In this document: positions 1-64,000 of the stretch, one piece after another | Numbering within the stretch: the stretch's first letter is position 1 | How the letters are laid out: every line of letters begins with the position of its first letter | IMG/VR virus record: IMGVR_UViG_3300045988_165550 | Span: 32,001-96,000 of that record | Length of the DNA: 64,000 nt | Strand: one strand, 5' to 3' | DNA from: a virus | Program-made: the position numbers and the translations under genes | The notes under the pieces: model-generated | The model's input: only the letters and a program-made list of their open reading frames with translations | Told to the model about the DNA's origin: nothing | The model's database searches: none

Positions 1-37
1 AGAAGAAAAGTAATGAGGATAAAGATATAATAATAAG

Positions 38-68
38 AAGGTATAGTCTTAAAACTATACCTTTTTTT
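38..68 (+). terminator. Rho-independent terminator closing an off-window upstream + strand unit
   Basis: Perfect 10-bp stem AAGGTATAGT (38-47) / ACTATACCTT (54-63) with a 6-nt loop, running into a T7 tract (62-68). Confidence 0.7.
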
Positions 69-153
69 AGTATCTAATATATAATAATTCTTAAATTTAG
101 ACCAAATTATAAATTAAACAATAGCTAACCTATCATTGTTTGAAATATTTTTG

Positions 154-161
154 TATCTTTG
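154..161 (+). promoter_or_regulatory. Bacteroidota-type -7 promoter box (TAnnTTTG) for the left-arm + strand gene array
   Basis: TATCTTTG, 46 nt upstream of the ATG at 207 and just after the terminator at 38-68. Confidence 0.6.
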
Positions 162-206
162 CAACCGAAAGATAGGTAATATATACTTTTTTAAATAAAA
201 AACGAA

Positions 207-374
207 ATGGTTAATATCACCCATTGTTCGCAGAAGCCTGATGCCAAGCCTTGCTGGGTATGCCTGCACGGTAGGTATTGCATCGGCGGATTGTACTGCT
301 GCAAACGGAAACGGTATGTGCAGTATCAGGACACCGCCGATTGCCCGGATAAGGAGATGGAGCAGGTTAGTTAG
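207..374 (+). CDS. Small Cys-rich protein (55 aa), possible zinc-binding; below the ORF-track size cutoff
   Basis: My translation is MVNITHCSQKPDAKPCWVCLHGRYCIGGLYCCKRKRYVQYQDTADCPDKEMEQVS. It is the first ATG after the promoter box and contains 8 Cys. Confidence 0.3.
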   Translation: MVNITHCSQKPDAKPCWVCLHGRYCIGGLYCCKRKRYVQYQDTADCPDKEMEQVS

Positions 375-397
375 TAACACAATAATAAGGTAAAGAT

Positions 398-793
398 ATG
401 GAAAAAGAATTTAAGGCCATCCTGCTTACCAAGGAGTCTTGGATGAATAGCCCACTGAGTGTGGCCAAGTATTCCGGAGGTGTGCAGGTTACTGGCGAAG
501 GCGGTAAGAAGAGAACTCTCCTCATCGTGAATAAGGAGGGTAAAGACCTGTATCAGGTGGGCATCCCTTCTGGCGAGTCAGCCGACTTGGTAGATAAGGA
601 GTTTATTCCTCTCTATAAGAAGCTGGGCAGAGATTTGTTTATTTCCATCGTCAATGCCAACCCTTTGACTTCCCGCAAGGAGCTGAAGGAAATCCTCACC
701 CAGCAAGCCGAAATAAAGAAGAAGGGTGAGGAAGCCGAAAAGGCAGTAAGAAAAGAAAAAGAGAAGAGACAGAACCCTTCGTTTTTCGATTAG
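398..793 (+). CDS. Hypothetical phage protein with a Lys/Glu-rich C-terminus
   Basis: 131-aa ORF with start context AAAGATATG, first long gene of a co-directional array. Confidence 0.7.
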   Translation: MEKEFKAILLTKESWMNSPLSVAKYSGGVQVTGEGGKKRTLLIVNKEGKDLYQVGIPSGESADLVDKEFIPLYKKLGRDLFISIVNANPLTSRKELKEILTQQAEIKKKGEEAEKAVRKEKEKRQNPSFFD

Positions 794-833
794 ATAATTC
801 GAGTTTTAATACAATAAAGATTTATAGAGTAGA

Positions 834-1283
834 ATGAAAACATTAGAAGAATTTCAGAAACAAGTTCTTACTCCTTTGCGTAAGGAGAGAGACGACAAGC
901 AGGACGCAGCGAGAGAAGTTCGCTCTAACGCTGCGGCTGAGTATATGAAGGCAAAGAAGATGATTGAGGAAAAGGAACATGCCTTCAAAGAACTGCAAGA
1001 GCAAGTACTGGAAGTATTCATACACCAGCAACTCCTCGACCGAAAGGCATATAAACTCCTGCTGACCGCCGAGCGTACAGATGCCTGCGCCAAGTATGAT
1101 AAAGCCAAGCATGATGAGAAGATAGCAAAACGCCGTGCCAACGAGGAGTATATGGATAAAGTAGGCATCGCCTTTTCCCAATATAACAAAGAACGAGTAA
1201 CCGCAGGCGAGCAGCCTATATATTACGAGAAGAGCCGTGAGGTCCTAGCCGAGGAACGCAAGGCTGGTCATAGTGAACAATAA
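834..1283 (+). CDS. Hypothetical coiled-coil protein
   Basis: 149-aa ORF rich in charged heptad-like sequence. The antisense ORFs 843-1189 look like shadows of it. Confidence 0.7.
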   Translation: MKTLEEFQKQVLTPLRKERDDKQDAAREVRSNAAAEYMKAKKMIEEKEHAFKELQEQVLEVFIHQQLLDRKAYKLLLTAERTDACAKYDKAKHDEKIAKRRANEEYMDKVGIAFSQYNKERVTAGEQPIYYEKSREVLAEERKAGHSEQ

Positions 1284-1294
1284 ACAACAAAAGC

Positions 1295-2380
1295 ATGAAC
1301 ACAAAACAACAGAATGTTCTTCGCACTCTTTTGAAGAAATATAAATTCAAGAGTGTGAGCAATATAGTCCGCCAGGAACTCGGAATCAATTTCGAGAACT
1401 TCCTACAGAAGACGGAACCCCTCTACGTTATTCCTCGCATCGCTTCCTGCTATGCCGTGGAAGGGGATAAAGAGAAGCTGAACGGTATCATTTACAAGGA
1501 ATGGCTGAAAGATGTGGTAGAAAAAGCCTGGGTAGCTCCTCTTAATGAATACACCGAGGAGTACGGCGAGCGCATCGTTCTCTCTGCCATCTATTACCTT
1601 ATCGACAATGGCTTGTGGGAAACCTACGAAGGTCGCCTAGCCCTGGATGCGCAGGAAGAAAATTACTACGACAAGCTGGAAGATATGCCTTCCGCCATCG
1701 CCATGGTCCAGGAACAGCAGCAAGCCGAGGAGAAGAAAGTTGAGGAGGAGAAAGCCGCAATGCCCCTCACTGGAGCACCTGGCAAAAATCCCCCTCTCGC
1801 TCCCGTTCCCAGCGATTCCATCGCTGGCAAAAAGGAATCCGCCCCAGGCTATACGCTCACCGCCGAAGATGCCGTAGCCCTCATCGGTACCACTTCCGAA
1901 ACCTGCGCTCAGTTGAAGCAGAACATCGAACGCCTGTTTGATTTCATCCGCACCGACAATGATACCGATGTCCTTCGTCAGAAGCTCTCCGACCTGCAGC
2001 GTCAGCTAGAAGCCCAGAAAGCCGAGCACCAAAAAGATATAACCGTCCTTCAGCAGAAAGTCGATGAAGCCAATGCCACTATGCAGAAGGCAAGCAATTA
2101 TATTTCTAAGCTGCGTCAGGAAGCCCAGGAAGTCCAGAAGCAATACGATGAGCTGAATGCCAAATACAAGAAAGCTCTGGATGAGCGTGATGATGCCGAC
2201 AAGGAGTTGGAAACCTGCAAGAAACTTCTCGAAGAGGAAGCCAATCGCGAGCAGCTTCCGAAGAAGAAAATCATCCCATACAGCGTTCTCGATGCCGTTC
2301 CGCTCTTGGGCAAGGGTGTAATGACGGGCTTGGTACCCGTCCTCTCCAAGTACAACATCGTGGTAGATTATAACAAGTAG
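1295..2380 (+). CDS. Hypothetical protein: N-terminal globular part, Pro/Ala linker, C-terminal coiled coil
   Basis: 361-aa ORF. The linker (PLAPVPSDSIAGKK) is encoded by a copy of the 25-nt hairpin element. Confidence 0.75.
   Translation: MNTKQQNVLRTLLKKYKFKSVSNIVRQELGINFENFLQKTEPLYVIPRIASCYAVEGDKEKLNGIIYKEWLKDVVEKAWVAPLNEYTEEYGERIVLSAIYYLIDNGLWETYEGRLALDAQEENYYDKLEDMPSAIAMVQEQQQAEEKKVEEEKAAMPLTGAPGKNPPLAPVPSDSIAGKKESAPGYTLTAEDAVALIGTTSETCAQLKQNIERLFDFIRTDNDTDVLRQKLSDLQRQLEAQKAEHQKDITVLQQKVDEANATMQKASNYISKLRQEAQEVQKQYDELNAKYKKALDERDDADKELETCKKLLEEEANREQLPKKKIIPYSVLDAVPLLGKGVMTGLVPVLSKYNIVVDYNK
1803..1827 (+). repeat. 25-nt hairpin element, copy 1 (inside a CDS)
   Basis: CCGTTCCCAGCGATTCCATCGCTGG, with stem CCAGCGA/TCGCTGG and loop TTCCA. 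Translated in frame as VPSDSIAG. Confidence 0.9.
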
Positions 2381-2388
2381 AAAAGCGT

Positions 2389-3087
2389 ATGGATCAAGGT
2401 ATCATCAATCCGAAGAATTTGTTTCTTTCAAGGGTAGAAAGAAAGGACAATATCGTTCTGATGCCTACTCCTGTTGGCAGACCCGAAGAGTTCGGCTGCA
2501 TAAAATTCAACAACGTCACAGAACGTTTATCGAAGCCCCGGGTAGTAGACCACGCAGAAACGGATGTTGAATTTGTCTTCCGAAACAAGATGGGTAGCGT
2601 TTATGCCGCGGTTTATCACAACGAAAAGGGCGAGGTAATCACAGATATGCTGACTAAGGCGAAAAGCTCTAAGTGGGAGTTTCACAATTTTAAAATCAGT
2701 TTTCTTCCTTGTTTTACGAATGCTTATATCTCGTCGATATATGGCTACAAGCAGATTTCTGAATTGCAGGTTGCGCAGGAATTATCTCGCTTCTTCGCAT
2801 TTGAAGGCGTTAAGTCAGTTATCGGAGATTATTCCATGTTGGCACTCCCCGGTGGCATAGCCGTAGCTCGATGCGTCTTCAAGGATGAGGAAATACTTTC
2901 TGCTGAGTTGTTCGATTTCGTAACATACGAGTCTCTTGATAGGGATGAAATCAAGGACATCTACTATCAGGAGTTCCATCAACACATTTCCGGAGAAGAA
3001 ATGAATATCTCTAATTTCCCCGAAGACTTTCTGAAGGAGATTCTTGCGGATAGTGTAGAGAAGATGCAGAAGAAATGTGATAAATAA
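2389..3087 (+). CDS. Hypothetical phage protein
   Basis: 232-aa ORF. The start carries the recurrent AAGCGTATG junction. Confidence 0.7.
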   Translation: MDQGIINPKNLFLSRVERKDNIVLMPTPVGRPEEFGCIKFNNVTERLSKPRVVDHAETDVEFVFRNKMGSVYAAVYHNEKGEVITDMLTKAKSSKWEFHNFKISFLPCFTNAYISSIYGYKQISELQVAQELSRFFAFEGVKSVIGDYSMLALPGGIAVARCVFKDEEILSAELFDFVTYESLDRDEIKDIYYQEFHQHISGEEMNISNFPEDFLKEILADSVEKMQKKCDK

Positions 3088-3493
3088 AAGAATAGTCTTG
3101 AGAGAATGGAAAAGACAATGGCAAATAAAACAAAACGATATGGATAAAGCAGATTTCGATTATGATTTCTATCTCGTCACGCTCCGCACGGCTGATGCAG
3201 TAGGCATGACGGTAGTGAAGAAGGATGACTTGGCACGTGTCATGGCTATCATTCTCAACGAGGGAGGCAACGAGCAGTTTACCAACAGCTACAAGTTGAG
3301 GGTAGAAATGCAGTTTGCTCAAGAGAAGTATCATATCCGTGGTGGCGAAGCGCCCGACCCTAGATTTGTTCTCCTCTTGCGGCGCTATATCCGGGAGATA
3401 GAAATATATCAGGAGCAGCATAAAGGCGGTTATCCCGACTGGGCAGTAACCCTGATGAAGGATCGCTATGGCATCAAGCTCTATAATTGCTAA
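3077..3493 (+). CDS. Hypothetical phage protein (start uncertain; alternative ATG near 3140)
   Basis: 138-aa ORF overlapping the previous gene by 11 nt. Confidence 0.55.
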   Translation: MINKRIVLREWKRQWQIKQNDMDKADFDYDFYLVTLRTADAVGMTVVKKDDLARVMAIILNEGGNEQFTNSYKLRVEMQFAQEKYHIRGGEAPDPRFVLLLRRYIREIEIYQEQHKGGYPDWAVTLMKDRYGIKLYNC

Positions 3494-3498
3494 AGCTT

Positions 3499-3523
3499 CC
3501 GTTCCCAGCGATTCTATCGCTGG
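3499..3523 (+). repeat. 25-nt hairpin element, copy 2 (intergenic)
   Basis: CCGTTCCCAGCGATTCTATCGCTGG, 6 nt after the stop at 3493. The 3-prime flank GTCCAAAAG resembles that of copy 4. Confidence 0.9.
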
Positions 3524-3554
3524 TCCAAAAGAAAACATCTAGAATAATAAGTAT

Positions 3555-4121
3555 ATGAAAATATTCAAGCTAAAAGAAGGTTCCAAGTCCTACGATTGGG
3601 TAAAGGACGTAATGTCAAAAGAACTCGAAGAAAAGAATGCGTATGGCAGACGAGTTCAAGAAGCGATGGGCATTCCTCTAGGTAATTGCATCTATCGCTC
3701 CGCCAATTTCTGCTATGCCAGAAAAGCGATTATCCATAAGTTCGAGTTTACCTCTGAAGAGTATGCTAAAATGGATAAAGATGTATGGAAGAAGCTTGGC
3801 GGCGGTGAATCTGTCGTATACGTAGTTCCTAGCCCGATAAGCGAGCAGGGCAAGCGTATCAGGGAAGCGATGCAATCATATAACCCCATAACCTGCCATG
3901 CTGAAATTCTTGAAAAGTTGGACTTGAAATCCATTGTTCGAGAAATCGACACTACCCCCGTCAGTCTTTTCACCCACGAGAATAAGTATTACTTCGTCCT
4001 CGCAGATGATAACATCGTTCTTGCCGATGATAACAACGGCGAGATAGAGTTGATAACCGAGGAGGATGCCAAGCGCCTCACCGGTTTCAAAGATGAGCGG
4101 GTAGATTATAGCAAGAAGTAG
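3555..4121 (+). CDS. Hypothetical protein, paralogue of 5716-6237
   Basis: 188-aa ORF. The N-terminus MKIFKLKEGSKSYDWVKDVMSKELEEKNAYGRRVQEAMG aligns by eye with MLYEAKQGTKTYEYIKGILDAEKKEHQVYMERVKEAVG. It has an internal 21-bp tandem duplication (VLADDNI/VLADDNN). Confidence 0.7.
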   Translation: MKIFKLKEGSKSYDWVKDVMSKELEEKNAYGRRVQEAMGIPLGNCIYRSANFCYARKAIIHKFEFTSEEYAKMDKDVWKKLGGGESVVYVVPSPISEQGKRIREAMQSYNPITCHAEILEKLDLKSIVREIDTTPVSLFTHENKYYFVLADDNIVLADDNNGEIELITEEDAKRLTGFKDERVDYSKK

Positions 4122-4149
4122 TAATATAGTTATGGCACTTGAGTAATGT

Positions 4150-4470
4150 TTGGATTTGCAACTTATACTCCTTGCGATATTTGTAATATTCCTTATCGTG
4201 CTGATGGAACAGATAGCAGAGTATATTTATTTTAAAAAGGATAGTAGTATGAAGATAAAGATTATTTCAGTTCGTCTTCCCAGATTCTTTAATGGGGAGA
4301 GACTCCCGAACTTTGCGGATGAGGTGAAATACTTCATCATGTATAAGAAACATTGGTGGCAGAGATACAGATACCTGAATGATCGTTTCACCCGTCCATT
4401 GAAGTTTGATAGCTTTGATGCAGCAAAAGAGTATCTGGAAAAGATAGGTATAGATTATAAGGGAAAATAA
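4150..4470 (+). CDS. Hypothetical small protein, possible N-terminal TM helix (TTG start in the track; ATG at MKIKII is an alternative)
   Basis: 106-aa ORF. The hydrophobic N-terminus LQLILLAIFVIFLIVL is present only if the TTG start is used. Confidence 0.45.
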   Translation: MDLQLILLAIFVIFLIVLMEQIAEYIYFKKDSSMKIKIISVRLPRFFNGERLPNFADEVKYFIMYKKHWWQRYRYLNDRFTRPLKFDSFDAAKEYLEKIGIDYKGK

Positions 4471-4472
4471 CT

Positions 4473-4922
4473 ATGGCAAAGAAAGAAGATCCAATGAAAG
4501 AACCGGCAGAAGAATATGCAGGTTTAGGTAAGGAAGTCTTCATCTGTAAGAGAAAGAACTTCGGCAATCCTTCCCTGTGGCACAAAGTCTCTCTTGCTGA
4601 TGACAGCACAGTTTCTATCCCAAGCGATTCTGCCACAGGTAAGCAAACGAGTAAGAAAAAGCCCCGTAGTTTCACCGGCACTTTCATACTGGTAGATGAT
4701 AAAGAAGCACGATATGAAGCTCAGATGTTAGCAGTAACGGTATTGCCAGTATTCAGCAAGTCTATGCTATCCATCACCATGCCTCATGTGCCATTTGAGA
4801 TGCGGAACGATTTTACGAAATTATATCGCAACCCTAACAATTTCTTCTATAAGGAATTGGCCAATAGTTTATCTTATCCTATTCGTCTTGCCTATCGCGG
4901 TTTTATCACAGTTCAAAAGTAA
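4473..4922 (+). CDS. Hypothetical phage protein
   Basis: 149-aa ORF starting 2 nt after the previous stop. Confidence 0.6.
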   Translation: MAKKEDPMKEPAEEYAGLGKEVFICKRKNFGNPSLWHKVSLADDSTVSIPSDSATGKQTSKKKPRSFTGTFILVDDKEARYEAQMLAVTVLPVFSKSMLSITMPHVPFEMRNDFTKLYRNPNNFFYKELANSLSYPIRLAYRGFITVQK

Positions 4923-4927
4923 GTAAT

Positions 4928-5362
4928 ATGGCAGAAAAGAAAGTGTTAACCATTCACCTAACCGATGAGTGGTATCAGAAGATAGCTAGCGGAGAGAAGA
5001 CAGAGGAATATCGGGAATGCTCCTTATACTGGACGGTACGTCTTTTAAGAAAGGATGTTCCGAATAGGCCAGACGTGATAGCTGGCGTAGCCAAATATCA
5101 TCGTGCTGCCGATAGAGGCCTTTTTGTGCAAGGCTATCTCACCGGAGGACTCAAACACACTTCGGATAGTCCGGAAGATAGAACTTACCGCAAGGAGGTA
5201 TTGGAGCCTTTCACTCACGTTCATTTTCTCCTTGGTTATCCGAAAGATAATCAACCGTATATCGAGAAGGAAATCGACGAGATAACGGTAGATAAACCAA
5301 AGAAGGGTATGTGCCCAGATAATTGGTTAAAAAAGAATATGTTCGTAATCAGATTCAAATAG
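4928..5362 (+). CDS. ASCH-domain-like protein
   Basis: The N-terminus KKVLTIHLTDEWYQKIASGEKTEEYRE resembles the ASCH/PUA-like beta-barrel signature (GxKTxExR). Confidence 0.5.
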   Translation: MAEKKVLTIHLTDEWYQKIASGEKTEEYRECSLYWTVRLLRKDVPNRPDVIAGVAKYHRAADRGLFVQGYLTGGLKHTSDSPEDRTYRKEVLEPFTHVHFLLGYPKDNQPYIEKEIDEITVDKPKKGMCPDNWLKKNMFVIRFK

Positions 5363-5370
5363 ATAAGCGT

Positions 5371-5508
5371 ATGAAAGAAAGTCTTAGAAATTATTATTAT
5401 CACCCGGAATTTACAATGATGGACAAGTCCTTTATGATGATTCCTACTCCGAAAGATTTCGGGCAGTATTTGCAGAATATAAAACGTAATAGGAGAAGAA
5501 AGAAATGA
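5371..5508 (+). CDS. Small basic protein (45 aa)
   Basis: I trimmed the start to the ATG in the AAGCGTATG junction, directly after the stop of the previous gene. C-terminus is KRNRRRKK. Confidence 0.4.
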   Translation: MKESLRNYYYHPEFTMMDKSFMMIPTPKDFGQYLQNIKRNRRRKK

Positions 5509-5762
5509 CGTTAGAGTTATCAATGGAGGAAAAGATAATCGTAACCGTTCTTTGGGTGTTCACGATATTCTTCCTGGTGTTGTTTTCTGGAATATTTGAA
5601 GGTGGGCATGAGCCTATAAAGCCGCCGGATATCCCGCCACCGCCGCCTCCATCTCGCCCTCATCCTCTGCTATTCCGCCGCAGATTAAGATTAAGAACTA
5701 AAAAACGAAGAAGATATGTTGTACGAAGCAAAACAAGGAACAAAGACTTACGAATACATTAA
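5505..5762 (+). CDS. Small membrane protein with polyproline and poly-basic tail
   Basis: TM helix IIVTVLWVFTIFFLVLFSGIF, then PPDIPPPPPPSRPHP, then an RRRLRLRTKKRRR tail. Overlaps the next gene by 47 nt. Confidence 0.45.
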   Translation: MTLELSMEEKIIVTVLWVFTIFFLVLFSGIFEGGHEPIKPPDIPPPPPPSRPHPLLFRRRLRLRTKKRRRYVVRSKTRNKDLRIH

Positions 5763-6237
5763 GGGTATTCTTGATGCGGAGAAAAAGGAGCATCAGGTTT
5801 ATATGGAGAGAGTAAAAGAAGCTGTGGGTTTCGAGTTCGATGATTACCTATGTTGTCTAGCTAACGACAGCAATGATCGAAAAATCGAAATATCCTATAT
5901 CTGGGTGCCTTTTAAACAATGCGAAACACTAGATAACAAGGCATGGCGAGTAATAGATTGGGATAAACGAGAGGACGGCCGATATGTAGCTATAGTGCCC
6001 AATAAGCGCTATAAGCAAGGAAGGCTGTTAGCTAGCGTACTCGACTCCTATAAATCTCTCATCGGAAAAGATGAGATAATAAAGGAATTGGGAATAGATG
6101 TATCTCATGTTAGTCCTTTTGGTAATAAAATTATGCTCTTTCGTCGTAAGGACTGCATTTTCGTTTCTTTTGATGATCGTGCCCGAGTCGAAGAGTGTAA
6201 TCTTGATTTCAAGAAAGTCGAGATAGAAGGATATTAG
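5716..6237 (+). CDS. Hypothetical protein, paralogue of 3555-4121
   Basis: 173-aa ORF with N-terminal similarity to the 3555-4121 product, by eye. Confidence 0.7.
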   Translation: MLYEAKQGTKTYEYIKGILDAEKKEHQVYMERVKEAVGFEFDDYLCCLANDSNDRKIEISYIWVPFKQCETLDNKAWRVIDWDKREDGRYVAIVPNKRYKQGRLLASVLDSYKSLIGKDEIIKELGIDVSHVSPFGNKIMLFRRKDCIFVSFDDRARVEECNLDFKKVEIEGY

Positions 6238-6270
6238 GATTTTATTAATAGTGATAAAAGAAAATAGCGT

Positions 6271-6855
6271 ATGTTCATAGTAACAAACCCTCTCTTGGTA
6301 TTTCTGTTCGTGTTCTTAGTAATGATTATATTTGTAATCTGTGATAAGATAAAAGAAGAAAGATCTTACAGATTAAGTCATAGGCTTTGGGCAGGAGAGG
6401 AGAAATGCCAATGGGACATAGAATCTCAGTTCATTACTGGAGACTTGGTATCAATAGACTGCCATCGTATATATGAAGTTTTGGGGCGTATTTCTGAAAC
6501 GGAATATCTAGTCACCTATAATCGGCTTCTTAAAAAAGGGCATATTGTCGTGCATGTATCTAACATAAATGGTCTTAGAATTACTCCTGACAAATTGATG
6601 CAAGCAGGTTTTTCTTGTCCAGATTTTGTTGATCCGAAAGAAATGCGTTATGATGTGCCTTATAAAAAGGTATTCAAAAAGGATGGAACTGAAGTTATAA
6701 TAACTCGTAGTCCCAAGAGCACTATGCTAAGAAATTATTGGAATGTTCATTTAGAACATTATGATTTTGTTACTCCGTCCAAAAAAGATATTGTTTACAT
6801 CCACGAGTTGCAGCATTTTCTTTTTGGCCTAGGTCTTAATTATCGAGAAGAATAA
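6271..6855 (+). CDS. Hypothetical membrane-anchored protein
   Basis: 194-aa ORF with N-terminal TM helix LLVFLFVFLVMIIFVI. Start lies in an AAATAGCGTATG junction. Confidence 0.65.
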   Translation: MFIVTNPLLVFLFVFLVMIIFVICDKIKEERSYRLSHRLWAGEEKCQWDIESQFITGDLVSIDCHRIYEVLGRISETEYLVTYNRLLKKGHIVVHVSNINGLRITPDKLMQAGFSCPDFVDPKEMRYDVPYKKVFKKDGTEVIITRSPKSTMLRNYWNVHLEHYDFVTPSKKDIVYIHELQHFLFGLGLNYREE

Positions 6856-6929
6856 TTTTTAAAGCGTATGAAAGAAGAAGAGCGTGCAGCCTTGGCTGCG
6901 AGATTAAAATAATAAAAACATTAAAGATT

Positions 6930-7175
6930 ATGGCATGTAATTGTATTAGCAGAGTTGAAAAACTTATCAAGGAGAAGACCAACGAGAGTGGTTGCCTTGA
7001 TACAGGTATCGGTGTTCCATCGGGCATTGCGATGGTAAACATTTATGGTTTGTTCCATAAACAGAAGAAGGATGGTTCCTTCTGCGAAAAGTGGAACAAG
7101 GTCAATATCCTCCCCGAGTATTGTCCTTTCTGCGGGAAGAAATATGTGGAGGATAAAAAGGAAGATGTTCAATAG
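6930..7175 (+). CDS. Small zinc-ribbon-like protein
   Basis: 81 aa with CNC near the N-terminus and CPFCG near the C-terminus. Confidence 0.5.
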   Translation: MACNCISRVEKLIKEKTNESGCLDTGIGVPSGIAMVNIYGLFHKQKKDGSFCEKWNKVNILPEYCPFCGKKYVEDKKEDVQ

Positions 7176-7195
7176 AAAAAAACGAGAAATAGCGT

Positions 7196-7813
7196 ATGAA
7201 AAAATATTATGAAGATGAAAAAAATGCGGATCATTCCGTTATTCATCTGATGTTAAATACAAATTGTGATAATCATTGCATGTTGTGTTGTAATGACCAA
7301 TACGTTTTAAGTTCTGTTCCGGTTGTAACGGTAGAGGAACTTAACAACGCTAAAACGGTGTTGCTGACAGGTGGTGAACCTTTCAAGATTCCGTACTTTG
7401 CTGATTTCGTGCAAAATCTGCGAGGTCAATATAAAAACATAGAAAACCTTTATGTTTATACTTCTGGATATTCTATGTACCACAACTTAGAGCAGTGGAA
7501 CAAAAATGAGGTTTATACTGATATTGATGGCGTAAACATCTCACCTAAAGGAACCAATCGTGAGCGTTGGGCTATACAAGGTATGTTAGGGAAGAATGCG
7601 TTGGATATTTTCTTTCAGATATTTGCTTCCATGAAAAGCTGCAGGCTTATCTTAATGGACCGCAAGGAGAAAAATGACGAGCTTCTTTCTACTCTGAATC
7701 TTCAGCAATTCCGAGACCTTGGTGTCCGTTTCGATGTAGAGTATCGTGATTGGCAGAACAAATTTCAGCCTAATGGCGGGGTGTGGAGAAGATTACCTAT
7801 ATTGTTAAATTAA
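7196..7813 (+). CDS. Small radical-SAM enzyme of unknown substrate
   Basis: CxxxCxxC cluster CDNHCMLC and SAM-binding LLTGGEPF. At 205 aa it is in the minimal size class of QueE/NrdG-like activases. Confidence 0.75.
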   Translation: MKKYYEDEKNADHSVIHLMLNTNCDNHCMLCCNDQYVLSSVPVVTVEELNNAKTVLLTGGEPFKIPYFADFVQNLRGQYKNIENLYVYTSGYSMYHNLEQWNKNEVYTDIDGVNISPKGTNRERWAIQGMLGKNALDIFFQIFASMKSCRLILMDRKEKNDELLSTLNLQQFRDLGVRFDVEYRDWQNKFQPNGGVWRRLPILLN

Positions 7814-7825
7814 ATAAGCAAGCGT

Positions 7826-8401
7826 ATGACACAAGAAGAATATATATCCTTGACTGCAAGTCAGAACGTTCTGAAGGAGATTCAGAAAGAATATCCTGGC
7901 AAGACGATAGATAATATTATTCAGCAGATAGGAGAAAGATTAAAGCATAGCGGACATACGTGCTGCTCTTATCCTACCACCTACAAAAATTGCTATAGAT
8001 TTGAATGCTGGATTCACGATAGAAGTGAACTACCCGATGGTAGCGGCAGAAGAATTACTCTCGAAATCAAAAACAGAAGCAACACTGCACGCACTTTAAT
8101 GGTATTTGACCAGACTTATGATCCTATAGCAAAGGAACCTGTATGCGGTTATATCCGTGGGTTTTCCGTTGATGAAGAGGTGCGGCAGAAAGGTATCGGT
8201 TCGGAAATGCTTAGACGGCTTGAAAATCAAGCAAGAGAAATAGGCGTTCATGTTCTGCTCATTGAAAATGAAATCAAGCCTACTTCGGGTTCATGGGCAG
8301 ATGAATGGCTTTCCGGCAAGGGCTATCATTCTGATGCACCTGGTGACACTCGTCTGTATCATTATCAAATGATGTACAAAAGATTAGTTGATAGTTATTA
8401 A
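7826..8401 (+). CDS. GNAT-family N-acetyltransferase with an N-terminal extension
   Basis: Acetyl-CoA motif A, VRQKGIGSEMLRRLENQAREIG. Confidence 0.7.
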   Translation: MTQEEYISLTASQNVLKEIQKEYPGKTIDNIIQQIGERLKHSGHTCCSYPTTYKNCYRFECWIHDRSELPDGSGRRITLEIKNRSNTARTLMVFDQTYDPIAKEPVCGYIRGFSVDEEVRQKGIGSEMLRRLENQAREIGVHVLLIENEIKPTSGSWADEWLSGKGYHSDAPGDTRLYHYQMMYKRLVDSY

Positions 8402-8412
8402 AACGATTGCGT

Positions 8413-8871
8413 ATGAAGATAAAGATAGAACAGATAAAGGAGAAGATTGCAGGGTTTATCTTTGACCTTATCATAGAATCGGGCAGTAAGTCTAAATTCT
8501 TCCGTAAGTACACCAACCATCGTTTTCGTAAGCAGTACGAACGATTGACGGGTAATGCCGCTTGTAGGATGTATAAACGCAACAGCGATTTGGAAAGAGA
8601 GATTATCAAGCTGCGTGAAAAGATTAATACTTTGAAGTGTAGACTTCGTTCAGCTTATAATAAAATAAAAGTCGTAGCTACGGAGTACCCTAAAAACATT
8701 CCGTGTCCTCACGGAGAAAAGGATGAGATAAACCATGACCCTGTCAGAACAGATTCCGTTGAATGCTGGTGCTGCCCAGGTTTCGTAGACAGAGTACCCG
8801 AAGATGGTACCATCATCTGCTGGAATAAGAACTTTGAGCAGAGTGAGGATTTAGAGAATAAAGAAAAATAG
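8413..8871 (+). CDS. Hypothetical protein: coiled coil plus a C-terminal Cys/His cluster
   Basis: Start trimmed to the ATG of the GCGTATG junction. Contains CPHGEKDEINHD...ECWCCPGF. Confidence 0.6.
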   Translation: MKIKIEQIKEKIAGFIFDLIIESGSKSKFFRKYTNHRFRKQYERLTGNAACRMYKRNSDLEREIIKLREKINTLKCRLRSAYNKIKVVATEYPKNIPCPHGEKDEINHDPVRTDSVECWCCPGFVDRVPEDGTIICWNKNFEQSEDLENKEK

Positions 8872-8914
8872 CGAAGAGTAATAGTCAGTAACAAAGAAAT
8901 TAATAGAAAAAGAT

Positions 8915-9739
8915 ATGGCAAAGAATAACGATTATCTTGTAAAAGCAAAAGAGTACCTAGCCGCAATGAAGACTATGTACAACCTAGAGCAGTTGGCAGA
9001 TGGGGTTCGCCCTGATAAATACAAGTACATCTGTCAAAAGTATGGTATTGATGAGAACGAAGCCATGAATATGTACTCTGTTCTTCAGAAGATGAAGAAG
9101 GAATATTATATGGTGAACTATAAGAAATCGGCAGCTTTGGAGCGCGTCCTGGCTATTGCTGAGGAAGCCTATGTTACCTATAATCATGATCGTGTCGATT
9201 TTTACGTAGAACTACACTCCCCTGAAACAAGATACAAGTATATTCTTGTAAGTTTCCGCAAACCAGGCGAAAAGTTGGTTCAACAGGAGTTCAATATAAC
9301 AGACCCGAAAACCTTTCCGGCTGTCACCGACATGATGAATAGCGGTTTCGAGATTGTCGGTATGTCACGACAGGCAGACGAGATAGAAAGTACAAAGTAC
9401 GATGGAGTCGATGACGATAGAAGGATTTACATCCCTATTTATGATGGCGACGTGCTTCTCTGCTACTTAGAGAATCCTGACAGTATTTTCTCTCATCATA
9501 AAGAATGTGGTCTCTATCTCTGCCATGCTGGTGTTTATCATCGCCTCGTCTATACTCCTGGTAAAGGATACGTAAGACATCATAAGCCAGATGAGGATGA
9601 AGATTTCGAGTTGGATATTAGCGAAGAGTCTTTCAGTCAGTACGTCTTGACATTATCCAAGAAATTCCGTAAGTTAGGTAACATCCATTCCGGCATCGGT
9701 TTCCTCATGGAAGAAGATAACAAGGAAGAAGAGAAATAG
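8915..9739 (+). CDS. Hypothetical phage protein
   Basis: 274-aa ORF with start context AAAAGATATGGCAAAG. Confidence 0.7.
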   Translation: MAKNNDYLVKAKEYLAAMKTMYNLEQLADGVRPDKYKYICQKYGIDENEAMNMYSVLQKMKKEYYMVNYKKSAALERVLAIAEEAYVTYNHDRVDFYVELHSPETRYKYILVSFRKPGEKLVQQEFNITDPKTFPAVTDMMNSGFEIVGMSRQADEIESTKYDGVDDDRRIYIPIYDGDVLLCYLENPDSIFSHHKECGLYLCHAGVYHRLVYTPGKGYVRHHKPDEDEDFELDISEESFSQYVLTLSKKFRKLGNIHSGIGFLMEEDNKEEEK

Positions 9740-9742
9740 CGT

Positions 9743-10090
9743 ATGACAAAGCAAGAATTGTTATCTACCCCTGCCTTTCAAAATGCAAGGGATGATGCTT
9801 TTATCTATCTAGTTGCATGGATTGATGACGGCCCATGGATAAGACATATTTCAGCTCCTAAGAAGGAAGATCAAACCCAGGACTGCATTTGTTTTCGCTC
9901 ATTCGAACCAGCGATTAGTAAAATACGCCTGTTAACAAATCCTTCTTTTCGTCATTCTAGGGGAGATAAGGTTTTAACCTTTCAATACTTGTATGGTTGG
10001 CATAAAACAGGAAGATGTGATGTTGATATTGACTCAGACGGCGATATTATCATTAGAGAGAAATTAAAAGAAGAAGATTATGCAGAATAA
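9743..10090 (+). CDS. Hypothetical phage protein
   Basis: 115-aa ORF with start in an AAATAGCGTATG junction, where TAG is the stop of the previous gene. Confidence 0.6.
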   Translation: MTKQELLSTPAFQNARDDAFIYLVAWIDDGPWIRHISAPKKEDQTQDCICFRSFEPAISKIRLLTNPSFRHSRGDKVLTFQYLYGWHKTGRCDVDIDSDGDIIIREKLKEEDYAE

Positions 10091-11066
10091 AGAAGGAACT
10101 CCCGTAAAAGGAGCATTGATTTACCAGCCGCAGGGTGCGGCTGGTGAATATGCTAAGTGGGCAATCAATCTATATCATGGTTGCTCTAACGGCTGCACAT
10201 ATTGTTATAACCGCAGAGGTGTGTTGAGTCACGTCTTCGGCGATAAGCCGGAACTGGCGGCACCTATCATTAAGCAGCGAGATAAGCAGCTCAATGAATA
10301 TCTGAAGAAAAACAATATGACTGCACATGATGCTATTAAGAAAGGTGTTGTGGACCATGAAAGTCTCGTTGCCACCCATGCTCTTATCTCGAAGGATTTA
10401 AAGAAGATAGGAATAGATAAACTACGTCAGGATGGCGGTATCTTCTTCTCTTTCACTTGCGACCCATTCGATATAGAGGCAGATATGCTTATCCTGCATG
10501 GGACGGTTTTACATTTACTATTCGACCGTATTCCGGTCACGATATTAACAAAAAACGTAAATTGGTCGCAGACTGATTTGTGGAAGTGTACACTTCGAGA
10601 CCTTACAACAGATTATAAGGATATAGCCCGCCACCTCACCATCGGTTTTACTATCACTGGCAAAGATAAGTTTGAGCCAGGTGCTCCTTCTACAGAGAAG
10701 CGTATCGAAGCCCTGCGTAAGCTGCACGATGAATACAAGATTAAGACCTTTGTGTCTTTAGAGCCAATAACGAGTATTCATACCGCATCGGAAGTAATCA
10801 AGAAAACATATCAGATTACGGACGAGATACGCTTTGGTGCCCAGTCGCCTATCAAGAAGGACAGATATGATCCGAACGAGTTTGTCGGTTTCGTTATCGC
10901 GATTAAAACCCTGGCACGCGGTCTTGATTGCCGTTTCATGGTAAAGGATAGTATGTATAAGCAGGCAGAAACTTTTGAAGGTGCTTATAGAAATTTGTGT
11001 GTCAGAAATCTCGATGAGATAAGAAAGATTTATGAATCAAAACAAAAAGAAAATTATGAAAAGTAA
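10080..11066 (+). CDS. Radical-SAM enzyme of the SplB/DNA-photolyase-like (COG1533-type) class
   Basis: YHGCSNGCTYCYN matches the GCxxxCxYCY cluster motif of that class. 328 aa. Confidence 0.7.
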   Translation: MQNKEGTPVKGALIYQPQGAAGEYAKWAINLYHGCSNGCTYCYNRRGVLSHVFGDKPELAAPIIKQRDKQLNEYLKKNNMTAHDAIKKGVVDHESLVATHALISKDLKKIGIDKLRQDGGIFFSFTCDPFDIEADMLILHGTVLHLLFDRIPVTILTKNVNWSQTDLWKCTLRDLTTDYKDIARHLTIGFTITGKDKFEPGAPSTEKRIEALRKLHDEYKIKTFVSLEPITSIHTASEVIKKTYQITDEIRFGAQSPIKKDRYDPNEFVGFVIAIKTLARGLDCRFMVKDSMYKQAETFEGAYRNLCVRNLDEIRKIYESKQKENYEK

Positions 11067-11694
11067 ATTGAAGTATTACGCTCAGGTTATAGGCGTTAAC
11101 CTGTTGGCTATATTAGTACCCCTCCTCGCCGTTGTCCTTATCTATGGCTTCGGCAAGTTAAAGAATACCTATACCCATCCTTGCGTTCTATCGCAGGAGA
11201 TATACGATTGCTGCTTAGAGGCGACTATCGTGGTATTGGCTGGTTTCTCCGTAGGTCTCCTGCTCGTTGGCTGGGCTGATAGCTGGCGAAAAACGAAGCT
11301 CAGAGTTCTAAAGGGCAAAAGAGAGCGTGAGGAATTAGAATTGCGTGTCAAGTTAGAGGTAGAGCCTATTGAGGAGAGAACGGAGCAGAAGAATACGCTT
11401 GCGCTTGGCGATTCCGAGTTTGAGGATATTTCCGGATTGACGGTTAAAGAGATTTGGGAACTCTATAAAGGGCGTGAGATAGATCTTTTAGGTGGTAATT
11501 TTTTTATTGCTGGTTACGACGAAGAGCCTAGCTTTGTTGTTGTCGGTACTAAGTTAGTTCAACCTAGCATAAGTTACGACGAGATGGTAGAAAGAATGGC
11601 TAGTAAAAATCCCGATAAGTGGCATGTAGAAAAAGGTTATGCAGATTACGGAACGCTTTCCACCAAATACATCCACATCTATAAAAAGAAATAA
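11056..11694 (+). CDS. Membrane protein (two predicted TM helices)
   Basis: Start trimmed to ATTATG at 11056. TM segments are VIGVNLLAILVPLLAVVLIYGF and ATIVVLAGFSVGLLLVGWA. Confidence 0.6.
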   Translation: MKSKLKYYAQVIGVNLLAILVPLLAVVLIYGFGKLKNTYTHPCVLSQEIYDCCLEATIVVLAGFSVGLLLVGWADSWRKTKLRVLKGKREREELELRVKLEVEPIEERTEQKNTLALGDSEFEDISGLTVKEIWELYKGREIDLLGGNFFIAGYDEEPSFVVVGTKLVQPSISYDEMVERMASKNPDKWHVEKGYADYGTLSTKYIHIYKKK

Positions 11695-11712
11695 TAACTA
11701 AGCATAGAAGCT

Positions 11713-12045
11713 TTGGCAGCACCCAAAAGTAATTACAAAACGTTTTACGCCAATCTTTATTATACAAACCCATCGGCATGCGAAGGTAAAACATACTTTA
11801 TGCGTCCTATCCCAGAACACATGAAGCAGTTTCTCTCCGTTGTTGATGCGGATGCAGCTATAGCGCAAGTTCTAGTTTTTGCGAAGGCTCATCCCGATTT
11901 TTGTATGAAAAGGTTATGCGTGGTAACGTCTTTCTATACCAAGAAGGACAATTACAATTACCGTACAGATTACCAGTGGTACAGATGGAATAAAACTTCG
12001 CATAAATTTGAACGAGATGAATACCAGAAAAATGTGCATTGGTAA
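11713..12045 (+). CDS. Hypothetical protein (TTG start in the track; true start uncertain)
   Basis: 110-aa ORF in the co-directional array. Confidence 0.4.
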   Translation: MAAPKSNYKTFYANLYYTNPSACEGKTYFMRPIPEHMKQFLSVVDADAAIAQVLVFAKAHPDFCMKRLCVVTSFYTKKDNYNYRTDYQWYRWNKTSHKFERDEYQKNVHW

Positions 12046-12080
12046 TAAAGATATATTGAAAAGAATAATGAAGAATAGTT

Positions 12081-12662
12081 ATGCAAAAGAATTATTTATT
12101 TGATGTTGATGGCTTGCTGCAGGTGCTGCAAGCCATCAAGGAAGGAAAGCCCGTGGAGTATCGCCCACTGGAGGAACCTAATTGGCGAGATTTCGACCCA
12201 GAGGATTGTGATATAGATACGGAAAACTGTAAGTATCGAGTTAAGCCTTGTGAGTATGGAGAGAATATTGGTACTGTAGTTCTTCGTCCTGAAGACTTGC
12301 AGGAAGATAGAATTTATTTCTTAACGCATGGAGATTATAACACGAAGAATAAAGATTTTATCTGTGTAAAGAGTAATCTATGGCGTGAGAACAAGATGGT
12401 TACCTTTCATTTCTCATGGCAAAGTGATGGTGTTTGCGCTACGCTTTTAGTGGGCGATGTGAATGCAGAAGGCCGCCATAGCGAGCAATCAAAAGGCTTT
12501 GCTAACATAATCGCTCCTCATATTGTTTCTAATAATTTCGATGGTGTAGAAATCCGGCTGGCATCCCTGGCTCAAGTCGAGATACTGGAGTCTAAGTTAC
12601 GAGAAATAGGCTATGAGTTTGAGAACGGAGAAATAAAAAAGATAGATGGGAGCAAAGAGTAA
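12081..12662 (+). CDS. Hypothetical phage protein
   Basis: 193-aa ORF. Confidence 0.65.
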   Translation: MQKNYLFDVDGLLQVLQAIKEGKPVEYRPLEEPNWRDFDPEDCDIDTENCKYRVKPCEYGENIGTVVLRPEDLQEDRIYFLTHGDYNTKNKDFICVKSNLWRENKMVTFHFSWQSDGVCATLLVGDVNAEGRHSEQSKGFANIIAPHIVSNNFDGVEIRLASLAQVEILESKLREIGYEFENGEIKKIDGSKE

Positions 12663-13242
12663 ACAAACACCGCTCCTTACCAAGGAGCAGGTAACAGAGC
12701 AGCTTCTTCAGCAGCATTTGCGCGGCTGGAAATCGAACCCTAAGTACATCGTAGAAAACCTGTACGTGTTCGACTGGGAGAGTGATATGCTCATCAAGAC
12801 CCGAAGCGGGTATTGGTATGAGGTGGAATGTAAAATCTCCCTTGCTGATTTTAAAAACGATTTCACCCATAAGCGGCAGAAGCATGAATTGCTGAAGAAT
12901 GGGGATGAGAAGCGTCGCCGCCCGAATCTCTTTTACTATTGCGTACCTTGGTACCTTAGTGCGAAAGTATATCCTCTCCTTCCTGATTATGCCGGGCTGA
13001 TTGTACTTAAAGCGGATGGTAAGCTGGATGAGATACAACATGCACACTGCCTGCATCTGCATAAGTACACCAACGAGGAGTTGAAGCTATGCGATAAGTT
13101 CTATTACGCCTACCGCAACTGGAAGGAGAACGTAGAGCGCCATCAGCCTACCGCAGAAATCAAGCGCCTGAAAGATGAGATTGCTTTCCTCAAGGCAGAA
13201 TATAAGGCCGTAGCCGGATGCGATATTAAAGACGCATTTTAA
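12646..13242 (+). CDS. PD-(D/E)XK nuclease-fold protein (MmcB-like)
   Basis: FDWESDMLIK...YEVECKISLADFKND gives a D...ExK arrangement and the EcKiSxaDFxxD signature. LFYYCVPWYL lies downstream. Confidence 0.55.
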   Translation: MGAKSKQTPLLTKEQVTEQLLQQHLRGWKSNPKYIVENLYVFDWESDMLIKTRSGYWYEVECKISLADFKNDFTHKRQKHELLKNGDEKRRRPNLFYYCVPWYLSAKVYPLLPDYAGLIVLKADGKLDEIQHAHCLHLHKYTNEELKLCDKFYYAYRNWKENVERHQPTAEIKRLKDEIAFLKAEYKAVAGCDIKDAF

Positions 13243-13263
13243 TGATTAAAAGATTTATAGATT

Positions 13264-13911
13264 ATGGAAAAGATAGAATTAACAAAGGAACAGATAGAAA
13301 AGATAGCTGAAGGCATCAGCGTTATCTGCTTCCGTTTTGATTTGAAGACAAAAGAGTATGCGCTTTTTGAATATCCGAAAGTGAACATCTTTCACCAGTC
13401 GTGTGTATGGAATGATCCGTCTGAAGATTATTGTCGCAAGAAAGAAGTAAGACAGGTATTTCCTTCTTTTGAAGCAGAACATACCTATGACCATCCGATG
13501 CTTTTTAAGCCAAGTCTTGCAGAAGCGATTCAGGCAATGCCCCTCGACTTAATAGGAAAAGCAAATGCTTTCACCATTAAGCATAATGGCTTCAATGCCG
13601 ATGGTAGTAAACATGTGAGTATCGTTACTCCTTATCTTATCGGCGAAAAGATAGTGCAGATACCGCCTGTAAAGGATAAGAAGGAGGAAAAGCGTCTGCA
13701 TCTTTCACCATTAAAGGTTGGCGACCTCGTGGGCACTATTCTCGATGAGTATTGTCAGGTCAGTATAGATTGGCTTGCCCCTGATAACTATATACAATCT
13801 GCATGGCAGGGTTATCTGAATGATGTTCCGGAGGAATACTTGAATAAGCCTTTCCGTCCGATAAATATCATGACGGATTCAGAAAAACTTATTCATTTAA
13901 TCATCAACTGA
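13264..13911 (+). CDS. Hypothetical phage protein
   Basis: 215-aa ORF with start context AGATTATGG. Confidence 0.65.
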   Translation: MEKIELTKEQIEKIAEGISVICFRFDLKTKEYALFEYPKVNIFHQSCVWNDPSEDYCRKKEVRQVFPSFEAEHTYDHPMLFKPSLAEAIQAMPLDLIGKANAFTIKHNGFNADGSKHVSIVTPYLIGEKIVQIPPVKDKKEEKRLHLSPLKVGDLVGTILDEYCQVSIDWLAPDNYIQSAWQGYLNDVPEEYLNKPFRPINIMTDSEKLIHLIIN

Positions 13912-13933
13912 TTATTTTAAAACAATAAAAAAT

Positions 13934-15157
13934 ATGAGTTTATATACAAAACAAGAAAAGGTGAAATCCCTTTGGCATCCTATTACCGATGAGGATTTTG
14001 AGATAGACTTCGGTAAGCCGTTTATTGTTTGCTGCGATGATGCTTCTCTCTTTATCGTGAAAAATTTTGCAGATATGTTTAGCTATCTGGATGAAGACCG
14101 ATTCTACGATGTCGAGGCGCAAACCCTGTCTGAAGAAGGCAAGGAGGAATTTCGAGAAGACTATTATGGATATATGTATCTCGACGAGGATTTCTACCAT
14201 GCGATAGATTGGGCGAAAGGCGAGTATATCGAGGACGTGAAAGGTGATCGAGAGAGACCTGAATTGTTTGTAATGTATGAATCGGGTCCCAAGGTGTTTG
14301 ACCATTTCGATTTTGGTCCGAGCGGTACTCCGGCATACGGCGGGGCACCGTTGCTGCGCAGAGAGTTCGCCGCAAGACATCCCGAATTATACCACGTAGA
14401 GTATATCGTTAATTTGAACCACGTTCCCGCAACATCCCTCAATGCCCTGTTTATGGCACCAATCGATGAGCCTAAAACCGCTTACGTGGTAACATCGGGC
14501 GAGTATAGTGACTACCACATCGATGGAGTGTTTTCCGATAAAGAGAAAGCCGATTTCTTTGCTGATAAAGACGGTGATAGAAGTGTTGAGGAATACGATA
14601 TTGACGATGAGCAGACGCTTCGACAAGAAAACTGGTATGAAGTCAAAATTTACGTAGGAGAGTCTTTGGAAACCAAAGACATTTCAGTACTGAACCTCTC
14701 TTACAATTCCTGGAACAAAATATTTGATGCTGTCATGTTCGCAAAGACTGGGGAAGATGATAGGTATTTCTCCTTCTATTTGGCAGCCATTAATCGTGGT
14801 AAGGCAAAGGCTATAGCTTTGGAGCGTTTTCATGCTTTATTGGCTGTGGAGTCTTCTCATTTCCCTATGTTGAGATGTGTGCGTATCGTAGACCCTGTCC
14901 GTAGTTATAAGATTTGGCAAAGCTTGGTGTTTGGCTATTTTGACTACAAGGCTTATTTCTGCCCTAATGATAGAATAGAGAAAACGCAAGATCTGTTTAT
15001 GAAAATAAAAGATTACCTCCCCAAACCACTGACCGAAGAGGACGAGGATAATATCGACTGGCAGAATCTTACGGAAGAAGCTTGTCTGCAGCTTATGCGT
15101 AACCATGGATTGGATATTGAATTGAAGAAAGATTTATCTTATGTTTATTATGACTAA
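13934..15157 (+). CDS. Hypothetical acidic protein
   Basis: 407-aa ORF. Several antisense ORFs inside it look like shadows. Confidence 0.7.
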   Translation: MSLYTKQEKVKSLWHPITDEDFEIDFGKPFIVCCDDASLFIVKNFADMFSYLDEDRFYDVEAQTLSEEGKEEFREDYYGYMYLDEDFYHAIDWAKGEYIEDVKGDRERPELFVMYESGPKVFDHFDFGPSGTPAYGGAPLLRREFAARHPELYHVEYIVNLNHVPATSLNALFMAPIDEPKTAYVVTSGEYSDYHIDGVFSDKEKADFFADKDGDRSVEEYDIDDEQTLRQENWYEVKIYVGESLETKDISVLNLSYNSWNKIFDAVMFAKTGEDDRYFSFYLAAINRGKAKAIALERFHALLAVESSHFPMLRCVRIVDPVRSYKIWQSLVFGYFDYKAYFCPNDRIEKTQDLFMKIKDYLPKPLTEEDEDNIDWQNLTEEACLQLMRNHGLDIELKKDLSYVYYD

Positions 15158-15192
15158 TAAGAAATAATACATTTAATCATTTACTAAGTATT

Positions 15193-15552
15193 ATGATGAT
15201 ACAGATTCAAGATTGGAAATGTGACAAGAAAATCGTGGTCGTGGATGAAATCAACCATGGCACCGTGCAGGTGGAGATACCGAAGCCTGGAGAGTATAAG
15301 GATAAATATTATCAGCATGCCGATTGCGCCATCTATAACCTTTGGGTGGATGAGAAATATCGCAAGCAGGGTGTGGCACGCCTCCTGATGGAGACTGCGG
15401 AGAGGGAAGCTAAGAAATTGGGATGCAAGTCTGTGCAGTTGGAATATGATAAAGAGAGCGGGTCTTTCGTTCTCCAGTGGTACCAGCGTCTTGGCTATGT
15501 GGTGAAGGCTTGCGGTATAGGTGGTCCGCTGCTGCTGGTAAAGAAGCTTTAG
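15193..15552 (+). CDS. Minimal GNAT-family acetyltransferase
   Basis: WVDEKYRKQGVARLLMETAEREAKKLG (motif A). 119 aa. Confidence 0.65.
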   Translation: MMIQIQDWKCDKKIVVVDEINHGTVQVEIPKPGEYKDKYYQHADCAIYNLWVDEKYRKQGVARLLMETAEREAKKLGCKSVQLEYDKESGSFVLQWYQRLGYVVKACGIGGPLLLVKKL

Positions 15553-15585
15553 GTTCATTGTCCCGCCCATCAAAAAATAATGTAT

Positions 15586-15593
15586 TACCTTTG
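15586..15593 (+). promoter_or_regulatory. Bacteroidota -7 box
   Basis: TACCTTTG, 25 nt upstream of the ATG at 15618. Confidence 0.6.
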
Positions 15594-15617
15594 CAAACAG
15601 AAAAAGAAGTATAGTAT

Positions 15618-16154
15618 ATGGATAAAATAGAGGAGCAGATGATGCTGCAACAGCTCAAGTCAATTTATTGGCTGATGATGGACTCTTCCGGCAAGATGGA
15701 CTTCGCAAATAAAACGCTATGGGATGAGATTACTGATCTCAACCAGGATAGTGGCGATTACCGGGAAGAGGTGGTAGAAATCTATTTCACCGATGGCAGG
15801 TTTATACAACTGCATAACCGCAGTTTTGAATCGCTTATCAATAATTCCTATTCCGGTGATGACATCCAACTGCTGCTAATGAAAGATGAAAAGCTCTTCA
15901 AAGCAGTAGCAGATTGTGGCGCATGTATCTACGATGTTTACCTTCCGGTGGTTCGCATTAGATATGATGATCCGGAAACAGGAAGAACGGAAACTGAATT
16001 TCCTATATCCTCCGTGGTCCGCATAGCCTCTTATAGTAAAAAGGTAAAGTGGAGCGGGGAATGGGCTAAACTGAGTCCCGAAAAAGTGAAGCTGCATGAA
16101 CTTATGTTCCGTAACTTCCGTGAAAAATATCTCAGAGATCATCCTGAGAATTAG
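15618..16154 (+). CDS. Hypothetical phage protein with its own promoter
   Basis: 178-aa ORF, last gene of the + strand left arm. Confidence 0.65.
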   Translation: MDKIEEQMMLQQLKSIYWLMMDSSGKMDFANKTLWDEITDLNQDSGDYREEVVEIYFTDGRFIQLHNRSFESLINNSYSGDDIQLLLMKDEKLFKAVADCGACIYDVYLPVVRIRYDDPETGRTETEFPISSVVRIASYSKKVKWSGEWAKLSPEKVKLHELMFRNFREKYLRDHPEN

Positions 16155-16365
16155 GAATTTTTCATTCTTCTAAATAATATATATAAGTGTTTTTAATCTT
16201 GTTTCAAGATTGTTTTATAAGATTGTTTTTATTTATAATGTATTTTGTTTACCTAAGTCCTCCTTCGTTGTGATAACGCGGGAGGTTTCTTTAGTCAAGG
16301 TCAAACGTGTAATAATGTAGTAGTTTTTGTATTACCATGTAATAATTGGTTTTGTATAAAGAAAG

Positions 16366-16398
16366 AAGGGGCGGTTGTCGTGATGACACCCGCCCCTT
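16366..16398 (-). terminator. Terminator between convergent units (best on the minus strand, after terL)
   Basis: 14-bp GC-rich stem AAGGGGCGGTTGTC / GACACCCGCCCCTT with 1 mismatch and loop GTGAT. The minus-strand transcript continues CUUUCUUUAUA. Confidence 0.7.
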
Positions 16399-16405
16399 TA
16401 TCGTC

Positions 16406-16440
16406 CTATAAATTATTAACTATAAACTATCAACTAAAAC
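16406..16440 (+). repeat. Heptamer array A (YTATAAA-type, 5 units of 7 bp)
   Basis: CTATAAA TTATTAA CTATAAA CTATCAA CTAAAAC, abutting the terL stop codon. Shares a 22-nt core with array C1 in inverted orientation. Confidence 0.85.
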
Positions 16441-18443
16441 TAAACGTTCCTTCCGTCCGGCAGTACGAACCAGCCGATATTTCCTCGCCAGAACTTGCAG
16501 CCCAGATATAGCGAGTCGAAGGCATCGGTGAAGTCGGTTCTCTGCTGCAACGGCAGGTTGTCTTCCGTCTCCGCTTTCTTCTCCTGACTCTTATCCTTTC
16601 GGAATCCCTGATAGCCGATACTTACTTCACAGAGCTGCATGGCGATAATCAAATCAGGGTTCTGAGTCTGATTGATACGGATAGCAGGATATTCGATACC
16701 GGCAAGGGCATTATTGATGATGCGATGCTTCACCTCGTGCTTCTCTGGCACACCCATATCTATTGCCGTAACATTCCAACCATTGCGCTCCAACTCCTTA
16801 ATCACTGCCTGGTAGAATCGCTCATCGGTCAAAGCATACGATGCACCCTGCTTTGCGGTGGCATCATAGAAGTAAACCACGTCTCTGTTGATGGCTCTCT
16901 TCGGAGCATAGTAATGTGAGAAATCATCTACCAACTCCCTCAGCTTGCGTTCGTTCTTCACATAGAAGCTTTTGATAACATTCACAGCCTCTACTCCGTC
17001 ACGCTGATATACCTGACCTACCACCAGGGTATTGATATTCGCATTGTAATCGAATGCCAGATAGAGAGGAAGGTCGTTCACGCAGTCAGCATCCATACGG
17101 CAATCGTTTCTCTCGGACAGTTCCTTCAAATCCGGCTGATAGCTCTCTGATGTAATCTTCTTGCCGCCGATGATGCCGGTAGCCTTCTGTGTACTCCAAT
17201 TAGCAACCGAAAGGGGATCTATCTCATTATCATTGACGTATCCATGCACTCTGTCTATGTCTAAATTTGAGTAGAAGCCATCATTAGATTTCTTGACTTT
17301 TACGTTGAGTATAGATACTGCGAAGGTGTATGCAGGGAGATCTCGTTTTAGCTGTTTGATGTAATCTTCACCGAGAATGTCAATATTTTCTAATGTAGAT
17401 GCACGTCTAACTACAAATCCGACCCTTCTTAACTCTCGAAGATACCCGTTTCTGAATTTATCCGATTTGTCAAACATTTGCATTTCCCAATACTCTTCTG
17501 GGGTAAGCAGATATTCATAATCGAATATTAACTCTGCATCATCTGTACTTACCAGATGATAATTTACGGCCATATCGACCATGTTTTTAGAAAGCTGCTT
17601 TCCGTGATTAGGTAATATTTTGAATTGACCTTCATGTTTAATCATTTTGAGTGCAATAGCTCGGATCATACTTCTCACTTCTATTGGTACTACGTGCGGT
17701 GTATGACCTGTTTTTTTTGAGTTATAGAGCAAATCATTATAACGTATTACCTTTCGGGCGTAGTCTTCAAGTTTATCTTGCACCCACTGATATGTCTTTC
17801 CTTTGAAAGGTCCGGATTCTATGATAAGCTCCAATTTTTCGTCTTCCCGCTCCAGCCAGCTTCCCTTCGCCGTCAAAGAGGCATCTGTAACAAACATCCT
17901 GCCTCTATAATAAGGGTTATATTCAGAAAACTCTATATTGCCTAATGGATGGGTCTGTCCTGATAGAGAAGGCATAAACTCTTCGTCGATTTTCTTTTTG
18001 TTTGCAAATCTACCTTCATCCAAAATGGCGTGTGAGAACGTATATGAGTTCGCTGATGCGGTCTGTGCGAGGGATATTGAAGCCCATTGTGCGCCGTTGG
18101 CGAACCATATAATATTATCATAATTTTTTGGCTTAAAAATTGCAGGACGGGCGTGTTTCGGAGGTCTTCCCCATCCCATGTGGATGCCTATTGTGAAACC
18201 GAACATTCGCTCCATTGCTGCCATTGTGCCAGGAATAGTTTTAGAAAAAGCTTGTTGTCTGGAAATAGCAAGCCAAGCGCCCAGCATGCCTGGCATAGAG
18301 TCCGACACTGCCCATACGCGTGGCGCTACCAAGCCATCAGTTTTACCTGTGCGTCGTCCAGCTATGACGATTTCATCTTTTGCTCCCATATAAAAGAGTT
18401 CTTGCTGGAATCTGTTTAAATATATTTGATGTGGTTGCTGCAT
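16440..18443 (-). CDS. terL: Terminase large subunit
   Basis: 667 aa. Walker A is AGRRTGKT, Walker B is HAILDEG, and there is a large C-terminal acidic-residue domain consistent with the nuclease half. Confidence 0.75.
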   Translation of the reverse strand: MQQPHQIYLNRFQQELFYMGAKDEIVIAGRRTGKTDGLVAPRVWAVSDSMPGMLGAWLAISRQQAFSKTIPGTMAAMERMFGFTIGIHMGWGRPPKHARPAIFKPKNYDNIIWFANGAQWASISLAQTASANSYTFSHAILDEGRFANKKKIDEEFMPSLSGQTHPLGNIEFSEYNPYYRGRMFVTDASLTAKGSWLEREDEKLELIIESGPFKGKTYQWVQDKLEDYARKVIRYNDLLYNSKKTGHTPHVVPIEVRSMIRAIALKMIKHEGQFKILPNHGKQLSKNMVDMAVNYHLVSTDDAELIFDYEYLLTPEEYWEMQMFDKSDKFRNGYLRELRRVGFVVRRASTLENIDILGEDYIKQLKRDLPAYTFAVSILNVKVKKSNDGFYSNLDIDRVHGYVNDNEIDPLSVANWSTQKATGIIGGKKITSESYQPDLKELSERNDCRMDADCVNDLPLYLAFDYNANINTLVVGQVYQRDGVEAVNVIKSFYVKNERKLRELVDDFSHYYAPKRAINRDVVYFYDATAKQGASYALTDERFYQAVIKELERNGWNVTAIDMGVPEKHEVKHRIINNALAGIEYPAIRINQTQNPDLIIAMQLCEVSIGYQGFRKDKSQEKKAETEDNLPLQQRTDFTDAFDSLYLGCKFWRGNIGWFVLPDGRNV

Positions 18444-18468
18444 ATTCTTGAATTTTATTTTTATGCAA

Positions 18469-18476
18469 CAAAGTTA
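18469..18476 (-). promoter_or_regulatory. Bacteroidota -7 box on the minus strand, for terL
   Basis: The + strand reads CAAAGTTA, the reverse complement of TAACTTTG. It lies 26 nt upstream of the terL ATG. Confidence 0.55.
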
Positions 18477-18595
18477 TGTATTTCAAAATAAAGGGAAAGG
18501 ACAATTATTTGCAGGTAAGGGTGATATTAATACGAGAAGTAGGTTAATTATTTAAAAATAAAACAATTATTTTTTAGTTTACAGATTCTTTTTGT

Positions 18596-18603
18596 TATCT
18601 TTG
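18596..18603 (+). promoter_or_regulatory. Bacteroidota -7 box
   Basis: TATCTTTG, 25 nt upstream of the ATG at 18628. Confidence 0.6.
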
Positions 18604-18627
18604 CACTAATAAAAATAAAAAGTCAAT

Positions 18628-20205
18628 ATGCCACAGAGAAAATCAACTATAGCAGATAATCCTATCTTAATAGGTTGTTGGGATTATGAAGCAAATAATG
18701 GATTAGATCCTCATAATATCGGAGGGTCTTACGGAAACTCTTTGCAATGGAGGTGTGCAAAATGCAATACCCCCTTTATTGCTACGGGCAAGACGGTTAT
18801 ATCTCGCAATGGCATGTGTAGGAGTTGTTATCTTGAAGAGAAGAACAAATCGAGCCAGGAAAAAGAATCCTTTATTCGGTATGGGAGTTTAGCAGATGTT
18901 CCCGAAATAATGGCTTTGTGGTGTGATGATAATCCGGACCCTCGGACGTTACACAAGACGGATAAAGTGAAAGTTAATATAAGATGTGCAGATTGTGGCA
19001 AGATTACGAGCCATCCTATAATTGATATATATCGTAATCATGCTTTCTATTGTAAGGATTGTGCAGCAAAACGACGAGCAGAAAAATATCAAGCAGCCAT
19101 GATAGAGAAAACGGGATCCTGTAAGGATTATCCTGAAATAATGGAAGTGTGGGATTTTTCTCAAAATGATCTTGACCCAAGCAAGGTCCCGTCTGGCAGC
19201 CGATATATGATAAAATGCAAGTGTCCTATATGTGGTTCTAAGTGGAAAACGAAGGTTTTTCAAAGAAAGGGAAAGAAACCGATGTGCCGATTGTGCGCAA
19301 TTAGAAGTATGGTCCATAAAAGAGACGAGCAGAGAAATCAAGATTTTCTTGTTGACCAGCACAAATCTTTCGGTGATACGGTATATAGGTTTGTTAACTG
19401 GTGGCATCCTACGTTAAATGGCTCTTTGACTCCGTATGATATAGCTCCAGGTTCAGGCAAGACATACTACTGGAAATGTCCGAATAATCATGTATTTTCG
19501 GCAACGGCAAGCAATATGAAGTCGAGACGTTTTTGTCCTATATGCCGACCTACGATACATTCATCTTTCATAGAAATGGCTATTGCTTTTTATCTGCGGA
19601 AAGTCATAGATATAGACCAGTGGAAACAGATTGAAGGTACGAGGCAATCTATAGATATTTATATCCCACGACTTAAGGTTGGTATAGAGTATGATGGTGT
19701 TCGTTATCATAATAATAGAAAGCAAATTAAAAGAGATTGCAGAAAGTCTGAAATATTGGAAAGACAAGGCGTAAGACTGATTCGGATACAGGAGTGGCAG
19801 AGTGATAGTCATAACGACTCTACAATTTTTTATGATTACAACAAGGCTGATCTTCAAGGATTAATGAATACCTTGTGCGATATGTTGTCGATAGAAATGA
19901 TCTTGGTCGATTTAAACAAAGATACTGCTGATATATACAAACTTCTTTATCCTAAAGCTGTTCGTAATTCTATATCAGAGATTTCTCCTCAATTAGTCCC
20001 ATATTGGGACGAAGAGGCTAATGGTGGGGTAACACCTGAAAAAGTGAATGCTTATTCGGCTTTATTCTTTTATTGGCGCTGTCCTGATTGCGGAGCAACA
20101 TGGACCCAATCTCCAATAGGGATGAAAAGACGAAAAAGACTTTGCCAAGTTTGCCATCCGTATAATCATCATAAAGGCGGTAGGCGCGATGGTGAAACAG
20201 AATAG
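18628..20205 (+). CDS. Multi-zinc-ribbon protein with a Vsr/DUF559-like endonuclease domain; candidate free-standing homing endonuclease
   Basis: Five repeats of the W(R/K)C..C...(about 15 aa)...C..C treble-clef pattern, for example LQWRCAKCNT...CRSC and FFYWRCPDCGATW...CQVC. A core IDIYIPRLKVGIEYDGVRYH...LERQGVRLIRIQE is also present. Confidence 0.65.
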   Translation: MPQRKSTIADNPILIGCWDYEANNGLDPHNIGGSYGNSLQWRCAKCNTPFIATGKTVISRNGMCRSCYLEEKNKSSQEKESFIRYGSLADVPEIMALWCDDNPDPRTLHKTDKVKVNIRCADCGKITSHPIIDIYRNHAFYCKDCAAKRRAEKYQAAMIEKTGSCKDYPEIMEVWDFSQNDLDPSKVPSGSRYMIKCKCPICGSKWKTKVFQRKGKKPMCRLCAIRSMVHKRDEQRNQDFLVDQHKSFGDTVYRFVNWWHPTLNGSLTPYDIAPGSGKTYYWKCPNNHVFSATASNMKSRRFCPICRPTIHSSFIEMAIAFYLRKVIDIDQWKQIEGTRQSIDIYIPRLKVGIEYDGVRYHNNRKQIKRDCRKSEILERQGVRLIRIQEWQSDSHNDSTIFYDYNKADLQGLMNTLCDMLSIEMILVDLNKDTADIYKLLYPKAVRNSISEISPQLVPYWDEEANGGVTPEKVNAYSALFFYWRCPDCGATWTQSPIGMKRRKRLCQVCHPYNHHKGGRRDGETE

Positions 20206-20212
20206 GGTCCGC

Positions 20213-20275
20213 TAGGCGTTCCTGCTGGTTTTAAATCCGGCGGAACGCCTAACGGATATGTCAGGTCTTTTTTTT
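20213..20275 (+). terminator. Hairpin plus T8 tract at the end of the + strand insert (possibly bidirectional)
   Basis: 10-bp stem TAGGCGTTCC (20213-22) / GGAACGCCTA (20242-51). The T8 tract is at 20268-75. Confidence 0.5.
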
Positions 20276-20281
20276 ACAGTC

Positions 20282-20563
20282 TTAGAGAAATTTTGCGGGC
20301 TGGCAATCATCGATTAGCTTGCGTGTTTCTTTGGCACACTCAGCCACGCATCTCTCGACTGCCTCGGTGATGTCTTGAATTTGGTTCTCACGCATATTGC
20401 CGTATTTATCGCAAGTGTCGTTTATTATTTTGTAGAGAACCTGATTTTGTAAAGCCTCCATATAATCTACGTACTCCTTGCAAGTACTGCGCCGAGGTGC
20501 TTGCACCCATTTAAGGAAGTCCTGTTTCCAGTCTTTCCATGTTTTTATTTTTATTACTATCAT
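20282..20563 (-). CDS. Hypothetical phage protein
   Basis: 93-aa ORF, last gene of the minus-strand operon 22711 to 20282. Confidence 0.6.
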   Translation of the reverse strand: MIVIKIKTWKDWKQDFLKWVQAPRRSTCKEYVDYMEALQNQVLYKIINDTCDKYGNMRENQIQDITEAVERCVAECAKETRKLIDDCQPAKFL

Positions 20564-20569
20564 TGTTGC

Positions 20570-20893
20570 TTACATTTTAAATTGTCGTTTCAAGAACTGG
20601 TTGCTCTTTATGAGTTCTATCATTTCTTCTTCTGAGTGTGCTCCCTCCCAGAAGAGTTCGGTATGGTCTCCGACCTTATCTTCATCTACAGAGAAAGGCA
20701 CGCCATAGTTAGTATAGGTTTCGCCGTGGTGTTGAATCAGGTGACGACCTGGATTTTTCCGGATGTTTTCTATCCAGACTTCATTATCACACTCGCACCA
20801 TTTATTATACTCCTCTCCTGTCAGTGTCATATCAATACCGATAGGGTAGTGCCCGGAGCACCCATTGGTTCCGAAATAAATAATCTTTGCCAT
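20570..20893 (-). CDS. Hypothetical phage protein
   Basis: 107-aa ORF with a 6-nt gap to the next gene. Confidence 0.6.
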   Translation of the reverse strand: MAKIIYFGTNGCSGHYPIGIDMTLTGEEYNKWCECDNEVWIENIRKNPGRHLIQHHGETYTNYGVPFSVDEDKVGDHTELFWEGAHSEEEMIELIKSNQFLKRQFKM

Positions 20894-20905
20894 AATTTCG
20901 CAGAT

Positions 20906-21676
20906 TTAAAACAGGCTCGGTTGCATCATCTCTAACTTGATACGCTTGCAAGCCTTGTCGTAATATTCTTTGTTCAGCTCAAAGCCGATGAAGTTTCGCT
21001 TTTCTCTGATGCAGGCGATGGCGGTAGTGCCGCTGCCCATGCAGTTATCAAGAACGCACCCCCCCACATTGGTATAAGTACATATCAGATAGCGGAGTAA
21101 ATCTACTGGCTTCTGGGTAGGGTGGAAGGTATCGTTAGAATGTTCTTTGTCGAAGCATATAATGCTCTTTGGAAATTTTTCATCTGATACGATAGTAGGC
21201 ACTTCTTTATGATCGCCATAACAACCTCGCTTCAAACTATGAGAGCCATCTCCCCTTCGATGGTTCCTTTGATGTGGCGCACATTTTACCATTTGAGGAT
21301 TGTAGACAGGTTGTTTTCGATAGAATACTGCAATATCCTCATGCGAGCGCAGAGGCATCTTGTTGGCATTCAGAAAGCCTGTTACCCGTTGTTTGCTCCA
21401 AATAAGATTATATTTCCAGAGTTTCGGCTGTGACATCATAAGTTGTGCGGTAAACATACCTTGGCAGAAAAGAATAATCGCTGCATTGGGTTTGGTTATG
21501 CGCAGATATTCCTTCCATAATGGCTCAAGCGGGATAATACTATCCCAGCCACCGCCTTCACTCTTTTTATTGAGAACGCCATAAGGCAAATCGCAGATAA
21601 TGCAATCCACGCTTGCGTCCGGAATCTTTTTCATTCCTTCCATGCAATCCTCATTATAAATCTTATTTAACTCCAT
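20906..21676 (-). CDS. DNA methyltransferase (N6-adenine/N4-cytosine, beta-class order)
   Basis: The catalytic motif IICDLPYG (DPPY-type) precedes the SAM motif VLDNCMGSGTTAIA, as in the PF01555-type family. Confidence 0.85.
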   Translation of the reverse strand: MELNKIYNEDCMEGMKKIPDASVDCIICDLPYGVLNKKSEGGGWDSIIPLEPLWKEYLRITKPNAAIILFCQGMFTAQLMMSQPKLWKYNLIWSKQRVTGFLNANKMPLRSHEDIAVFYRKQPVYNPQMVKCAPHQRNHRRGDGSHSLKRGCYGDHKEVPTIVSDEKFPKSIICFDKEHSNDTFHPTQKPVDLLRYLICTYTNVGGCVLDNCMGSGTTAIACIREKRNFIGFELNKEYYDKACKRIKLEMMQPSLF

Positions 21677-21679
21677 CCT

Positions 21680-21714
21680 CTATAAACTATAAATTATAAA
21701 CTATCAACTCTTAA
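21680..21714 (+). repeat. Heptamer array B (5 units)
   Basis: CTATAAA CTATAAA TTATAAA CTATCAA CTCTTAA. It spans the 17-nt gap between two minus-strand genes and the last codons of 21694-21933. A 20-mer is identical to array D. Confidence 0.85.
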
Positions 21715-21933
21715 CTTCCCAATGTGCCATTTCGAGCAAACCTTGCACTGATAAGCCGTATATCCGGCAGCCATGATTTTAGGGTGCAGGTGCAGGAACT
21801 CGCAGGCTTCATCCTCACTCTCGTAGGCAACCTTGGCTTTCCAACCGTGGCTGCTTTTCCTCGTCCAGTGTTCCGGATCAGGACGGAAGGGAGGTATCTT
21901 GTTGGGATGATGATTTTCGTATCGCTTACTCAT
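21694..21933 (-). CDS. Small Cys-containing protein
   Basis: 79-aa ORF with QCKVCSKWH near the C-terminus. Confidence 0.5.
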   Translation of the reverse strand: MSKRYENHHPNKIPPFRPDPEHWTRKSSHGWKAKVAYESEDEACEFLHLHPKIMAAGYTAYQCKVCSKWHIGKLRVDSL

Positions 21934-22711
21934 CGGCTGGTTCCTCCTTCATTTCTTTAGTCTGTTTGTCAGCCTCCTTCTCTTCCATCACCTCTTCCAT
22001 GTAGTCGAAGTAATCAGGAGCTTTCTCCGGAGTAGCATTCAGACTCTCCTCATCGGCTATCTGCTGCATATCCTTCACCGTCAAACCGTACTTGCGAGCC
22101 ATCTTGCGCTTATACTCATCGGTATAGTTGATACGGTCGTGCTTCACGATGCTTACATCCTGCGTAATGGCAATACGGCTCATATCCGGCATCTCATCCG
22201 TAGCATCCTTATCCTCCACGAAGTTGCCATATACATTAGCCAGGGCTTGCATACCCTTATCCACCGCGCGGTCGTTGTTCTGCTGCTTGCCTGTGCGGAT
22301 GAGCCATTCAGCGCTGCTCAGATACATCGCCTTGTGGCGAGGACTTTCATCGGTCTGGAAGAAACGGATAATGTGGTTGCAGACTGCCACATCATTATTC
22401 AGTTCCGTAACCGTGCGAGGTTTGATATTTCCTTCATCGTCAATATCAATATGCAGCGCCATCACCATTTCCTGCGCCTCTTTGTTGCCCTGTCCTGCCT
22501 GGTTCACGAAGAGCGTATAGTCGCGCCGTGCGATATTGCGGCAGGTGGTACGCGGGTCTATATCGTTGTTCTGCACCCAGCGTTTGTAGAACTCAGCACA
22601 AATCTGCATGCGGTACCGCTGTTCCAGTTTGGGGAACATCGTCTCCATGCTGAGACCATTTGATAGCCACTTGTCTATCCTCTGCAGGGTGTTTTGCGTT
22701 AATTGGCTCAT
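21926..22711 (-). CDS. Hypothetical protein; candidate small terminase by position only
   Basis: 261-aa ORF, first gene of the minus-strand operon that ends with terL, with an acidic C-terminal tail. I recognise no motif. Confidence 0.35.
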   Translation of the reverse strand: MSQLTQNTLQRIDKWLSNGLSMETMFPKLEQRYRMQICAEFYKRWVQNNDIDPRTTCRNIARRDYTLFVNQAGQGNKEAQEMVMALHIDIDDEGNIKPRTVTELNNDVAVCNHIIRFFQTDESPRHKAMYLSSAEWLIRTGKQQNNDRAVDKGMQALANVYGNFVEDKDATDEMPDMSRIAITQDVSIVKHDRINYTDEYKRKMARKYGLTVKDMQQIADEESLNATPEKAPDYFDYMEEVMEEKEADKQTKEMKEEPADE

Positions 22712-22751
22712 TTTGCTTTGCAGTGTTTAATGTTATTTTTATATCTGCCCA

Positions 22752-22759
22752 CAAAATTA
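22752..22759 (-). promoter_or_regulatory. Bacteroidota -7 box on the minus strand
   Basis: The + strand reads CAAAATTA, the reverse complement of TAATTTTG. It lies 41 nt upstream of the ATG at 22711. Confidence 0.55.
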
Positions 22760-22796
22760 CGAAATCTCCCCTAAATGGTTGGGACAAGGGAGAGAT

Positions 22797-22824
22797 AGTT
22801 GACAGTTGATAGTTTATAGTTAAT
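22797..22824 (-). repeat. Heptamer array C1 (4 units, inverted orientation)
   Basis: AGTTGAC AGTTGAT AGTTTAT AGTTAAT, the reverse complement of the YTATAAA-type units. The 22-nt AGTTGATAGTTTATAGTTAATA equals the reverse complement of part of array A. Confidence 0.85.
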
Positions 22825-22851
22825 AGCATCCTTGCTCAAAGGCGTTAGCTT

Positions 22852-22886
22852 CTATAAACTATAAACTGTAAACTATAAACTATATT
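22852..22886 (+). repeat. Heptamer array C2 (5 units, direct orientation)
   Basis: CTATAAA CTATAAA CTGTAAA CTATAAA CTATATT. It lies 27 bp from C1, between the two divergent -7 boxes. Confidence 0.85.
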
Positions 22887-22914
22887 TTGTCCCTAGCATA
22901 GGGCAAAAATATTC

Positions 22915-22922
22915 TACCTTTG
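22915..22922 (+). promoter_or_regulatory. Bacteroidota -7 box
   Basis: TACCTTTG, 47 nt upstream of the ATG at 22969. Confidence 0.6.
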
Positions 22923-22968
22923 CAATAGTATTAAGACAACATAGGATAACATTAAAAAGAAAAAAGAA

Positions 22969-23610
22969 ATGCAAAGTTTAATTCCAACTCTTACAAGGTT
23001 TTTTGCAGCCATTATCGGCTTAGTGTGGTGTACACTGGAACCATCTCTTAACTACATCGCCGTATGCTTCTTCGCCCTTATCTGCGACTGCTACACGGCA
23101 TGGCGCTGCAACTGCCGCATCTATTCCCGCTATCGGGAGGCTATCAAGAAAGATCCTCGATGCAAAATCGACGGGAAACTGAAATCTAAGAAAATGGCAA
23201 AGATGGTGAAAGATTTCTCCGTCCTCATTCTTGCGATATTCTTGGCCACGATGGTAGATACCGTCATACTCGATTTTCAGAACCCTCTTCATCTCGCTAA
23301 TTATCTTGCCGCCATTTATTGTGGTGTACAGCTCGTAAGTATTCTCGAAAACGAGAGTACCTGTAATGGGGCACCTTGGGCAAGAGTGATGCAGAAGATT
23401 GTAGCCGATAAAACCGAAAGGCACTTCAATGTGAAGCTGAAAGACTTGATGAAGGAAGAAGAAGAGGAAACTCCATCGGCTGAGAAGGCAGAGAAGGCTG
23501 AGAAGAAAGATGAAGTAGAAGCATCATCTGATAAGAAGGATAGCGAAAGTGATGCAGATAAGGATGAATGGGTTCCGTCGAAATCTGCCGACGATGCTTA
23601 CGACATATAG
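22969..23610 (+). CDS. Holin (phiLC3/Phage_holin_4_1-like) with a long acidic C-terminal tail
   Basis: Four hydrophobic helices and the family-typical GVQLVSILENESTCNG (E..SI.EN...G). Confidence 0.6.
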   Translation: MQSLIPTLTRFFAAIIGLVWCTLEPSLNYIAVCFFALICDCYTAWRCNCRIYSRYREAIKKDPRCKIDGKLKSKKMAKMVKDFSVLILAIFLATMVDTVILDFQNPLHLANYLAAIYCGVQLVSILENESTCNGAPWARVMQKIVADKTERHFNVKLKDLMKEEEEETPSAEKAEKAEKKDEVEASSDKKDSESDADKDEWVPSKSADDAYDI

Positions 23611-23672
23611 TGTCAATAACTCTTAATTTCTGTACGCTATCAGTTAATAATGTGTTAAAATCCCTTTGAATT

Positions 23673-24260
23673 ATGACAATATCAAATGTTTTGGAACACT
23701 GGGCTACGATCTACAAGCCCTTATCCCATGACCCGACAAGCAAGAAGCTGGAAGAACAGAGTTTCTTCCGCATTCGTGATATTGACGAGGAAAATATCTT
23801 TTCCCGAAACGCCAATATTATTCACTCTCCCTGTATGCTCTATCGTGTGGTTAACTCCGGAGAATTGAAATCGGATAAGCAAGCCCTGATTACTTATCAG
23901 GTCTGTTTCCTTACCAGACTGAAAGATTCCTCTGCTACGTTGGGCAGATATGATGGCAGCAAATTGCAGGCTGCATCGGATGATCTGATGGAGTATTGCG
24001 AAGACCTCGCCTCTTATCTCACTCAGCTTCGCCGCACGGGTATCTGTCCTATCACGGGCAGAAACTTCAAGACGGAAGAGCCTAAATTGGGCATAGAGTT
24101 ATCATCCGTCGATATAGAGAGTTTTGCCTATGGTGTAAACCCTCTTTTCCGTGGTCCGAGCTGGCTCCTTGCTGATTGTTATTGGCAGACTATCCGTCCG
24201 CTATATAACTTCCAATGCGGGAAGGAGCAGAAATATATCATTCCTGCATCGACTAAATAG
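23673..24260 (+). CDS. Hypothetical structural or assembly protein upstream of the tape measure gene
   Basis: 195-aa ORF, called on position only. Confidence 0.6.
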   Translation: MTISNVLEHWATIYKPLSHDPTSKKLEEQSFFRIRDIDEENIFSRNANIIHSPCMLYRVVNSGELKSDKQALITYQVCFLTRLKDSSATLGRYDGSKLQAASDDLMEYCEDLASYLTQLRRTGICPITGRNFKTEEPKLGIELSSVDIESFAYGVNPLFRGPSWLLADCYWQTIRPLYNFQCGKEQKYIIPASTK

Positions 24261-24274
24261 AAAGGAAACGGCTT

Positions 24275-24838
24275 ATGGGAATCAAGACTAAACCCATCCA
24301 ATCGCCTTTTGCGCCTTTGAAAGATGTAGCCGGAATCTATCTCAAGCAGGCTTTGCTCGATATTCAGTTGAACTTCCAGAAGCAGCGTATCTACCCTACA
24401 GAGGTATATCGTGGCTACGAGAAGGTAAACCAATACCGGAGAAAGCACCACATGTGGTGGTCAAGAGGCGATGGCGCAAAATCCTTTGAGGGTACAGTAT
24501 ATCAGGCTAATGAGGAGACGGGTGAACTCACCGTAGGTATTCGCTACAACGATTATCTGAAGTTCGTGGATATTGGTGTAGGTCTGACCGGAAATCCTCA
24601 CGATCCAGAAGCTCATATCACGGCTGACAAGGTGGACCGAGTAAGGAAGGCGAAGTACAACACCCGATATATCAGAAAGTGGGATAGAAGGGAAGGTAAA
24701 TCTCACCGTCCGGCTATCATGCGAACCATTCGCAGACTGAAAACGAGATATGAGAACCATCTTGCCGATTACTACGGCTGGCAGGCTATCATGCAGATAG
24801 CAAAGGCGCTGGAGGATGACGGAATCAAGAGAGAATAA
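24275..24838 (+). CDS. Hypothetical structural or assembly protein upstream of the tape measure gene
   Basis: 187-aa ORF, called on position only. I saw no slippery or overlapping frame typical of G/GT chaperones. Confidence 0.6.
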   Translation: MGIKTKPIQSPFAPLKDVAGIYLKQALLDIQLNFQKQRIYPTEVYRGYEKVNQYRRKHHMWWSRGDGAKSFEGTVYQANEETGELTVGIRYNDYLKFVDIGVGLTGNPHDPEAHITADKVDRVRKAKYNTRYIRKWDRREGKSHRPAIMRTIRRLKTRYENHLADYYGWQAIMQIAKALEDDGIKRE

Positions 24839-24858
24839 TATTTTAAAAGAAAAAGATT

Positions 24859-27800
24859 ATGGCAGGTAAAATAGAATCCATCATTACGATGGACGGCAAG
24901 CAGCCTATCAAAGTGCTGCAACTCCTTCTCGATAAGGCAAAGGAGCTTACCGATCAGATGAAGCAGATGAAGCCTGGCACAGAGGAATACAAGGAGGCAG
25001 AGGCGAAAGTGAAAGCCTTGCAGTCTGCCCAGGTTCAGACCATCAAGACGACGGAGCGGCTGGAAGCTGTGGTTAATAACCTCGGTAATACTTCGCTCCG
25101 TAACCTTCGCCGTGCATTGGGTGAAGGCAAGCGCAAACTGGAAGGCCTTTCTGAAGCAGAGGAGGAAGAAGCAAAACATATCCGCTCTCTGATGAAGGAA
25201 GTAGGCGACGAGGTGCGATTGCTCGAAGGCAAGTATGTGAAGATTGAAAAAGGACTGAAGAACGTAAGGAATCAATCTGACCAATGGCTTAGTAAGGCTA
25301 TTGTTCAACAGAAAGACCTCGTGGCTTCACTCGAAAAGACAGGTACTTCATATCATCACAACCTCAGTACCTTAAAGCAACTGGAGGCAGAAGAGGATAG
25401 ACGCAAAGGGAAGATGGGCATATCGGAAGCTCGCCAAGCAGTAAGTGACAGCAACGCTTCTGCGTCCGATTTGCGCCGTGCCAAGGCTACGATTACAGAA
25501 GTTCGTGACAGAGTACCTATCGGTAACGCAAGTGCTATAGAAACTTATAATCGCGAACTTCAAACGATTGAAGAGCGTTTGAATGCCGTATCGGGCAAGG
25601 CTCAGAAGGCAGCGATCAGTTGGCAGCAGATGCGACAGGTTTTATCAAACCCTGGCAAGGCTTCGGGTGAGGACATTAAGCGCACAATGGACGCTATTCA
25701 GCAGAAAATTCAGCAACTCCCTGCTGGAAGCAAGGCTGTATCTGATTTACGCAGACAATATGCCCAGTTGGAGCAAACTCTGAAAGGCACTCGCCTCTCG
25801 CAAGCGCAGCTCAATGATATAGTTGCCCGCAGTAAGACTGGCAAGGCAAATATCAATGAGCTGAGACAAACTTATAAGCAGTTGGAGGAGGAACTGAATC
25901 TAATTAATACTAAGAGCGAGGCTTTTGCAAACAGACAGAAGGAGCTGAAGAATCTCAAGAAGGTTATTGATGATGCAACGGGTGCAGCCAACAAGCAAAG
26001 CAATGCCTGGCGTACGGCATTAAAGAACCTTACGGCATACGTGGGTATGTTTGCGGTATTCAATCAGGCTAAAACTTTACTTACTGGTGTTATTCAGAAG
26101 AACCTGGATATGTCAGACTCGCTGGCCAACATTCGTAAGGTTTCAGGCTTACTTCATCAGGATATTGACAAGATGGCGGTATCTCTGTCTAAGATTGATA
26201 CCCGTACATCTGTGCAGGAACTTCAGAACATCGCTTATGCTGGTGCAAAACTCGGTATTGGTGAGTATGGACCGGAAGGACTGGAGTCGTTTGTAAAGGC
26301 CGCCAACCAGGTAAACGTGGCATTGAAGGAAGACCTCGGTGATGAAGCGCTGTCTGCACTTTCCAAGATAACTGAAGTAATGGGACTTATCCCTAAGATG
26401 GGTGTAGAACAGAGTATGTTGAAGACGGGTAGCGCTATCTTCAAACTGGCATCTACCTCTACTGCTACGTCTGGAAAGATTATTGATTTTAGTAATCGCC
26501 TCCTCGCTATGGGTAAGGTCGGTGCGCTTTCTACATCCGATATTCTTGCTCTTGGTGCAGCCGTAGATAGTATGGCGATTGAGCCAGAAGTAGCAAGTAC
26601 TGCATTCGCAAAACTGATTACAGAGATACGAAAGGGAACATCTTCTATTGAACATGATCTTGGCTTGGCAAAGGGTACACTTTCTGAATTTCTGAAAGAG
26701 GGTAGGGGTATTGAAGCCCTGCAGACTATATTCCATAAGATGCGTGAATCAGGCAATGTCTTTGCCCTGGATAGTCTCTTTAAGGATCTGGGTTCGGATG
26801 GCTCTCGCCTTATTAAGGTAATGGTTACGATGGCAGAAAAGGCAGATATGCTCGATAAAGCTGTAGCTACCTCTCGTAAGGCTTTCGATGAAGGTATGGC
26901 CGTAACCCAGGAGTATAACATCCAGCAGGATACTGCAAAGGGTATTCTTGAGCGTGCCAACAATATGTGGAATAAGGCATTTACAAATCCTGACGGAATT
27001 AACTCCGTAAAGCAGTTGACGATAGCCTGGTATAATCTATCTCGTGCCTTGACAACCTCCACTGCATCCCAGAAAGCTGTTTTGGGTACGATAGACCTAC
27101 TTGTGCTTTCCTGCAAAACACTGATAGCATTGTTGCCTTCTCTCTTTGGCTTCTTCATTGGTAAGGGTCTCGCTATGGCAGCAGTTCAGCTTGTCAATAT
27201 CAGTAAGGCTGTATGGGCTTGGGTTATTGCGCAGAAAGCTTTGAATCTGGCCATGGCATCAAATGTTTTTGGTTTGGTTCTCGGAGTTCTGTCAACGCTT
27301 TACGCTTATTTTCAAAAGAATGCCAACGCAGCGCAGGATGCAGCCAATGCCGCCGACCATTTTACAAAATCATTAAGCGGAGTAAAATCTGAAGTAGGAC
27401 GTGCTACTCTTGAGCTGGACGGCTATAAGCGTGCCATCGACGGTGCTAAGAAAGGTACAAAGGAAAGACAGGCAGCTATAGATCAGTTTAATAATAAGTT
27501 CGGTTCTTATCTTTCCAAGCTGCTTACCGAGAAGTCAACTGTAAACGACTTAAAGAAAGCCTACAATGAAGCTGCCAATGCCATTGAGCGCAAAGTGATG
27601 GCTCAGGCTGCTGAGAAGGATATTCAACAACATGTGGCACCAAAGGCTGGAAGAGAAGCGCAGTTGCTTTACAACTACGACCAGCAAGCGCAGAAAAACA
27701 AAATGGGTCAGTATGGTAGTTCCTGGCTGAAGGCTTTTGTGGATGATAATCTCGCAAAGCATGGATTGAATTACACAATCAATGAAGTTATCAGGCGTAG

Positions 27801-30800
27801 TGGTGTTGGCAAAAATTATGGTTCTCAGCATAATAAAGGCTTAATTACAGCTATTAAGAACACGAATGGCACTCCATCCGCCGGTTATAGTTGGATCTCT
27901 TCTTCTAAGGGTGTTTATGGAGAAAAACATATTGACCATAATAGTGATAAATATTCTGATCAGGAACGGATGACTGCCATGGCGGTTGCTTACATCCGCC
28001 AGCGCGGAGCACGCGTAAAGTCACAGCAGGAAGTTGAAAAGAAATACAAAGATTTTCCTGGGATATTTGTTACAGAAATCCCTGGAGGTGTTAATACTGG
28101 AGGCGACGGTGGCGATTCCGGCAACAACGGCTCTGGCGGTGGCAAGAATACTCCAAAGACCGATAACACTGCTAAAAACGAGGAGCAGAAGGCAAAGACC
28201 CGCGCCAATGCCCTTATTGCCAATATCAAGGCTTTCTATGAAGAGCAGAAGCGTAAGTACCTGGAATGGGTAACGCAGATGAATGCTGATGGCGAGAAGG
28301 TAAGCGAGGGTCAGCAGCAGCAGATGCTTGCTCTTCTCGACGCTAAGACGAAGACGGCACTCGGTACGGCTCGTAAGTCTATCGCAACGATGAGTGATGA
28401 TTTTAAGAAGTTTTTCTCTCACATGGATGAGGATGTGCTTATCTATGATGATGAAACTTCCAAGTCCTTGTTGGAGTCTATCGGCAAATCGGATATTAGT
28501 GAGCTGCACGATCTTTTCCAAAAGCTATCGGGTGATTTGTCACGAGAGAACAATAAGACGCTCTCAGAGAACCTGGGTGCTCTTCTTGATCAAATCTTTG
28601 CCAATGGCTCTAAGGAATTGCGTGAGGCAGCAGAAAAACTTCTTGCCCAGCAGCGGGAGATTCAGAAGATACTCAACGAGAATGACTACACGGGCGCAGT
28701 CAACCGTTCTACTCGTAGTAATTTCGATAAGCTCAGATTCCTTCGCCCAGCGAGTGGGGTAGATGCAGCTACAGAGGAAGGCCTTCAGAAAATGAATGAC
28801 GCGTTCGACAAACTCACAACAAAGGCTCGCTCAACGGTGGCTATACTCTATACCATCAATCCGGAAAGTCAGCGTTTCCAGCAACAGTTTCTTGATTATC
28901 TTTCCGTAGCAAATAGCGGTTTCGATTTTGCAAAGCTCAATACGCAGGAGTTAAAGGCACTCTATATCGAGCTGATTAAATATACGGATAGCTACACCGA
29001 GGCAGAGAAACGTAAGTACGACTATGCAAAGAAGATTGCCGATCAAGCCTGGGCGGTAAATAAGCGCAATCTTGCCAACCAGGAAGCTCTTCGCAAGATG
29101 CAGCAGGAAAGTGCGCTCTTCGGTAAGCGAACCAATATGTGGTCTAACCTCGGTCTTGGTGATCTCACCGCCGACCCAGAGGTGGAGCTGATGAAGATGA
29201 AGATGCAGATGGCAGAAGATTATTATGCTTTCGTTTTCAAAAACTCACGTAACAAGCAGCTCCTCGACGAAGCAGACAAGGCTCGGCAGGAGGCAGAACT
29301 TGCCTATGTCAACCAAATGGCAACGGCGATGAAGAACCGCCTTTCTCAGATGCAGCAGCTCGTGCAGCCTATCGAAACCTTCGGTGCAGAGGTAGGCAAG
29401 GCATTTGCCGAAATGCGTAACGACGTAAGCAGCGCACAGGAAGCTATCAAGAACGCTCTGAAGTCTATGCTTGAGTCATGGGCTAATATGGCACTCAATG
29501 ACGTGAATACGCAGATGTGGAAGGCTATCAATGATGCAGGTGCCAAACGTGGTAAGAGGAAAGCACAACCTGGTATTGATGCAGCGAGAGCCAACGCTGA
29601 TGCCAATGCCGTGAAGGAGGATTTCTCGAATCTCGGCACAAAGGCGAACCCGATGTATGTGCGACTGGTGGATGAGGGTGCAGCTTACCTTACTCCGCAG
29701 CCGCAGTCTAACTTTGAGAAGATGACTCCACAGCAGCCTTCTCTCGGTTGGAATCCTGATGGTACACCTATCAATCCTAACAGTCAGGCTATTGTGCCTC
29801 CTTATGCGCCTCCTGCTACTCCTGAGCAGCAGAATACGCAATCACAGGGCAGTGGCGCGCCTCGTGCATGGGAGCATCGCAACAGAGACAATGCTAATGC
29901 GTTCTACAATGATGCCGCAACACAAACTGGTGCAGCAGCCGCCGATGCTATCGCAGGTGGCGGTTCCTTTGCTGATGCCGCAGCCGGTATCACTGGTTCC
30001 TTCATCGGCGGTGTGATGAATACCGAGTTCAAGACTGGCGGCGGCAAATCCAAGGAAGACAAGGAGAAAGCCGAGCAGTTAAAGAAAGAGAAGAAGCACC
30101 AGAAGGAACTGAGCAAAGAGGTAAAGAAGGGCAATAAGGATCGTGAGAAGGTTACAACGCAGGGTGTTCAGAACATCACGAATGTGACGGATGCCGGAAA
30201 CAAGGAGCAGACCGAGGGCACAAAGATAGCCTTGAATACAGGTATGGCTATGACCCAAACGGCGCTCACTGAGAACCTTAATAAAACGCAGGAAAATAAC
30301 GAGGCCATCATTCAATCGGATGCGGACCGCACGCAAGCAGGAATGACCTTCTCTATTGCTGGTGCCATCGGTAAGTGTTTCGACTTCTTGGGTCCTATTG
30401 CGGGTCCTATTGCAGCTGCGGGTGTGATGGCTACCCTCATGGGCTTGCTCCAGTGGGCACTCAACTCTGCATTCAGCGGCGGCAAGAAGAAGAGTAATAC
30501 CAATACCACCAATACCAAGCTTGTAACCGGTATGCTTACCTATGATTCCGGAAACGTTCAAGACTTGAAGCCATTTGTGGACGAAAATGGTGAATTGTAC
30601 TGGATGGCTGATGATAATGATAAAGAACAGGGCAAGAAGCCGTTCATGGCCAATAACGGCGAAGTGTATTGGACAACTGAGGATGATGGCAGACAGATGC
30701 AGGGTGTGAAGATGCTTACATCTCCAACCGCTACTACTGTGAACGGGCAGCCGTCTCTCGTAGCCGAGAGAGGACCAGAAATCGTCATTGGTAGGGAAAC

Positions 30801-31146
30801 TACCCATGCGATGATGATGAACAACCCAGGCTTGCTGAAAGCACTCGTCAACTACGACCGCAACTACTCAGGAAGAAACTCAGCAAGAAGGGCATTTGAT
30901 GATGGCAACGTGGGTGATGTTCTTGCAGCAGGCACGCAAGCAGGCAATGGTAATCTTTCGCCTGGCGCATCAGCGGCAGGCGACCTGGTTTCCGCAAGCA
31001 TTGCAAGCAATGCGGCTCTCCTGCAAGCCGTGAATGCGCTCATTCAGCGTCTGAATGAACCTATCAACGCCAAGATCAATATGTACGGTCGTGACGGACT
31101 GCATGATAGCCTGAATAAGGCTAATCAGTTTATGAAGAACAAGTAG
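24859..31146 (+). CDS. Tail tape measure protein (2095 aa)
   Basis: Long coiled-coil N-terminus and a TP901-type core-like segment MGKVGALSTSDILALGAAVDSMAIEPEVASTAFAKLITEI. There is a cluster of TM helices (LLVLSCKTLIALLPSLFGFFIGKGLAMAAV...) and Gly-rich stretches. Confidence 0.8.
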   Translation: MAGKIESIITMDGKQPIKVLQLLLDKAKELTDQMKQMKPGTEEYKEAEAKVKALQSAQVQTIKTTERLEAVVNNLGNTSLRNLRRALGEGKRKLEGLSEAEEEEAKHIRSLMKEVGDEVRLLEGKYVKIEKGLKNVRNQSDQWLSKAIVQQKDLVASLEKTGTSYHHNLSTLKQLEAEEDRRKGKMGISEARQAVSDSNASASDLRRAKATITEVRDRVPIGNASAIETYNRELQTIEERLNAVSGKAQKAAISWQQMRQVLSNPGKASGEDIKRTMDAIQQKIQQLPAGSKAVSDLRRQYAQLEQTLKGTRLSQAQLNDIVARSKTGKANINELRQTYKQLEEELNLINTKSEAFANRQKELKNLKKVIDDATGAANKQSNAWRTALKNLTAYVGMFAVFNQAKTLLTGVIQKNLDMSDSLANIRKVSGLLHQDIDKMAVSLSKIDTRTSVQELQNIAYAGAKLGIGEYGPEGLESFVKAANQVNVALKEDLGDEALSALSKITEVMGLIPKMGVEQSMLKTGSAIFKLASTSTATSGKIIDFSNRLLAMGKVGALSTSDILALGAAVDSMAIEPEVASTAFAKLITEIRKGTSSIEHDLGLAKGTLSEFLKEGRGIEALQTIFHKMRESGNVFALDSLFKDLGSDGSRLIKVMVTMAEKADMLDKAVATSRKAFDEGMAVTQEYNIQQDTAKGILERANNMWNKAFTNPDGINSVKQLTIAWYNLSRALTTSTASQKAVLGTIDLLVLSCKTLIALLPSLFGFFIGKGLAMAAVQLVNISKAVWAWVIAQKALNLAMASNVFGLVLGVLSTLYAYFQKNANAAQDAANAADHFTKSLSGVKSEVGRATLELDGYKRAIDGAKKGTKERQAAIDQFNNKFGSYLSKLLTEKSTVNDLKKAYNEAANAIERKVMAQAAEKDIQQHVAPKAGREAQLLYNYDQQAQKNKMGQYGSSWLKAFVDDNLAKHGLNYTINEVIRRSGVGKNYGSQHNKGLITAIKNTNGTPSAGYSWISSSKGVYGEKHIDHNSDKYSDQERMTAMAVAYIRQRGARVKSQQEVEKKYKDFPGIFVTEIPGGVNTGGDGGDSGNNGSGGGKNTPKTDNTAKNEEQKAKTRANALIANIKAFYEEQKRKYLEWVTQMNADGEKVSEGQQQQMLALLDAKTKTALGTARKSIATMSDDFKKFFSHMDEDVLIYDDETSKSLLESIGKSDISELHDLFQKLSGDLSRENNKTLSENLGALLDQIFANGSKELREAAEKLLAQQREIQKILNENDYTGAVNRSTRSNFDKLRFLRPASGVDAATEEGLQKMNDAFDKLTTKARSTVAILYTINPESQRFQQQFLDYLSVANSGFDFAKLNTQELKALYIELIKYTDSYTEAEKRKYDYAKKIADQAWAVNKRNLANQEALRKMQQESALFGKRTNMWSNLGLGDLTADPEVELMKMKMQMAEDYYAFVFKNSRNKQLLDEADKARQEAELAYVNQMATAMKNRLSQMQQLVQPIETFGAEVGKAFAEMRNDVSSAQEAIKNALKSMLESWANMALNDVNTQMWKAINDAGAKRGKRKAQPGIDAARANADANAVKEDFSNLGTKANPMYVRLVDEGAAYLTPQPQSNFEKMTPQQPSLGWNPDGTPINPNSQAIVPPYAPPATPEQQNTQSQGSGAPRAWEHRNRDNANAFYNDAATQTGAAAADAIAGGGSFADAAAGITGSFIGGVMNTEFKTGGGKSKEDKEKAEQLKKEKKHQKELSKEVKKGNKDREKVTTQGVQNITNVTDAGNKEQTEGTKIALNTGMAMTQTALTENLNKTQENNEAIIQSDADRTQAGMTFSIAGAIGKCFDFLGPIAGPIAAAGVMATLMGLLQWALNSAFSGGKKKSNTNTTNTKLVTGMLTYDSGNVQDLKPFVDENGELYWMADDNDKEQGKKPFMANNGEVYWTTEDDGRQMQGVKMLTSPTATTVNGQPSLVAERGPEIVIGRETTHAMMMNNPGLLKALVNYDRNYSGRNSARRAFDDGNVGDVLAAGTQAGNGNLSPGASAAGDLVSASIASNAALLQAVNALIQRLNEPINAKINMYGRDGLHDSLNKANQFMKNK

Positions 31147-31209
31147 AAAACGATTTTTTGTTGATTGTTTAGTTGTTAGTTTTTAAAGTTTTAGTTAATT
31201 GTTAGCAGG

Positions 31210-31241
31210 GCTGCTCCGCTGTGAAGCGTGGCAGCTTTTTT
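31210..31241 (+). terminator. Terminator after the tape measure gene
   Basis: Stem GCTGC..CGC / GCG..GCAGC with an internal 2x2 mismatch, followed by T6 (31236-41). A second perfect hairpin CTGCGGA-TTTCAAA-TCCGCAG lies at 31244-64. Confidence 0.55.
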
Positions 31242-31264
31242 GTCTGCGGATTTCAAATCCGCAG

Positions 31265-31987
31265 GAACGCCTAACGGACACAATTTCTTTTTGGTCCCAT
31301 TTTGCGACCAAGCCCATCATTTAGTGGGCTTTTGATAACTCGCTGATTTAGTGGGCTTTTTGGTCTCAAAAGCATATCTTTGTCCCATTTTTCCCCGAAA
31401 TTCACTACTATATATAAAAATTTCCGTGTATTTTTTCTTTTCCCTAAAATCAAAAACCCCTAACCTCAAACTAGAAGTTAGTAGCATTAACGGCTTTGCC
31501 GTAAACATCAGACAATAAGGTAGTTATGAGGATATAAGGGAGTGGCAGCTAGCGAGAGAAATGCAGGATTTTCTACATATTTTCTGCATATTCCAAATAT
31601 ATTTTTGCATTCCTGCGTACATTAGTTTATAGAAATTAATTAAAAAATGAGACCAAAAATAAGAAAATCGCTGAAAAACAAGCAAATAGCAAAAAATCGT
31701 AGGGGGCTAGCAGTGGGACAATGGTGGGTCAGCAGTGGGGCAAAATCCCTCATTTTCTTCATTAGGGGACTTTAACATTTCGCCCTTCAAAATAAAAATG
31801 GGACCAAAATGAGACTTTTGAGACCAAAATCGGAAGTTTGGTCCCATTTTTGAAAAAACATCCTTTTCGCTTCCGTTCCCAGCGATTCCGTCGCTGGTTT
31901 CCTCTCTCAAACCCATATTAAATGTTAAAAATATAACTTATTTCAAATATTATATAGATAACCTATATTCTTTTCGATTTATTTTTG
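31265..31987. repeat. Repeat-dense non-coding region; candidate replication origin or regulatory hub
   Basis: About 8 copies of TTTTGGTC(C/T)CA / TG(A/G)GACCAAAA, four in each orientation. These include a perfect 15-bp inverted pair, 31794-31808 and 31837-31851. Also present are 2x ATTTAGTGGGCTTTT, tandem TTTTCT(A/G)CATA and 2x AGCAGTGGG. There is no convincing ORF. Confidence 0.6.
31873..31897 (+). repeat. 25-nt hairpin element, copy 3 (intergenic)
   Basis: CCGTTCCCAGCGATTCCGTCGCTGG, about 90 nt upstream of the promoter box at 31988. Confidence 0.9.
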
Positions 31988-31995
31988 TATCTTTG
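31988..31995 (+). promoter_or_regulatory. Bacteroidota -7 box
   Basis: TATCTTTG, 36 nt upstream of the ATG at 32031. Confidence 0.6.
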
Positions 31996-32030
31996 CAGCA
32001 GTTTTAGAAAAGAAATATAATAGTTAAGGT

Positions 32031-33149
32031 ATGTTTGACGAGATATGTTCCATCTATCGGGATGCGAAGGATGCGCTTGGAAGATACGTCGATATGGAGA
32101 CGGGCGAGTGCATCACGCAGATGTCTATCCGTGAGTTCTGTCTTACGGATAGGTGGAAGCCGTATGTAGAGAAGCTGAGAGCCATGCGGCAGCAATATGG
32201 CAGTGCAGCTAAGAAGATGCCGGAATACGTAGATACCAAGAAGATGCTTCCTGGTGCCACGCTGAGTGGTCTCTTCGCTACCTACGAGGACGATAGCCTT
32301 ACCCATCCAGGTCAGCGGGTGATGGTTTCCCGAAGAGAAAGCCACCTTCAGCAGCATACGGGATGGCTGGCGATAGATATTGACCTGCAAGACAACCAGG
32401 GCATAGCCGATTTCGAGAATATCCGCAGAGTGTTGGCATTTCGTCCAGAGGTAGCTTTGCTGATGCGTTCCTGCTCCGGAACTGGACTGTTCGGATTGGT
32501 TCGCTTGGCTTACCCCGAACGTCACAAAGAGCAGTTCAAGGCATTATTGCAGGAATATGCTGCTCTGGGCATCATGCTCGATGGTTCTTGCGGAAATATC
32601 GGCCGTGTGCGTTTCGCTTCATGGGATGATCCGCAGCATATATATATTAATGAACGTGCGATGCCCTACACCAAACTACCCGATAATGTGCCTACGCCGA
32701 TGCCCGTGATGAACTATGCCAACACATTTTTCAGTGGCAGTCATCCGACTGGTGCCGGCTTCGGCGGAAACTATCCGCATGGTGGATATAGACGTGATAC
32801 GCCGGAAATCATCTACCGCAAAGCTCTGCGATTGGTGGAGAAGATTGAGGCTCAAGGCATAGATATTTGTGCCGGAAAGGATGCTAATAGCGGTTATCTG
32901 GGTTGGGTTAAATGCGGCATGTCGCTCTACCATGTGGACAGAGTAGCAGGTTACGACCTATGGCGAAGAGTTTCCCGTTTCCGTCCTGCTGATTCCACCT
33001 GCGGCCACAATGAAATGGATTTCCGTAAGCGATGGAACCAGTTTGCCAATTACAACAGAATTTCTGAGGCAACTTTCTTCGACTACTGCAAGCGTTCGGG
33101 CATCATCCTTACCAAGGAAGACTGGAAAGAAATATATCAGAATACATAG
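32031..33149 (+). CDS. VirE/BT4734 N-terminal-domain protein (primase-like replication protein)
   Basis: KKMLPGATLSGLF...HTGWLAIDIDL resembles the LPxxxxSGxF...hsGlxxxDiD signature of Bacteroidales mobile-element primases. It sits next to the repeat-dense region. Confidence 0.55.
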   Translation: MFDEICSIYRDAKDALGRYVDMETGECITQMSIREFCLTDRWKPYVEKLRAMRQQYGSAAKKMPEYVDTKKMLPGATLSGLFATYEDDSLTHPGQRVMVSRRESHLQQHTGWLAIDIDLQDNQGIADFENIRRVLAFRPEVALLMRSCSGTGLFGLVRLAYPERHKEQFKALLQEYAALGIMLDGSCGNIGRVRFASWDDPQHIYINERAMPYTKLPDNVPTPMPVMNYANTFFSGSHPTGAGFGGNYPHGGYRRDTPEIIYRKALRLVEKIEAQGIDICAGKDANSGYLGWVKCGMSLYHVDRVAGYDLWRRVSRFRPADSTCGHNEMDFRKRWNQFANYNRISEATFFDYCKRSGIILTKEDWKEIYQNT

Positions 33150-33183
33150 AAAAGAATTTTAATACATTTAAAAATTAAAGATT

Positions 33184-33466
33184 ATGGCAAAGAGAAATGT
33201 AGAAATCCCGAAGGGGTCATGGCTCGACCAGAAAGGTCAGCGATGGATGAAAGTAGTGTTCGATGTAATGTCGGGGGGGGGGTAATTTCCTCCGTCAAAT
33301 CACCATGACGTTCCCGGTGAACTTTGAAATGACATTGGGAAAATATACGGTAGATATGGGTGATATGGATGATTTTCGTGATAGAGTAAATCAGCAATAT
33401 CCTTCGCTGGAACGCCTGAGAAACCTTACGTTTTTTCCTACAGGAAACAAGGTCTTTAGAGAGTAG
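33184..33466 (+). pseudogene. Gene split by a G10 homopolymer (33-aa head plus 60-aa tail in the +1 frame)
   Basis: ATG in the genome-typical context AAAGATTATGGCAAAG. Frame 1 reads MAKRNVEIPKGSWLDQKGQRWMKVVFDVMSGGG then TAA. From 33284 the next frame is open to the TAG at 33464-66 (NFLRQITMTFPVNFEM...NKVFRE). G9 or G12 would fuse the two parts. Confidence 0.55.
33273..33282 (+). repeat. G10 homopolymer tract
   Basis: Counted directly: G at 33273-33282. Confidence 0.95.
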
Positions 33467-33504
33467 AGAAAATAAATTTACAGATGGCTTTAAAAACTTC
33501 CATT

Positions 33505-33548
33505 ATATCGAAGCCATATCGAAGCCGTTTCAAAGCCATATCGAAGCC
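33505..33548 (+). repeat. Four tandem 11-bp units upstream of the kinase gene
   Basis: ATATCGAAGCC ATATCGAAGCC GTTTCAAAGCC ATATCGAAGCC. Confidence 0.9.
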
Positions 33549-33600
33549 GTATGCTATTTATTGGTTCTCTATGAGTATAAAACTTTACAAAATAAAAGAT

Positions 33601-34209
33601 ATGAAACAAAAGATTATCGCAATTATGGGTCCATCTGGAGCAGGCAAGGACACGGTGGCAAACATCCTTTCCATCGCCCTGAATATCCCGTTGCTCTGTT
33701 CCTTCACCACCCGTCCCATGAGGGATGGCGAGGTAAACGGTAAGGAGCATTTTTTCGTGAAGGAGTGCAAGACTCCCAAGGAGGATATGCTTGCCTACAC
33801 CGAATATGGTGGCTACGAGTATTGGACGGAACTCGCCCAGATAGAAGATGTCGCCATCTATGTGATTGACGAAAAAGGATTCCTGGGCATCTGTGAGCAT
33901 TTTCCGGATATTGAACTGATGAGTATTTATGTGGCTGCCAAGCCCGAAACGCTGAAGGCTCGCGGCATCGCCCCTGAAAGAACCAACCGTGATGAATATC
34001 GTGTATCGCTGGATATTAACTCCTTCGATTACGTTATCAGCAATAATTCATCGCTCTACCGCTTGCTGATTACCACGCTGGATGTAGTGAAGTGCATCAG
34101 AACTGCTAACGGAGAAACACGGAAGTATGAAGCAGAGGCAGAAGAGAGACTGAAAAAAGGAGGAGTGGCAGCACAGAACTTCATCCGCCTTCTCAGCGCC
34201 TTCTTTTAA
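33601..34209 (+). CDS. Guanylate-kinase-family nucleoside monophosphate kinase
   Basis: Start trimmed to MKQKIIAIMGPSGAGKDT (P-loop). FTTRPMRDGEVNGKEHFFV matches the TTRxxRxGExxGxxYxF signature. Confidence 0.8.
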   Translation: MKQKIIAIMGPSGAGKDTVANILSIALNIPLLCSFTTRPMRDGEVNGKEHFFVKECKTPKEDMLAYTEYGGYEYWTELAQIEDVAIYVIDEKGFLGICEHFPDIELMSIYVAAKPETLKARGIAPERTNRDEYRVSLDINSFDYVISNNSSLYRLLITTLDVVKCIRTANGETRKYEAEAEERLKKGGVAAQNFIRLLSAFF

Positions 34210-34278
34210 GAGAAACCATCTGTTTCCGTGGAGCAGAAAGCAGATTTTTAATATATAAACATCAAATAAAGAAACAAT

Positions 34279-35172
34279 ATGAAAATGATAATTCCTGGTG
34301 TTGAGTGGTGGCCTCAGAAGACCGCCGCTCAACAGATTGCCCGAGTAGGCAGAGTTTGCTACAAGAGCAAGGGTAAGCAGCCTGACGAGAATCTTTCTGA
34401 AGAGCAGAAAGAGAAGTTCTTGGAAGAACAGGCAGTGAAGTTGGCCAACCGATTCTGGGAGAGCGGTCATCGCTCCATGTATCGACACGGCACTCTTTAC
34501 TTTTTTATCAAGAACGATAGTAAACTGCCGAAACACCTTTGGTCTTTCCTTATCGCATCTCCATATATCAGCTATGCAGTGCAGGAAAAGAAGGTATGGA
34601 TCAGCAGCAACATGCAGTTCCTCTGCGAGCATGGCAGCATTCTCGAAATGCTATCCCCATTCAATGTGAAGGAAGCCGAGTTTATCGAAAAGGCGCAGAA
34701 ATATGATTTCATAGAAGCACTCAATATCCTCCGCATGACGCTGGTCGTTACTACGCAGATCAGCACCAGCCGTGAGTTGAACCGCACATCGCCTAACTGC
34801 ATCAGCGAGCAGAGCACCCGCTACGTGAACCTGGAGAAGAAAGGTGGCGTTCAGATTGCCCGTCCGCACTGGCTGCATGAGGGTACGAAATGGCAGAAAT
34901 TTCTCTATCTTTCCGGCTGCAAGGTTTCCGACTGGCTCTATCGCCGATTGCTGAAATCGGGCATGAAGCCGCAGGATGCCCGCGGTATTCTCCCTCTTGA
35001 TACCTATACGGTGGTAGCCTACACCTATACCATCAGTGAGTGGCAGCATATCCTCGACCTCCGCTTCAGAGAAACCACCGGCAAGGCGCATCCTAACGCC
35101 AAAGAGGTAAGTTTCGAGATTAACCGCATCATCAGCGAAAGAATGGAAATGTTCGAGACTCAAAAGAAATAA
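34279..35172 (+). CDS. thyX: ThyX-family (flavin-dependent thymidylate synthase-like) protein, divergent
   Basis: ARVGRVCYKS, SGHRSMYRHG, ISTSRELNRTSPNCISEQSTRYV (SxRY core) and ISEWQHILDLRFRETTGKAHPNAKEV. Where the canonical RHR motif would align by eye, the sequence reads LNRT. Confidence 0.6.
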   Translation: MKMIIPGVEWWPQKTAAQQIARVGRVCYKSKGKQPDENLSEEQKEKFLEEQAVKLANRFWESGHRSMYRHGTLYFFIKNDSKLPKHLWSFLIASPYISYAVQEKKVWISSNMQFLCEHGSILEMLSPFNVKEAEFIEKAQKYDFIEALNILRMTLVVTTQISTSRELNRTSPNCISEQSTRYVNLEKKGGVQIARPHWLHEGTKWQKFLYLSGCKVSDWLYRRLLKSGMKPQDARGILPLDTYTVVAYTYTISEWQHILDLRFRETTGKAHPNAKEVSFEINRIISERMEMFETQKK

Positions 35173-35253
35173 GATGATTGCCCAATAAGGGCGATTATGA
35201 TTAATAGAGTATATTGCCAATCAATGCTTGGCAATAAAAAGCAATAAAAAGCA

Positions 35254-36228
35254 ATGGGAACAAAAAACAAAAAACAACAGCAGCAGGCATTGGCCAAGCG
35301 TGAGCAGCAGATCAGAAATCTGCCGACCATCTACACCTTTAATTTCAAGGATGTGCCTGCCGAGAAATATACCGCAGCTTTGGAAGCCCTCTTCTCCCAC
35401 CCCGATTTCGCTGCAGCCGTGCGCAACCGTAACGAACTCGTGCGTGCCGCGAACCGTGTTCCTTCTAACTCACCACAGATGGGTGGCCTTATCAAGGCGA
35501 TTCAGGAGAGAGATACCAAACTCGCCAAACAGATGTATGGCTTGCTTGTACAGATAAACCTGCGCAGCGAAGTAAGCTATGATTTTCTGAACTTCGGTCA
35601 TCTGCTTCGCTACTACGTAGACTATTCTAAGCCCGATATGCAGCAGAAGGTAACAAAACTTTCCGACAACCTTAACAAGGTGGCGTTCCTCGCCGACGCA
35701 CTGGAAAGCATCGTAAGACAGATTCAGGCTGATATGATGGAAATCTTCAATGGCAGCGTAGAGTTCAACCAGTTTGATGCTGTGACCCAGGTGTTGAAGC
35801 AGTTAGATGTCTTCTTCAATTTTTCGAGAACCAAAAACCCCGAGTCGAAGGATAATGAACTCTACTGCGAGTATTCCGATAGCATCAATGCCTTTGTAGA
35901 TAAGCGCATGAAGACTTACTCCGAGAAATACCGCAAACTGCACCCTTCCCTCCCCGGTTTCACTCAAGAGCAGATGATGGAAGCCATCAACCTCTTTTTT
36001 GGAGAAGACAAGAAGTTCAACGAGAGTTTTATCGCCAAAACCGAGTCGGGCGGCTGCTACATCGACGGCATGAAGCTCTTCATGAATCTCACCGAGGAGC
36101 AGACTGCCAAGCTCGATAAGCTGGTACCACGCCCCAAGGAAGGCAACAGCATGCAGAAATACTTCCTTAACGTCACCGATGCCATCATGCTCTACTATGC
36201 CCAGCAGAAAGGCATCGCCCTAAAATAA
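35254..36228 (+). CDS. Hypothetical protein
   Basis: 324-aa ORF. The overlapping 35228-35557 ORF was rejected. Confidence 0.7.
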   Translation: MGTKNKKQQQQALAKREQQIRNLPTIYTFNFKDVPAEKYTAALEALFSHPDFAAAVRNRNELVRAANRVPSNSPQMGGLIKAIQERDTKLAKQMYGLLVQINLRSEVSYDFLNFGHLLRYYVDYSKPDMQQKVTKLSDNLNKVAFLADALESIVRQIQADMMEIFNGSVEFNQFDAVTQVLKQLDVFFNFSRTKNPESKDNELYCEYSDSINAFVDKRMKTYSEKYRKLHPSLPGFTQEQMMEAINLFFGEDKKFNESFIAKTESGGCYIDGMKLFMNLTEEQTAKLDKLVPRPKEGNSMQKYFLNVTDAIMLYYAQQKGIALK

Positions 36229-36233
36229 AAAAA

Positions 36234-36965
36234 ATGCCAAATATCTATCTTCGTCTCCCCACCTCCCGCTGCCAGTTCTTCCGGCACCGCGATCCCAAGC
36301 TCACCCTGGCAAAGGATGAGCCGGTAGTGTTCAGCAACTACTCGCACGAGCACTTCATCATGCGCAACTCCCTCATCAATGCCCCAGCCCGCAGCAGCCG
36401 TATCGACCTCGGCTGTTTCTCCCAGCAGCAATGGTGCAATATGCTCACGGGTAGGCACCCTGCCGGAGGCAAGGTAATGATGCGCCGTGATGCCGGAAGC
36501 TGGCTCACCTTTCAGGAAGTTCAGCAGCTCAATGGTCGCCTTACTGATGGCAAGGGCGCACATGATGATTATCTCTGCATCCGTCTGCCCAGCGAAGTAG
36601 AGATTGTCGATACCGTTTATTCCGTAAAGCCTACCTTTACATTGGATACGTACGGCATCCGTGCCCTGGTAGTCTCACTCAACAACGATTTCAAGCGCAG
36701 CCTCGTAGAATGGTCGCTATCCACCTTCGACTTCTGCACGTCCAAAGGCAGGGTTATCGCCCGCTCCCATAACGCCATGTTGGAACGGTACTTAATGCGA
36801 TATGGCATAGAAGCCAGCGAGGAAGAGAAAGACGTATTGCGCCGCATCATCGGCAGGTGGTTCCGCACGGAGCACTGCTTCTTCAAGAGCTATTCCTGCG
36901 TGGATATGCAGTATAAAGATAGCCGTGATAAGCCCAATCGCATCGATGAAGTGCAGTGGCTATGA
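36234..36965 (+). CDS. Hypothetical protein
   Basis: 243-aa ORF, 5 nt after the previous stop. Confidence 0.7.
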   Translation: MPNIYLRLPTSRCQFFRHRDPKLTLAKDEPVVFSNYSHEHFIMRNSLINAPARSSRIDLGCFSQQQWCNMLTGRHPAGGKVMMRRDAGSWLTFQEVQQLNGRLTDGKGAHDDYLCIRLPSEVEIVDTVYSVKPTFTLDTYGIRALVVSLNNDFKRSLVEWSLSTFDFCTSKGRVIARSHNAMLERYLMRYGIEASEEEKDVLRRIIGRWFRTEHCFFKSYSCVDMQYKDSRDKPNRIDEVQWL

Positions 36966-37039
36966 TTTTACACCTTTTATAATAGGTGTTAATTCATAAT
37001 ATAATAAACGTTAAATAATAGATAAATCAAGGAAAAGAT

Positions 37040-37528
37040 ATGAAAAAAGTAAATAGTTGCAGAGAGTTATTTCTTGATGGAGTAACCGATGCTTATTTTT
37101 ATGCTGCAAGGGAAAGTTCCCTTCCTATCCCGTTCATTGTGCAGCGGGTGTTGCAGATGAATGGCTGCAGGTTTGCCGGCGAAGCACTCCATATTGCCAC
37201 CAGCGAAGGCGATAATTACGTGGTGGCAGATGCCATCACCGCCAAGCAGACTTCCCAGGAAGGTGGCAACGGCACCGCATTCAGCTTCGAGATTACCGCC
37301 AATATCGAAGCCGGAAAGGAGAATATACCCGAAATCATCAAGAATATGCACGGAAACGACTATTATATAGTCTTGCGCAAGCAGGATGATTCGCTTTATC
37401 TCTGCTATACGCTGCCTAATACCTTCCGCATCACCGATTCCGTAACCAGTCAGAACGATGCTGAAACCCGCAGCGTTACGGCAACCTGCCAGGCGATGTC
37501 GGAGTTTATCCCGATTACGCTTTCATAA
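37040..37528 (+). CDS. Hypothetical (possibly structural) protein
   Basis: 162-aa ORF followed by a clean terminator. Confidence 0.65.
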   Translation: MKKVNSCRELFLDGVTDAYFYAARESSLPIPFIVQRVLQMNGCRFAGEALHIATSEGDNYVVADAITAKQTSQEGGNGTAFSFEITANIEAGKENIPEIIKNMHGNDYYIVLRKQDDSLYLCYTLPNTFRITDSVTSQNDAETRSVTATCQAMSEFIPITLS

Positions 37529-37615
37529 TCAGTTTTTAAAAAGAATTGCCGATTCTTAATTATTATAGTTTTTAAAAATGTAATTTGTTTTAGTTTAGTA
37601 AGATTTGAATTAATA

Positions 37616-37648
37616 GCCCTGCCGTCTGTGATAGATAGCAGGGTTTTT
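37616..37648 (+). terminator. Rho-independent terminator
   Basis: CCCTGC (37616-21) / GCAGGG (37637-42), followed by T6. Confidence 0.65.
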
Positions 37649-37720
37649 TGTTTTCCCCTAAATCATAATGAAATCCCACATATAGGCTTATTTTGTCCCT
37701 ATCTGCCCACGTTTTCCCAT

Positions 37721-37728
37721 TACCTTTG
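37721..37728 (+). promoter_or_regulatory. Bacteroidota -7 box for the head-gene operon
   Basis: TACCTTTG, 104 nt upstream of the ATG at 37832. Confidence 0.55.
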
Positions 37729-37831
37729 CCGTCAGAAAATATATAAGAGTCTTCTTTTGCAATCAAGGTAAGGAGATTTGTTTTCAGGATAACGATAACA
37801 TACATTAATTTTTAAAATTCTATTACCCACA

Positions 37832-39460
37832 ATGAAAGGTCTTTATGAAATTCTGACCGAGAAGAAGTGGATGGTGAACCCCGATTTCGTGCATGGCATT
37901 CGCAAAACGATCGAGCAGAACTTAAATACTCATACAGCGTTTACCAAACCGGAAAAGACTTGTGGATTCGTCACTGCAAAGGATGATAAAGGCAACACCT
38001 ACTATCCGGAGGAATATCAGATTTCCGAGGATGGCAAGCAGGTGAGAACTAACTATCAGCTCGACTATCCGGAAGATGATGAGCGGGCGCAGAACTTTCC
38101 GTTTGTTTCGGTTCTCACCGTAGATGGTCCTATCACTCGAAATGGCGGATATTGCTCTTATGGTTCTGTCGACCATCGCGATATGATGATGCGTGCGGCT
38201 GATCATCCGCTTTGCCGAGGTCATCTTTTTATCATCAATACTCCTGGCGGTTCGGCTTGGGCTAAAAATGATTATGCCTTGGCTATCGACTATGCCCACT
38301 CCAAAGGTCAAAAGGTTATTGCTCTGGTAGATGGCATGTGCGCCAGTGCAGGTATGTATCTCGCCTCTCTTTGCGATGAGCGATATTATTTGAATCCGAA
38401 AGATGAAGTTGGTTGTATCGGTGTGATGGCTGCCTTCTATACTTTGGCTAATGGCTCAAAGGATAAATATACCGATGAGACTTATCACGAGGAGTACGAT
38501 CCAGAGTCATTCGACAAGAATAAGGCTTACCGTGACATCGCCAACAAGAACGACAATAAGGAACTCGTAAAAGAGCTTGCCGAGTTGGGTGTTGAGTTCA
38601 GAACTGACGTAAAGAAAGCTTGCCCTAATGCAACCGATAAGCATCTTAAGGGCAAGATATTTAGTGCTGAAGACGTGAAGGGAATCCTTATGGACGACCA
38701 GAGCACCTTTATGGGTTGCGTTCAGCGTTGCTTTGCTCTCTACAATGGCATAGCCGAGCCTATCAAACGAGAGGCTTCTATCCAAAAGCCAGAACCGGAA
38801 GACAACGAGCCTGAGCAGGCATCAGCATCCACTGCACAAGAAAATCATCAACATACAAACACCAAAAATCAAATCAATATGGCAAATTATCCAAAGATCA
38901 ATGCCGCTTGCGGTATGCAGGATGGTCAGCAGATTGAGGTGAAGGAGGAAGGCGCATTCATGAATGCCCCATTGCTCGACACCCTCGAAGCTCATCTCGC
39001 ATCGCAGGAGCAGGCAGTGGCTGATGCTAAGCAGAAAGCCACCACAGCAGAGCAGAGTCTTGCCGATCTCCAGGCAAAGCACGACGCACTCGCTGAAACC
39101 ATCGCCCAGAAGGACGAGGAGATTAAGAACCTGAAAGAGGCAAAGGCTAAGGCAGATGAGGACATCAAAGCCCTCAACGACGCTAAGGCAAAGGCTGATG
39201 AGGAGAAGGCAAAGGCGGATGAGGAGTTGAAGACTGCACAGGCTTCGCTCGCTACTGCCCAGCAGACCATCGCCGACAAGGACGCTCAGATTGCTGAGTT
39301 GAACGAGAACCCAGGTGAGGAGCCAGCACAGGGCGCAGCACCTCAGAACAACGGTGAGGGTGCAAAGGCTCAGAATCTCCGTGAGTTCGACCCAACGAAG
39401 TATAAGACCAATGCCGAGCGCAAGGCGGCCTTCGAGCGTTTCAAGCGAGGCGAGGAGTAA
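37832..39460 (+). CDS. Prohead protease (S49/ClpP-fold) fused to a coiled-coil scaffold domain
   Basis: IINTPGGSAW...KVIALVDGMCASAGMYLASLCDERYYLNPKDEVGCIGVM matches SppA/S49 motifs. The C-terminal third is Ala/Lys/Asp/Glu coiled coil (AKADEDIKALNDAKAKADEEKAKADEEL). Confidence 0.8.
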   Translation: MKGLYEILTEKKWMVNPDFVHGIRKTIEQNLNTHTAFTKPEKTCGFVTAKDDKGNTYYPEEYQISEDGKQVRTNYQLDYPEDDERAQNFPFVSVLTVDGPITRNGGYCSYGSVDHRDMMMRAADHPLCRGHLFIINTPGGSAWAKNDYALAIDYAHSKGQKVIALVDGMCASAGMYLASLCDERYYLNPKDEVGCIGVMAAFYTLANGSKDKYTDETYHEEYDPESFDKNKAYRDIANKNDNKELVKELAELGVEFRTDVKKACPNATDKHLKGKIFSAEDVKGILMDDQSTFMGCVQRCFALYNGIAEPIKREASIQKPEPEDNEPEQASASTAQENHQHTNTKNQINMANYPKINAACGMQDGQQIEVKEEGAFMNAPLLDTLEAHLASQEQAVADAKQKATTAEQSLADLQAKHDALAETIAQKDEEIKNLKEAKAKADEDIKALNDAKAKADEEKAKADEELKTAQASLATAQQTIADKDAQIAELNENPGEEPAQGAAPQNNGEGAKAQNLREFDPTKYKTNAERKAAFERFKRGEE

Positions 39461-39510
39461 TCTTCATTTTTCATTTAATTTCATTTCATCTTATTTAAAT
39501 TTTAATTATT

Positions 39511-40809
39511 ATGGCAAATCTTCCTAAAGATTTTATCGGCACATCAGCTCTTGAGCACGTAGCCGAGCAGGTGAGCAAGGAAATCCTCATGGGTCCAGGC
39601 TACACCGATGCAGAGGAAATGGATCGCCTCGGCATTCAGGTTATCAGTGGTGTGCAGTTTAAGCGCACTTTCAACATCTTCCTCCGTAAGGGTGGTACTA
39701 CCCGCCGTAAGGATGTTCACGCTAAAGTGAGCAGCCAGGCAGGATTCCTCAAGGAGCGTACTTTGACAGTGAAGCTTACTTGGGACCACTTTGACGATAA
39801 CATCGATAACTACTGCGAGACACCTTTCGGTACAGACGCACAGGGTCAGTATCCTCTCTCTACCCAGGCTGCAGAGGCTATCCTGAAGGATTACGCCGAC
39901 AACCTTACAGCTTGCTTGTGGTTCGGTAATATTGACCTCGATAACGGCGATGAGACCGTTCCTGCAAAGGATCAGGCTCTTGCATTGTATGATGGTTATC
40001 ATACCTGCGTAAAGCACGACATCGAGGATGGTCTTATCTCTGAGGCTAACGGCAACCTTATCCAGTGTGATGCCATCGAGGAGCCAGCCGACAACAACGA
40101 CTCTACTCCATTCGATAACTTCATCGACTGGTACTTCAAGTGGGATGCTCGTCTGCGCAAGCAGCAGGTAATGGTCTATATGAACGAGTCTACTGCCCGC
40201 AACATCGCCGCCGGTTACGCTAACAAGTATCACGGCAACTTCAAGGTAGAGACTGAGGCAGGTGACAACTTTAAGTTGCCAGGTTACTCTAAGGTAACTA
40301 TCTGTCCTGTATCAGACTTTGGTACTGGCGATCGTATGTATGCTACTGTAAAGGGCAACTTCGTTTACGGTGTTGATACAGAAAGCAACAAGACTTTCAT
40401 CAGCGTTCGTGTAGGCTCTGACACCGACCACAGAACCATCTCTTTCCAGATTCAAAGTATTCAGGGTGCAGGTATTAAGGTGCCATTCTCTAGCAGCATG
40501 GTTGTCAGCCCAGGTAAGCTTGATAACCCAGGCTACAAGGCTGGTGATTACACCGACTCTAACCTCACCGTTACCCTCGCAAAGAACAGCACTGCTGATG
40601 CAGGTGAGATTGATGGTAGCGTAAAGGTTAATGACAAACCTTACGATAAGCCAGTTGACACCAAAGCCAACGACGTGCTGACTCTTGAGGCAGTAGATGG
40701 TACCAACTTCGCCTTCGACCACTGGAGCAACGGCAGCAAGGAGAAGAAGATCCAGGTAATCGCCAGTGGCACAAGCATGGCTTACACCGCCTTCTTCAAG
40801 AAAGCCTAG
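39511..40809 (+). CDS. Major capsid protein, with a possible C-terminal InlB-B-repeat-like surface domain
   Basis: 432 aa, immediately after the protease-scaffold gene. The C-terminus LTLEAVDGTNFAFDHWSNGSKEKKIQVIASGTSMAYTAFF resembles the GYxFxxW...A.F repeat fold. Confidence 0.65.
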   Translation: MANLPKDFIGTSALEHVAEQVSKEILMGPGYTDAEEMDRLGIQVISGVQFKRTFNIFLRKGGTTRRKDVHAKVSSQAGFLKERTLTVKLTWDHFDDNIDNYCETPFGTDAQGQYPLSTQAAEAILKDYADNLTACLWFGNIDLDNGDETVPAKDQALALYDGYHTCVKHDIEDGLISEANGNLIQCDAIEEPADNNDSTPFDNFIDWYFKWDARLRKQQVMVYMNESTARNIAAGYANKYHGNFKVETEAGDNFKLPGYSKVTICPVSDFGTGDRMYATVKGNFVYGVDTESNKTFISVRVGSDTDHRTISFQIQSIQGAGIKVPFSSSMVVSPGKLDNPGYKAGDYTDSNLTVTLAKNSTADAGEIDGSVKVNDKPYDKPVDTKANDVLTLEAVDGTNFAFDHWSNGSKEKKIQVIASGTSMAYTAFFKKA

Positions 40810-40825
40810 CCTTCTCCTGCCCCCC

Positions 40826-40850
40826 CCGTTCCCAGCGATTCCATCGCTGG
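40826..40850 (+). repeat. 25-nt hairpin element, copy 4 (17 nt after the capsid TAG, preceded by C8)
   Basis: CCGTTCCCAGCGATTCCATCGCTGG. Its VPSDSIAG frame is in phase with the capsid ORF. Confidence 0.9.
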
Positions 40851-40959
40851 TCCAACAGGCAAAAAGGCAGTCCTCTATAAATCCTCGGCGGCGGTCGCCT
40901 GACCTGGCGGAATATGGCTTCCGTCGCCATTTCGTTTAATCATCAAAAAAGATACAATT

Positions 40960-41538
40960 ATGGCAGAAACAGTAACATGCCCAGAGATCAAGGATTTGCT
41001 TTCCGAGAACGATTGCTTGGAAAACTTCGGCGGTCTTGGCGTAAACGTATATGTCTTTATCAAGAGTGAGCTTGCTGCTCCTCTCTCACCAGAGAAAGGT
41101 AAGAACACCTATGCAGCGCTGACTGCTGCGTCCTTCAAGAAAGGTAAGGGTCTCTACAAGTTTGAGTGCCAGGATGGCGGTCAGGGTCACACCTGGGAGA
41201 ACCTCGGTTTCCAGAAAGGCTTCAAGCAGACCTTGGACTACGTTCTTGAGAGCGTAAATGCCGATACTGCTTATGTGGCTCGTGGTCTCAATAACCTCAA
41301 GTGTGGTTATATCATCGAGGACGGTGATAAATCAATCATCGTTTACGACAAGCAGCACGACTTCAAATACGACTCCGGTAATATTAAAGGAGACACGGGC
41401 AAAAAACCAGAAGATGATCGTGTAGTTACACTGAGCGGTTCCCTCAGTCCGACAACTTTCGGCCGTTATGAGATTGCCGCACCAGAAAGTGGATGGGATT
41501 CTCTCTGTAATGGCGCAGGCACAGCGGGGGAAGTGTAA
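40960..41538 (+). CDS. Hypothetical structural protein (head decoration or tail tube candidate)
   Basis: 192-aa ORF after the capsid gene, followed by a terminator. Confidence 0.6.
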   Translation: MAETVTCPEIKDLLSENDCLENFGGLGVNVYVFIKSELAAPLSPEKGKNTYAALTAASFKKGKGLYKFECQDGGQGHTWENLGFQKGFKQTLDYVLESVNADTAYVARGLNNLKCGYIIEDGDKSIIVYDKQHDFKYDSGNIKGDTGKKPEDDRVVTLSGSLSPTTFGRYEIAAPESGWDSLCNGAGTAGEV

Positions 41539-41700
41539 GCGGAACTGACAAGAGCGATACCAATTCCGCTCCCCGGCAGTCATCTAAGCGGAGCAAGCAG
41601 GTAGCATCTATCAATGATGAAACCGCTATGCTTGGCGAGAATGATGAATAATCGCTCACCTATCCAATGCGTTCCATTGGCAATTTACACTCTATAAATC

Positions 41701-41750
41701 AAAGCCTCGGTATTGATCCTTAGTAAAATAAGGCAAGATACCGGGGCTTT
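41701..41750 (+). terminator. Terminator after the head operon
   Basis: 13-bp stem AAAGCCTCGGTAT / ATACCGGGGCTTT with one G-U pair and a 24-nt loop, then TTTCGCATTT. Confidence 0.55.
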
Positions 41751-41847
41751 TCGCATTTAAAACTGCAAATATCTTTCATTTTTTAATATCTTATCCCATA
41801 ATTAGATTTTTTTATGCAAAATGCGTTTCCGCATAGAATATTTTTCT

Positions 41848-41855
41848 TATTTTTG
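41848..41855 (+). promoter_or_regulatory. Bacteroidota -7 box for the LysR gene
   Basis: TATTTTTG, 49 nt upstream of the ATG at 41904. Confidence 0.55.
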
Positions 41856-41903
41856 CAGCATGAAATTTTAATTTATATAGTGTAACTAAAATAGTAAGAG
41901 ATT

Positions 41904-42809
41904 ATGGAACTAAGACATTTACGTTCGTTTGTGTATGTGGCAGAGACGCTTTCTTTCAGCATCGCCGCCACCCGATGTTTTGTTACCCAATCCGCCATCA
42001 GTCAGCACATCAAGGCTCTGGAGGACGAACTGGGATGCAAGCTGCTGATACGCACATCGCACAGTATCATGCTTACCGAGAACGGAGAGGCACTTCTGCC
42101 CCGTGCCAAGGAAATACTGAAGTTGGCGGAAGACTGCAAGGAGCATATCAATGCACTCAACAACTGCATGACCGGAGAACTGCGCATCGGTGTAGGTTCC
42201 TTTATCGCACCCTATATCCGTGTGGCTGCACTTATATTCATGGAGCGATACCCTAACGTAAGAGTGAATGCCGAATTTTCCAAGGCAACGAGCCTGAACC
42301 GCCTGTTGCGAGACCACATGCTGGATCTCGCTTTTACGATGAACGAAGCTTATACCAACGAGGGCATCGAGAGCCATCCCTGCATCCCATTCAGCATTTG
42401 TGCCATCATGCGAAACACACACCCTCTTGCCAGGAAAGATAAGATAATATACGATGACCTGCTGAAGCACGGTATCATCATGCCCGATGTAGGCGAACGT
42501 GTTTTCAACACTTTTCAGCAATATTTGCAGAACGATCTCACCAAATTAAGCGTAAAGTGTATCCTCAGTGACCCCGACGAAGACCTTGCCATCATAGAAG
42601 ATACTCACCTGGTTACTTTTATGCCGAAGCTGTATCTGAAGAACCACCCTACCCTTATAGCTCGCCCTATCCAGGGCATAGGAGAAGAACTGATGAGCAA
42701 TGCCCACTGGATGAAGGATGTACCCATGAAGCGTTCTGCACAACTCTTCCTCGACATTATCAGGGACGAAGCCATCCCGTATATCAAGGCTTTGGAAGAA
42801 ACTATGTAG
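41904..42809 (+). CDS. LysR-family transcriptional regulator
   Basis: The N-terminal wHTH MELRHLRSFVYVAETLSFSIAATRCFVTQSAISQHIKALEDELGCKLLIRT is canonical. The 301-aa length includes a substrate-binding domain. Confidence 0.9.
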   Translation: MELRHLRSFVYVAETLSFSIAATRCFVTQSAISQHIKALEDELGCKLLIRTSHSIMLTENGEALLPRAKEILKLAEDCKEHINALNNCMTGELRIGVGSFIAPYIRVAALIFMERYPNVRVNAEFSKATSLNRLLRDHMLDLAFTMNEAYTNEGIESHPCIPFSICAIMRNTHPLARKDKIIYDDLLKHGIIMPDVGERVFNTFQQYLQNDLTKLSVKCILSDPDEDLAIIEDTHLVTFMPKLYLKNHPTLIARPIQGIGEELMSNAHWMKDVPMKRSAQLFLDIIRDEAIPYIKALEETM

Positions 42810-42948
42810 CTTAGTACCAAAGTACATTTGTACTTATGTACTTCTGCACGTTTGTACTTTTTCTTATCTGTCTATTAGTGTTCCTGCTTCATGATTTATC
42901 CGCAAGAACATCTAATAAAAATCACTTTTCAGTTTACTTCATTCCTAT

Positions 42949-42956
42949 TACCTTTG
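42949..42956 (+). promoter_or_regulatory. Bacteroidota -7 box
   Basis: TACCTTTG, 42 nt upstream of the ATG at 42998. Confidence 0.6.
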
Positions 42957-42997
42957 CATACGATTCCGATATTGGAAGAATTTAAACACAAAAAACT

Positions 42998-43510
42998 ATG
43001 CAGGTAAAAACGAATGATGGCAACTATGATGTTGCCAGCAAGGGATTGGGTAATACCGCCCTTGGACTTGGTATCGCAGGTTTGGCTACCAGTTTGCTGG
43101 GTGGCGGTGCATCCTTGTTTAACCTCGGCAGAGGCAACAATGGCATGACTGCCAATCCGAGTGATCCGGATGCACGCTTTGTAACCAAGAGTGAGACCAA
43201 CCTTATTCAGGAGAACTCTACATTGAAGACGGAACTTGCTATCCAGAAGAGTGAGAACTATACCGACAAGAAGATGGTAGATGTTACTCAGTATCTTGAC
43301 GGTAAGATTCGCCAGCTCGAAAACAAGGTGGATGCCAATAAGGATGCACAGCAGGCGGTCAACGCAGAGCAGATGGCATACAATGCCGCTGCCAACGCCA
43401 ACATCGACGTGCTGAAATCGCAGGTGGCTTCACTCACGAGTGTTACCAAGCTGATGATTCCATCGGGCAATGTTTGTCAGATGGGGTGTGGATGCGCTTG
43501 TAACCAGTAA
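42998..43510 (+). CDS. Gly-rich hydrophobic N-terminus plus coiled coil plus C-terminal Cys cluster protein
   Basis: GNTALGLGIAGLATSLLGGGASLF, a long heptad region, and an ending of CQMGCGCACNQ. Confidence 0.6.
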   Translation: MQVKTNDGNYDVASKGLGNTALGLGIAGLATSLLGGGASLFNLGRGNNGMTANPSDPDARFVTKSETNLIQENSTLKTELAIQKSENYTDKKMVDVTQYLDGKIRQLENKVDANKDAQQAVNAEQMAYNAAANANIDVLKSQVASLTSVTKLMIPSGNVCQMGCGCACNQ

Positions 43511-43540
43511 CCGTATTTTCGGATAAAAGGAAGAAACGAT

Positions 43541-43963
43541 ATGGATTACAAGAACTCGCAAATCCTGGCAGCGGTGGTGTCCGAATGGGCACGCCCTGCC
43601 ATCTCTCAGATAGCGGCTGGCAATCTGATGCACTTGCCTATGCTCCAGTCTCTCCAGGCTACCATCGGCAGCATGGGACTGGTGAGCGGCAACTATTCTC
43701 TGCAAGCCGATATAGAACCGATGATTCAGCCTGTGGTCAATGCGCTTGTCACTCCGATGCTCGCCAAGTATTTCGGGAACATTCCCGAAGAGAGCATTCC
43801 GCAGATGGCGCACGATGTGGTAGAGCAGCTTCGCTACAAAGGACCGCTCTCTATCCTGGAGGGTGTGATAACCTTTGACGAGGAGGATCTTGACGAACTC
43901 GCCGACCTTCTTCAGAAGAACCTTCCGGTAGAGAAGACCCAGGGCTATCAAGTGAAACATTAA
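43541..43963 (+). CDS. Hypothetical protein
   Basis: 140-aa ORF. The antisense ORF 43430-43960 was rejected. Confidence 0.6.
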   Translation: MDYKNSQILAAVVSEWARPAISQIAAGNLMHLPMLQSLQATIGSMGLVSGNYSLQADIEPMIQPVVNALVTPMLAKYFGNIPEESIPQMAHDVVEQLRYKGPLSILEGVITFDEEDLDELADLLQKNLPVEKTQGYQVKH

Positions 43964-44004
43964 TGCGGCGGTGAAGTCGTCGCTCTATTAAAACAGAAAA
44001 GACT

Positions 44005-44427
44005 ATGAACAAAAGAACAATTCCAGCCTGCATCATGGCTACGCTTGCAGTAGGTGCAACCGCCACTGCTCCCTATTATGATGTAAATATCACGCAGCAG
44101 CTCTGTGCTCCTTCATGCGTGGACGAGACTCCGGTTTTCAACCCTCAGTTCTCTGTAAAGAGTATTGCCAACGTGGGTACTTCGCAATATCTCATAACCA
44201 TTCACTTAGAGGGTGTTATCAGTTACGTGCCTTGCAACTGCGGCTCCTGCTGCACCCGCTCGCAGGTAGTAAGTCAGGATTTCACCATTCCTGTCTTCTC
44301 TGCTACGGCAATCACGAACGTTACCACATCTCTTGGCAGCGTGAAAAACCGTCTTGTCAAGGTAGCCTGCTGCTCCTGTAGCAAGACTTTCGTGTGCGAT
44401 GCTCCGTTAACACTCACCATCGCATGA
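44005..44427 (+). CDS. Cys-rich protein with a signal-peptide-like N-terminus
   Basis: N-terminus MNKRTIPACIMATLAVGATATA, 13 Cys in total, including CNCGSCC and CCSCS. Confidence 0.6.
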   Translation: MNKRTIPACIMATLAVGATATAPYYDVNITQQLCAPSCVDETPVFNPQFSVKSIANVGTSQYLITIHLEGVISYVPCNCGSCCTRSQVVSQDFTIPVFSATAITNVTTSLGSVKNRLVKVACCSCSKTFVCDAPLTLTIA

Positions 44428-44459
44428 CTATCCACTAACAAAAGGAAAGGTAAAAGACG

Positions 44460-44960
44460 ATGAAGTATATTCAGTTAATAGATCAGGCCCGTGCTCACGG
44501 CGTGGCTACTGAGAAGAAGATGATGGAGGCGATGGAGCAGTTGAGCTGCGACCTCGCCTCCCTGGAGGAAACAAATCCGGAATTGTACTGGCGCATCCTC
44601 CGTCACCAGCACGCAGTGTTCTATGATCGTCATTACAGTGAGAAAATGGCCAACCATGATGTCTGCCATCTTGTGTACAGCAAGAAAGGTGAGAATGGTG
44701 AGTTGATAGGATCCGGCGCGCATTGGACCAAATCGCAGATAGTGAATGCCACCAAGGGCATGAAGTTCCGTGAAAAGGTGAACGATTGGGATAAATATGT
44801 TGCCTTTAATGCCATGTACGCTGACCTGTGCAGCGATATGACAGAAGATGAAATCATCAAGGCAGCTTATCTCTTCTATTTCCAGGATGCAGATTGGCAA
44901 CCCGAAGAAGACGATTGTACCAAGATATGGGACTATATGTCCGCTCACGCGATGATGTAG
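44460..44960 (+). CDS. Hypothetical protein
   Basis: 166-aa ORF. Confidence 0.65.
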   Translation: MKYIQLIDQARAHGVATEKKMMEAMEQLSCDLASLEETNPELYWRILRHQHAVFYDRHYSEKMANHDVCHLVYSKKGENGELIGSGAHWTKSQIVNATKGMKFREKVNDWDKYVAFNAMYADLCSDMTEDEIIKAAYLFYFQDADWQPEEDDCTKIWDYMSAHAMM

Positions 44961-45109
44961 TTTGTTTTGAACTAGGTAATATAGATTTCGCACTAGCGAG
45001 TGCAAGTATTTAAAGTAAAAAGATTGGGATAACATTTTTTGAAGCCTCTTTGCGCCTACAAAAGCCGCAGGGAGGCTTTCTTTGTCCCCATCATCTTTTT
45101 AGCATTTGC

Positions 45110-45117
45110 TATCTTTG
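45110..45117 (+). promoter_or_regulatory. Bacteroidota -7 box
   Basis: TATCTTTG, 34 nt upstream of the ATG at 45151. A weak hairpin AAGCCTC/GAGGCTT lies at 45042-78. Confidence 0.6.
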
Positions 45118-45150
45118 CCATCAGAATAAAAACGATAAAACAGAAAAGAT

Positions 45151-45705
45151 ATGGCAAAGATTCAACCTCTTGCAGATTTCATTCTCTCCTTCGAGGGAGG
45201 TTACGTGAACCACCCCAACGATAAGGGTGGTCCTACCAACATGGGCGTAACATTGAAAACCTGGCAAACCCAAGGTTACGACAAGAACCATGATGGCCGC
45301 ATAGACGCAAAGGACGTGAAGCTTATCACAAAAGCCGATGCTATCTCCATCCTTCGCCGTTGCTACTGGAACCGATGGAAAGCCGATGGCATCAAAGACC
45401 AGAGCATCGCCAACATCCTGGTAGATTGGGTATGGATCAGCGGCACACCAGGCATCACCCTCGTACAGGCTATGCTGGGCGTAACCGCCGATGGTATCGT
45501 AGGCAACAAAACTCTCAAGGCGCTCAATAGCCAGAACCCTAAGCGGTTTTTCGAGCGCATCAAGGCACGCCGCAAGCAATACATCGCTAGAGTCATTGCC
45601 CTGTGCCCTAGTCAGAAGGGCTTCGAGGCAGGCTGGCTCCGTCGTCTCAATGCTATCAGTTACGGCAGTCTTATCTCCAATAATGGCAAAGAAATAAAGT
45701 GGTAA
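45151..45705 (+). CDS. Endolysin: GH108 lysozyme domain plus a PG_binding_3-type domain
   Basis: ILSFEGGYVNHPNDKGGPTNMGVT is the GH108 N-terminal signature. The length and C-terminal half fit the usual two-domain architecture. Confidence 0.85.
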   Translation: MAKIQPLADFILSFEGGYVNHPNDKGGPTNMGVTLKTWQTQGYDKNHDGRIDAKDVKLITKADAISILRRCYWNRWKADGIKDQSIANILVDWVWISGTPGITLVQAMLGVTADGIVGNKTLKALNSQNPKRFFERIKARRKQYIARVIALCPSQKGFEAGWLRRLNAISYGSLISNNGKEIKW

Positions 45706-45706
45706 T

Positions 45707-46813
45707 ATGGAAGCAAAGATAAACCTCACCATCCCGAAAAGCTGGAACCAATGCACCCCCACCCAGCTAGAGCAGATAGCCCTTATCATGCTGGAGCAGA
45801 TAGAGAAATCCAAGGCAGACCGCTATCACCCTTTCGATATGCAGAAGGTGAAAGTAGCCGTCTTCTTTCTCTTTGCCGGGATAAGCATCAACACCTATCC
45901 CGACCCCCGTCTGCCCATCAATGAGCAGCACTACCTGGTAAGCATAGAGCCGCAAAAAAAGAGCCTCCTGAAGAAGTTCCTCTCCCTCTGCGCCACCGTT
46001 CCCAGCGATTCCGTCGCTGGTACCAAATCGGCTATCCACTTTCCCCTCTATCTTTGGCAGCTCAACTATTGGCTCTCCCCAAAAGCTAAGACCGATGATA
46101 AAACCTCCCCAGAGTACATCGCTCAGGGCGCAGGTCTTCTCGATTGGCTGGATGCAGATAGTGGCTATTTCCTCACCCGCTTCCCCTATCCGATTATCGG
46201 ACAGAAAGCCAAGTGGTATCGTCGTGCAAAAGCCTTCCGTGGTCCGAACCCAGACCTCGATGGCTTCTCCTGGCAGCAATACCGTTTTGCCAGCGATATG
46301 ATGCAGACCTACACCCGTTTGGATAACAACCTGATAAAGATGAAGAAGATGAATAAATTCACCGAGGAACAACTCCAGACGCAAGCCCAGAGTGTAGCCA
46401 GCGCCAGAAACATGTTCCTTGCCACCATCTTCAACACCACCACCCAGTACATCGACCCGGCAACAGGCATCACGAAATACGATTTTCACTACGAGTCAAA
46501 GCAGTTCACCGAGAACGCAGGTTATTTCGTCAAATATCCGGAAGCCAACTGGCAGGTCATCCTCTTCTGGTGGAGCGGCATCATGCACACCCTAGCCCGT
46601 CGCTACCCTCACGTATTCAAGGTGCAGAAGGTAGATAATAAGAAGCCGCAAACCCCGATGGAAATCTACACCGCCACCACCGCTACGATGCAGAAGTATG
46701 CCGGCTTAACGGAAGATCAGGTCAACACTCAATCCTATTCCCTCGTTCTCGAACACCTCGAAAGGTTATCGAAAGAGAATGAGGAAATGGAAAAGATGAG
46801 GAGAGAAAAATGA
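45707..46813 (+). CDS. Hypothetical protein; contains hairpin element copy 5
   Basis: 368-aa ORF starting 1 nt after the endolysin stop. Confidence 0.7.
   Translation: MEAKINLTIPKSWNQCTPTQLEQIALIMLEQIEKSKADRYHPFDMQKVKVAVFFLFAGISINTYPDPRLPINEQHYLVSIEPQKKSLLKKFLSLCATVPSDSVAGTKSAIHFPLYLWQLNYWLSPKAKTDDKTSPEYIAQGAGLLDWLDADSGYFLTRFPYPIIGQKAKWYRRAKAFRGPNPDLDGFSWQQYRFASDMMQTYTRLDNNLIKMKKMNKFTEEQLQTQAQSVASARNMFLATIFNTTTQYIDPATGITKYDFHYESKQFTENAGYFVKYPEANWQVILFWWSGIMHTLARRYPHVFKVQKVDNKKPQTPMEIYTATTATMQKYAGLTEDQVNTQSYSLVLEHLERLSKENEEMEKMRREK
45996..46020 (+). repeat. 25-nt hairpin element, copy 5 (inside a CDS)
   Basis: CCGTTCCCAGCGATTCCGTCGCTGG, translated in frame as VPSDSVAG. Confidence 0.9.
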
Positions 46814-46835
46814 TGATTATAAAAACAATAAGATT

Positions 46836-47207
46836 ATGGAAAGAAACAACCGACTGCCTAACGTGATATTCTTATCACCAAAGGCTTCTGAGATGATAGA
46901 AAGTTTGACAACAGAAGATGTAGTTTGTCTTGAGAATGAAGCAAATGGCATAAGCATCAAAAATGCGTCTTTTTGTGATGCCGACACGGATGAAACAGCA
47001 GAATATCGCAACATTATTCAACTATGGCACCCAGCCGAAGAGAAACCGCATTGCATAGGGTCGCTTCTTTGTTGGCGACGCGATGGCACTCATTTTGTGC
47101 ATGAACATTTCTCCCACGACGAACAGAACTGGCGAATGTTTATTAGCGAATACGACGTGAAGTGTTATTGTTATATCGCCAACTTGGAGCCTGACTCGTT
47201 CTCTTGA
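46836..47207 (+). CDS. Hypothetical protein
   Basis: 123-aa ORF with start context AAGATTATGG. Confidence 0.55.
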   Translation: MERNNRLPNVIFLSPKASEMIESLTTEDVVCLENEANGISIKNASFCDADTDETAEYRNIIQLWHPAEEKPHCIGSLLCWRRDGTHFVHEHFSHDEQNWRMFISEYDVKCYCYIANLEPDSFS

Positions 47208-47214
47208 TTTGTAT

Positions 47215-47355
47215 ATGGTTAGACAACAGCCTTTGAATGTTTGTATGGGGGGGGTGGCCGTAACACTAAATACTCGATACGAACGTTTGTGTGTAGAGCA
47301 TTTGATGTCTTTGGCTCATTTCCCAAGGACAGGAGTATTCATTGAGTATGATTAA
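47215..47355 (+). CDS. Possible small ORF (46 aa) containing a G8 tract
   Basis: My translation is MVRQQPLNVCMGGVAVTLNTRYERLCVEHLMSLAHFPRTGVFIEYD. It fills the gap between neighbouring genes. G8 is at 47247-54. Confidence 0.25.
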   Translation: MVRQQPLNVCMGGVAVTLNTRYERLCVEHLMSLAHFPRTGVFIEYD

Positions 47356-47361
47356 AGATTC

Positions 47362-47670
47362 ATGAGTCATAATACATTAAAAATAGAGAAGGATAAATTC
47401 AGAGAACACTCTGTAATTTTATCCCGTTCAACCGTAAGTGATACGGTTGTAATCAAGTGTGGTTCAGAAAGCGTGTGTCTTGAGCAAGACGAATTTAAAG
47501 TGTTGGCACATCTCATGTGCTACGATTTCTATACACGAGGTATGATCGAGGAAGCTCAAGAACATAGCCGGAATGATGTTCGTCCATATGATATATATTC
47601 TACTCCTGATATAGAAGGTTACGATGAGAAGATTAATTGGGATTTGGCTGTAGAAAATAACAGCAAATAA
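47362..47670 (+). CDS. Hypothetical protein
   Basis: 102-aa ORF. Confidence 0.5.
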   Translation: MSHNTLKIEKDKFREHSVILSRSTVSDTVVIKCGSESVCLEQDEFKVLAHLMCYDFYTRGMIEEAQEHSRNDVRPYDIYSTPDIEGYDEKINWDLAVENNSK

Positions 47671-47809
47671 CATTATGATTTGTCCCCTCAAAAACTATAA
47701 AAAACCATAACTTTACACTCAGAAACAAGAGAAATAGGTGTGCGTATATCGCCACCATTCTCTCTTTCAATCACATTCAGGATAACATATAAAAAAAAGA
47801 AACGCAAAA

Positions 47810-49627
47810 ATGGCAAGCAAAAACAAAAACAGAGTAACCACCCTGCAGCAGCTCCAAAATCGTAGTGAGGAACTGAAAGATGCAGGCTATGTAGCCGTTC
47901 GCCCCGATGCCTTTACACCGCTTAAAAATGGCGGCGGTAAAGTCTTCTCCTGGAATGACTACGTTCACGGCATGCTACTTACCACAGCCGGTATGTCGGC
48001 AAGCGGTGGCGACGCAGGCGGTTCCGCAGCACGTCAGCAAGTCTCCACTATCTTTGCATCAAGTGGCGGCGAGAACCTGGGCAAACCAAAAGGCGTAGGT
48101 ACCGAAGGCTTAGGCTTTATGGAATGGGGTATGGCCAACCGACTGCCTAACCTTATCTGGATGCTCTCCCGTATGTCGCCTTTTACAGCAGCAGGAGTAG
48201 ATTACATCAAGAAGATACTGGTAGGTCGTGGTCCCGCAGCCAAGTATCATTACACCCAGTATGTAGGCGGTAACATCACGGAGAAGTATATCCCCTACGA
48301 GAGTGCAGGAGTCCTGCTCCGCGGTCAGATTGCCGACCTCAAAGCCAAGGAAGAGGCAGCCGCCGAAGCCAAGCGACAGAACGAGCAGCAGAGCCAGAAC
48401 GGGCAGTCTCAGCAGGAGGAGTCACCGTTCTCTGCGGTTCAATCGCAGGTCTTATCCTCCGATGAAGGTGAAAGCGAGGAGATGAAATCTCTGAAAGAAG
48501 CTCTCCGCAAATGGGAAGAAACCAATGCCCAGCTTCGTGATTTCTTGGAAAACAACGACCTGATGCAGACCTTCCTCGACCTGGCAGGAGATATGGCTTT
48601 GATGTCGCAGTGCTTTGTAGAACTTCAGCTCAATCAGCGTTCCCTCGACGAGAACGGCAAAGCGGTTCCTACTGCCCAGTGGACCCCGAAGGTAATCGGT
48701 CTGAAGCACCGCAGCATCTTCACTACCCGACTGGAGCGCATGGACGAGAACTACCGCATCAACTATGCCTACGTGAGCAATCAATGGCTCGACCCTACCC
48801 AATACGTCGGCGTGCAGAAAGAGGAAGACCGCAAGATAGCTGCTATCCCCTATCTCCCTACCACATCAGCCGTAAAGGATTTGCAGCGCAATATCCGTGA
48901 GGCACGTCAGAAGCAGGTAAGCCGCAAGAAACGCCCTACCCGCTTCATCATGTCACCAAGAGATTTCGGCGGTCCCTACTATGCCGATGCCCTTTGGCAC
49001 TCTATCTTTGCCGGCAGCATCTTTGAATATGCCTTTACTATCGTGGATGACCGCCTTACCCGAAAGCGCAACAGTAACATTATCGGTAGAGTGATCTATA
49101 TCCATCAGGACTATATCAACAAACTCTATCAGCAGCAGGGCGAGCAGAAGAAGAAAACCATCGGTGAGATTCAGAACGAAATCTTTACCTCTATTAACAC
49201 ATGGCTCTCTAACCCAGATAATGCTGGTCAGGCGCTCATCTCTTCTGCTTTCACGGGAAGCGACGGCAAGGAGCACAAAGCTTGGGAAATAGTGGAAATC
49301 GAAACCAAGGCAAATGATCAGGCAAATGCCGATAAGACCGAGTTGCAAGAAATAAGCAGTATCATTTTCTTTGCCATGGGTCTTGATGCAAAGCTCATCG
49401 GTAATACTCCTGGCGATACAGCATCATCGGGCGGTACCGACCTGAGAGAGCGTTTCCTGGTCAAGCAAATCCAGTTTGCCCCATTGCAGCAGTTGATGAT
49501 ACGCCCATTGGAAGTTTTGAGCCGCTTCAACGATTGGGATGAGCACCTGGTGTGGCAGATAGACCGAGAGGTATTAACCACCCTCGATAACTCGAAGACC
49601 GGAGTGGCAAAGCAGGAAAGCATTTAA
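47810..49627 (+). CDS. Portal-like protein
   Basis: 605 aa. The segment ISSIIFFAMGLDAKLIGNTPGDTASSGGTDLRERFLVKQIQFAPLQQLMIRPLEVL resembles the conserved portal core (afGvPxxLlG...f....i.P.q). There is a Gln/Glu-rich insert. Confidence 0.55.
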   Translation: MASKNKNRVTTLQQLQNRSEELKDAGYVAVRPDAFTPLKNGGGKVFSWNDYVHGMLLTTAGMSASGGDAGGSAARQQVSTIFASSGGENLGKPKGVGTEGLGFMEWGMANRLPNLIWMLSRMSPFTAAGVDYIKKILVGRGPAAKYHYTQYVGGNITEKYIPYESAGVLLRGQIADLKAKEEAAAEAKRQNEQQSQNGQSQQEESPFSAVQSQVLSSDEGESEEMKSLKEALRKWEETNAQLRDFLENNDLMQTFLDLAGDMALMSQCFVELQLNQRSLDENGKAVPTAQWTPKVIGLKHRSIFTTRLERMDENYRINYAYVSNQWLDPTQYVGVQKEEDRKIAAIPYLPTTSAVKDLQRNIREARQKQVSRKKRPTRFIMSPRDFGGPYYADALWHSIFAGSIFEYAFTIVDDRLTRKRNSNIIGRVIYIHQDYINKLYQQQGEQKKKTIGEIQNEIFTSINTWLSNPDNAGQALISSAFTGSDGKEHKAWEIVEIETKANDQANADKTELQEISSIIFFAMGLDAKLIGNTPGDTASSGGTDLRERFLVKQIQFAPLQQLMIRPLEVLSRFNDWDEHLVWQIDREVLTTLDNSKTGVAKQESI

Positions 49628-49648
49628 TTATAAACTATAAATTATAAA
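49628..49648 (+). repeat. Heptamer array D (3 units)
   Basis: TTATAAA CTATAAA TTATAAA fills the gap between the portal-like gene and the next ATG. The 20-mer TATAAACTATAAATTATAAA is identical to 21681-21700. Confidence 0.85.
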
Positions 49649-49650
49649 TT

Positions 49651-50826
49651 ATGATTATTTCCACCAACCAAGAATTGCGTTTGCACGTTCCAAGCAACGC
49701 AATCGACGATATAGCCACCATCCAGGGCATACTGGATAATAGCGAAAAAGATGTGCTGAAGGATAAGCTCGGCGCATCACTCTACAACCGCCTGTGTGAG
49801 GAATACAAGAAGCTCGACCCGCTCGATTTCTACAACCACGTGCAGGATGGTACCTATATCCAATATCCATGGGAAGAGCTTCTGCTGAATGCCCAGCGTG
49901 TAGTGGCTAACGAGGCGATGGCCCGCTTCGCCTATCAGCAGATTATCTCCATCAATGGTGCAGGAGTTAATATTGCTTCCAGCAACGACTATGATGCAGC
50001 CAGTGAAAAGCTGTTGGATAAAGGTGTAGCCGGATATAAGAAGGAAGCCCTGGTTTCCCTCAACAACCTTCTGCTCATGCTCGAAAACATGGCGAAGATG
50101 GCGAATACTCCGGCGGAAATCGTAGGCACGGATAACACGGATAGTGCAGATTCAGAAAGCCCCGAAGTACCAAAGGACGAAAGTACTGACGTACCAAAGG
50201 ACGATAGCACGAAAGGAGATGGCGATACAGAAGACCCTTCAACTCAGCCTACCAAGGAAGAAATTCACGCCGCCCTAGAGGATATTATCCTCCTGTGGCA
50301 GGAGAGCCGATATTACTATCTGCATCATGATCTCCTTATTCCGACCTGCGAAATCATGCAGCAGTATCTCGACATCTACGATAGTCGGGATAAGTTCATT
50401 CGTCTCATCCCCGATATGCTTTTCATTCAGAGTGAATATCTGGAAGAAGCGTTTGGCGAAGATTTTATTCCTCGTCTCTTGCAGGCCGACGAGAACGACA
50501 AGATGCTGAAGAAGGCACGCCAGCTTGTAGTGGCTTATCTCAAGGAGCGTACATCGGTTATCAGTTTTGATAAGCTGACTCGCTCCACGGCGCACAATGA
50601 TTCCATTACCGTAAGGGAAAGCATTCATCGGTTGCTGAAGAAAGAGGAAGCCGAAGCGCAAGCGAAACTCGATGCAGCCAAAGCTGATAGCGCCACAGAA
50701 GGCGGCTCCTCCTCATCGACGAGTAACGCCTCCAGTGCTTCATCATCGAATGACAAGGGCGGCAGCGAAGGCTACAACAACAACCAAAAAGGTTCTCGTA
50801 TCTTCGTAACCCCTATTCTGTGCTAA
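49651..50826 (+). CDS. Hypothetical virion-module protein with an acidic and Ser-rich tail
   Basis: 391-aa ORF. Confidence 0.7.
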   Translation: MIISTNQELRLHVPSNAIDDIATIQGILDNSEKDVLKDKLGASLYNRLCEEYKKLDPLDFYNHVQDGTYIQYPWEELLLNAQRVVANEAMARFAYQQIISINGAGVNIASSNDYDAASEKLLDKGVAGYKKEALVSLNNLLLMLENMAKMANTPAEIVGTDNTDSADSESPEVPKDESTDVPKDDSTKGDGDTEDPSTQPTKEEIHAALEDIILLWQESRYYYLHHDLLIPTCEIMQQYLDIYDSRDKFIRLIPDMLFIQSEYLEEAFGEDFIPRLLQADENDKMLKKARQLVVAYLKERTSVISFDKLTRSTAHNDSITVRESIHRLLKKEEAEAQAKLDAAKADSATEGGSSSSTSNASSASSSNDKGGSEGYNNNQKGSRIFVTPILC

Positions 50827-50868
50827 AAATATTCTTAATTTTCAAATAAACAACAAAAACAAGGATTT

Positions 50869-51984
50869 ATGGAAAATTTATCATTACAGGAAATCATCAA
50901 CATTTTGAAACCTGCCATCGGTGCAAGAATGCTTACCCAGGAGCAGAAAGATGCCTATGAGCAGGGATTGTCTCTCCTGGAAGGTGCAAGTAATGCACAC
51001 TCGTTTATCGAGAACTCACGTAAGTTTAAAGACTATCATCGCCGTACCCGACAGATGATCGCCTATCTGAATAGCTACAGCAGCTCTCAAGCCAACGCTG
51101 CATCATCATCTGCTGCCGACAAGCGACGTGTAGGTCGCCCAACCAAACAGGAACAGGAAGCCTATGCCGAACTTCAGAAAAAGAAAGCCATGGAAGAGGC
51201 GAAGCAGTCTCTCTTTCCTAATCTGAAGCCCGACACCACCGTGCAGCCGCTTACCTATAATGGTATCGTAGCCAACCCTAACGGCGAAAGTATCGCTGCT
51301 ACCATGCCCAACCTGATGCAGTTGCGTCCGTTCCTCTCTACTGCCCTTCAGGAGCAGGTGAACACCGTGCGTGACCTTCGTAGCGAGATGGCAAGCAAGG
51401 CAGAGCAGGCGAAGACCATGGCAGAAGCCAACGAGAAAGCTATCTCGCAGGGTAAAAGCGCCATCTATACCGAGGCTGAGATTGCCGAATTCGCCACAAG
51501 AGCCGTAGAAATCGAAAGCGATATTCTTCCGGAAATCTTTAAGGCTGTAGATAGAGAGATGGGCGAATGCTATCTGAGACTGAGCGAGAAGACTGGAGAC
51601 CCTGAATACATCGCTTACGCAAAGAAGGCCTTCACCATCGACCCTCAGACTCTCCGCACTCAGTTTAAGCCATTCTATGAAAAGGCATTAGCACGCGACC
51701 CTCTTTTTGCCGAGCAGGTAGCCGAGAAGATTGCCAACGACCGCCCAGAAGTAAAGGCAGCTCGTGATGCAGCCGCCAAGCACAAGGCTGAAGCCGATGC
51801 TCGCATCAAGTATATCCTTCGTAAGGATAAGCTATCTACCCAGACGAGAGTGAAAGGCATCAAGGAGCGCATAGACCAACTTCGCCAGGATTACTCTGAC
51901 ATCGTGACCGAAGAGGAGCTTTCCGGTTATGAAGCTATTCTCACAAAAACTATAGAAGAAGCCAAAGAGGATTCCGAAGCATAA
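50869..51984 (+). CDS. Hypothetical virion-module protein with an AT-hook-like motif
   Basis: 371-aa ORF containing KRRVGRPTKQE (GRP core). Confidence 0.65.
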   Translation: MENLSLQEIINILKPAIGARMLTQEQKDAYEQGLSLLEGASNAHSFIENSRKFKDYHRRTRQMIAYLNSYSSSQANAASSSAADKRRVGRPTKQEQEAYAELQKKKAMEEAKQSLFPNLKPDTTVQPLTYNGIVANPNGESIAATMPNLMQLRPFLSTALQEQVNTVRDLRSEMASKAEQAKTMAEANEKAISQGKSAIYTEAEIAEFATRAVEIESDILPEIFKAVDREMGECYLRLSEKTGDPEYIAYAKKAFTIDPQTLRTQFKPFYEKALARDPLFAEQVAEKIANDRPEVKAARDAAAKHKAEADARIKYILRKDKLSTQTRVKGIKERIDQLRQDYSDIVTEEELSGYEAILTKTIEEAKEDSEA

Positions 51985-51988
51985 AAAA

Positions 51989-52642
51989 ATGACAAAGAAT
52001 AAAGAAACCCCAGAACAGCGCACGCAGCGTTTTAAGACCCTGTGCGTCCATATCCTCTCCCAGAGCGGTAACTGCCAGGAATCTCAGCATGCTTTCAAAA
52101 GCACGCAGAGCATTCCCGAAATGTGCGAGGCGTGGCGCAAGTACTGGCACGGCTTAATCACCGAGGTTCCGCAGCAGGTAATCGATGCTTTCAAAGCCGT
52201 ATATCCGGAGTTTAAGGCAGATATTAACCAGGGCGGTATCTTCTATAATGAAGACTCGCCTACAGGTACCGTCCTTGTGGGTGATGCAGACGAGGAAATC
52301 CACCTCTACTCTTCCCGAAAGATATACGTCCTCGGCAAGGCGCACGTCATTCTCCATAATGCGGCTACCGCCATCGTGATGAATGAAGGCTGTAAGATAG
52401 AGTTATTGGATGGCAGCAAGGCAACCATCAAGGCAGGTTACGGAATCGCCCGGAATTATGCCCATCTGGTAACTTGCCAGGAAGCGGAATGCTACGACCA
52501 GAGTGTAGCCTTCATTACCGATGGCACCCTTCACGACCATGGGCATCAGAAGATCAATGCCTTTGGTACGGCAATGATAGATACCTTTACCCATCGCCTC
52601 ATAGATTTATATGATAGCGCCAGGATAGAAATCAGAAAGTAA
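51989..52642 (+). CDS. Hypothetical protein
   Basis: 217-aa ORF. Confidence 0.65.
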   Translation: MTKNKETPEQRTQRFKTLCVHILSQSGNCQESQHAFKSTQSIPEMCEAWRKYWHGLITEVPQQVIDAFKAVYPEFKADINQGGIFYNEDSPTGTVLVGDADEEIHLYSSRKIYVLGKAHVILHNAATAIVMNEGCKIELLDGSKATIKAGYGIARNYAHLVTCQEAECYDQSVAFITDGTLHDHGHQKINAFGTAMIDTFTHRLIDLYDSARIEIRK

Positions 52643-52666
52643 ATATCAGAAAATAGAAATCAGAAA

Positions 52667-55573
52667 ATGAACTCACATCTCTCTATATTAATCAATGATA
52701 AGCCTGTGGCGCTCCCCGATGATTTCTCTATAGATATAGAGGATCAGAACCCGGTATTCAACGATACGGAAATGTTCTCCTATCCCTTCTCTATCCCGCT
52801 AGACGGCAACCGCTGGCTAGTAAAGAACATCGAAGACGTTCACGCTGCTATGAAAGCCGTGAACATGGAGCACCTGCCTGTCAGAATCAATGCCGACGGA
52901 TTGCCATTCCGCAGCGGTACCCTGGTTATGCAGGATGGTGAAGAGATAACCAATTCTCTCTCTATGAGCATCGATGCCAGCACGCAGAGTTTCAGCGAAC
53001 TTATCAGCGACCTGCAATGCCGTGATATTCCGGTAAAGGACCAGCTTATCATCGGTGAGAAAATTGGTAATGTGAGGGTGGATATTTGGAGTAACCCGGT
53101 AGTAAAAGTCAACCTCCATTCCGATGGTAAGAAAGGTGGAAAGAATGCCACCGCCACCGTTACGACCGACCCATTGAGAGCTAGTAAGGTGCTGGAACCA
53201 CAGGCACTCGGTTTCTCCTATCCCGCAAGCTGCAAGGAATATACCTCTACTGATACGGCACACTATATCGGCGATGCCTACAACAAGAGTAAGAAATCTT
53301 ATTCTTCTGGTGCGATAACAATCAATGTACCGCAAGAGACTGCCAACGGCAACTATATTAATACCTCGGCAGCCTATGACGAGACGGATGGCGCTGGCAG
53401 ACCTGCTACCTACTGCAATGCCCGAATCTGTTACAAGCATCATGCCCTGGATGATGAAGGGAATACATCGAGTGACCTCATCAAAATGGATAAGTGCTCA
53501 TGGACGAATGAAGACCTCTATCCTTACTGGGTGTTGGATGCCAAACGTCCGCAATCGGGCATCTGCTTCTATGTACTCTATTTCCTCGACTGCCTCTTTA
53601 CCTATTTGGGTGTCACCTTCGATAAGGATGCGCTGATGGAGATAGAAGACTTGAAGCATCTCTGTTTTTTCACTACCGTTTGCAGTTATGATACCCTCGA
53701 GCATCCACACCACGGTAGTTATTACACTGCGAGTGAAATTCAGAAAGCAAAGGACATCGTGAATAAAGAGGGCTACGTAAAAGGCTCGAATCCTGAGATG
53801 GAAATCGTGGCTGCTAAATCCGTAGGCGAAATCAAGACGGGCTTCTTTAAGGATCAGAAGCATATCAATTCCTGGTTGGAGAGCCGTGGCTGCGGCGGTC
53901 AGATTGAAATCACCAAGGCAGAAGATAAGGACGTGCAGGAACTCGACCTTACGCTGACTGAAAACGGTGTGGCTACCACCCGCCATATCCAGGTGGGCGA
54001 GGTAGTTGCTTTTCCTCCTGGCAAGGGAATGAAAGTAACAGGTATCACCATCGAATCGAATATCAAGAAGTTTGAGGTGCAGGCAAACGTGCTCTATATG
54101 GTTGCCAACAGCGAGAATTTCCCTGACGAGAGCGTGAGCACTGTCATCTCTTCTCTAGAAAACGCATTCGGTATCAAGTTCTCCTACGATTACGAGCAGA
54201 AGAAGGTCACGGCTTATCTCACTCGCGACGTGATGCGAAAGAGCGGCAGAAAGACTAGGGATTTCCACTGCGAAATCCATTCGATGATTCCGATGACCGA
54301 GAAGATTACTGGTGTGCGTATGCGCTATTCAGCCGAGGAGGATGCTAAGGAACAGAAGAGTTATGTGCGCAACGCCAAAGGCGAATTAAAGGATTCCAGC
54401 TACGATACCGATTACAACTTCATCGACTATCCACTGCCCGATGGCGACACCAGCAAGATGGGTAGAACCGTCACCGATATGAAGTACATTGAGTTCTTCC
54501 ATAACATCCATAACCCTGGTGATAAAAACTGCTACATCGACCGCAACACCGGCAATGCCTATTGTGTAAAGGTCAACAAGGAGGCAAAGACTTCCAACGA
54601 GTTAAAGCCAGTACTCTTCGAGGTAGGTCAGTTCAAGGGTGTGGAATATGGAGATTGCAGTGAGGAGAATGAAGATTTCATACACGATATTTCCATTGAT
54701 TTCACTCCAGTACCTTTCAATGATGTGAATTATTTCAAGGAGGTAAAGGCAGCCTATGGTTCGCATACAGGTGACGTGACTGACTTTGAAGGCAAGCCTT
54801 TGCTAAAAAGTGTAGTGCAGATTACAGAGGCTCAGCAGCCCATCCTCTGCGCTTATGTAGATGAGGATATGGAGCACGAGTTTGTAGAGCAGGAAATCAA
54901 CCAGGTTATCTCCTCTGCCTTCTGCAATTACTATATGAAGCAGAAACTGAAGCTCGTGGAAAGCTACGACCCTTCTGGCACGGATGATGGCAACTCACCG
55001 TTGCAGGATAAATCACGATGGGGCTTTGCCCTGGCATTAATGCGTGGTGGCGGTAGCGATGCCACCCTGCAACCCTACGATTATAACTACGACCATTTCG
55101 GCACGTCAAAATGGCGAACCAATGCGGGACAGTATGCCCTGGCTTGCGACTCGCTGGATATGATGGGCAATGTGTTTGATTATAATGGTGTGCAGGAAGG
55201 TGTAGGCACCGGCGAACGTTTCTCGCTGAAGATACGTGCTTTCAAGGAACCATCGTGGCTGAAAGATCCGAAGTATAAGGATTTGGTACTCTGCAATGCC
55301 GATGAAGTAGATGAGAACGGCAAGGTGGTGACTAAAATCCGCTCCCGTGGCTTATTTGATACCTTCATTCTCCCATACGCCTATTTCCTTCTGAACAGAA
55401 AGAAGTTTATGGTGAGATGTACCACCACCGTAGCGCAAGTGGCCGATATACCGAATCACTGGCAGGATTGGTGGAATATAGGTGGCATGAAATGCCTCAT
55501 AGACAAGGTGAATACTACCATTGATGCCAAGACAGGCATGGGCGAAGTAGAGTTAACGGTATACGCTTTATAA
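52667..55573 (+). CDS. Large tail or baseplate protein (968 aa)
   Basis: Called on size and its position ahead of the fibre-like genes. I recognise no motif. Confidence 0.5.
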   Translation: MNSHLSILINDKPVALPDDFSIDIEDQNPVFNDTEMFSYPFSIPLDGNRWLVKNIEDVHAAMKAVNMEHLPVRINADGLPFRSGTLVMQDGEEITNSLSMSIDASTQSFSELISDLQCRDIPVKDQLIIGEKIGNVRVDIWSNPVVKVNLHSDGKKGGKNATATVTTDPLRASKVLEPQALGFSYPASCKEYTSTDTAHYIGDAYNKSKKSYSSGAITINVPQETANGNYINTSAAYDETDGAGRPATYCNARICYKHHALDDEGNTSSDLIKMDKCSWTNEDLYPYWVLDAKRPQSGICFYVLYFLDCLFTYLGVTFDKDALMEIEDLKHLCFFTTVCSYDTLEHPHHGSYYTASEIQKAKDIVNKEGYVKGSNPEMEIVAAKSVGEIKTGFFKDQKHINSWLESRGCGGQIEITKAEDKDVQELDLTLTENGVATTRHIQVGEVVAFPPGKGMKVTGITIESNIKKFEVQANVLYMVANSENFPDESVSTVISSLENAFGIKFSYDYEQKKVTAYLTRDVMRKSGRKTRDFHCEIHSMIPMTEKITGVRMRYSAEEDAKEQKSYVRNAKGELKDSSYDTDYNFIDYPLPDGDTSKMGRTVTDMKYIEFFHNIHNPGDKNCYIDRNTGNAYCVKVNKEAKTSNELKPVLFEVGQFKGVEYGDCSEENEDFIHDISIDFTPVPFNDVNYFKEVKAAYGSHTGDVTDFEGKPLLKSVVQITEAQQPILCAYVDEDMEHEFVEQEINQVISSAFCNYYMKQKLKLVESYDPSGTDDGNSPLQDKSRWGFALALMRGGGSDATLQPYDYNYDHFGTSKWRTNAGQYALACDSLDMMGNVFDYNGVQEGVGTGERFSLKIRAFKEPSWLKDPKYKDLVLCNADEVDENGKVVTKIRSRGLFDTFILPYAYFLLNRKKFMVRCTTTVAQVADIPNHWQDWWNIGGMKCLIDKVNTTIDAKTGMGEVELTVYAL

Positions 55574-55592
55574 CATAAAAAACAAAATAAAA

Positions 55593-56795
55593 ATGGATAG
55601 AAAAATATTGATTACCGGAACCGGTATCATTTCTGCCATGGGCAGAAATACCAGAGAAGTAGCCATGAACCTTTATAAAGGTAAATGCGGGTTGCATCAT
55701 AATGAATGCCGTGATAGCTATATCTCCGATTTATGTGGAGATGTTGAAAGCTGGGAAGTAGATTATGAGAAAATCCTTACTCATGCGCAATACGAGTGTA
55801 TGCCTCATCATGGTTTCTATGTGCTCGAAGCGGTATTTGAGGCGCTGAAGAAAGCGAAGGTCGGTAAGGAGTTCCTGGAAAAACATAACGTCTCCCTCAT
55901 AGTAAGCAATGATTCTGAGTGCTACGAGAGTAGACATGTAGTAGATCATGTGAACGAGGGCGACAATAATCGTTATTTGCCGGTAACAACCTTGTTTCAC
56001 TCGCTCAATTCTACTATCAGCATGAATCTGGCTACTATCCTCGGTATTCATGGCTTATCACTTACCGTGAGCGCAGCCTGTGCAGGAGGTGGCCACGCCA
56101 TCGGACTGGCAAAGATGTTGCTCGATAGCAAGCAGACTGAAATGGTAATTGTGATTGGTGCGCAGGAATGCGGATCTCAATACTGCATGGAAGCATTCGA
56201 TGCCCTCGGTGTCTTCTCACCCGATAAGGTGCAGCCATTCGGCAAAGGCAGAAACGGATTGGCACCATCGGGAGGTGCAGCCTGCATCGTCCTCGAACCC
56301 TCGGATAGTCTTCGTCTGAAAGAAGAGAAGGTGCCTTCCTTCGCTTCCCTTTCCGGCTATGGTTTCTCTACCAATGGAAAAGCTATCACTACCCCTGATA
56401 GCTATCAGGAGGAGGTATCTATGGTGAAAGCTATCGAGAACGCAGGATTGGACGAAGGCATGATAGATGTAGTTCTTGCCCATGCTACCGGTACCCCGAT
56501 GGGCGATGAAGCCGAGGCAAAGGCAATAGAGGGGATTTTCCCTATCTGCCCGAACGTAGTAGCTACAAAGGGCATGACAGGCCACGAGTGTTGGATGGCA
56601 GGTGTATCGCAAGCCGTACAAGCTACCATCATGCTTACCTATGGCCGTCTGCTCCATGCAGCCACCACCGAGGAGAACGCCTTCCCTCATCTTAACCTGG
56701 TGATGCGCCCTAAGTATTACGATCCTCATCATATTCTCTGTAATGCCTTCGGCTTTGGTGGTACCAATTCATCCTTTATCATCTCAAAAGCATAG
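55593..56795 (+). CDS. Beta-ketoacyl-ACP synthase, KAS I/II (FabF/FabB-like, Cys-His-His type)
   Basis: N-terminus KILITGTGIISAMG. Active-site Cys in LTVSAACAGGGHAIG. His motifs are VLAHATGTPMGDEAE and ATKGMTGHECWMAGV. C-terminus is NAFGFGGTNSSFIISK. Confidence 0.9.
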   Translation: MDRKILITGTGIISAMGRNTREVAMNLYKGKCGLHHNECRDSYISDLCGDVESWEVDYEKILTHAQYECMPHHGFYVLEAVFEALKKAKVGKEFLEKHNVSLIVSNDSECYESRHVVDHVNEGDNNRYLPVTTLFHSLNSTISMNLATILGIHGLSLTVSAACAGGGHAIGLAKMLLDSKQTEMVIVIGAQECGSQYCMEAFDALGVFSPDKVQPFGKGRNGLAPSGGAACIVLEPSDSLRLKEEKVPSFASLSGYGFSTNGKAITTPDSYQEEVSMVKAIENAGLDEGMIDVVLAHATGTPMGDEAEAKAIEGIFPICPNVVATKGMTGHECWMAGVSQAVQATIMLTYGRLLHAATTEENAFPHLNLVMRPKYYDPHHILCNAFGFGGTNSSFIISKA

Positions 56796-56797
56796 TT

Positions 56798-57043
56798 ATG
56801 AAAAAAGAAGAAATAACCTCTCGCATTATCACCATCGTGAACAGCCTGAAAACATCGTGGGTAAAACACGAAGTAACCCCTGACTCTAATCTCCGTGACG
56901 AGGTAGAACTGGAGTCTATTGACTTTCTCGATATGATCCAGCAGGTGGAAATGATGTTCCACATTAAAATCACCCCCGAAGAAGCGAAAGATTGTAAGCT
57001 CGTTTCCGATGTAGTCAATCTCGTAATTAAAAAGAAAGAATAA
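56798..57043 (+). CDS. Acyl carrier protein
   Basis: 81 aa. EVELESIDFLDMIQQVEMMFHIKITPEEAKDCKLVSDVVNLV matches the ACP helix II Ser-attachment motif (D/E-S-L/I-D) and overall pattern. It starts 2 nt after the KAS stop. Confidence 0.85.
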   Translation: MKKEEITSRIITIVNSLKTSWVKHEVTPDSNLRDEVELESIDFLDMIQQVEMMFHIKITPEEAKDCKLVSDVVNLVIKKKE

Positions 57044-57044
57044 T

Positions 57045-58103
57045 ATGGCACAGAAAATCACTCTCACATCGGGTTCCGTCTTTGCCGGAAATCCGATAAC
57101 TCTCGCTATTCAGCCTAATACGCTGACCTCGAAGCCTTCCTTCCATCGGGTTATCGTAGAAGTGTATTTTGACGATGGTACGGGCAGTTATGAAACTAAT
57201 AAACTCACCATCCCCGTTACCACAGAAAAAAGAGAAGTATCGCTAGATATCTCCTCTGCTCTCCGCATTTCGCTGGATAGTTACAAGTATACTGCCACCC
57301 CGTCCACCTACCCCGTGGTAAGCTGGTATGTAAAAGCCTACGATGAGTACATGGATAGCAACGGCGAAGTGCATACCAATGCGGGCGAAGTCTATTATCC
57401 TGCCGATGGTTCCAAGGATAGTACGAAAAATCTGCGTTGCATAGCCGGGGCCTTCAGCGATATAGAGCGATTAAAGGCAGGTGCGACCCAGTCAGTAACT
57501 CTTCTCTCCTGCAAACCTACAGACACCCACGAACTCGCCGTGGTAGGTGAAAGTTTCGTCTATCCCGTCTCCTATTCTGCAGCACAGAATCTCTTGGATA
57601 GCGCAACGCTCGAAGCCCCATCATCCGAGGAAGAGGAAATCACGCAGGAAGGTGCGCAAAGCATTCACGGACACCCCATCTATGCCCTGTCAGCCTCTGA
57701 AGCTGAAGACCGCACCACCTTCCGTTTCATTAACCGCTTCGGTTGTTTGGAGAGTATCAGTGTTCCGAAGTCTTATTCTCAGAAGATGAACGTAGAAACT
57801 ACGGAGTATACAAAAGCGATTCAGGAAACCTTTAATGAGTTCTCTCGTTCGGTTGTAGATAAGAAGAACGATAAAGAAGGCTGGCTTTTTCAAAGCGACC
57901 CTTTAACCGAAAAATGGCTGCGATGGTATTATCACGAGTTCTTGATGAGCAAGTACGTGTGGTTAAGGGCAAGCGGTATTTGGCTCCCTTGCACCATTGC
58001 CATGGAAGATGAGATCACCATCAAGGATAACACCAACAAAGTTATGCACTCAGTTTCCTTCACTGCAAAGCTCGGTATCAACGGAAACCCTTGTCCCTAC
58101 TGA
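57045..58103 (+). CDS. Hypothetical tail-module protein, translationally coupled to the ACP gene
   Basis: 352-aa beta-rich ORF. Its ATG is 1 nt after the ACP stop (TAATATG). Confidence 0.7.
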   Translation: MAQKITLTSGSVFAGNPITLAIQPNTLTSKPSFHRVIVEVYFDDGTGSYETNKLTIPVTTEKREVSLDISSALRISLDSYKYTATPSTYPVVSWYVKAYDEYMDSNGEVHTNAGEVYYPADGSKDSTKNLRCIAGAFSDIERLKAGATQSVTLLSCKPTDTHELAVVGESFVYPVSYSAAQNLLDSATLEAPSSEEEEITQEGAQSIHGHPIYALSASEAEDRTTFRFINRFGCLESISVPKSYSQKMNVETTEYTKAIQETFNEFSRSVVDKKNDKEGWLFQSDPLTEKWLRWYYHEFLMSKYVWLRASGIWLPCTIAMEDEITIKDNTNKVMHSVSFTAKLGINGNPCPY

Positions 58104-58118
58104 TAACCAAAAACCCAT

Positions 58119-58126
58119 TATCTTTG
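58119..58126 (+). promoter_or_regulatory. Bacteroidota -7 box
   Basis: TATCTTTG, 31 nt upstream of the ATG at 58157. Confidence 0.55.
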
Positions 58127-58156
58127 CCGTATAATCAATAAAATTCAAAAGAAAGA

Positions 58157-60286
58157 ATGGCAACAGAAGCAAAGACCACGAATTATTGGATTTCGAGCAC
58201 AGCCCTCTATATTCAGCTCAATGCGATGGGAGAACCCGACTACACGCAGTGCAGCGTGGCATCGGGGGCTTCCATCCTTTGCTACATGCAGGGCGTTAAG
58301 GGCTTGGAATACGACGCAGGGCACAACTACCAGCGGTGGCCGCTTGTAGCCTACCCTTCCATCTTCCCCGATAGCGAGAAGAAATATGTGTATGCAGCGA
58401 TACCCCGCAAACGCCTCTCGGATAACGACCAGGCTACCATCGTGTTTCCTAGTCAGCGTATTGACCTCTACGGAAAAGCCATTCTTACTACCCAAGGCGA
58501 AGATGGCTCAACAATAGAAACCGAAGGTGAGCAGATAGGTAATGAGCAGTTTTATTATATCTTCCTGCAAGGTATTATTTCGGAGGTAAAAACTGATAGC
58601 GACGGCAAAACTAGGATGCGAGAATGGCAGCAGCATGTAGACTGCGGCAGTCTTGCCACCGATGAAGCCCTGGCAAGCGGTGGAGAAGGTCAATGGTGGA
58701 AGTATAATAGCGTGAGCGATACCGTCACCTTCCTCAAGACCATTCAGAAGGCGGATTTCGAGGCACTGGCTGCCCAATCGGCTACCATCAACAAACTTAT
58801 CCTCGGCAAAAGCGAACTCACGGGCATAGCTACTGCCGAAACGCTAGAAAATAGCAACGACAAGGTGGTAACTCCTGTATACCTAGGCTTGTTTGGAGAA
58901 AGGCATTTCTTGTCGAAAGACAAAGATGATGTTGCTCATGGAACCATTACCTTTGAGAAGATACAGAAGTTTCTCGATGGTTTGATTGCTCAAAAAGAAT
59001 CAGGCTTTAAAGGTGGAGCCACTTTTGGAGAGTTTATTGAAGGCATTCTGTTCGGTACGGGTGCCCGAGTTGATTCCCTCGGAAATGCCGAGTTTGAAAG
59101 CATTACGTCCCGAAGCTCCATCATCGCCAAGGAACTTATCGTGAACCGACAGACTGCGATGGAGAGCAACTTTGTCTTTACGGAAAGCGGATTGGTGGAG
59201 AAGGTAACTGAGCATGCACCGGAAAGCGAAGGTGGCAATACAACTTACACACTCCAGCTCCAGAAGCGATGGGAGAACGATTTCACGGCATTCAAGGAGA
59301 ATGATGTGATATTAGCTTCTATCAATACGCTGCTGCAGGATGGCAAGTATTACGATATGTGGTTACGGGTACTTAGCGTGAATACGGTGAAGAATACCAT
59401 CGATGTGGTTTGTTATCCGAACAATGAGGTCCCTAGCAAGAAAAACTATCCTCCCTGCGAGCTCGCAAGACTGATCCGATGGGGTAATGCTACAGACAGG
59501 GACCGACAGAGTTGTTGGTATATTTCATCGTCCGAGGGCTTACTCGTCTGGCTCGACCACGTTACCAAGCCAATCATCGATAAGAGTAATTATTCCGTAG
59601 CTATCGGCAAGCTTCCCGATGCACTGTCGTTTATCTTTGCTGATTATCCTCTTGCCGACAAGCGCGACGGAGCTTTCTATGCCAAATATCTCGCCGTGCA
59701 GAACATTCTCCAAACCGACTACGAGGGCAATGTAAAGCAAAATGTGGTGGATAGGGGGAAATGGTCGCTGGAAACCGCCCAAGGCAACAATCCTTATCGG
59801 AGTACGAATACTGAGGTGCATGACGTATGGCACTACGGATGCCGATGGCGATGCTTGGTTGACAAGACCACGGATGAACCTAGATACGCCAGTACAGGAT
59901 GGGCGTTCGTGGAAGGCAACCCTGAGTTCTCTATTGACATATCATCTTCCAATGGCTTCCGTTTCTCGAAGAATTATATCTTCGGTTGCAGGGATGATCT
60001 TGGAGAATTGCGACCTTTTACTATCATCACGATAAGAGGTATTCTCTACAACAATGATGTGACGGAGCATTTAACCAATGTTGTATGGACCCGAGATACC
60101 GGCAATCCGACGGAAGATAACAGATGGGCGCAGCAGGTAGCGCAGCGTAAAGATCAGATTCATTTGCCACTCACGGGTAGCGACCTGGGCGACAACTGGG
60201 GCACCAACAATCCCTGCGTCTTTAAATGCTCGGCAGAAATCAAGGATGGAGAAGTTTTAACCTCAGAATACGAAATAGAATTTTAA
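58157..60286 (+). CDS. Tail fibre or spike-like protein (709 aa)
   Basis: Called on size and position in the distal tail module. Confidence 0.55.
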   Translation: MATEAKTTNYWISSTALYIQLNAMGEPDYTQCSVASGASILCYMQGVKGLEYDAGHNYQRWPLVAYPSIFPDSEKKYVYAAIPRKRLSDNDQATIVFPSQRIDLYGKAILTTQGEDGSTIETEGEQIGNEQFYYIFLQGIISEVKTDSDGKTRMREWQQHVDCGSLATDEALASGGEGQWWKYNSVSDTVTFLKTIQKADFEALAAQSATINKLILGKSELTGIATAETLENSNDKVVTPVYLGLFGERHFLSKDKDDVAHGTITFEKIQKFLDGLIAQKESGFKGGATFGEFIEGILFGTGARVDSLGNAEFESITSRSSIIAKELIVNRQTAMESNFVFTESGLVEKVTEHAPESEGGNTTYTLQLQKRWENDFTAFKENDVILASINTLLQDGKYYDMWLRVLSVNTVKNTIDVVCYPNNEVPSKKNYPPCELARLIRWGNATDRDRQSCWYISSSEGLLVWLDHVTKPIIDKSNYSVAIGKLPDALSFIFADYPLADKRDGAFYAKYLAVQNILQTDYEGNVKQNVVDRGKWSLETAQGNNPYRSTNTEVHDVWHYGCRWRCLVDKTTDEPRYASTGWAFVEGNPEFSIDISSSNGFRFSKNYIFGCRDDLGELRPFTIITIRGILYNNDVTEHLTNVVWTRDTGNPTEDNRWAQQVAQRKDQIHLPLTGSDLGDNWGTNNPCVFKCSAEIKDGEVLTSEYEIEF

Positions 60287-60297
60287 TTTTTTTAATT

Positions 60298-61482
60298 ATG
60301 GCTTTAGCAAGAAGTAACAGAAAGAAAATGGAGAAAGCTCCTGTCATTTACTCAATGCTCTGCAATATCGAAGTAATGGCAGATGGTTACACTCCTACTA
60401 CGCAGAATTACGATGCGGTCAGCGGAATCTTTTTTCCTGATTATTCGGCTTCGCCACTCAACCTTTTTCCTCGCTGCGTCTTGATTGATCCGGATTCGCC
60501 CGTAGCTTCCAAGACCTACAACAGTATGCTGAAATCGTTTGAGTGGTTTGAGGTGACGAAAAACGGAACGGTTTCCATCTATTCCAAGGGCGGTACGGTG
60601 GCTAGTGGCTACCAAGTGATTGCATCCGGCGACTACACGGGTCAGCTCGTCGTCAAGAAAAACGGTAAGGTAGGCGAACCGAGAGCTTTGCGATTCGTAG
60701 GTATCTACGAGGAGGACGGTTACACCTACAAATTCGACCGAAGTATTCCTCTTATCACGAATGATGTGACTCCGGCAGGTTCCGAACTGATGATTGATTC
60801 ACCTGCGGCACTCGCCTACAACCCTCTCCGTATGCCCGAGCAGCAAACCATCAACGTAACCGTTATCAAGGGTACCACGGATATAACGAACGACGAGCGA
60901 TGCAAGTTGATGTGGTATCGACGTGACGCAAGGGGGACGGAAACGCCGCTCACCGCCAACGCCGATTATGATAATATCGAGGTGGTTTCCGCCGTGAAGA
61001 GCAAAAACGGCAGTATCACATCGCTGGTTATCGACCGTGAACTGATTGGTGAAGGACAGACCTACGTAGTTTACGCCATGTTCCGGGCTGATAAGAAGTT
61101 CCCTAGCTCGCCCGAGCCTTCCGATTCACGAGCCTATACCACCATCAAGCGCCAGTTTCCGCCCCTTACGTGCATCATCCGTGGCGATGGTCTCCGTTCT
61201 ACGACGGATGCCAACTGCGTGAAGGCGATCGTAAGCGACAACCAGGGTGTACTCGACAACTGGAACAGATACCTTTACGCTTCATGGAAGGTGTCAGACG
61301 GAACCACGGAGATAGAAAGAGCACGCGGCGAAGAGGTGATGCTGCCTGCTGAATACGGCAAGGATTTCTTTTGCGATATTGAAGATAGAGGGACCAACAA
61401 GGTAATGGTTTCCGATACGGGTGAATGGCTTACCGATACCGATGGCAGCGTTATCATCACAAGAGATTACGAGGGTGATTGA
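60298..61482 (+). CDS. Tail-fibre-module protein
   Basis: Start trimmed to ATTATGG at 60298, just after the previous stop. The track start at 60226 would overlap by 61 nt. Confidence 0.6.
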   Translation: MALARSNRKKMEKAPVIYSMLCNIEVMADGYTPTTQNYDAVSGIFFPDYSASPLNLFPRCVLIDPDSPVASKTYNSMLKSFEWFEVTKNGTVSIYSKGGTVASGYQVIASGDYTGQLVVKKNGKVGEPRALRFVGIYEEDGYTYKFDRSIPLITNDVTPAGSELMIDSPAALAYNPLRMPEQQTINVTVIKGTTDITNDERCKLMWYRRDARGTETPLTANADYDNIEVVSAVKSKNGSITSLVIDRELIGEGQTYVVYAMFRADKKFPSSPEPSDSRAYTTIKRQFPPLTCIIRGDGLRSTTDANCVKAIVSDNQGVLDNWNRYLYASWKVSDGTTEIERARGEEVMLPAEYGKDFFCDIEDRGTNKVMVSDTGEWLTDTDGSVIITRDYEGD

Positions 61483-61532
61483 TACCTCGATATTTTTAAT
61501 ATTTAGTATTTAATGCTTAAAAGATACATATT

Positions 61533-62000
61533 ATGCCTTATTATGTTAAAGTAACAAAGAAGGTGAGAGAGGCATTGTTGCCTGCTTACCTGGTAGTGCA
61601 GAGAACCTTCGATGGTAATTATCTGCTTTTTCAGTCTGCTCTCTCTAAGGTAGAGGGTAATACACTCTCCGAAAGATGTGCCGCTGTGGGCGGTTCGCTG
61701 ATTACTCCTCTAGAGGTGGCTGGCGAGGTGAACGGCACAAGCTGCGCATCCTGCTACACCCCGAAGGAATATGGCGGAGACGAGGACGAGGACACTACTG
61801 AGGATTTCCGCCCAGGAGAGAACATTGAAGTCCTTCAGCCGGGAGAGAATGTTGAAGTTCCTCAGCCGGGAGAAAATTCTGAATCTCCAAAACCTGAGAA
61901 GAATACTGAAACCCCTACCCCATCGGAGACTGAAGCAGAGAAGAAAACAGAGTCAGAAACAGATAAAAAAGAAAGTGAGGTAACAGATGAGCAAAAGTAG
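61533..62000 (+). CDS. Small protein with an acidic repetitive C-terminus
   Basis: 155-aa ORF with four 9-aa repeats PGEN(I/V)EV.Q. Confidence 0.6.
   Translation: MPYYVKVTKKVREALLPAYLVVQRTFDGNYLLFQSALSKVEGNTLSERCAAVGGSLITPLEVAGEVNGTSCASCYTPKEYGGDEDEDTTEDFRPGENIEVLQPGENVEVPQPGENSESPKPEKNTETPTPSETEAEKKTESETDKKESEVTDEQK
61812..61919 (+). repeat. Four tandem 27-bp coding repeats
   Basis: PGENIEVLQ / PGENVEVPQ / PGENSESPK / PEKNTETPT, in frame with 61533-62000. Confidence 0.85.
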
Positions 62001-63126
62001 TGCAACCTTCAGAATTATCAGCATCTCGAATGGTAAGACTTATTACACCATCATGCAGTGTGACCAGGGCGATATTAACCAGTTCTATGATGATAGCGGT
62101 GCAGTGTTCCCTACCTTTGGAGGAACTAACTGCCCTACGGTGATATTCCTGGTTTATGATTCAGAGAATAGTGCCAAGTCTATCGTGGTGCCTGATGCCA
62201 ACATCAAGTGGTTTGTGAATGGCGTGGAACTCGCCTTCTCCGGACAGATTTCTACCAACAAATTCAACGGCAGCGAAACCGGTCATTTCAAGCGCATCAC
62301 CAAAACCATTAACGGTGTAAACATCCAGTGCCTTCAGATTATCAAGAATCTGACGGGCATTAACAGTAGAAGTTCATTTGCCATCACTGCCACCGCTACG
62401 GGTTTGGTAGAGAATACAAGCACCGAACTTTCCGCCCAGTTCCCTGTGACTATTGCCTATGGTGATACATCATCCAAGAAAGTAAGAATCCAGTCTCCTG
62501 CCAGCTATAAGGGTACTCCTTTCACCATTGAGGCGAGAGGTGGACAATGCCAGATTCAGGCCGTGGTTGTAACAAACTCGGGCGAAGGCTTCACGGTGGA
62601 TGGCTATTTCTTTGAATGGTTCCAGCAGAAGGACGGCGCATGGACGAACCTTAATACTGATTCGGGGGCACATACGCTTACCGTATTGGAGACGATGGTT
62701 AACGGCAGTGCGTTGTTCATGTGCAAGGTGTATAGCGACGCAGGTAAACAGAATCTCTATGGCACGGATATTTGTAGCGTCAATGATATTTCCGACCCTT
62801 GGCAGGTTTTCCCTAACCCTGTGGCTAGCGAGACGAGCGACAAGCCTGCTACGCTGGTCTGCGTAAAGGGGAGCGGTATAGCTGCTGTCTTCAAGCCTTA
62901 CGTTAAATCAGGTTCCAACAAGCTTGCCGCTGACAAATGTTCATTCACCATGGGCTTGTTTAATTCAGCAGGAACCAAGCTCAACGGAAAAGATTCGGCG
63001 GGCTACAATCCTCCGTTCCTTGATTCCGATAAGAAGACGGTTTTCGTGATTCCGGAGCCGTTTATCTCAGACAATGGTGGTATTGACGGCGAGATTGTCT
63101 GTGAGATTACCGAAACTCAAAAATAG
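61987..63126 (+). CDS. Tail-fibre-module protein (beta-rich, Ig-like character)
   Basis: 379-aa ORF overlapping the previous gene by 14 nt. Confidence 0.6.
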   Translation: MSKSSATFRIISISNGKTYYTIMQCDQGDINQFYDDSGAVFPTFGGTNCPTVIFLVYDSENSAKSIVVPDANIKWFVNGVELAFSGQISTNKFNGSETGHFKRITKTINGVNIQCLQIIKNLTGINSRSSFAITATATGLVENTSTELSAQFPVTIAYGDTSSKKVRIQSPASYKGTPFTIEARGGQCQIQAVVVTNSGEGFTVDGYFFEWFQQKDGAWTNLNTDSGAHTLTVLETMVNGSALFMCKVYSDAGKQNLYGTDICSVNDISDPWQVFPNPVASETSDKPATLVCVKGSGIAAVFKPYVKSGSNKLAADKCSFTMGLFNSAGTKLNGKDSAGYNPPFLDSDKKTVFVIPEPFISDNGGIDGEIVCEITETQK

Positions 63127-63132
63127 TTAGTT

Positions 63133-64000
63133 ATGACATTAGTTCGTGGAACGTTTAATATATCTAGCGTAGCAAACGGTGAGGATGCAGTCTCTTACGA
63201 GATTGTACCCTCTACCCGTTCGTTGCTCATAGAAGCTAATGGTAACTGGGCAGACGGCACGACAACAAGCGAGGGGTATGCCAAGATTACTTGTTCGGTA
63301 TACAAGGTGGTCGGTTCCCAGCGAGAGTTGTGTATCGAGAAGTTGTACTATGTTGCGGACGGCGCTTTCATTAAAAGTTTTGCGTTCGATAAGGGTGTTT
63401 TTACTCTACTGATCCCCCGCAGTGCCACTGTAGTGGATGTTTCCGTCTTTGCTAGGGATAAAACTACAAATAAGTCTATCGGTGATCCGCTCGCTATGAT
63501 AAGCATCCCTATCATCCATAATGGAGCCAATGGCACCAGCGGCGCATCTCTCTTATGTCAGTATTCCGCTGATAATACAAATTGGCACGACGGATTTACT
63601 CCAGGCGACGTGTGGATGCGACAAAAACTGAGCACCGACATTGTCTGGAGCGGCTCGATGCGCATTGTAGGCGAGCCGGGAAAGTCTGGCGCGAACGGCA
63701 GTTACACGGAATACTCTTTCGGCATCAGCGCAACAGAGAGCGTGGCGAGCTCGGCAATTTCCCCCGGTGTTGAAACTTGGCATGATATGCCTATCCCTAC
63801 CACAAAAGATAAGCCTTATCTGTGGATGAGGGTTATCAAGGTAGATAAAAAGGGCAATGAGTCTGAGCCAGCTTATTCTCGTCTGAACGGCAAGGATGGC
63901 AACAACGGAACGTCGGTGAGCATCAAAGGCTCGAAACCTTCATCTTCTGCGCTGCCTAGCTCCGGTCAGAAGATGGGCGACTGCTATCTTATCAATGGTG
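63133..64000 (+). CDS. Tail-fibre-like protein, 5-prime partial (runs off the window); absent from the ORF track
   Basis: Translated by hand from the ATG at 63133 with no stop to position 64000. Contains KPYLWMRVIKVDKKGNES and the Gly-rich NGKDGNNGTSVSIKG, both typical of phage fibre shafts. Confidence 0.6.
   Translation, partial: MTLVRGTFNISSVANGEDAVSYEIVPSTRSLLIEANGNWADGTTTSEGYAKITCSVYKVVGSQRELCIEKLYYVADGAFIKSFAFDKGVFTLLIPRSATVVDVSVFARDKTTNKSIGDPLAMISIPIIHNGANGTSGASLLCQYSADNTNWHDGFTPGDVWMRQKLSTDIVWSGSMRIVGEPGKSGANGSYTEYSFGISATESVASSAISPGVETWHDMPIPTTKDKPYLWMRVIKVDKKGNESEPAYSRLNGKDGNNGTSVSIKGSKPSSSALPSSGQKMGDCYLING

Follow-up and report, generated by a model that had tools for sequence, protein, structure and literature searches.

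Why does a short hairpin recur at dispersed sites in the DNA of a gut phage, always on the same strand and in some cases within genes? The question is raised by a 64-kb stretch of viral DNA (the window), in which a first-pass annotation listed five copies of a 25-nt hairpin element, at 1803, 3499, 31873, 40826 and 45996. All five proved to be exact and to lie on the + strand. The pattern CCGTTCCCAGCGATTCYRTCGCTGG, searched with up to three mismatches allowed, matched solely at these five + strand sites, and no match to it was obtained in 100 shuffles. The 7-bp stem CCAGCGA/TCGCTGG and its 5-nt loop were exact in 5/5 copies, and the 7-bp hairpin was the predicted minimum-energy structure in the context of each. 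A covariance-model scan of the window added a sixth, diverged + strand copy that was missing from the earlier list. The copies, and the two genes containing copies 1 and 5, are as follows.

1295-2380, + strand: ORF containing copy 1, encoding a 361-aa coiled-coil protein
1797-1832, + strand: copy 1, inside ORF 1295-2380 (core 1803-1827, hairpin 1809-1827, loop TTCCA; 46.7 bits)
3493-3528, + strand: copy 2, intergenic (core 3499-3523, loop TTCTA; 53.1 bits)
31867-31902, + strand: copy 3, intergenic (core 31873-31897, loop TTCCG; 48.4 bits)
40820-40855, + strand: copy 4, intergenic (core 40826-40850, loop TTCCA; 53.2 bits)
45707-46813, + strand: ORF containing copy 5, encoding a 368-aa protein conserved across a large group of uncultured gut phages
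45990-46025, + strand: copy 5, inside ORF 45707-46813 (core 45996-46020, loop TTCCG; 52.6 bits)
48419-48454, + strand: copy 6, inside ORF 47810-49627 (GTTC TCTGCGG TTCAA TCGCAGG; 38.7 bits, E 3.7e-10, variants like this one having formed part of the training set of the covariance model)

The conserved unit is longer than the 25 nt first assigned to it, at about 32-36 nt. Among 152 unique viral copies, conservation spanned the G at -6 to the C at +25 from the G of the GTTC head. The unit consists of a C/T-rich, G-poor lead, GCCYCC, the unpaired GTTC head, the 7-bp stem, a TTCYA loop and a TCC tail. Both flanking sequences noted previously as shared, GTCCAA and GGCAAAAAGG, are present, but their offsets differ, and they fit the general pattern of a TCC tail followed by an A-rich tract.

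A fixed stem with a variable loop describes the five exact copies well, but in the wider family the stem changes too, mostly in compensatory pairs. Variant stems include CGAGCGA/TCGCTCG, CCTGCGA/TCGCAGG, CCGGCGA/TCGCCGG, CAGGCGA/TCGCCTG and CAAGCGA/TCGCTTG; in copy 6, a variant also kept at five other loci, the stem is maintained by two changed pairs plus G.U pairs. When the stems were aligned, 96.5% of cells were paired. Both sides were changed in 24 cells, compared with 2.4 in shuffles (0/500 shuffles reached the observed value), and the covariation score was 0.164, whereas shuffles gave 0.059 and slid controls no more than 0.088. These compensatory changes indicate that the hairpin is real. 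Single stem changes were G.U-compatible and A.C about equally often (18 and 17, respectively), and wobble pairing thus does not favour RNA over DNA.

The GTTC head of copy 2 lies 7 nt past the stop codon of ORF 3077-3493, and 31 nt separate the end of its stem from the ATG of ORF 3555-4121. Copy 3 lies in the 880-nt gap that separates the primase-like ORF 32031-33149 from the tape-measure gene, 133 nt before the ATG of the former, and alone among the window copies is followed by a weak T-rich tail, TTTCCTCTCT. The primase-like label was borne out by matches to the BT4734-like_N and PriCT_2 domains. The region before this gene is rich in iterons and holds one hairpin copy. The head of copy 4, an orthologue of which was found at one other locus (L225), is 18 nt past the TAG of ORF 39511-40809, and its stem ends 109 nt before ORF 40960-41538. 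ORF 39511-40809, previously called a capsid gene, gave no PHROG or Pfam match; located downstream of an S49-type head-maturation protease, it encodes a putative head protein.

Copies 1 and 5 both translate as VPSDS(I/V)AG, as had been reported, in the contexts ...APVPSDSIAGKK... (within a hypervariable linker) and ...CATVPSDSVAGTK..., respectively; copy 6 is read in a different frame, as SPFSAVQSQV. Comparison of orthologues showed that copies 1 and 5 are insertions in variable linkers, absent from distant orthologues. Copy 1 was found in all orthologues of ORF 1295-2380 at 72-97% identity and in none at 57-60%. Copy 5 is part of a segment of ~24 aa that is missing from the more distant orthologues of ORF 45707-46813, and the inserted DNA also has a host-like upstream part, aaaaaagagcct...ctgcgccacc. 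The hairpin motif does not belong to a longer ordinary duplication. Across 25 orthologues of the 361-aa ORF, the stem codons CCC, AGC, ATC and GCT were each represented by a single codon, whereas, of the 173 amino-acid columns that are invariant outside the motif, just 20% used a single codon (mean 2.05 codons). Variation of copy 1 was restricted to the loop and the base following the stem. In this ORF, constraint on the stem nucleotides thus exceeds that on other synonymous sites, and its orthologues keep the nucleotides and not just the peptide.

Stretches containing the motif numbered at least 118 in viral contigs and at least 120 in genome contigs. Among the matches listed, those in genomes came overwhelmingly from Segatella copri or Prevotella; in the few from other phyla, loops and flanks were unrelated. 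On this sequence evidence the hairpin is a dispersed short palindromic repeat of the gut bacterium Segatella (Prevotella) copri, which the shared sequence makes the likely host of the phage. Orientation was strongly biased, near-exclusively to the sense strand just downstream of genes or between operon genes. Host copies in co-directional gaps were sense in 65 cases and antisense in 2, with a further 19 in convergent and 2 in divergent gaps, and their median distance to the upstream stop was 51-78 nt; viral loci gave 105 sense and 0 antisense copies. Along the HDD04 chromosome the strand of the seven copies alternates six times, a pattern not expected if replication set the orientation. The flanks contain C at about 0.44-0.52 and G at 0.12-0.14. 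A T-tract follows the stem in just 3/115 host and 17/202 viral copies, in agreement with the earlier remark that the hairpin is not a canonical terminator.

As judged from the contigs compared, a whole clade of uncultured phages of the likely host S. copri carries and conserves the hairpin. Extra copies occur in some relatives of 75-97% identity and are missing from others, and sister clades (57-63%) had 0 copies in 244 kb, compared with 6 in the 64-kb window. The density in the window, 1 per 10.7 kb, is above a rough host estimate of 1 per 32 kb among the matches listed. No clean insertion boundary or target-site duplication could be defined. Both flanks of copies 4, 5 and 6 were conserved in all relatives tested (13, 58 and 18 loci, respectively). 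At copy 2 the downstream flank alone was shared in 11 relatives and both flanks in 3, and this copy is possibly a mosaic junction. Conservation profiles shift abruptly at copies 2 and 4, these profiles being confounded by locus truncation. Participation of the hairpins in template switching is evident from loop inversions and from extension of the palindrome.

S. copri encodes a conserved HuH/Y1 protein of 375 aa (300-375 aa in the family), with the motifs PDHIH and YLDDNP and a C-terminal half that is weakly DprA-like. The NCBIfam model REP_Tyr_transpos was matched by 42/42 sampled family members (best E 1.1e-15), with a score below the curated cut-off (at most 51 bits against 80, in the one member with a recorded score). 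The family profile matched ISDra2 TnpA (2XM3) with E 1.4e-5, and the protein matched E. coli TnpArep (4ER8) with E 0.75 only; an AlphaFold model had a pLDDT of 38 and was unusable. Three near-identical hairpin copies accompany the gene, one upstream, one inside it between the HuH and Tyr motifs, and one downstream, all of a compensatory stem variant that is rare elsewhere. A distant homologue, at L354, has the same layout with a hairpin of its own, GTTC-GGCGAT-tgt-ATCGCC. The gene occupies one syntenic chromosomal site in three independent assemblies, and neither the window nor about 1 Mb of viral loci yielded an enzyme of this kind. The protein is related to the REP-associated tyrosine transposases (RAYT-like) and is a candidate enzyme for the repeat.

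Three origins had been offered for the hairpin. The REP/MITE-like miniature mobile element is supported by the dispersed host repeat family together with the candidate transposase. A nuclease or recombination target would accord with cleavage by such a HuH enzyme. A site bound by a DNA- or RNA-binding protein of the phage is unlikely in the form proposed, and a host factor may recognise the hairpin. We consider it probable that the hairpin belongs to a REP-type family of S. copri, copied by the HuH enzyme and carried by phages, with a role in sense-strand RNA; we infer the RNA role from strand, position and constraint. The GTTC head and the hairpin, in single-stranded DNA, would be the recognition and cleavage signal of the host enzyme, which would place copies of the unit at new sites, including some in phage DNA that is being replicated in the cell. 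Copies would survive only where the transcript tolerates or benefits from them, that is, past a stop codon in the sense orientation, or in the single frame that yields a harmless Pro/Ser/Ala-rich linker peptide. With about -12 kcal/mol and C-rich flanks, the hairpin could act as a 3′-end or intercistronic mRNA element, possibly by impeding 3′ exonucleases, by modulating Rho-type termination or decay, or in both ways, and would then set the relative expression of adjacent genes, for example after the putative head gene.

The copies might instead be pure passengers, selfish REP insertions seeded by the host enzyme and kept where harmless, with no role in the phage. Their location in intergenic gaps or disordered linkers, their varying number among relatives and their absence from sister clades would all suit such an origin, which we nevertheless regard as unlikely: the stem in ORF 1295-2380 is invariant in 25 orthologues despite synonymous divergence elsewhere, dozens of contigs retain the copy that follows ORF 39511-40809 and the one within ORF 45707-46813, and the density in the window exceeds the rough host estimate. 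It is improbable that the 30-36-nt units serve mainly as short homologies for exchange of phage modules or of phage and host DNA, in the manner of the stem-loop cassettes found on either side of shuffled genes in T4-type phages. The flank sharing at copy 2, the profile shifts at copies 2 and 4 and the signs of template switching point that way, but the truncation noted above weakens the profiles, copies 4, 5 and 6 keep both flanks, and the strict sense orientation in the host would be left unexplained.

Placement on the sense strand only, just past stop codons, is what an immobile terminator or attenuator of host type, evolved or borrowed by phages, would predict. It could be Rho-dependent, since the flanks are C-rich and G-poor, or intrinsic, a minority of copies having a T-tract and copy 3 being flagged by a terminator scan. 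We hold this reading, too, to be quite improbable, given how rare the T-tract is, that for many host copies the next co-oriented ATG follows after about 40 nt (42 nt in one example), that a separate canonical terminator follows some copies (at three loci), that copies within ORFs would be polar, and that it leaves unexplained why copies flank and interrupt the HuH gene in two lineages. A site for a phage-encoded protein acting in replication, packaging or late regulation would account for copies on one strand and for the one in the iteron-rich region before the primase-like gene, but is very improbable with an identical unit at more than 100 intergenic sites in host chromosomes and in viral stretches dissimilar to the window, and with none in sister clades that have the same gene set. 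Close to refuted is a solitary CRISPR-derived repeat (an RNA anti-CRISPR) or other mimic of host defence RNA. At ~32 nt with a hairpin the unit has the size and shape of some class 1 CRISPR repeats, and phage copies are co-oriented with transcription; however, host loci show no arrays, with no more than two copies in 8 kb and these never evenly spaced, host copies are ordinary 3′ or intercistronic inserts, and an Rfam search with the hairpin unit matched no family. As the identity of the hairpin, a CRISPR-derived element, a canonical terminator and a phage-specific site were all rejected.

The REP/RAYT-like variant carried by phages is apparently undescribed. Like the REP/REPIN elements of Enterobacteria and Pseudomonas, with their RAYT (TnpA_REP) enzymes, the S. 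copri repeat is a short palindrome with an unpaired 4-nt head, dispersed in high copy number, extragenic, preferring the 3′ sides of genes and avoiding divergent promoter gaps, and a HuH/Y1 gene is flanked by the same hairpins. REP/REPIN elements have RNA-level effects (mRNA 3′-end protection, attenuation) alongside DNA-level mobility. The S. copri repeat differs in its head (GTTC, compared with GTAG or CGTC in described REP superfamilies), in a stem of just 7 bp, in occurring mostly as singletons rather than inverted doublets, in its almost strictly sense orientation, and in being carried and conserved in phage genomes. Its HuH protein is much longer than RAYTs and only distantly like the curated RAYT models.

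RAYT subclass 2.4, from Bacteroidetes and Cyanobacteria, has in-frame REP insertions between HuH and Tyr, a mean length of 194 aa, the motifs NH[IFV]H and YIxNNP, and long GT[AG]G-headed or 'double foot' REPs (PMC6006769). The S. copri gene resembles it in layout, with an in-frame hairpin between HuH and Tyr followed by variable short repeats, in the flanking copies and in phylum, but the protein has DHIH and YLDDNP and double the length, and its REP is a short one with a GTTC head. CGTC-tagged palindromic repeats have an 8-9-bp stem, a 4-5-nt loop and a 3-nt unpaired tail, form mostly head-to-head dimers, include intragenic units, are in some cases found in Bacteroidetes and lack an associated transposase gene (Di Nocera et al. 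2013, PMC3733652). The S. copri unit is alike in its short stem, loop, unpaired tail and intragenic units, and in a pyrimidine-rich head resembling (C)GT(T)C; it differs in the one extra T of the head, a stem without the starting A-T pairs typical of CGTC families, and a candidate transposase gene.

Rickettsia palindromic elements and other in-frame REPs likewise insert into coding genes with the frame preserved, in surface loops or linkers. The Rickettsia elements are bacterial and about 100-150 bp long, whereas the phage unit is about 36 nt (inserted segment up to about 70 nt), the genes hosting it are those of phages, and nucleotides rather than peptide are constrained. The subterminal hairpins of IS200/IS605 elements (IS608, ISDra2) are recognised on one DNA strand by a Y1 HuH enzyme, with copies in the same orientation on both sides, and ISDra2 TnpA is the best structural-sequence match of the S. 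copri family. Unlike these elements, the S. copri gene stays at its single syntenic site and the hairpins are dispersed solo, REP-like rather than IS-like.

The five plus-strand hairpin copies reported in the first-pass annotation were recovered exactly: a pattern search allowing up to three mismatches matched the window only at 1803, 3499, 31873, 40826 and 45996. The claim that these copies exceed chance also held, with no pattern match in 100 shuffles. The 7-bp stem CCAGCGA/TCGCTGG with its 5-nt loop was perfect in all five, and minimum-energy prediction on 65-nt contexts gave the same hairpin in every copy, at about -12 kcal/mol for the stem alone. A covariance model built on 102 family members scored the five copies at 46.7-53.2 bits and found a further plus-strand copy at 38.7 bits; nothing else on either strand of the window rose above noise. 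The copies are as follows.

1803, + strand: core of copy 1, inside the 361-aa ORF (1295-2380)
3499, + strand: core of copy 2 (unit at 3493-3528)
31873, + strand: core of copy 3
40826, + strand: core of copy 4
45996, + strand: core of copy 5, inside the 368-aa ORF (45707-46813)
48419-48454, + strand: copy 6, GTTC TCTGCGG TTCAA TCGCAGG, inside ORF 47810-49627

The stem of copy 6 is preserved by changed pairs together with G.U pairs, and the same variant is kept in several related phages; variants resembling it were present in the training set of the covariance model. Its reading frame differs from that of the other in-ORF copies. Alignment between copies ends at about 36 nt, beyond which the flanks are unalignable, and this rules out a longer ordinary duplicated segment, a possibility raised in the annotation. 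No structured RNA family in Rfam 15 matched the window at the gathering score, and around one host copy a search at E up to 10 returned only sub-threshold chance matches, none of them credible.

Base pairing of the element was assessed over 102 distinct copies. In these, 96.5% of cells were paired, compared with 20-43% in slid controls. Cells changed on both sides numbered 24 against 2.4 expected, and none of 500 shuffles reached the observed both-side count or the observed covariation score. Compensatory stem variants included CGAGCGA/TCGCTCG, CCTGCGA/TCGCAGG, CCGGCGA/TCGCCGG and CAGGCGA/TCGCCTG. Despite these variants the primary sequence is very strongly conserved in the aligned copies, as would follow from recognition of the specific sequence, from recent spread, or from both. 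Single stem changes were G.U-compatible in 18 cases and A.C-compatible in 17. As the two kinds are equally common, wobble pairs do not tell RNA from DNA, and a sense-strand G.U bias was discarded as uninformative evidence for RNA. The loop is inverted from TTCCA to TGGAA between two orthologous host loci (L133 vs L132), and at locus L156 (7890-7930) one copy has grown into a perfect palindrome of 16 bp, the GTTC head included. Loop inversions and the extended palindrome thus indicate hairpin-driven template switching.

The window is phage DNA: its products include tail proteins, a head-maturation protease of the S49 type and a tape-measure protein of 2095 aa. The ORF described in the first pass as primase-like does carry BT4734-like_N and PriCT_2 domains, a combination typical of Bacteroidota elements. 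Among INPHARED phages, a near-identity search and tblastn of the putative head protein found no relatives of the window, and the hairpin motif occurred in only one unannotated faecal 'Bacteriophage sp.' record. A tRNA/tmRNA scan of the window was negative.

Several other features of the window were recorded. Its 4000-22000 segment has a G+C content of 0.37-0.43, compared with 0.44-0.50 elsewhere, and holds the sole sizeable minus-strand gene blocks (16440-18443 and 20282-22711); the interval from 3.5 to 31.9 kb is free of hairpin copies. The 880-nt intergenic region (31147-32030) that separates the tape-measure gene from the primase-like ORF has about seven copies of a 14-nt box, TTTGGTCCCATTTT / AAAATGRGACCAAA, lying in both orientations, and two exact repeats of ATTTAGTGGGCTTTT spaced 27 nt apart. 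By its layout the box array resembles an iteron or operator array and is possibly a replication origin. At copy 2, the downstream flank alone was shared in 11 related loci and both flanks in 3, so that this copy may mark a mosaic junction. Both flanks of the other copies were mostly conserved among relatives; conservation profiles around the intergenic copies were confounded by truncation of the loci. Orthologues of copies 1 and 4, accompanied by their flanking phage genes, were found on five contigs (L205, L225, L231, L193 and L234) of UMGS1972, an 'uncultured Prevotella sp.' MAG. That genome therefore includes a relative of the window phage, either co-binned or integrated.

IMG/VR contigs of 33-110 kb were scanned for the exact pattern, and at least 118 stretches contained it; wherever a stretch had several copies all were on one strand. 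From 152 unique viral copies, the conserved unit is a C/T-rich lead followed by G-C-C-Y-C-C-GTTC-CCAGCGA-TTCYA-TCGCTGG-T-C-C, about 32-36 nt long. A genome scan placed the unit in at least 120 stretches, overwhelmingly from Segatella copri / Prevotella and at many unrelated chromosomal sites. The 'phage hairpin' is therefore a dispersed repeat of the likely host. The few matches in other phyla had unlike loops and flanks and look like chance. Among the 118 viral stretches listed, 54 resembled the window barely or not at all in translated comparison, and the motif is therefore maybe not confined to one phage lineage; some of these stretches, though, come from unseen parts of the same genomes, or may be prophage flanks.

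Copy number differed among related phages. Sister phage clades, at 57-63% identity, had no copies in 244 kb, compared with six in the 64-kb window. Host DNA carried roughly one extra copy per 32 kb fetched, so that the phage clade apparently has the greater density, though both estimates are rough. Extra copies were present upstream of the 361-aa gene in some relatives only, and at one site the motif stands in place of a variable C-terminal tail. Comparison of filled and empty sites upstream of the 361-aa gene showed replacement of a variable tail without clean boundaries, and neither terminal inverted repeats nor a target-site duplication, the marks of a MITE, could be recognised there. In 7-kb loci from the motif-free sister clades there was no other repeated hairpin, only gene-start boxes and a (GGTAAAAR)n module.

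Host copies were placed relative to long ORFs. In co-directional gaps 65 were sense and 2 antisense; the remainder lay in convergent gaps (19), divergent gaps (2) or inside ORFs (7). The corresponding viral gaps held 105 sense copies and no antisense copy. The median distance from the upstream stop codon to a host copy was 51-78 nt. The annotation had argued that the hairpin is not a canonical terminator, and the larger sample bears this out: a T-tract, counted when the 8 nt past the stem contained at least 5 T, followed only 3 of 115 host copies and 17 of 202 viral copies. Within the window, a T-rich tail was seen at copy 3 alone, and it is weak. The scarcity of T-tracts rules out a canonical intrinsic terminator. 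Some copies have a separate canonical terminator downstream, and at others the next co-oriented ATG is about 40 nt away. Taken together, the strand, stop-distance and T-tract data identify the element as a sense-strand 3' or intercistronic feature. On the complete HDD04 chromosome the strand of seven copies alternates six times, and an orientation set by replication therefore does not fit. Inverted pairs were found at about 7 of about 100 host loci, mostly where two convergent genes each have a 3' copy on either side of a terminator. A CRISPR repeat or solitary repeat unit was ruled out, as there was no host array, no more than two copies per locus and irregular spacing.

The sequence preceding the hairpin is C-rich and G-poor (C 0.44-0.52, G 0.12-0.14). 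In the host the full context reads (GGTAAAAR)n-AGAGCC, C-rich CCCCTTTGYR-like units, then CCCCC-GTTC-hairpin-TCCCC. The (GGTAAAAR)n-AGAGC part is a second intergenic module of host and phage, which begins at or directly past stop codons. It lies immediately 5' of the hairpin in S. copri, is present in the hairpin-free sister phage clades, and is absent from the window. Examples are listed below.

L133 6950-6990 and L165 5420-5500: (GGTAAAAR)n-AGAGC module, host loci
L338 2895-2960 and 4030-4070: (GGTAAAAR)n-AGAGC module, distant phage relatives

The origin of the in-gene copies was examined by the orthologue comparison proposed in the annotation. In 31 orthologous loci of the 361-aa ORF, VPSD[SF]IAG was found in a hypervariable linker wherever identity was at least 72%, and was absent at 57-60%. 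Orthologues of the 368-aa ORF at 77-96% identity contain the motif within a segment of about 24 aa, and this segment is missing from all those at 57-63%; the additional DNA includes a host-like upstream part. Since distant orthologues lack the motif, both in-gene copies are insertions. The annotation had also considered that the peptide, and not the DNA, might be conserved. Across 25 codon-aligned orthologues of the 361-aa ORF, no synonym replaced any of the stem codons CCC, AGC, ATC and GCT; of 173 invariant amino-acid columns outside the motif, 20% were single-codon, with a mean of 2.05 codons. Nucleotide variation of copy 1 was confined to the loop and the positions just past the stem. Constraint in the 361-aa ORF thus acts on nucleotides, not on the peptide, and peptide-level conservation of VPSDSIAG is ruled out. 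The same frame was used by at least four or five independent in-ORF copies (those in the two window ORFs, in a C-terminal tail at L257/L268, and host-side at L139 and L220) and by 19 of 24 viral in-ORF sense copies. With its C-rich flanks this frame encodes a Pro/Ser/Ala-rich peptide, and the other two give FPAIPSL and SQRFHRW. The shared frame is best explained by tolerance of the resulting peptide.

A motif screen of all fetched DNA for ORFs of the HuH...Y type gave a single match, at L178 in S. copri; the window and about 1 Mb of viral loci gave no match. The product of the S. copri ORF is 375 aa long, has PDHIH and YLDDNP motifs, is kept throughout the S. copri complex and has more than 1200 database relatives. 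Both motifs were invariant in 24 S. copri-complex sequences. Among 42 distant members, sampled from the 2136 representatives of the wider family, the D, H, H, N and P columns of the two motifs were invariant and the catalytic Tyr column was at least 90% conserved. With its internal insert removed, the protein matched the NCBIfam family REP_Tyr_transpos (E 4e-9). The same model, NF047646, was matched by all 42 sampled members (best E 1.1e-15), with scores on record of at most 51.4 bits, under the curated 80-bit cut-off; the protein scored 18.4 bits against Pfam Y1_Tnp, where the cut-off is 23. A phmmer search of the trimmed protein against PDB gave no match, and a family profile was needed: this matched ISDra2 TnpA (2XM3, E 1.4e-5) and other IS200/IS605 TnpA structures, and reached only E 0.75 with E. 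coli TnpArep (4ER8). The C-terminal half of the family is conserved and weakly DprA-like. An AlphaFold2 model was unusable (pLDDT 38).

The HuH gene has the same neighbours in three independent assemblies, and in each it is accompanied by three hairpin copies, about 110 nt upstream, internal, and about 55 nt downstream. The internal copy sits between the HuH and Tyr motifs and is translated as GGQAMESLGTEA; the linker past it carries variable tandem peptide repeats, and protein lengths range from 375 to 447 aa. All three copies are antisense to the gene and carry the compensatory stem variant CAAGCGA/TCGCTTG, which is almost confined to this locus. A distant homologue shows the same layout with its own GTTC hairpins (GTTC-GGCGAT-tgt-ATCGCC), which share the GTTC head and a GCGAT..ATCGC core.

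L239 4001-5128: HuH gene, S. copri assembly; hairpin copies at about 3865, 4347 and 5184
L354 2236-3309: homologue at 36% identity, Bacteroidales contig, beside rpoBC; hairpins at 2060, 2611, 2680 and 3328

The family matches and these arrangements provide good circumstantial evidence for a REP-RAYT-type partnership, RAYT being a REP-associated tyrosine transposase, although the head differs from both GTAG and CGTC and most units are singletons.

The element is a host-type dispersed hairpin, almost only on the sense strand, that has been gained and lost among related phages. The mechanism that we propose is that the host HuH enzyme would recognise the GTTC head and hairpin in single-stranded DNA, and would seed copies of it, including into replicating phage DNA. 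Retained copies would then work at the RNA level, as hairpins at 3' ends or between cistrons, giving exonuclease protection or modulating termination. Selection on the transcript is not the only possible source of the sense-only orientation, to which a preference for insertion into the exposed non-template strand could add. Readings of the hairpin as a pure passenger or as a recombination linker may be partial truths; the further rivals weighed, a terminator-only role, a CRISPR-derived repeat and a site for a phage protein, are improbable. It is also conceivable, though we think it improbable, that the hairpin is a host 'self' cis-signal which phages have been selected to keep, recognised by a host factor and exploited by this phage clade. 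Such a factor, whether the RAYT-like HuH/DprA-like protein or one that acts in RNA binding or decay, would recognise GTTC and the hairpin in S. copri nucleic acids; the benefit to the phage would lie in the stability or processing of its mRNA, or in protecting single-stranded DNA as it replicates, and the clade would serve as a vehicle carrying the REP family between S. copri lineages. If so, REP/RAYT would become part of phage-host interaction, beyond a purely chromosomal, vertical element.

Carriage by a whole phage clade, apparently denser than in the host on rough figures, together with nucleotide constraint in at least one phage ORF, suggests a phage-exploited function or a route of horizontal spread. 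S. copri is among the most prevalent human gut bacteria, and its repeats and phages are poorly described. Our literature search for the hairpin sequence found no paper containing the motif, nor is the repeat mentioned in the preprint on the S. copri transcriptome. The motif offers a compact host-prediction marker for uncultured gut phages, and, as public HDD04 dRNA-seq exists (preprint 10.1101/2024.04.05.588293), a ready test case for the role of REP hairpins in Bacteroidota.

The system is of a kind already known, REP/RAYT-like. The REP/MITE-like option of the annotation stands in its REP-type features and in the host RAYT-like gene amid the same hairpins, but not in the REP head sequences or in doublets. 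Like REPs, the S. copri/phage hairpin is a short stem-loop unit (about 32-36 nt, 7-bp stem, 5-nt loop) with many dispersed chromosomal copies (at least 120 stretches), and host copies are extragenic, on the 3' side of genes and rare between divergent genes. The S. copri HuH gene is flanked by the same hairpins, as a cognate HuH/Y1 gene is by REPs, and its product has the HuH motif and single Tyr in a Y-x-x-x-N-P context of RAYTs. Published work gives in-frame insertion of REPs between the HuH and Tyr motifs as a hallmark of the RAYT subclass of Bacteroidetes and Cyanobacteria (PMC6006769), and REP insertions in linkers of unrelated genes are on record (PMC6006769; PMC3733652). Unlike REPs, which have an unpaired GTAG or CGTC head and frequently form inverted doublets (REPIN/BIME), the S. 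copri/phage units have a conserved 4-nt GTTC head and are mostly singletons. As far as the literature searched goes, the GTTC head, the short stem, the singleton sense-only organisation and the long HuH protein with its DprA-like tail are new. The RAREFAN preprint (10.1101/2022.05.22.493013) treats REP/RAYT systems as partnerships that are chromosomal and inherited vertically, and the foremost new feature, within the same literature, is carriage and conservation of the hairpin in a phage clade.

Follow-up and report, generated by a model that had tools for sequence, protein, structure and literature searches.

The tandem heptamer arrays found in a 64,000-nucleotide stretch of a phage genome (hereafter the window, meaning that whole stretch) are this phage's copies of a lineage-specific, fast-changing and interspersed non-coding element that fills gene junctions. 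The carriers of this element are uncultured gut phages of ~100 kb that belong to one family and whose contigs fall into Prevotella bins. We give a probability of roughly 0.45 to the reading, drawn from comparison of the sequences, that the element is a portable junction module acting in cis, supplying an AT-rich upstream or leader stretch, able to form a hairpin and turning over by slippage and recombination. An earlier note had tied the arrays to the packaging genes, but this association turned out to be a coincidence of where the window has its strand switches and gene junctions.

The arrays of the window

The heptamer arrays that the earlier note had described at four loci are all there, as five period-7 arrays of the CTATAAA type lying within a few bases of where it had placed them. 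The arrays and two nearby features are the following.

A1, 16406-16442, + strand: solo arm of ~5 heptamers (CTATAAA TTATTAA CTATAAA CTATCAA CTAAAAC)
A2, 21680-21714, + strand: solo arm, T-rich on the mRNA
A3a, 22794-22826, unit on the - strand: cassette arm toward the promoter of the operon of the 261-aa gene
A3b, 22852-22886, + strand: cassette arm toward the promoter of the holin and tape-measure operon
A4, 49626-49652, + strand: solo A-rich arm
Remnant, 18567-18589, - strand: two units (CTGTAAA CTAAAAA) in the TerL / HNH divergent region, with only 16/21 matches
GC-rich hairpin GGGGCGG...CCGCCCC, 16363-16400, no strand given: between the early arm and A1, RNA fold z -3.2

A site was counted as an array when at least 18 of its 21 positions matched (CTATAAA)3 on either strand, and beyond these five no site reaches this level on the two strands of the whole 64 kb. 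The comparison with a randomised control that had been proposed gives five arrays observed for ~0 expected: none was found in 100 first-order Markov randomisations of the window, and the mean was 0.005 arrays in 200 randomisations that kept the intergenic composition (66.5% AT). The unit follows the consensus YTRTNAA, in which T2, T4, A6 and A7 are constant and the variable positions are concentrated. The two long words said to link the loci are also real, since a 22-mer TATTAACTATAAACTATCAACT occurs in A1 and, inverted, in A3a, and A2 and A4 both contain a 20-mer TATAAACTATAAATTATAAA in direct orientation. A1, A2 and A4 are solo arms devoid of a core and have no adjoining promoter; A3a and A3b form an inverted pair around a core. 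It had also been noted that the early arm is devoid of arrays, and this is correct for this window, although relatives do carry early-arm arrays.

The solo arms sit tightly against genes. A1 begins at the stop codon of TerL (TAG, complement of 16440-16442) and is T-rich on the TerL mRNA strand; the GC-rich hairpin beside it, which is kept in most relatives, is likely a bidirectional terminator. A2 covers the last codons and the stop of a 79-aa gene and ends 3 nt ahead of the methyltransferase ATG, and A4 occupies the 23-nt gap that runs from the stop of the portal-like gene to the ATG of a DUF6712 gene. The TerL label holds well: the 667-aa product of 16440..18443 (- strand) contains a Walker A (GRRTGKT) and a Walker B (ILDE) motif, its match to annotated large terminases of Microcystis phages covers 78% of its length at 31% identity, and its similarity to those of Porphyromonas phages is weaker and partial. 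The portal label of the 605-aa product can be kept tentatively, with 26% identity over 47% to the portal of Polaribacter phage Leef_1 (E 2e-14).

A cassette between two divergent promoters

The pair at 22.8 kb is a palindromic cassette, composed of a T-rich arm, a 16-bp core and an A-rich arm, and it is placed exactly between the -33 boxes of two back-to-back promoters of the Bacteroidetes type, for which the Bacteroides consensus is TTTG / TAnnTTTG. Its core and the two promoters are as follows.

Cassette core CTCAAAGGCGTTAGCT, 22835-22850, + strand: inside the 25-bp spacer 22827-22851, single copy in the window
Promoter of the holin / tape-measure operon, 22885-22922, + strand: -33 TTTTGTCCC (22885-22893), -7 TACCTTTG (22915-22922), read from the sequence
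Promoter of the 261-aa gene, 22752-22788, - strand: -33 CTTGTCCC (complement of 22781-22788), -7 TAATTTTG (complement of 22752-22759)

The conserved 16-bp core held between the inverted arms A3a and A3b is CTCAARRGCGYTAGCY. The last two bases of A3b overlap the -33 box of the + strand promoter, which is itself conserved in relatives both with and without the cassette. As DNA, the whole cassette of the window is predicted to fold into a hairpin of -20.5 kcal/mol (z -6.0), and the cassette of the relative L002, taken as RNA, into one of -47 kcal/mol (z -7.6). However, a cassette located between divergent promoters is not expected to be transcribed, and an RNA hairpin therefore cannot be its role at this place.

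Distribution and turnover in the family

The survey was extended to ~130 related loci, and the location of the arrays was counted on the non-redundant arrays of 80 relatives and the window, of which 102 out of 106 are intergenic, as compared to 21% of intergenic DNA. An arm is made of ~3.5-6 tandem heptamers and is AT-rich, with one A-rich and one T-rich strand, and its length stays within a narrow range of ~25-40 bp. Relatives carry three to five or more cassettes or cores per contig, at ten or more different junctions, and solo arms without a core are common. The core and its left flank are nearly identical among copies found at different sites; the arms are the variable part of the element. 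Within a cassette both arms are of the same type in 34/35 cases, and the order T-rich arm, core, A-rich arm is found in 33/35. The orientation of the core relative to the genes is the same in 18 cases and opposite in 16.

The arrays also have a preferred placement relative to expression signals. Sixteen of them end 0-12 bp upstream of a promoter of the form -33 TTGTCCC ... TAnnTTTG, with the A-rich strand toward that promoter. Beside start codons the coding strand of an array is usually the A-rich one, as it is in each of the four array types found at the A4 junction; A2, directly ahead of its start codon, is T-rich and not A-rich.

What occupies a given junction changes from one relative to another. 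Whether behind the TerL stop, ahead of the DUF6712 gene or between the divergent promoters, the junctions of relatives show TTCAACA, TTCAAAA, GAAATGA or GGTAAAA units, a full cassette, or nothing. In particular, the TerL stop can be followed by CTATAAA-type, TGTTGAA, TTTTGAR, AGTGATT or GGTAAAA arrays, by full cassettes or by the terminator only, and the A4 site ahead of the DUF6712 gene can hold TTCAACA, GAAATGA, GTAAAAA or CTATAAA arrays, or a hairpin without an array. The junction of the divergent promoters exists in an empty form, GGGACAAAG-GGATTTT-CTTGTCCC (L011, L019 and L041), and in a filled form, where the cassette has CTATAAA, TTCAACA or AAGTGAA arms. Copy number, too, differs among near-identical relatives (L017 as compared to L018 and L024; L046 as compared to L049). 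Indel and mosaic boundaries fall at the same places: in L052, L019 and L001, a second methyltransferase gene, which is 199 aa long when intact, as in L052, lies at the A2 site between two TTTATAG stretches, so that A2 marks the indel of a methyltransferase gene, and similarity breakpoints are located at A1, at A2 and around A3.

Several heptamer types coexist in each genome, with up to four or five of them within a single 22-kb locus, and a type is hardly more often shared by distant sites of the same genome than by different genomes (only 1/6 comparisons reached p = 0.01). Together, these two features argue against one genome-specific recognition code. In the lineage of the window and L052, the otherwise rare CTATAAA type is present at four junctions at once, which could reflect selection by a type-specific factor.

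A proposed junction module acting in cis

If the element is indeed such a module, its arms would act in cis through their composition and symmetry, and not as a packaging signal or any other sequence-specific one. An A-rich arm would place AT-rich DNA ahead of the downstream promoter, at about -37 to -70, or would provide the downstream start codon with an A-rich and little-structured leader; a T-rich arm would trail the upstream gene. Paired arms could form a stem of ~30 bp that presents the core in its loop. As the arms are tandem repeats, they would be prone to slippage, changing both their copy number and their heptamer type in this way, and they may serve as short homologies for the exchange of genes and of whole junctions. 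The sequences themselves show how the element is built, how it is distributed over the family, how it turns over, that it can form hairpins and where it stands relative to promoters and to start and stop codons; any effect on transcription, translation or recombination, and any reader of the core, we infer. Several observations were counted against the module: the T-rich A2 directly before a start codon, the near-invariant core, the cassette between divergent promoters that is not expected to be transcribed, the period of 7 with its narrow arm length, and the presence of CTATAAA at four junctions of the window and L052.

Known systems offer partial parallels. The PeSL cassettes (promoter-early stem-loop) of T4-type phages are non-coding, lie at junctions by promoters and stand on either side of variable genes, whose modular shuffling they are believed to mediate. 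The present element is likewise found at junctions, where the indel of a methyltransferase gene (A2) and the similarity breakpoints (A1 and A3) are comparable; unlike the promoter and stem-loop of PeSL, it consists of tandem heptamers, and its use in recombination would be by analogy. In Haemophilus influenzae, the hmw adhesin genes are preceded by contingency repeats which, like our arrays, are tandem, 7 bp long and close to promoters, and differ in copy number among close relatives. Phase-variable repeats switch expression through their copy number from within a reading frame or from between the core promoter boxes. In contrast, the arrays of the window are mostly not at a promoter, and they are outside the -33 / -7 spacer and, bar a few terminal codons, outside reading frames.

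Possible operators for a polymerising protein

Slippage alone is insufficient to account for the period of 7 and the narrow arm length of ~25-40 bp, and cooperative protein binding would fit both. A possible but doubtful alternative, reached by analogy, is that the arrays are operators for a small protein which would bind as one dimer per heptad and polymerise along contiguous heptads, like the ribbon-helix-helix protein omega (ParB) of plasmid pSM19035. A3 would then control two divergent late promoters, and the solo arrays would be roadblocks or extra sites. Omega sites, which make up operator and centromere arrays, are contiguous heptads, of which four or more are needed (PMC9499535). In both systems the 7-bp units are contiguous, number ~4-10 per array, are oriented directly or inversely, and occupy several loci of a replicon, also ahead of promoters (PMC9499535); the phage arrays have 4-5 repeats each. 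The arms that adjoin -33 boxes (A3a, A3b and the 16 arrays in relatives), the concentration of variable positions in YTRTNAA, the narrow array length and the single type used by both arms of a cassette also suit such operators, and lineage-specific units would fit co-evolution with a binder.

The same reading has to contend with the four or five unit types that can coexist in a single 22-kb locus and with the lack of a clear within-genome matching of types. Moreover, neither a ribbon-helix-helix domain nor any other DNA-binding domain came up in Pfam and PHROG scans of the ~65 proteins of the window, beyond which the genome extends for another ~35-40 kb. A2 and A4 are a few bases from start codons with no promoter nearby, and the conserved core is given no role. 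Compared to the omega unit WATCACW, the phage unit is different in sequence, and only the relative L019 happens to have AATCACT; the many coexisting types, the arrays located at start and stop codons and the non-repeat core between paired arms are further departures from the omega sites. The idea of operators for a late regulator, as put forward in the earlier note, or of an architectural element near promoters, stays viable for the 22.8-kb pair only, each arm of which adjoins the -33 box of one of the divergent promoters. Several types coexist in single genomes, and no cognate DNA-binding protein was found among those of the window.

Another operator-like system is that of the stoperators of cluster A mycobacteriophages, which are single 13-bp sites of one type per genome, matched to its repressor. 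Like our element, they are a short motif dispersed over small gaps between genes, with a lineage-specific sequence and an orientation that is biased relative to transcription. Unlike stoperators, the phage sites are tandem heptamers of several types per genome.

A selfish repeat as a less likely reading

Bacterial chromosomes contain short multicopy, intergenic and hairpin-forming inverted pairs of ~100 bp, often at gene ends, such as REP, BIME, RIP and REPINs in proteobacteria or Correia in Neisseria, and their known effects are on mRNA and on neighbouring promoters rather than one dedicated function. The arrays could similarly be a selfish, non-autonomous mobile or gene-converting repeat that would spread from junction to junction, be tolerated where harmless and have no role for the phage, with an enzyme reading the core in the loop of a hairpin or cruciform. 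We regard this as unlikely. The element is multicopy, confined to junctions, found in either orientation, present or absent at otherwise conserved sites, nearly identical from site to site in its core and left flank, and palindromic and hairpin-forming in its build, all of which recalls REPINs and MITEs; the order bias of 33/35 would in addition fit a purging of terminator-like copies. However, no target-site duplication is seen when the filled and empty sites of the divergent-promoter junction are compared, and no gene for a transposase, a RAYT or an HUH protein turned up in the window. A conserved centre with variable, microsatellite-like arms is the reverse of what is known for MITEs and REPINs, the replicon is here a phage, and coreless solo arms are common.

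Unlikely readings: RNA pairing, packaging and bent DNA

It is very improbable that the arrays work through RNA-RNA pairing. In that scheme, the start region of the DUF6712 mRNA would be masked when its A-rich leader, A4, pairs with U-rich copies in minus-strand mRNAs, namely A1 at the TerL 3' end and A2 in the leader of the methyltransferase gene. The A2 and A4 RNAs do share a perfect complement of 20 nt, both at start codons, and the paired arms of relatives give very stable predicted RNA hairpins, but the A2 and A4 sites are seldom of the same type in relatives, the A3 arms are upstream of their promoters and the orientation of the core relative to the genes is random.

The reading that the earlier note put first, a pac-type recognition array for the small terminase, is scarcely tenable. 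A pac site of the SPP1 or P22 type is found once per genome, in or beside the small terminase gene, and some, such as that of SPP1, contain short repeats. A2 and A3 are indeed no more than 1 kb from the 261-aa gene, which is the first of an operon that has TerL as its last gene, but the small terminase label given to the 261-aa product was supported neither by Pfam, PHROGs or PDB sequences nor by phage records or a fold search. Furthermore, the five arrays are dispersed over 33 kb, one of them 27 kb away beside a gene with no packaging role, and homologous junctions have other heptamers or nothing. The arrays do not co-vary with the 261-aa protein: L016 and L019 encode a 100% identical one and lack the A1 and A3 arrays, and relatives whose proteins are 94-99% identical to each other have, at the A2 site, arrays of the CTATAAA type, of the GAAATGA type or mixed ones. 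The contigs of relatives end at scattered positions and have no common end near the arrays. A pac site is not supported, with neither a single site beside TerS nor co-variation with the 261-aa protein being found.

Intrinsically bent A-tract DNA with an architectural role is just as implausible, even if every unit ends in AAA and arrays stand upstream of two promoters: bends add up only when A-tracts are phased with the helical repeat of 10-11 bp, the 7-bp period rotates successive A-runs by ~240 degrees so that bends cancel over three units, and unit types such as TTCAACA and AATCACT contain no A-tract.

The conserved core and its possible significance

The junction module, in its purely compositional form, does not explain the conservation of the core, and the near-invariance of these 16 bp between copies suggests that something reads them. 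We also consider, tentatively and as a lesser possibility, that the cassette, with its invariant 16-bp core between two heptad arms, is a recognition platform for a phage or host protein. This protein could regulate genes globally through a heptad code that evolves fast, or it could be an enzyme that recognises the core when a hairpin is extruded with the core in its loop, and that then nicks, primes or mobilises DNA; the solo CTATAAA arrays would be half-sites. If this were true, phage genomes would contain, in these cassettes, a dispersed functional DNA element of a new class.

The heptamer arrays and their setting

Five period-7 arrays of the CTATAAA type lie where the earlier note placed them, and Tandem Repeats Finder gives each of them 3.9-5.4 copies:

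16406-16442: A1, which starts at the TerL stop codon
21680-21714: A2, which shares bases with the end of the 79-aa gene and reaches to within 3 nt of the methyltransferase ATG
22794-22826, unit on the minus strand: A3a, whose A-rich strand reads toward a -33 box and ends five bases short of it
22852-22886: A3b, whose A-rich strand reads toward a -33 box and overlaps it by two bases
49626-49652: A4, which spans the 23-nt gap that precedes the DUF6712 gene

A3a and A3b stand back to back between two divergent promoters. After A1 comes a conserved GC hairpin, with which both the TerL transcript and the early arm probably end. The in-register consensus of the units is YTRTNAA, in which T2, T4, A6 and A7 are nearly constant. 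Stop codons in all three frames were rejected as a feature, being expected by chance for many units among AT-rich heptamers. When both strands of the window were scanned at a threshold of at least 18/21 matches to (CTATAAA)3 in any phase, only these five arrays passed, and a two-unit remnant at 18567-18589 fell below it. Randomisation of the whole window produced 0 arrays in 100 trials against the five observed, and randomisation at intergenic composition a mean of 0.005 per trial. The long matches that had been reported between the loci (a 22-mer common to A1 and A3a in inverted orientation, and a 20-mer common to A2 and A4) were recovered as well.

The window comes from the genome of a tailed phage and is arranged as follows:

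398-16154, plus strand: genes
16440-22711, minus strand: block of the 667-aa, 93-aa, 107-aa, N6/N4 methyltransferase, 79-aa and 261-aa genes
18628-20205, opposite strand, flanked by TerL and the 93-aa gene: gene of an HNH-type endonuclease that has four DUF4379 zinc-finger repeats
from 22969, plus strand: genes resume, with holin-like, 2095-aa tape measure, primase-like, ThyX, head protease and endolysin genes

Walker A (GRRTGKT) and Walker B (ILDE) motifs are present in the 667-aa protein. Over 78% of its length it is 31% identical to proteins annotated as large terminases in Microcystis phages, and its similarity to those of Porphyromonas phages is weaker and partial; these features therefore support its label as TerL. 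A weak match to the portal of Polaribacter phage Leef_1 makes the portal label of the 605-aa protein a tentative one. The 261-aa protein, which had been proposed as the small terminase, finds no support for that label: it has no match of any kind, its AlphaFold model is poor (pLDDT 58) and gave no Foldseek match, and a deep homology search returned unnamed close relatives only. Searches of PDB sequences gave no meaningful match, also when family profiles of TerL and of the portal-like protein were used, and a search of the phage collection for near-identical DNA found nothing. Relatives of TerL are found in metagenome bins named Prevotella. The HNH-type endonuclease gene is probably a mobile insertion, since it is missing from 79 of the 80 relatives. 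Among the products of the early and middle arms are two radical-SAM-like proteins, two GNAT acetyltransferases, a nucleotide kinase and ThyX (7196-7813, 10080-11066, 7826-8401, 15193-15552 and 33484-35172), a set that may hint at nucleotide or DNA modification.

Promoters of the Bacteroidetes type have the consensus TAnnTTTG at -7 and TTTG at -33, and they are present in the intergenic regions of the window. In a subclass the -33 box is extended (TTTGTCCC) and TAnnTTTGC follows 20-25 bp downstream. The two sets, which may be two temporal classes, are distributed as follows:

about 15.57, 18.50 (minus strand), 22.75 (minus strand), 22.89, 37.73, 45.08 and 47.68 kb: promoters of the TTTGTCCC class
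0.15, 18.60, 31.99, 41.85, 42.95 and 58.12 kb: -7 box without GTCCC

A scan with sigma-70 promoter and terminator patterns gave nothing informative for a host of the Bacteroidetes type.

Arrays in related phages

A search with TerL gave 80 related loci, on viral contigs of about 50-110 kb and at 75-91% protein identity, and a search with the DUF6712 gene gave 49 further loci. Period-7 arrays are common in these relatives, with units that differ from those of the window (TTCAACA, TTCAAAA / CTCAAAA, TTAAACA, TTAATAA, GAAATGA, AAGTGAA and AATCACT), together with a 6-8-bp GGTAAAA(A) unit. They are intergenic in 102 of 106 non-redundant cases, whereas the intergenic share of the DNA is only 21%. 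Six array types occur at the junction homologous to that of A1, where other relatives have a two-armed cassette or the terminator alone; the A4 junction holds four array types or an unrelated hairpin. Many arrays lie in the arm beyond TerL in the clade at 75-80% identity; the absence of arrays from the early arm, which the earlier note had remarked on, is thus particular to the window and does not extend to the family.

The arrays also mark places of turnover. Their copy number varies between near-identical relatives, and when the DNA of the window is compared with that of its relatives, similarity breaks off at A1, at A2 and around A3; against the related locus L052, for example, TerL is 85% identical and both flanks are 94-99% identical. 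At A2, L052 and two other relatives (L019 and L001) carry a second methyltransferase gene between two TTTATAG stretches (199 aa when intact, as in L052); the window lacks this gene and has just one array there.

The paired arrays and their core

In the related loci L011, L019 and L041, the divergent promoters are directly back to back, as GGGACAAAG-GGATTTT-CTTGTCCC, whereas in the window, L052 and L027 an insert of ~90 bp lies exactly between the -33 boxes and consists, in order, of a T-rich arm, a spacer and an A-rich arm. Inserts of the same build have TTCAACA arms in L040 and L006 and AAGTGAA arms in L053 and L058. The spacer holds a conserved 16-bp core, CTCAARRGCGYTAGCY, whose copy in the window is CTCAAAGGCGTTAGCT at 22835-22850. 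We call the two arms with their core a cassette, and an array without a partner a solo arm. The relatives have three to five or more copies of the core per contig, at ten or more different junctions. Its orientation is that of the genes in 18 cases and opposite in 16, and a directional core (a promoter or an RNA motif) was rejected, as there is no fixed direction relative to the genes. The order T-rich arm, core, A-rich arm is kept in 33/35 cassettes, and both arms are of one type in 34/35, as against 61% of non-adjacent array pairs of the same locus. Half-cassettes, made of the core and the A-rich arm, also exist, as in L206 and L214, which have CTATAAA arms at the A4 junction.

Folding of the cassettes predicts stable hairpins. 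A register-specific hairpin with arm variants in mirror order was rejected, as a shift of the register by 7 nt leaves the pairing almost as good; it costs little, and the unit variants are therefore not in mirror order. A separate hairpin, GTTCCCAGCGATTC(N)ATCGCTGG, recurs in gene junctions of the window (3494-3554, about 31920-31950 and 40820-40850) and of relatives (L188-L219, L257 and L298), in which it is often directly beside the cassette core or the A-rich arm. The motif GGAACGCCTAACGGA is found at two terminator-like hairpins of the window, at 20240-20262 and 31255-31275, and the related GCCTAACGGACTCAAG is part of the cassette spacer in relatives.

Interpretation of the arrays

The best reading is that the arrays are arms, solo or paired, of a junction element that is interspersed and particular to this phage family. 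How this element is built, where it occurs and how it turns over can be followed directly in the compared loci; its effects on expression and recombination are inferred. The arms would act mainly through what they are: they would provide an AT-rich, strand-asymmetric stretch before promoters and start codons and behind stop codons, they could form a long hairpin when paired, and their repetitive build would be prone to slip and recombine. Such a compositional reading does not account for the invariant core and the strict 7-bp period, and these two features keep two other models open.

In one of them, which we hold to be rather unlikely, the arrays are bound by a protein. The earlier note had proposed operator sites of a regulator, which may hold for A3, and the geometry of the arrays is similar to that of the heptads to which omega of pSM19035 binds. 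However, up to four or five unit types occur within one 22-kb locus, distant sites of one genome share a type hardly more often than at background level, and no DNA-binding protein was found among the ~65 proteins of the window. One binder per genome was rejected, as heptamer type matching between distant sites does not exceed background. In L019, a cassette at 12003-12087 has AATCACT-repeat arms, which happen to fit the WATCACW heptad of omega. In the other model, more doubtful still, the core and the period would belong to a selfish element.

The pac site suggested from the proximity to packaging genes is disfavoured: the window has five array sites, and the presence and type of the arrays are not tied to the 261-aa protein. 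L016 and L019 have 100% identical 261-aa proteins and lack the A1 and A3 arrays, and relatives whose 261-aa proteins are 94-99% mutually identical nevertheless have CTATAAA-type, GAAATGA-type or mixed arrays at A2. The contig ends of relatives give no common terminus. Bent DNA, also put forward at first, is at odds with a 7-bp period that is out of phase with the helix and with the lack of an A-tract in some units. T4-late-like (TATAAATA) or T7-like promoters were rejected, as the other unit types misfit and no phage RNA polymerase is evident.

An origin role for the arrays was rejected in favour of a better candidate: a non-coding, iteron-rich stretch of 884 bp (31147-32030), immediately upstream of the gene for the primase-like protein (which has a BT4734-like N-terminal domain and PriCT_2), carries densely spaced copies of GGGACCAAAAT, GAGACCAAAAT and GGTCCCATTTT in both orientations. 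Its first part (31147-31200), after the tape-measure stop and before a terminator hairpin, is a T-rich quasi-heptamer run (TTGATTG TTTAGTTG TTAGTTTT ...) that resembles a decayed T-rich arm. Two further repeats were seen. At 52625-52668, three tandem 14-mers of two heptamers each (ATAGAAA TCAGAAA) run right up to the ATG of the 968-aa gene, forming a sixth, 7/14-periodic A-rich array of a different unit, absent from the earlier note. At 42815-42861, six tandem 8-mers GTACnnnn (GTACCAAA GTACATTT GTACTTAT ...) lie ~90 bp upstream of a TACCTTTGC promoter.

The repeats are not described in the literature searched, no Rfam family covers them, and Rfam and tRNA scans of the window were empty. The closest in kind include REP/REPIN-like palindromes, the PeSL cassettes of T4, omega heptads and the stoperators of mycobacteriophages, but the arrays do not share all the defining features of any of them.

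Significance for this phage family

Human gut metagenomes contain phages of this family in abundance, and hardly any protein or signal of these phages can be given a name. The repeat family described here is present at many gene junctions, differs in its unit between close relatives and lies at promoters, start codons and indel boundaries. It could offer a handle on gene expression and modular gene exchange, and a practical marker for strain typing. For annotation, it warns that short repeats near terminase genes are not to be taken as pac sites. If the core or the heptads are read by something, a new regulator or enzyme would be at work, one that merits isolation.

Follow-up and report, generated by a model that had tools for sequence, protein, structure and literature searches.

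The window analysed here, a stretch of viral DNA of 64,000 nucleotides, carries a ketoacyl-ACP synthase gene (KAS, a ketosynthase or KS) followed by one that encodes an acyl carrier protein (ACP); to judge from their sequences the two proteins look catalytically competent. The cassette, on the same evidence, is neither a recent capture from a host nor a FabB/FabF system, and belongs to the phage lineage itself. With moderate confidence, we read it as a functional, late-expressed and host-dependent KS–ACP module whose product would be a specialised chain, acyl or polyene in nature, assembled on a carrier private to the phage. Its apparent descent is from the KR–KS–ACP core of the flexirubin/aryl-polyene-type (type-II-PKS-like) clusters of Bacteroidota, not from FabB/FabF. 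No earlier description of such a KS–ACP pair was found in the literature searched.

Organization of the cassette

The two reading frames are exactly where the earlier note had placed them, and so are the gaps of two nucleotides between the KAS stop and the ACP start (TAG TT ATG) and of one nucleotide between the ACP stop and the next ATG (TAA T ATG). The 968-aa gene upstream is separated from KAS by 19 nt. The translational packing that had been read into these gaps is indeed tight in the window, but is not kept among relatives, in which the KAS–ACP gap varies from −4 to +83 nt and amounts to 363 nt in one of them. The features discussed below are collected in Table 1.

Table 1. Positions of the KAS–ACP cassette, its catalytic residues and its genomic surroundings in the window
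Feature	Position	Strand	Evidence or remark
TMP-like 2095-aa protein	24859..31146	+	PHROG TMP families, PF10145; homologue precedes ACP–KAS in sister lineages
Slot of the cassette in sister lineages (TMP-like to primase)	31147..32030	.	Occupied here solely by hairpin mini-elements plus a double −7 box
Bacteroides-type −7 box	45110..45117	+	Ahead of endolysin; nearest intergenic box upstream of KAS
Endolysin, opening the predicted unit with KAS–ACP	45151..45705	+	phrog_315, 1.3e-36
968-aa tail-module protein, upstream	52667..55573	+	In sister genomes contiguous with genes leading to the TMP-like gene
KS/KAS gene	55593..56795	+	400 aa; phage-specific clade; Pfam N and C domains, FabB-like alignment
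Cys163 codon (active site, AACAGG motif)	56079..56081	+	FabB alignment; invariant 57/57
His297 codon (catalytic, HATGTP; then Thr299, Thr301)	56481..56483	+	FabB alignment; family alignment
Lys326-His331-Glu332-Trp334 (catalytic Lys/His and clade signature GHECWM)	56568..56594	+	Invariant in family
GFGGTN gating loop (Phe388, Asn392)	56754..56768	+	Invariant 57/57
ACP gene	56798..57043	+	81 aa; PF00550, phrog_5934, ACP structures in PDB
Ser40 codon, predicted 4'-phosphopantetheine attachment site (LESID)	56915..56917	+	Invariant in 44 distinct ACPs
352-aa beta-rich protein, downstream	57045..58103	+	No Pfam/PHROG/PDB match; AF2 pLDDT 54 (shallow, family-only alignment)
Bacteroides-type −7 box TATCTTTG	58119..58126	+	Gap before 709-aa gene
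709-aa tail fibre or receptor-binding-type protein	58157..60286	+	C-terminal homology to Bacteroides phage tail proteins

Active site and class of the ketosynthase

Both halves of KAS are recognised by Pfam, ketoacyl-synt N at 1.4e-26 and ketoacyl-synt C at 1.1e-17 (94.1 and 64.6 bits, respectively, both above the gathering score of 20.8 that applies to either domain). Alignment to the structures of FabB places Cys163 (ACAGG), His297 (HATGTP), Lys326 and His331 (KGMTGHE), as well as Phe388 (GFGGTN), at the catalytic positions, and it also aligns the threonine pair Thr299/Thr301, which is invariant in 57 sequences. The Cys163/His297/His331 triad is likewise invariant in 57 distinct KAS homologues, and the proposal of an intact Cys-His-His enzyme is thus borne out by both the profile search and the active-site alignment.

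The best matches of KAS in the PDB are FabB and FabF (about 1e-35 to 1e-39 for FabB), with identity to FabB of 25–28%, and the match to 4EWG, an ApeR homologue, is weaker (4.9e-21) than that to FabB. Against the NCBIfam equivalogs, the enzyme scores 171.7 bits for FabF (TIGR03150, cut-off 493.75) and 164.2 bits for FabB (NF005935, cut-off 630). Scores so far under the cut-offs, together with the phage-specific clade described below, rule out its identity as FabB or FabF. Two aspartates that are nearly universal in FabB/F, one in RDG and the other in SDG of loop 2, are replaced by Asn, Ser or Thr in KAS of the core family, so that its gating or activity might differ. KAS matches no PHROG family, and no second KS or chain-length-factor paralogue was matched in the window or in the rest of a relative's genome.

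The acyl carrier protein

ACP is matched by Pfam PP-binding (PF00550) at 8.4e-7 (29.6 bits, compared to a gathering score of 20.8), by phrog_5934 'acyl carrier protein' and by ACP structures in the PDB. Its Ser40, positioned at the start of helix II, aligns with Ser36 of E. coli AcpP, and is invariant in 44 distinct homologues, in agreement with the earlier claim that the phosphopantetheine-attachment helix is retained. The attachment motif of these 44 proteins is Glu-Ser-Ile, with a single Glu-Ser-Leu, and the canonical Asp-Ser-Leu is absent; ACP of the sister lineage L470 has Asp-Ser-Ile. With Glu in the position normally held by Asp ahead of the serine, it is less certain that a host PPTase recognises the protein. 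The best score against the NCBIfam ACP equivalogs, 48.2 bits with a cut-off of 66, puts the protein below all of them.

Phylogeny and selection

In a neighbour-joining tree, KAS falls within a phage-specific KS clade (199 of 200 bootstraps) that is split from FabB with 100/100 support, and the position of this clade as sister to the KSs of Bacteroidota clusters was recovered in no more than 105 of 200 bootstraps. The closest cellular KSs among the matches listed are those of Bacteroidota, with 34–40% identity, located in flexirubin/aryl-polyene-type clusters (ammonia-lyase, KR, KS, ACP). The signature GHECWM is common to the phage KAS family, to the cluster KSs of Bacteroidota and to further phage KSs. 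Those KSs that were missed by the first motif census carry GHECWMSG, and were recovered with a more permissive scan and an analysis of their context.

Outside its own family, the identity of KAS does not exceed 44% in a search of 1.8 billion representatives, and among the matches listed it does not exceed 40% to the GTDB species genomes. Of the two origins that had been weighed at the outset, recent capture and a phage-specific clade, the tree gives the latter, and the sequence is far from host-identical. The dN/dS ratios (0.09–0.14 for KAS and 0.06–0.13 for ACP) correspond to purifying selection at a level equal to that of the flanking genes, which both genes also match in composition and codon usage. 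Lineages that have diverged to just 45% identity in their structural genes still keep the pair.

Gene order in related phages

In all 56 core-family genomes, which were fetched via the neighbouring 968-aa gene, the pair is located between the 968-aa and 352-aa genes. Sister lineages carry it as well, with 39–40% identity, in the order TMP-like, ACP, KAS, primase. In L470 and L482 the cassette immediately follows the TMP-like gene, in L062 a single gene intervenes, and in L279 the cassette just precedes that gene. Another phage, L065, has the order methylase, ACP, KAS, primase, and the phage relative L069 retains KR, KS and ACP beside a lysin. ACP adjoins KS in every context examined.

Since the neighbours differ in the sister lineages and in L065, the 968/352 flank is specific to the core family. 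Synteny, which the earlier note had proposed to check, holds in part: the pair is fixed at one spot in the core genomes, but its exact neighbours change in the sister lineages. The core genomes, taken together with the relocated sister copies, indicate that the cassette is old and has moved, usually residing beside tail-module genes. No remnant of a KS/ACP pseudogene was detected by tblastn in the TMP–primase slot of the window. In relatives, the 120-nt spacer ahead of KAS consists of a hairpin mini-element bordered by a short duplication. With no −7 box at the pair or in these spacers, and with a presence that is not patchy, the cassette lacks the features of a moron.

Flanking genes and the predicted transcription unit

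The earlier note had described a tail and baseplate operon. The pair does appear to lie among tail-module genes, but the label 'baseplate' found no support for the 968-aa protein, which has no match in Pfam, PHROG or the PDB in either sequence or profile searches, and for which the AF2 model, based on a shallow, family-only alignment, has a pLDDT of 30. A Foldseek search with the low-confidence model of the 352-aa protein returned only uncharacterised proteins of Bacteroidota phages with TM ≤0.34, bar one 48%-identical relative. Both flanking proteins are tied to the TMP-like gene solely through gene order in the sister genomes. Further downstream, the C-terminal 420 residues of the 709-aa protein, which is hypervariable among relatives, are 41–44% identical to tail proteins of the Bacteroides phages BS-TP2, F1, F2 and F4, and genes 60226–61482 and 61987–63126 match the phrog_3267 'tail protein' family. 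Sequence and profile searches of the PDB with the 709-aa and 605-aa neighbours yielded nothing usable.

No −7 box of the form TAnnTTTG, the consensus of Bacteroides (the presumed host), is present in any intergenic gap from 49.6 to 58.1 kb, and sigma-70-like or terminator-like matches are no more numerous than in the shuffled background, consistent with the claim that no promoter or terminator separates the pair from its neighbours. Immediately ahead of the 709-aa gene, another transcription unit probably begins. Besides the tail-module genes, the predicted unit with KAS–ACP also includes the endolysin at its beginning; GH108 and PG_binding_3 domains are present in the scanned gene set of the window.

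Partner enzymes, genome type and host

Pfam searches for PPTase, FabD, KR, DH and TE gave no match in the 51 other genes of the window, nor in the 49 genes that make up the rest of a relative's genome bar a 2-kb gap, a search that covered about 104 kb of a genome type of ~106 kb. Host enzymes are therefore needed, and the earlier conclusion that the chemistry must be borrowed, drawn from the window, extends to the remaining genes of the relative. Flexirubin/aryl-polyene-type clusters are found in gut Bacteroidales (Alistipes, Prevotella, B. fragilis), so that helper enzymes would be available in plausible hosts.

The family comprises common human-gut phages of ~105 kb, which probably infect Bacteroides-type bacteria; we infer the host from the homology to tail proteins of Bacteroides phages and from the −7 boxes. 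Neither a DNA comparison of the window nor tblastn searches with the 968-aa and putative capsid proteins gave a match among GenBank phages. A crAss-like identity was considered and rejected, since a tape-measure-like protein of 2095 residues is present. PADLOC assigned no defence model to KS, ACP or their neighbours.

Comparison with known systems

The Bacteroidota flexirubin/aryl-polyene clusters (Chryseobacterium L200, Alistipes L204 and pig-gut Bacteroidales L070) share with the phage the order KS-then-ACP, the GHECWM signature and the Cys-His-His triad, and their KR lies upstream of KS, as in the phage relative L069. The gene orders of the cellular relatives are either TAL, KR, KS, ACP, LpxL-type acyltransferase, or KS, ACP, ApeP, ApeI, MMPL, KR, LolA, 4HBT. 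In contrast, the ammonia-lyase, KR, ApeI/ApeP dehydratases, acyltransferase, MMPL/LolA export and thioesterase of the clusters were not found in the window or in the rest of the relative's genome. The phage KSs form a clade of their own, and the aspartate of RDG has disappeared from those of the core family.

ApeR, the homodimeric FabB-like KS of proteobacterial aryl-polyene clusters, makes short polyenes in vitro (PMC8358021). The phage enzyme resembles it as a single stand-alone FabB-like KS beside a KR, with a dedicated ACP, but has no ApeO/ApeC partner and matches 4EWG less well than FabB. FabB/FabF with AcpP, the best matches of known structure, have the same fold, triad, lysine, threonine pair and GFGG gate; the phage pair differs from them in the low identity of its KS, the two replaced aspartates, ES instead of DS in its private ACP, and a location outside a fab operon. 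A minimal type II PKS similarly consists of a KS and a dedicated ACP, with FabD and PPTase supplied from elsewhere, although the phage has a single KS gene and no chain-length factor.

Auxiliary ACP and fab genes of phages (phrog_5934; PMC8224337) likewise occur on phage contigs as ACP with or without KS, and depend on host enzymes. The fabG-acpP-fabF genes that have been reported from roseobacter prophages, themselves predicted (PMC8224337), resemble those of hosts in both order and sequence, whereas the cassette described here belongs to a phage-specific clade that has been kept through rearrangements. Many 'phage' FabF matches in GenBank resemble host DNA. The isoprenoid-pathway genes carried by the 'Flandersviridae' gut phages (PMC8008677) are a precedent for lipid-biosynthesis enzymes in phages of gut Bacteroidales, although the pathway and the phage group are different; acyl, ketoacyl or polyketide genes are not mentioned in that paper.

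Proposed function and alternatives

A specialised chain on a private carrier would be made as follows. The cassette would be transcribed late, in a lysis/tail unit of ~45.1–58.1 kb suggested by the distribution of promoter boxes. A host PPTase would phosphopantetheinylate Ser40 of apo-ACP and host FabD would load malonate on it, after which Cys163 of the KS, taken to be a homodimer-type enzyme and with its catalytic machinery intact, would accept an acyl or aryl primer and condense it decarboxylatively with malonyl-ACP. For reduction and dehydration, the host's FabG/FabZ or the KR/DH of its own aryl-polyene-type cluster would be used. The chain on its carrier would be hidden from host regulation and would most likely be bound for the cell envelope.

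It is also conceivable, though unlikely, that the chemistry is directed to the tail, with the chain moved to the TMP-like, 968-aa, 352-aa or fibre protein, or with acyl-ACP docking as an assembly cofactor, in either case aiding membrane penetration or adsorption. That the cassette mostly adjoins tail-module genes in phages (56/56 core genomes, L470, L482, L062 and L279), that it returned to the tail module after relocation, and that it lacks a promoter box of its own all speak for this possibility. However, the module contains no acyltransferase or lipobox-type feature and the only GNAT located is 48 kb away; the pair is found between methylase and primase in L065 and beside lysin and KR in L069; the ends of late operons are a usual site of cargo genes; and the immediate neighbours vary by lineage, with no family match for the 968- and 352-aa flanks. 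For one of the roles listed in the earlier note, that a tail or fibre protein is acylated, the analysis offers no supporting evidence. Quite unlikely is also the more specific variant that the chain on the private ACP modifies the phage tail itself, by lipidation of the TMP-like or a distal tail protein or with acyl-ACP as an assembly cofactor; if true, lipid-anchored injected tail proteins would be helped across the Bacteroidota envelope, a virion chemistry not described for tailed phages.

We consider it improbable that the pair is a generic booster of fatty-acid synthesis, in which a FabB/FabF-like auxiliary enzyme and a spare AcpP would sustain membrane lipids late in infection. FabB and FabF being the best PDB matches, the classification of phage ACPs as auxiliary metabolic genes (phrog_5934) and the roseobacter prophage genes (PMC8224337) would agree with it. 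The 25–28% identity to FabB, scores of 172 bits against 494 for FabF and 164 against 630 for FabB, and an ACP below its equivalogs do not, and the closest relatives reside in pigment-type clusters, not in fab operons. A private ACP with an altered recognition motif, moreover, favours insulation from host fatty-acid synthesis over its reinforcement.

A role in a carrier state or lysogenic conversion, in which a phage-plasmid would use the pair to remodel the envelope pigments or lipids of its carrier (for example, against oxidative stress or for superinfection exclusion), has a similarly low probability. Genes for ParA and for a Rep3-type initiator occur in relatives, a LysR regulator is present in the window, and the products of aryl-polyene and flexirubin pathways are envelope-bound in bacteria, all of which would suit such a role; against it stand the embedding of the pair among late genes and the lack of an independent promoter box before it, both in the window and in the 120-nt spacers of relatives.

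That the pair is host cargo of recent acquisition, or else a remnant that is decaying or non-catalytic, has in its favour only how often metagenomic phage contigs carry such cargo in general; this reading is highly improbable and refuted by the divergence (≤44% identity outside the family, ≤40% to GTDB genomes among the matches listed), the invariant catalytic residues, dN/dS of about 0.1, flank-like composition and conservation across lineages with 45%-identical structural genes.

Implications

The KS clade that includes KAS is essentially phage-only and is always accompanied by its own ACP. These two traits set the cassette apart from known phage ACP/fab auxiliary genes, and so do its probable origin in pigment/polyketide-type synthesis, not in housekeeping lipid synthesis, and its survival without loss of integrity while an abundant family of ~105-kb human-gut phages diverged deeply and the cassette was relocated in the genome. 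This suggests that, in gut Bacteroidales, phages direct an uncharacterised chemistry of specialised lipids or polyenes, and offers a compact two-gene system for studying how a private viral carrier is plugged into host FAS/PKS. Should its product modify the tail of the virion or the envelope of the host, the cassette would stand for a principle so far new to phage adsorption, ejection or exclusion.

The ketosynthase–carrier protein cassette

The ketosynthase (KAS or KS) and the acyl carrier protein (ACP), together called the cassette, form a pair that is intact, under selection, and phage-specific. The positions of both reading frames, as well as the spacers of 2 nt between them and of 1 nt between ACP and the next gene, were given in an earlier note and are reproduced exactly; 19 nt separate KAS from the preceding gene, which encodes a 968-aa protein. 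Both Pfam ketosynthase domains (1.4e-26 and 1.1e-17) and the PP-binding domain of ACP (8.4e-7) score above the gathering score, and a structure-database search matches the ACP to solved ACPs. When KAS is aligned to solved FabB structures, Cys163, His297, Lys326, and His331, as well as Thr299/301 and the GFGG gate Phe388/Asn392, correspond to catalytic positions. Ser40 of ACP is the counterpart, by alignment, of Ser36 in E. coli AcpP. Across 57 distinct KS sequences the triad, the lysine, the threonine pair, and the gate residues never vary, nor does the serine across 44 distinct ACPs. The predicted Cys-His-His enzyme and attachment serine thus withstood the profile searches and active-site alignment that the note had proposed, with no catalytic Cys or His or ACP Ser substituted. 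The aspartates of the RDG and loop-2 SDG motifs of FabB/F are replaced in the KS family by Asn, Ser, or Thr, and Glu-Ser replaces Asp-Ser in the family ACPs. The dN/dS values (0.09–0.14 for KS, 0.06–0.13 for ACP) are the same as those of the neighbours, and GC content and codon usage are those of the flanks.

Positions of the features discussed (window coordinates unless a relative is named)
Feature	Position	Strand	Remarks
KAS	55593-56795	+	400 aa ORF
ACP	56798-57043	+	81 aa ORF
968-aa gene	52667-55573
352-aa gene	57045-58103
709-aa gene	58157-60286
Tape-measure-like (TMP-like) gene	24859-31146		2095 aa
Intergenic TAnnTTTG (-7) boxes	146/154, 15586, 18596, 22915, 31980/31988, 37721, 41848, 42823/42949, 45110, 58119	+	just upstream of gene/operon starts
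-7 boxes nearest to cassette	45110, 58119	+	before endolysin and before 709-aa gene, respectively
Endolysin	45151-45705	+	GH108 + PG_binding_3; between head and tail-module genes; first gene past box 45110
LysR-family regulator	41904-42809		full-length, HTH_1 + LysR_substrate; between head and lysis/tail genes; own Bacteroides-type -7 box at 41848
GNAT acetyltransferase	7826-8401		48 kb from cassette; sole GNAT located
HNH/homing-endonuclease-like protein	18628-20205		525 aa; four DUF4379 treble-clef zinc-finger repeats + MTES_1575 REase domain
155-aa product	61533-62000		acidic repetitive tail, PGEN-type repeats EVLQPGENVEVPQPGENSESPKPEKN; among fibre-like genes; no family match
Mini-elements	31147-32030; L005 about 9880-10000, 11210-11292; L032 11210-11572		L005, L032: loci of relatives

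Relationship to other ketosynthases

Across 1.8 billion representatives, searched exhaustively, identity drops sharply from 61% within the family to at most 44% for all else, and canonical FabB is 25–28% identical to the KS. Its NCBIfam scores fall far short of all the equivalog cut-offs, among them those for FabF (172 versus 494) and FabB (164 versus 630), as does that of the ACP (48 versus 66), and PHROG has no family for the KS. The best cellular relatives (34–40% identity) all belong, among the matches listed, to Bacteroidota, and their gene neighbourhoods are flexirubin/aryl-polyene-type clusters. In Chryseobacterium and Alistipes, an aromatic ammonia-lyase, KR, KS, and ACP follow in that order, with an LpxL-type acyltransferase and a FAD oxidase after ACP in Chryseobacterium; a pig-gut Bacteroidales contig has the order KS, ACP, ApeP, ApeI, MMPL, oxidase, KR, LolA, 4HBT. 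A neighbour-joining phylogeny, also proposed earlier, yields a phage-specific KS clade (bootstrap 199/200) and a clade of Bacteroidota cluster KSs (200/200), both separated from FabB (100/100); support for grouping the two as sisters is weak (105/200). Both clades carry GHECWM as a signature following the second catalytic His, and the sequences point to a pigment-cluster ancestry or affinity of the phage KS. Its closest described functional analogue is ApeR, a homodimeric FabB-like KS located beside KR in aryl-polyene clusters (PMC8358021).

Distribution and gene order among phages

The window DNA has no relative among GenBank phages. The KS occurs at 63 loci in IMG/VR, where the contigs reach about 111 kb and come mainly from samples of the human gut, and its homologues in the protein database number in the thousands. 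The order 968-aa, KAS, ACP, 352-aa, fibre-like persists even at 58–64% KS identity. When loci were retrieved through the 968-aa gene rather than the KS, KAS and ACP lay directly behind its homologue in 56/56 core loci (at least 69% identity and sufficient sequence), and in none of 18 sister-lineage loci (44–47% and 27–28% identity). A motif census had suggested that the sister genomes have no KS; this was wrong, as a more permissive scan finds it on the same contigs, with 39–40% identity and all catalytic motifs. In these genomes the TMP-like gene is followed by ACP, KAS, a small ORF, primase, and ThyX; in L062, one additional gene separates the TMP-like gene from ACP. Other phage contexts are ACP, KAS, 105-aa ORF, TMP-like (L279); sliding clamp, methylase, ACP, KAS, primase (L065); and lysin, KR, KAS, ACP (L069). 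ACP adjoins KS in every phage context looked at. The synteny comparison suggested in the note thus finds the pair fixed at the 968-aa gene in the core family and elsewhere in its sisters, and this presence in differing contexts shows the cassette to be old in the whole group of ~100-kb phages. In the ancestor of the core family, the cassette was relocated and the order of its two genes inverted. A search of the window between the TMP-like gene and primase revealed no remnant of either gene. By gene order, it seems to lie in most lineages inside the tail module or at its edge.

Intergenic spacers repeatedly contain small hairpin mini-elements, for instance CTGCGGATTTCAAATCCGCAG or CCCAGCGATTCYRTCGCTGG, as well as short tandem repeats of the type (GGTAAAAA)n. 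Mini-elements occupy the slot between the TMP-like gene and primase, the site of the cassette in sister lineages, and surround KAS/ACP in relatives; a duplicated 3' end of the 968-aa gene flanks one insertion.

The relative IMGVR_UViG_3300045988_167459 (L194, L149) carries, beyond the window, ParA (AAA_31/CbiA), a Rep3-type initiator, a sliding clamp, and a diversity-generating retroelement (reverse transcriptase and bAvd), which suggests a phage-plasmid lifestyle with DGR.

The tail module

The proposed tail setting of the cassette is suggested by gene order, and 'baseplate-like' is a tentative label for the 968-aa protein. Neither this protein nor the 352-aa protein has a match in Pfam, PHROG, PDB, or GenBank phages, their AF2 models are poor (pLDDT 30 and 54, respectively), and the sole fold search, with the 352-aa model, returned only uncharacterised Bacteroidota-phage proteins at low TM-score. 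Both proteins are assigned to the tail module since sister genomes have the order 968, g45707, g47810, 352, g22969, g23673, and the last two genes immediately precede the TMP-like gene in the window. Tail-module genes including the TMP-like one are contiguous in sister genomes (e.g., L328), whereas in the window ~14 kb (primase, ThyX, head genes, LysR, endolysin) separate that gene from the module at 45707-63126; the module has therefore been broken up and rearranged from one lineage to another. Behind the 352-aa gene lies a hypervariable one, encoding 709 aa in the window and 2282 aa in many relatives (L003/L067, 12823-19671), with the N-terminal part alone conserved, a pattern typical where receptor-binding modules are exchanged. 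The cultured Bacteroides phages BS-TP2, F1, F2, and F4 share the C-terminal module of the 709-aa protein.

Expression signals and host

Intergenic TAnnTTTG boxes serve to define transcription units. None lies between 49.6 and 58.1 kb, and sigma-70-like and terminator-like matches show no excess over background, in agreement with the claim that no promoter or terminator separates the pair from the tail genes. The longer spacers of relatives contain hairpin or tandem-repeat mini-elements instead of a promoter box. The cassette thus has no promoter box of its own and would be co-transcribed late. The host is probably Bacteroides-like, because such boxes precede operon starts, supporting a Bacteroidota host, because translation starts in the window are A-rich and lack Shine-Dalgarno sequences, and because the 709-aa C-terminus shares 41–44% identity with tail proteins from cultured Bacteroides phages. 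The window contains no tRNA genes; one of its Pfam-scanned genes has a holin-family match.

Possible function

Pfam detects no PPTase, FabD, KR, dehydratase, or thioesterase among 51 further window genes, as the note had claimed, and likewise none among 49 genes of a 106,454-bp relative that span the 42 kb lying beyond the window, save for a 2-kb gap. A bulk scan of window genes counts a second GNAT besides the one in the table, which adjoins a weak radical-SAM match (7196-7813). Another protein with a weak radical-SAM match (10080-11066), kept near primase and ThyX in sister genomes, also matches the PADLOC DRT-associated DUF1848 model (1e-6).

We cautiously favour, by a little over even, a biosynthetic module that depends on the host and acts on the envelope chemistry of the infected cell. 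A host PPTase would activate ACP, host FabD would load malonyl, the KS would carry out the condensation, and processing by host KR/DH would then yield a specialised acyl or polyene chain. The cassette adjoins tail-module genes repeatedly across phage contexts; lipid chemistry directed at the tail is considered unlikely. A plain FAS booster, and equally a conversion factor acting in the carrier state, seem quite improbable. Cargo or decay is hardly credible: absence from close relatives combined with host-identical sequence, which the note had associated with recent cargo, is not what the core loci and the cellular relatives among the matches listed display.

The cassette has precedents. Phage ACPs are already on record in PHROG, fabG-acpP-fabF has been listed in predicted prophages (PMC8224337), and the isoprenoid genes of 'Flandersviridae' (PMC8008677) are an earlier case of lipid-pathway genes in gut phages; the literature searched yielded no description of the KS clade or of the tail-module placement. 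The cassette is therefore counted among phage auxiliary biosynthetic genes, a kind already known.
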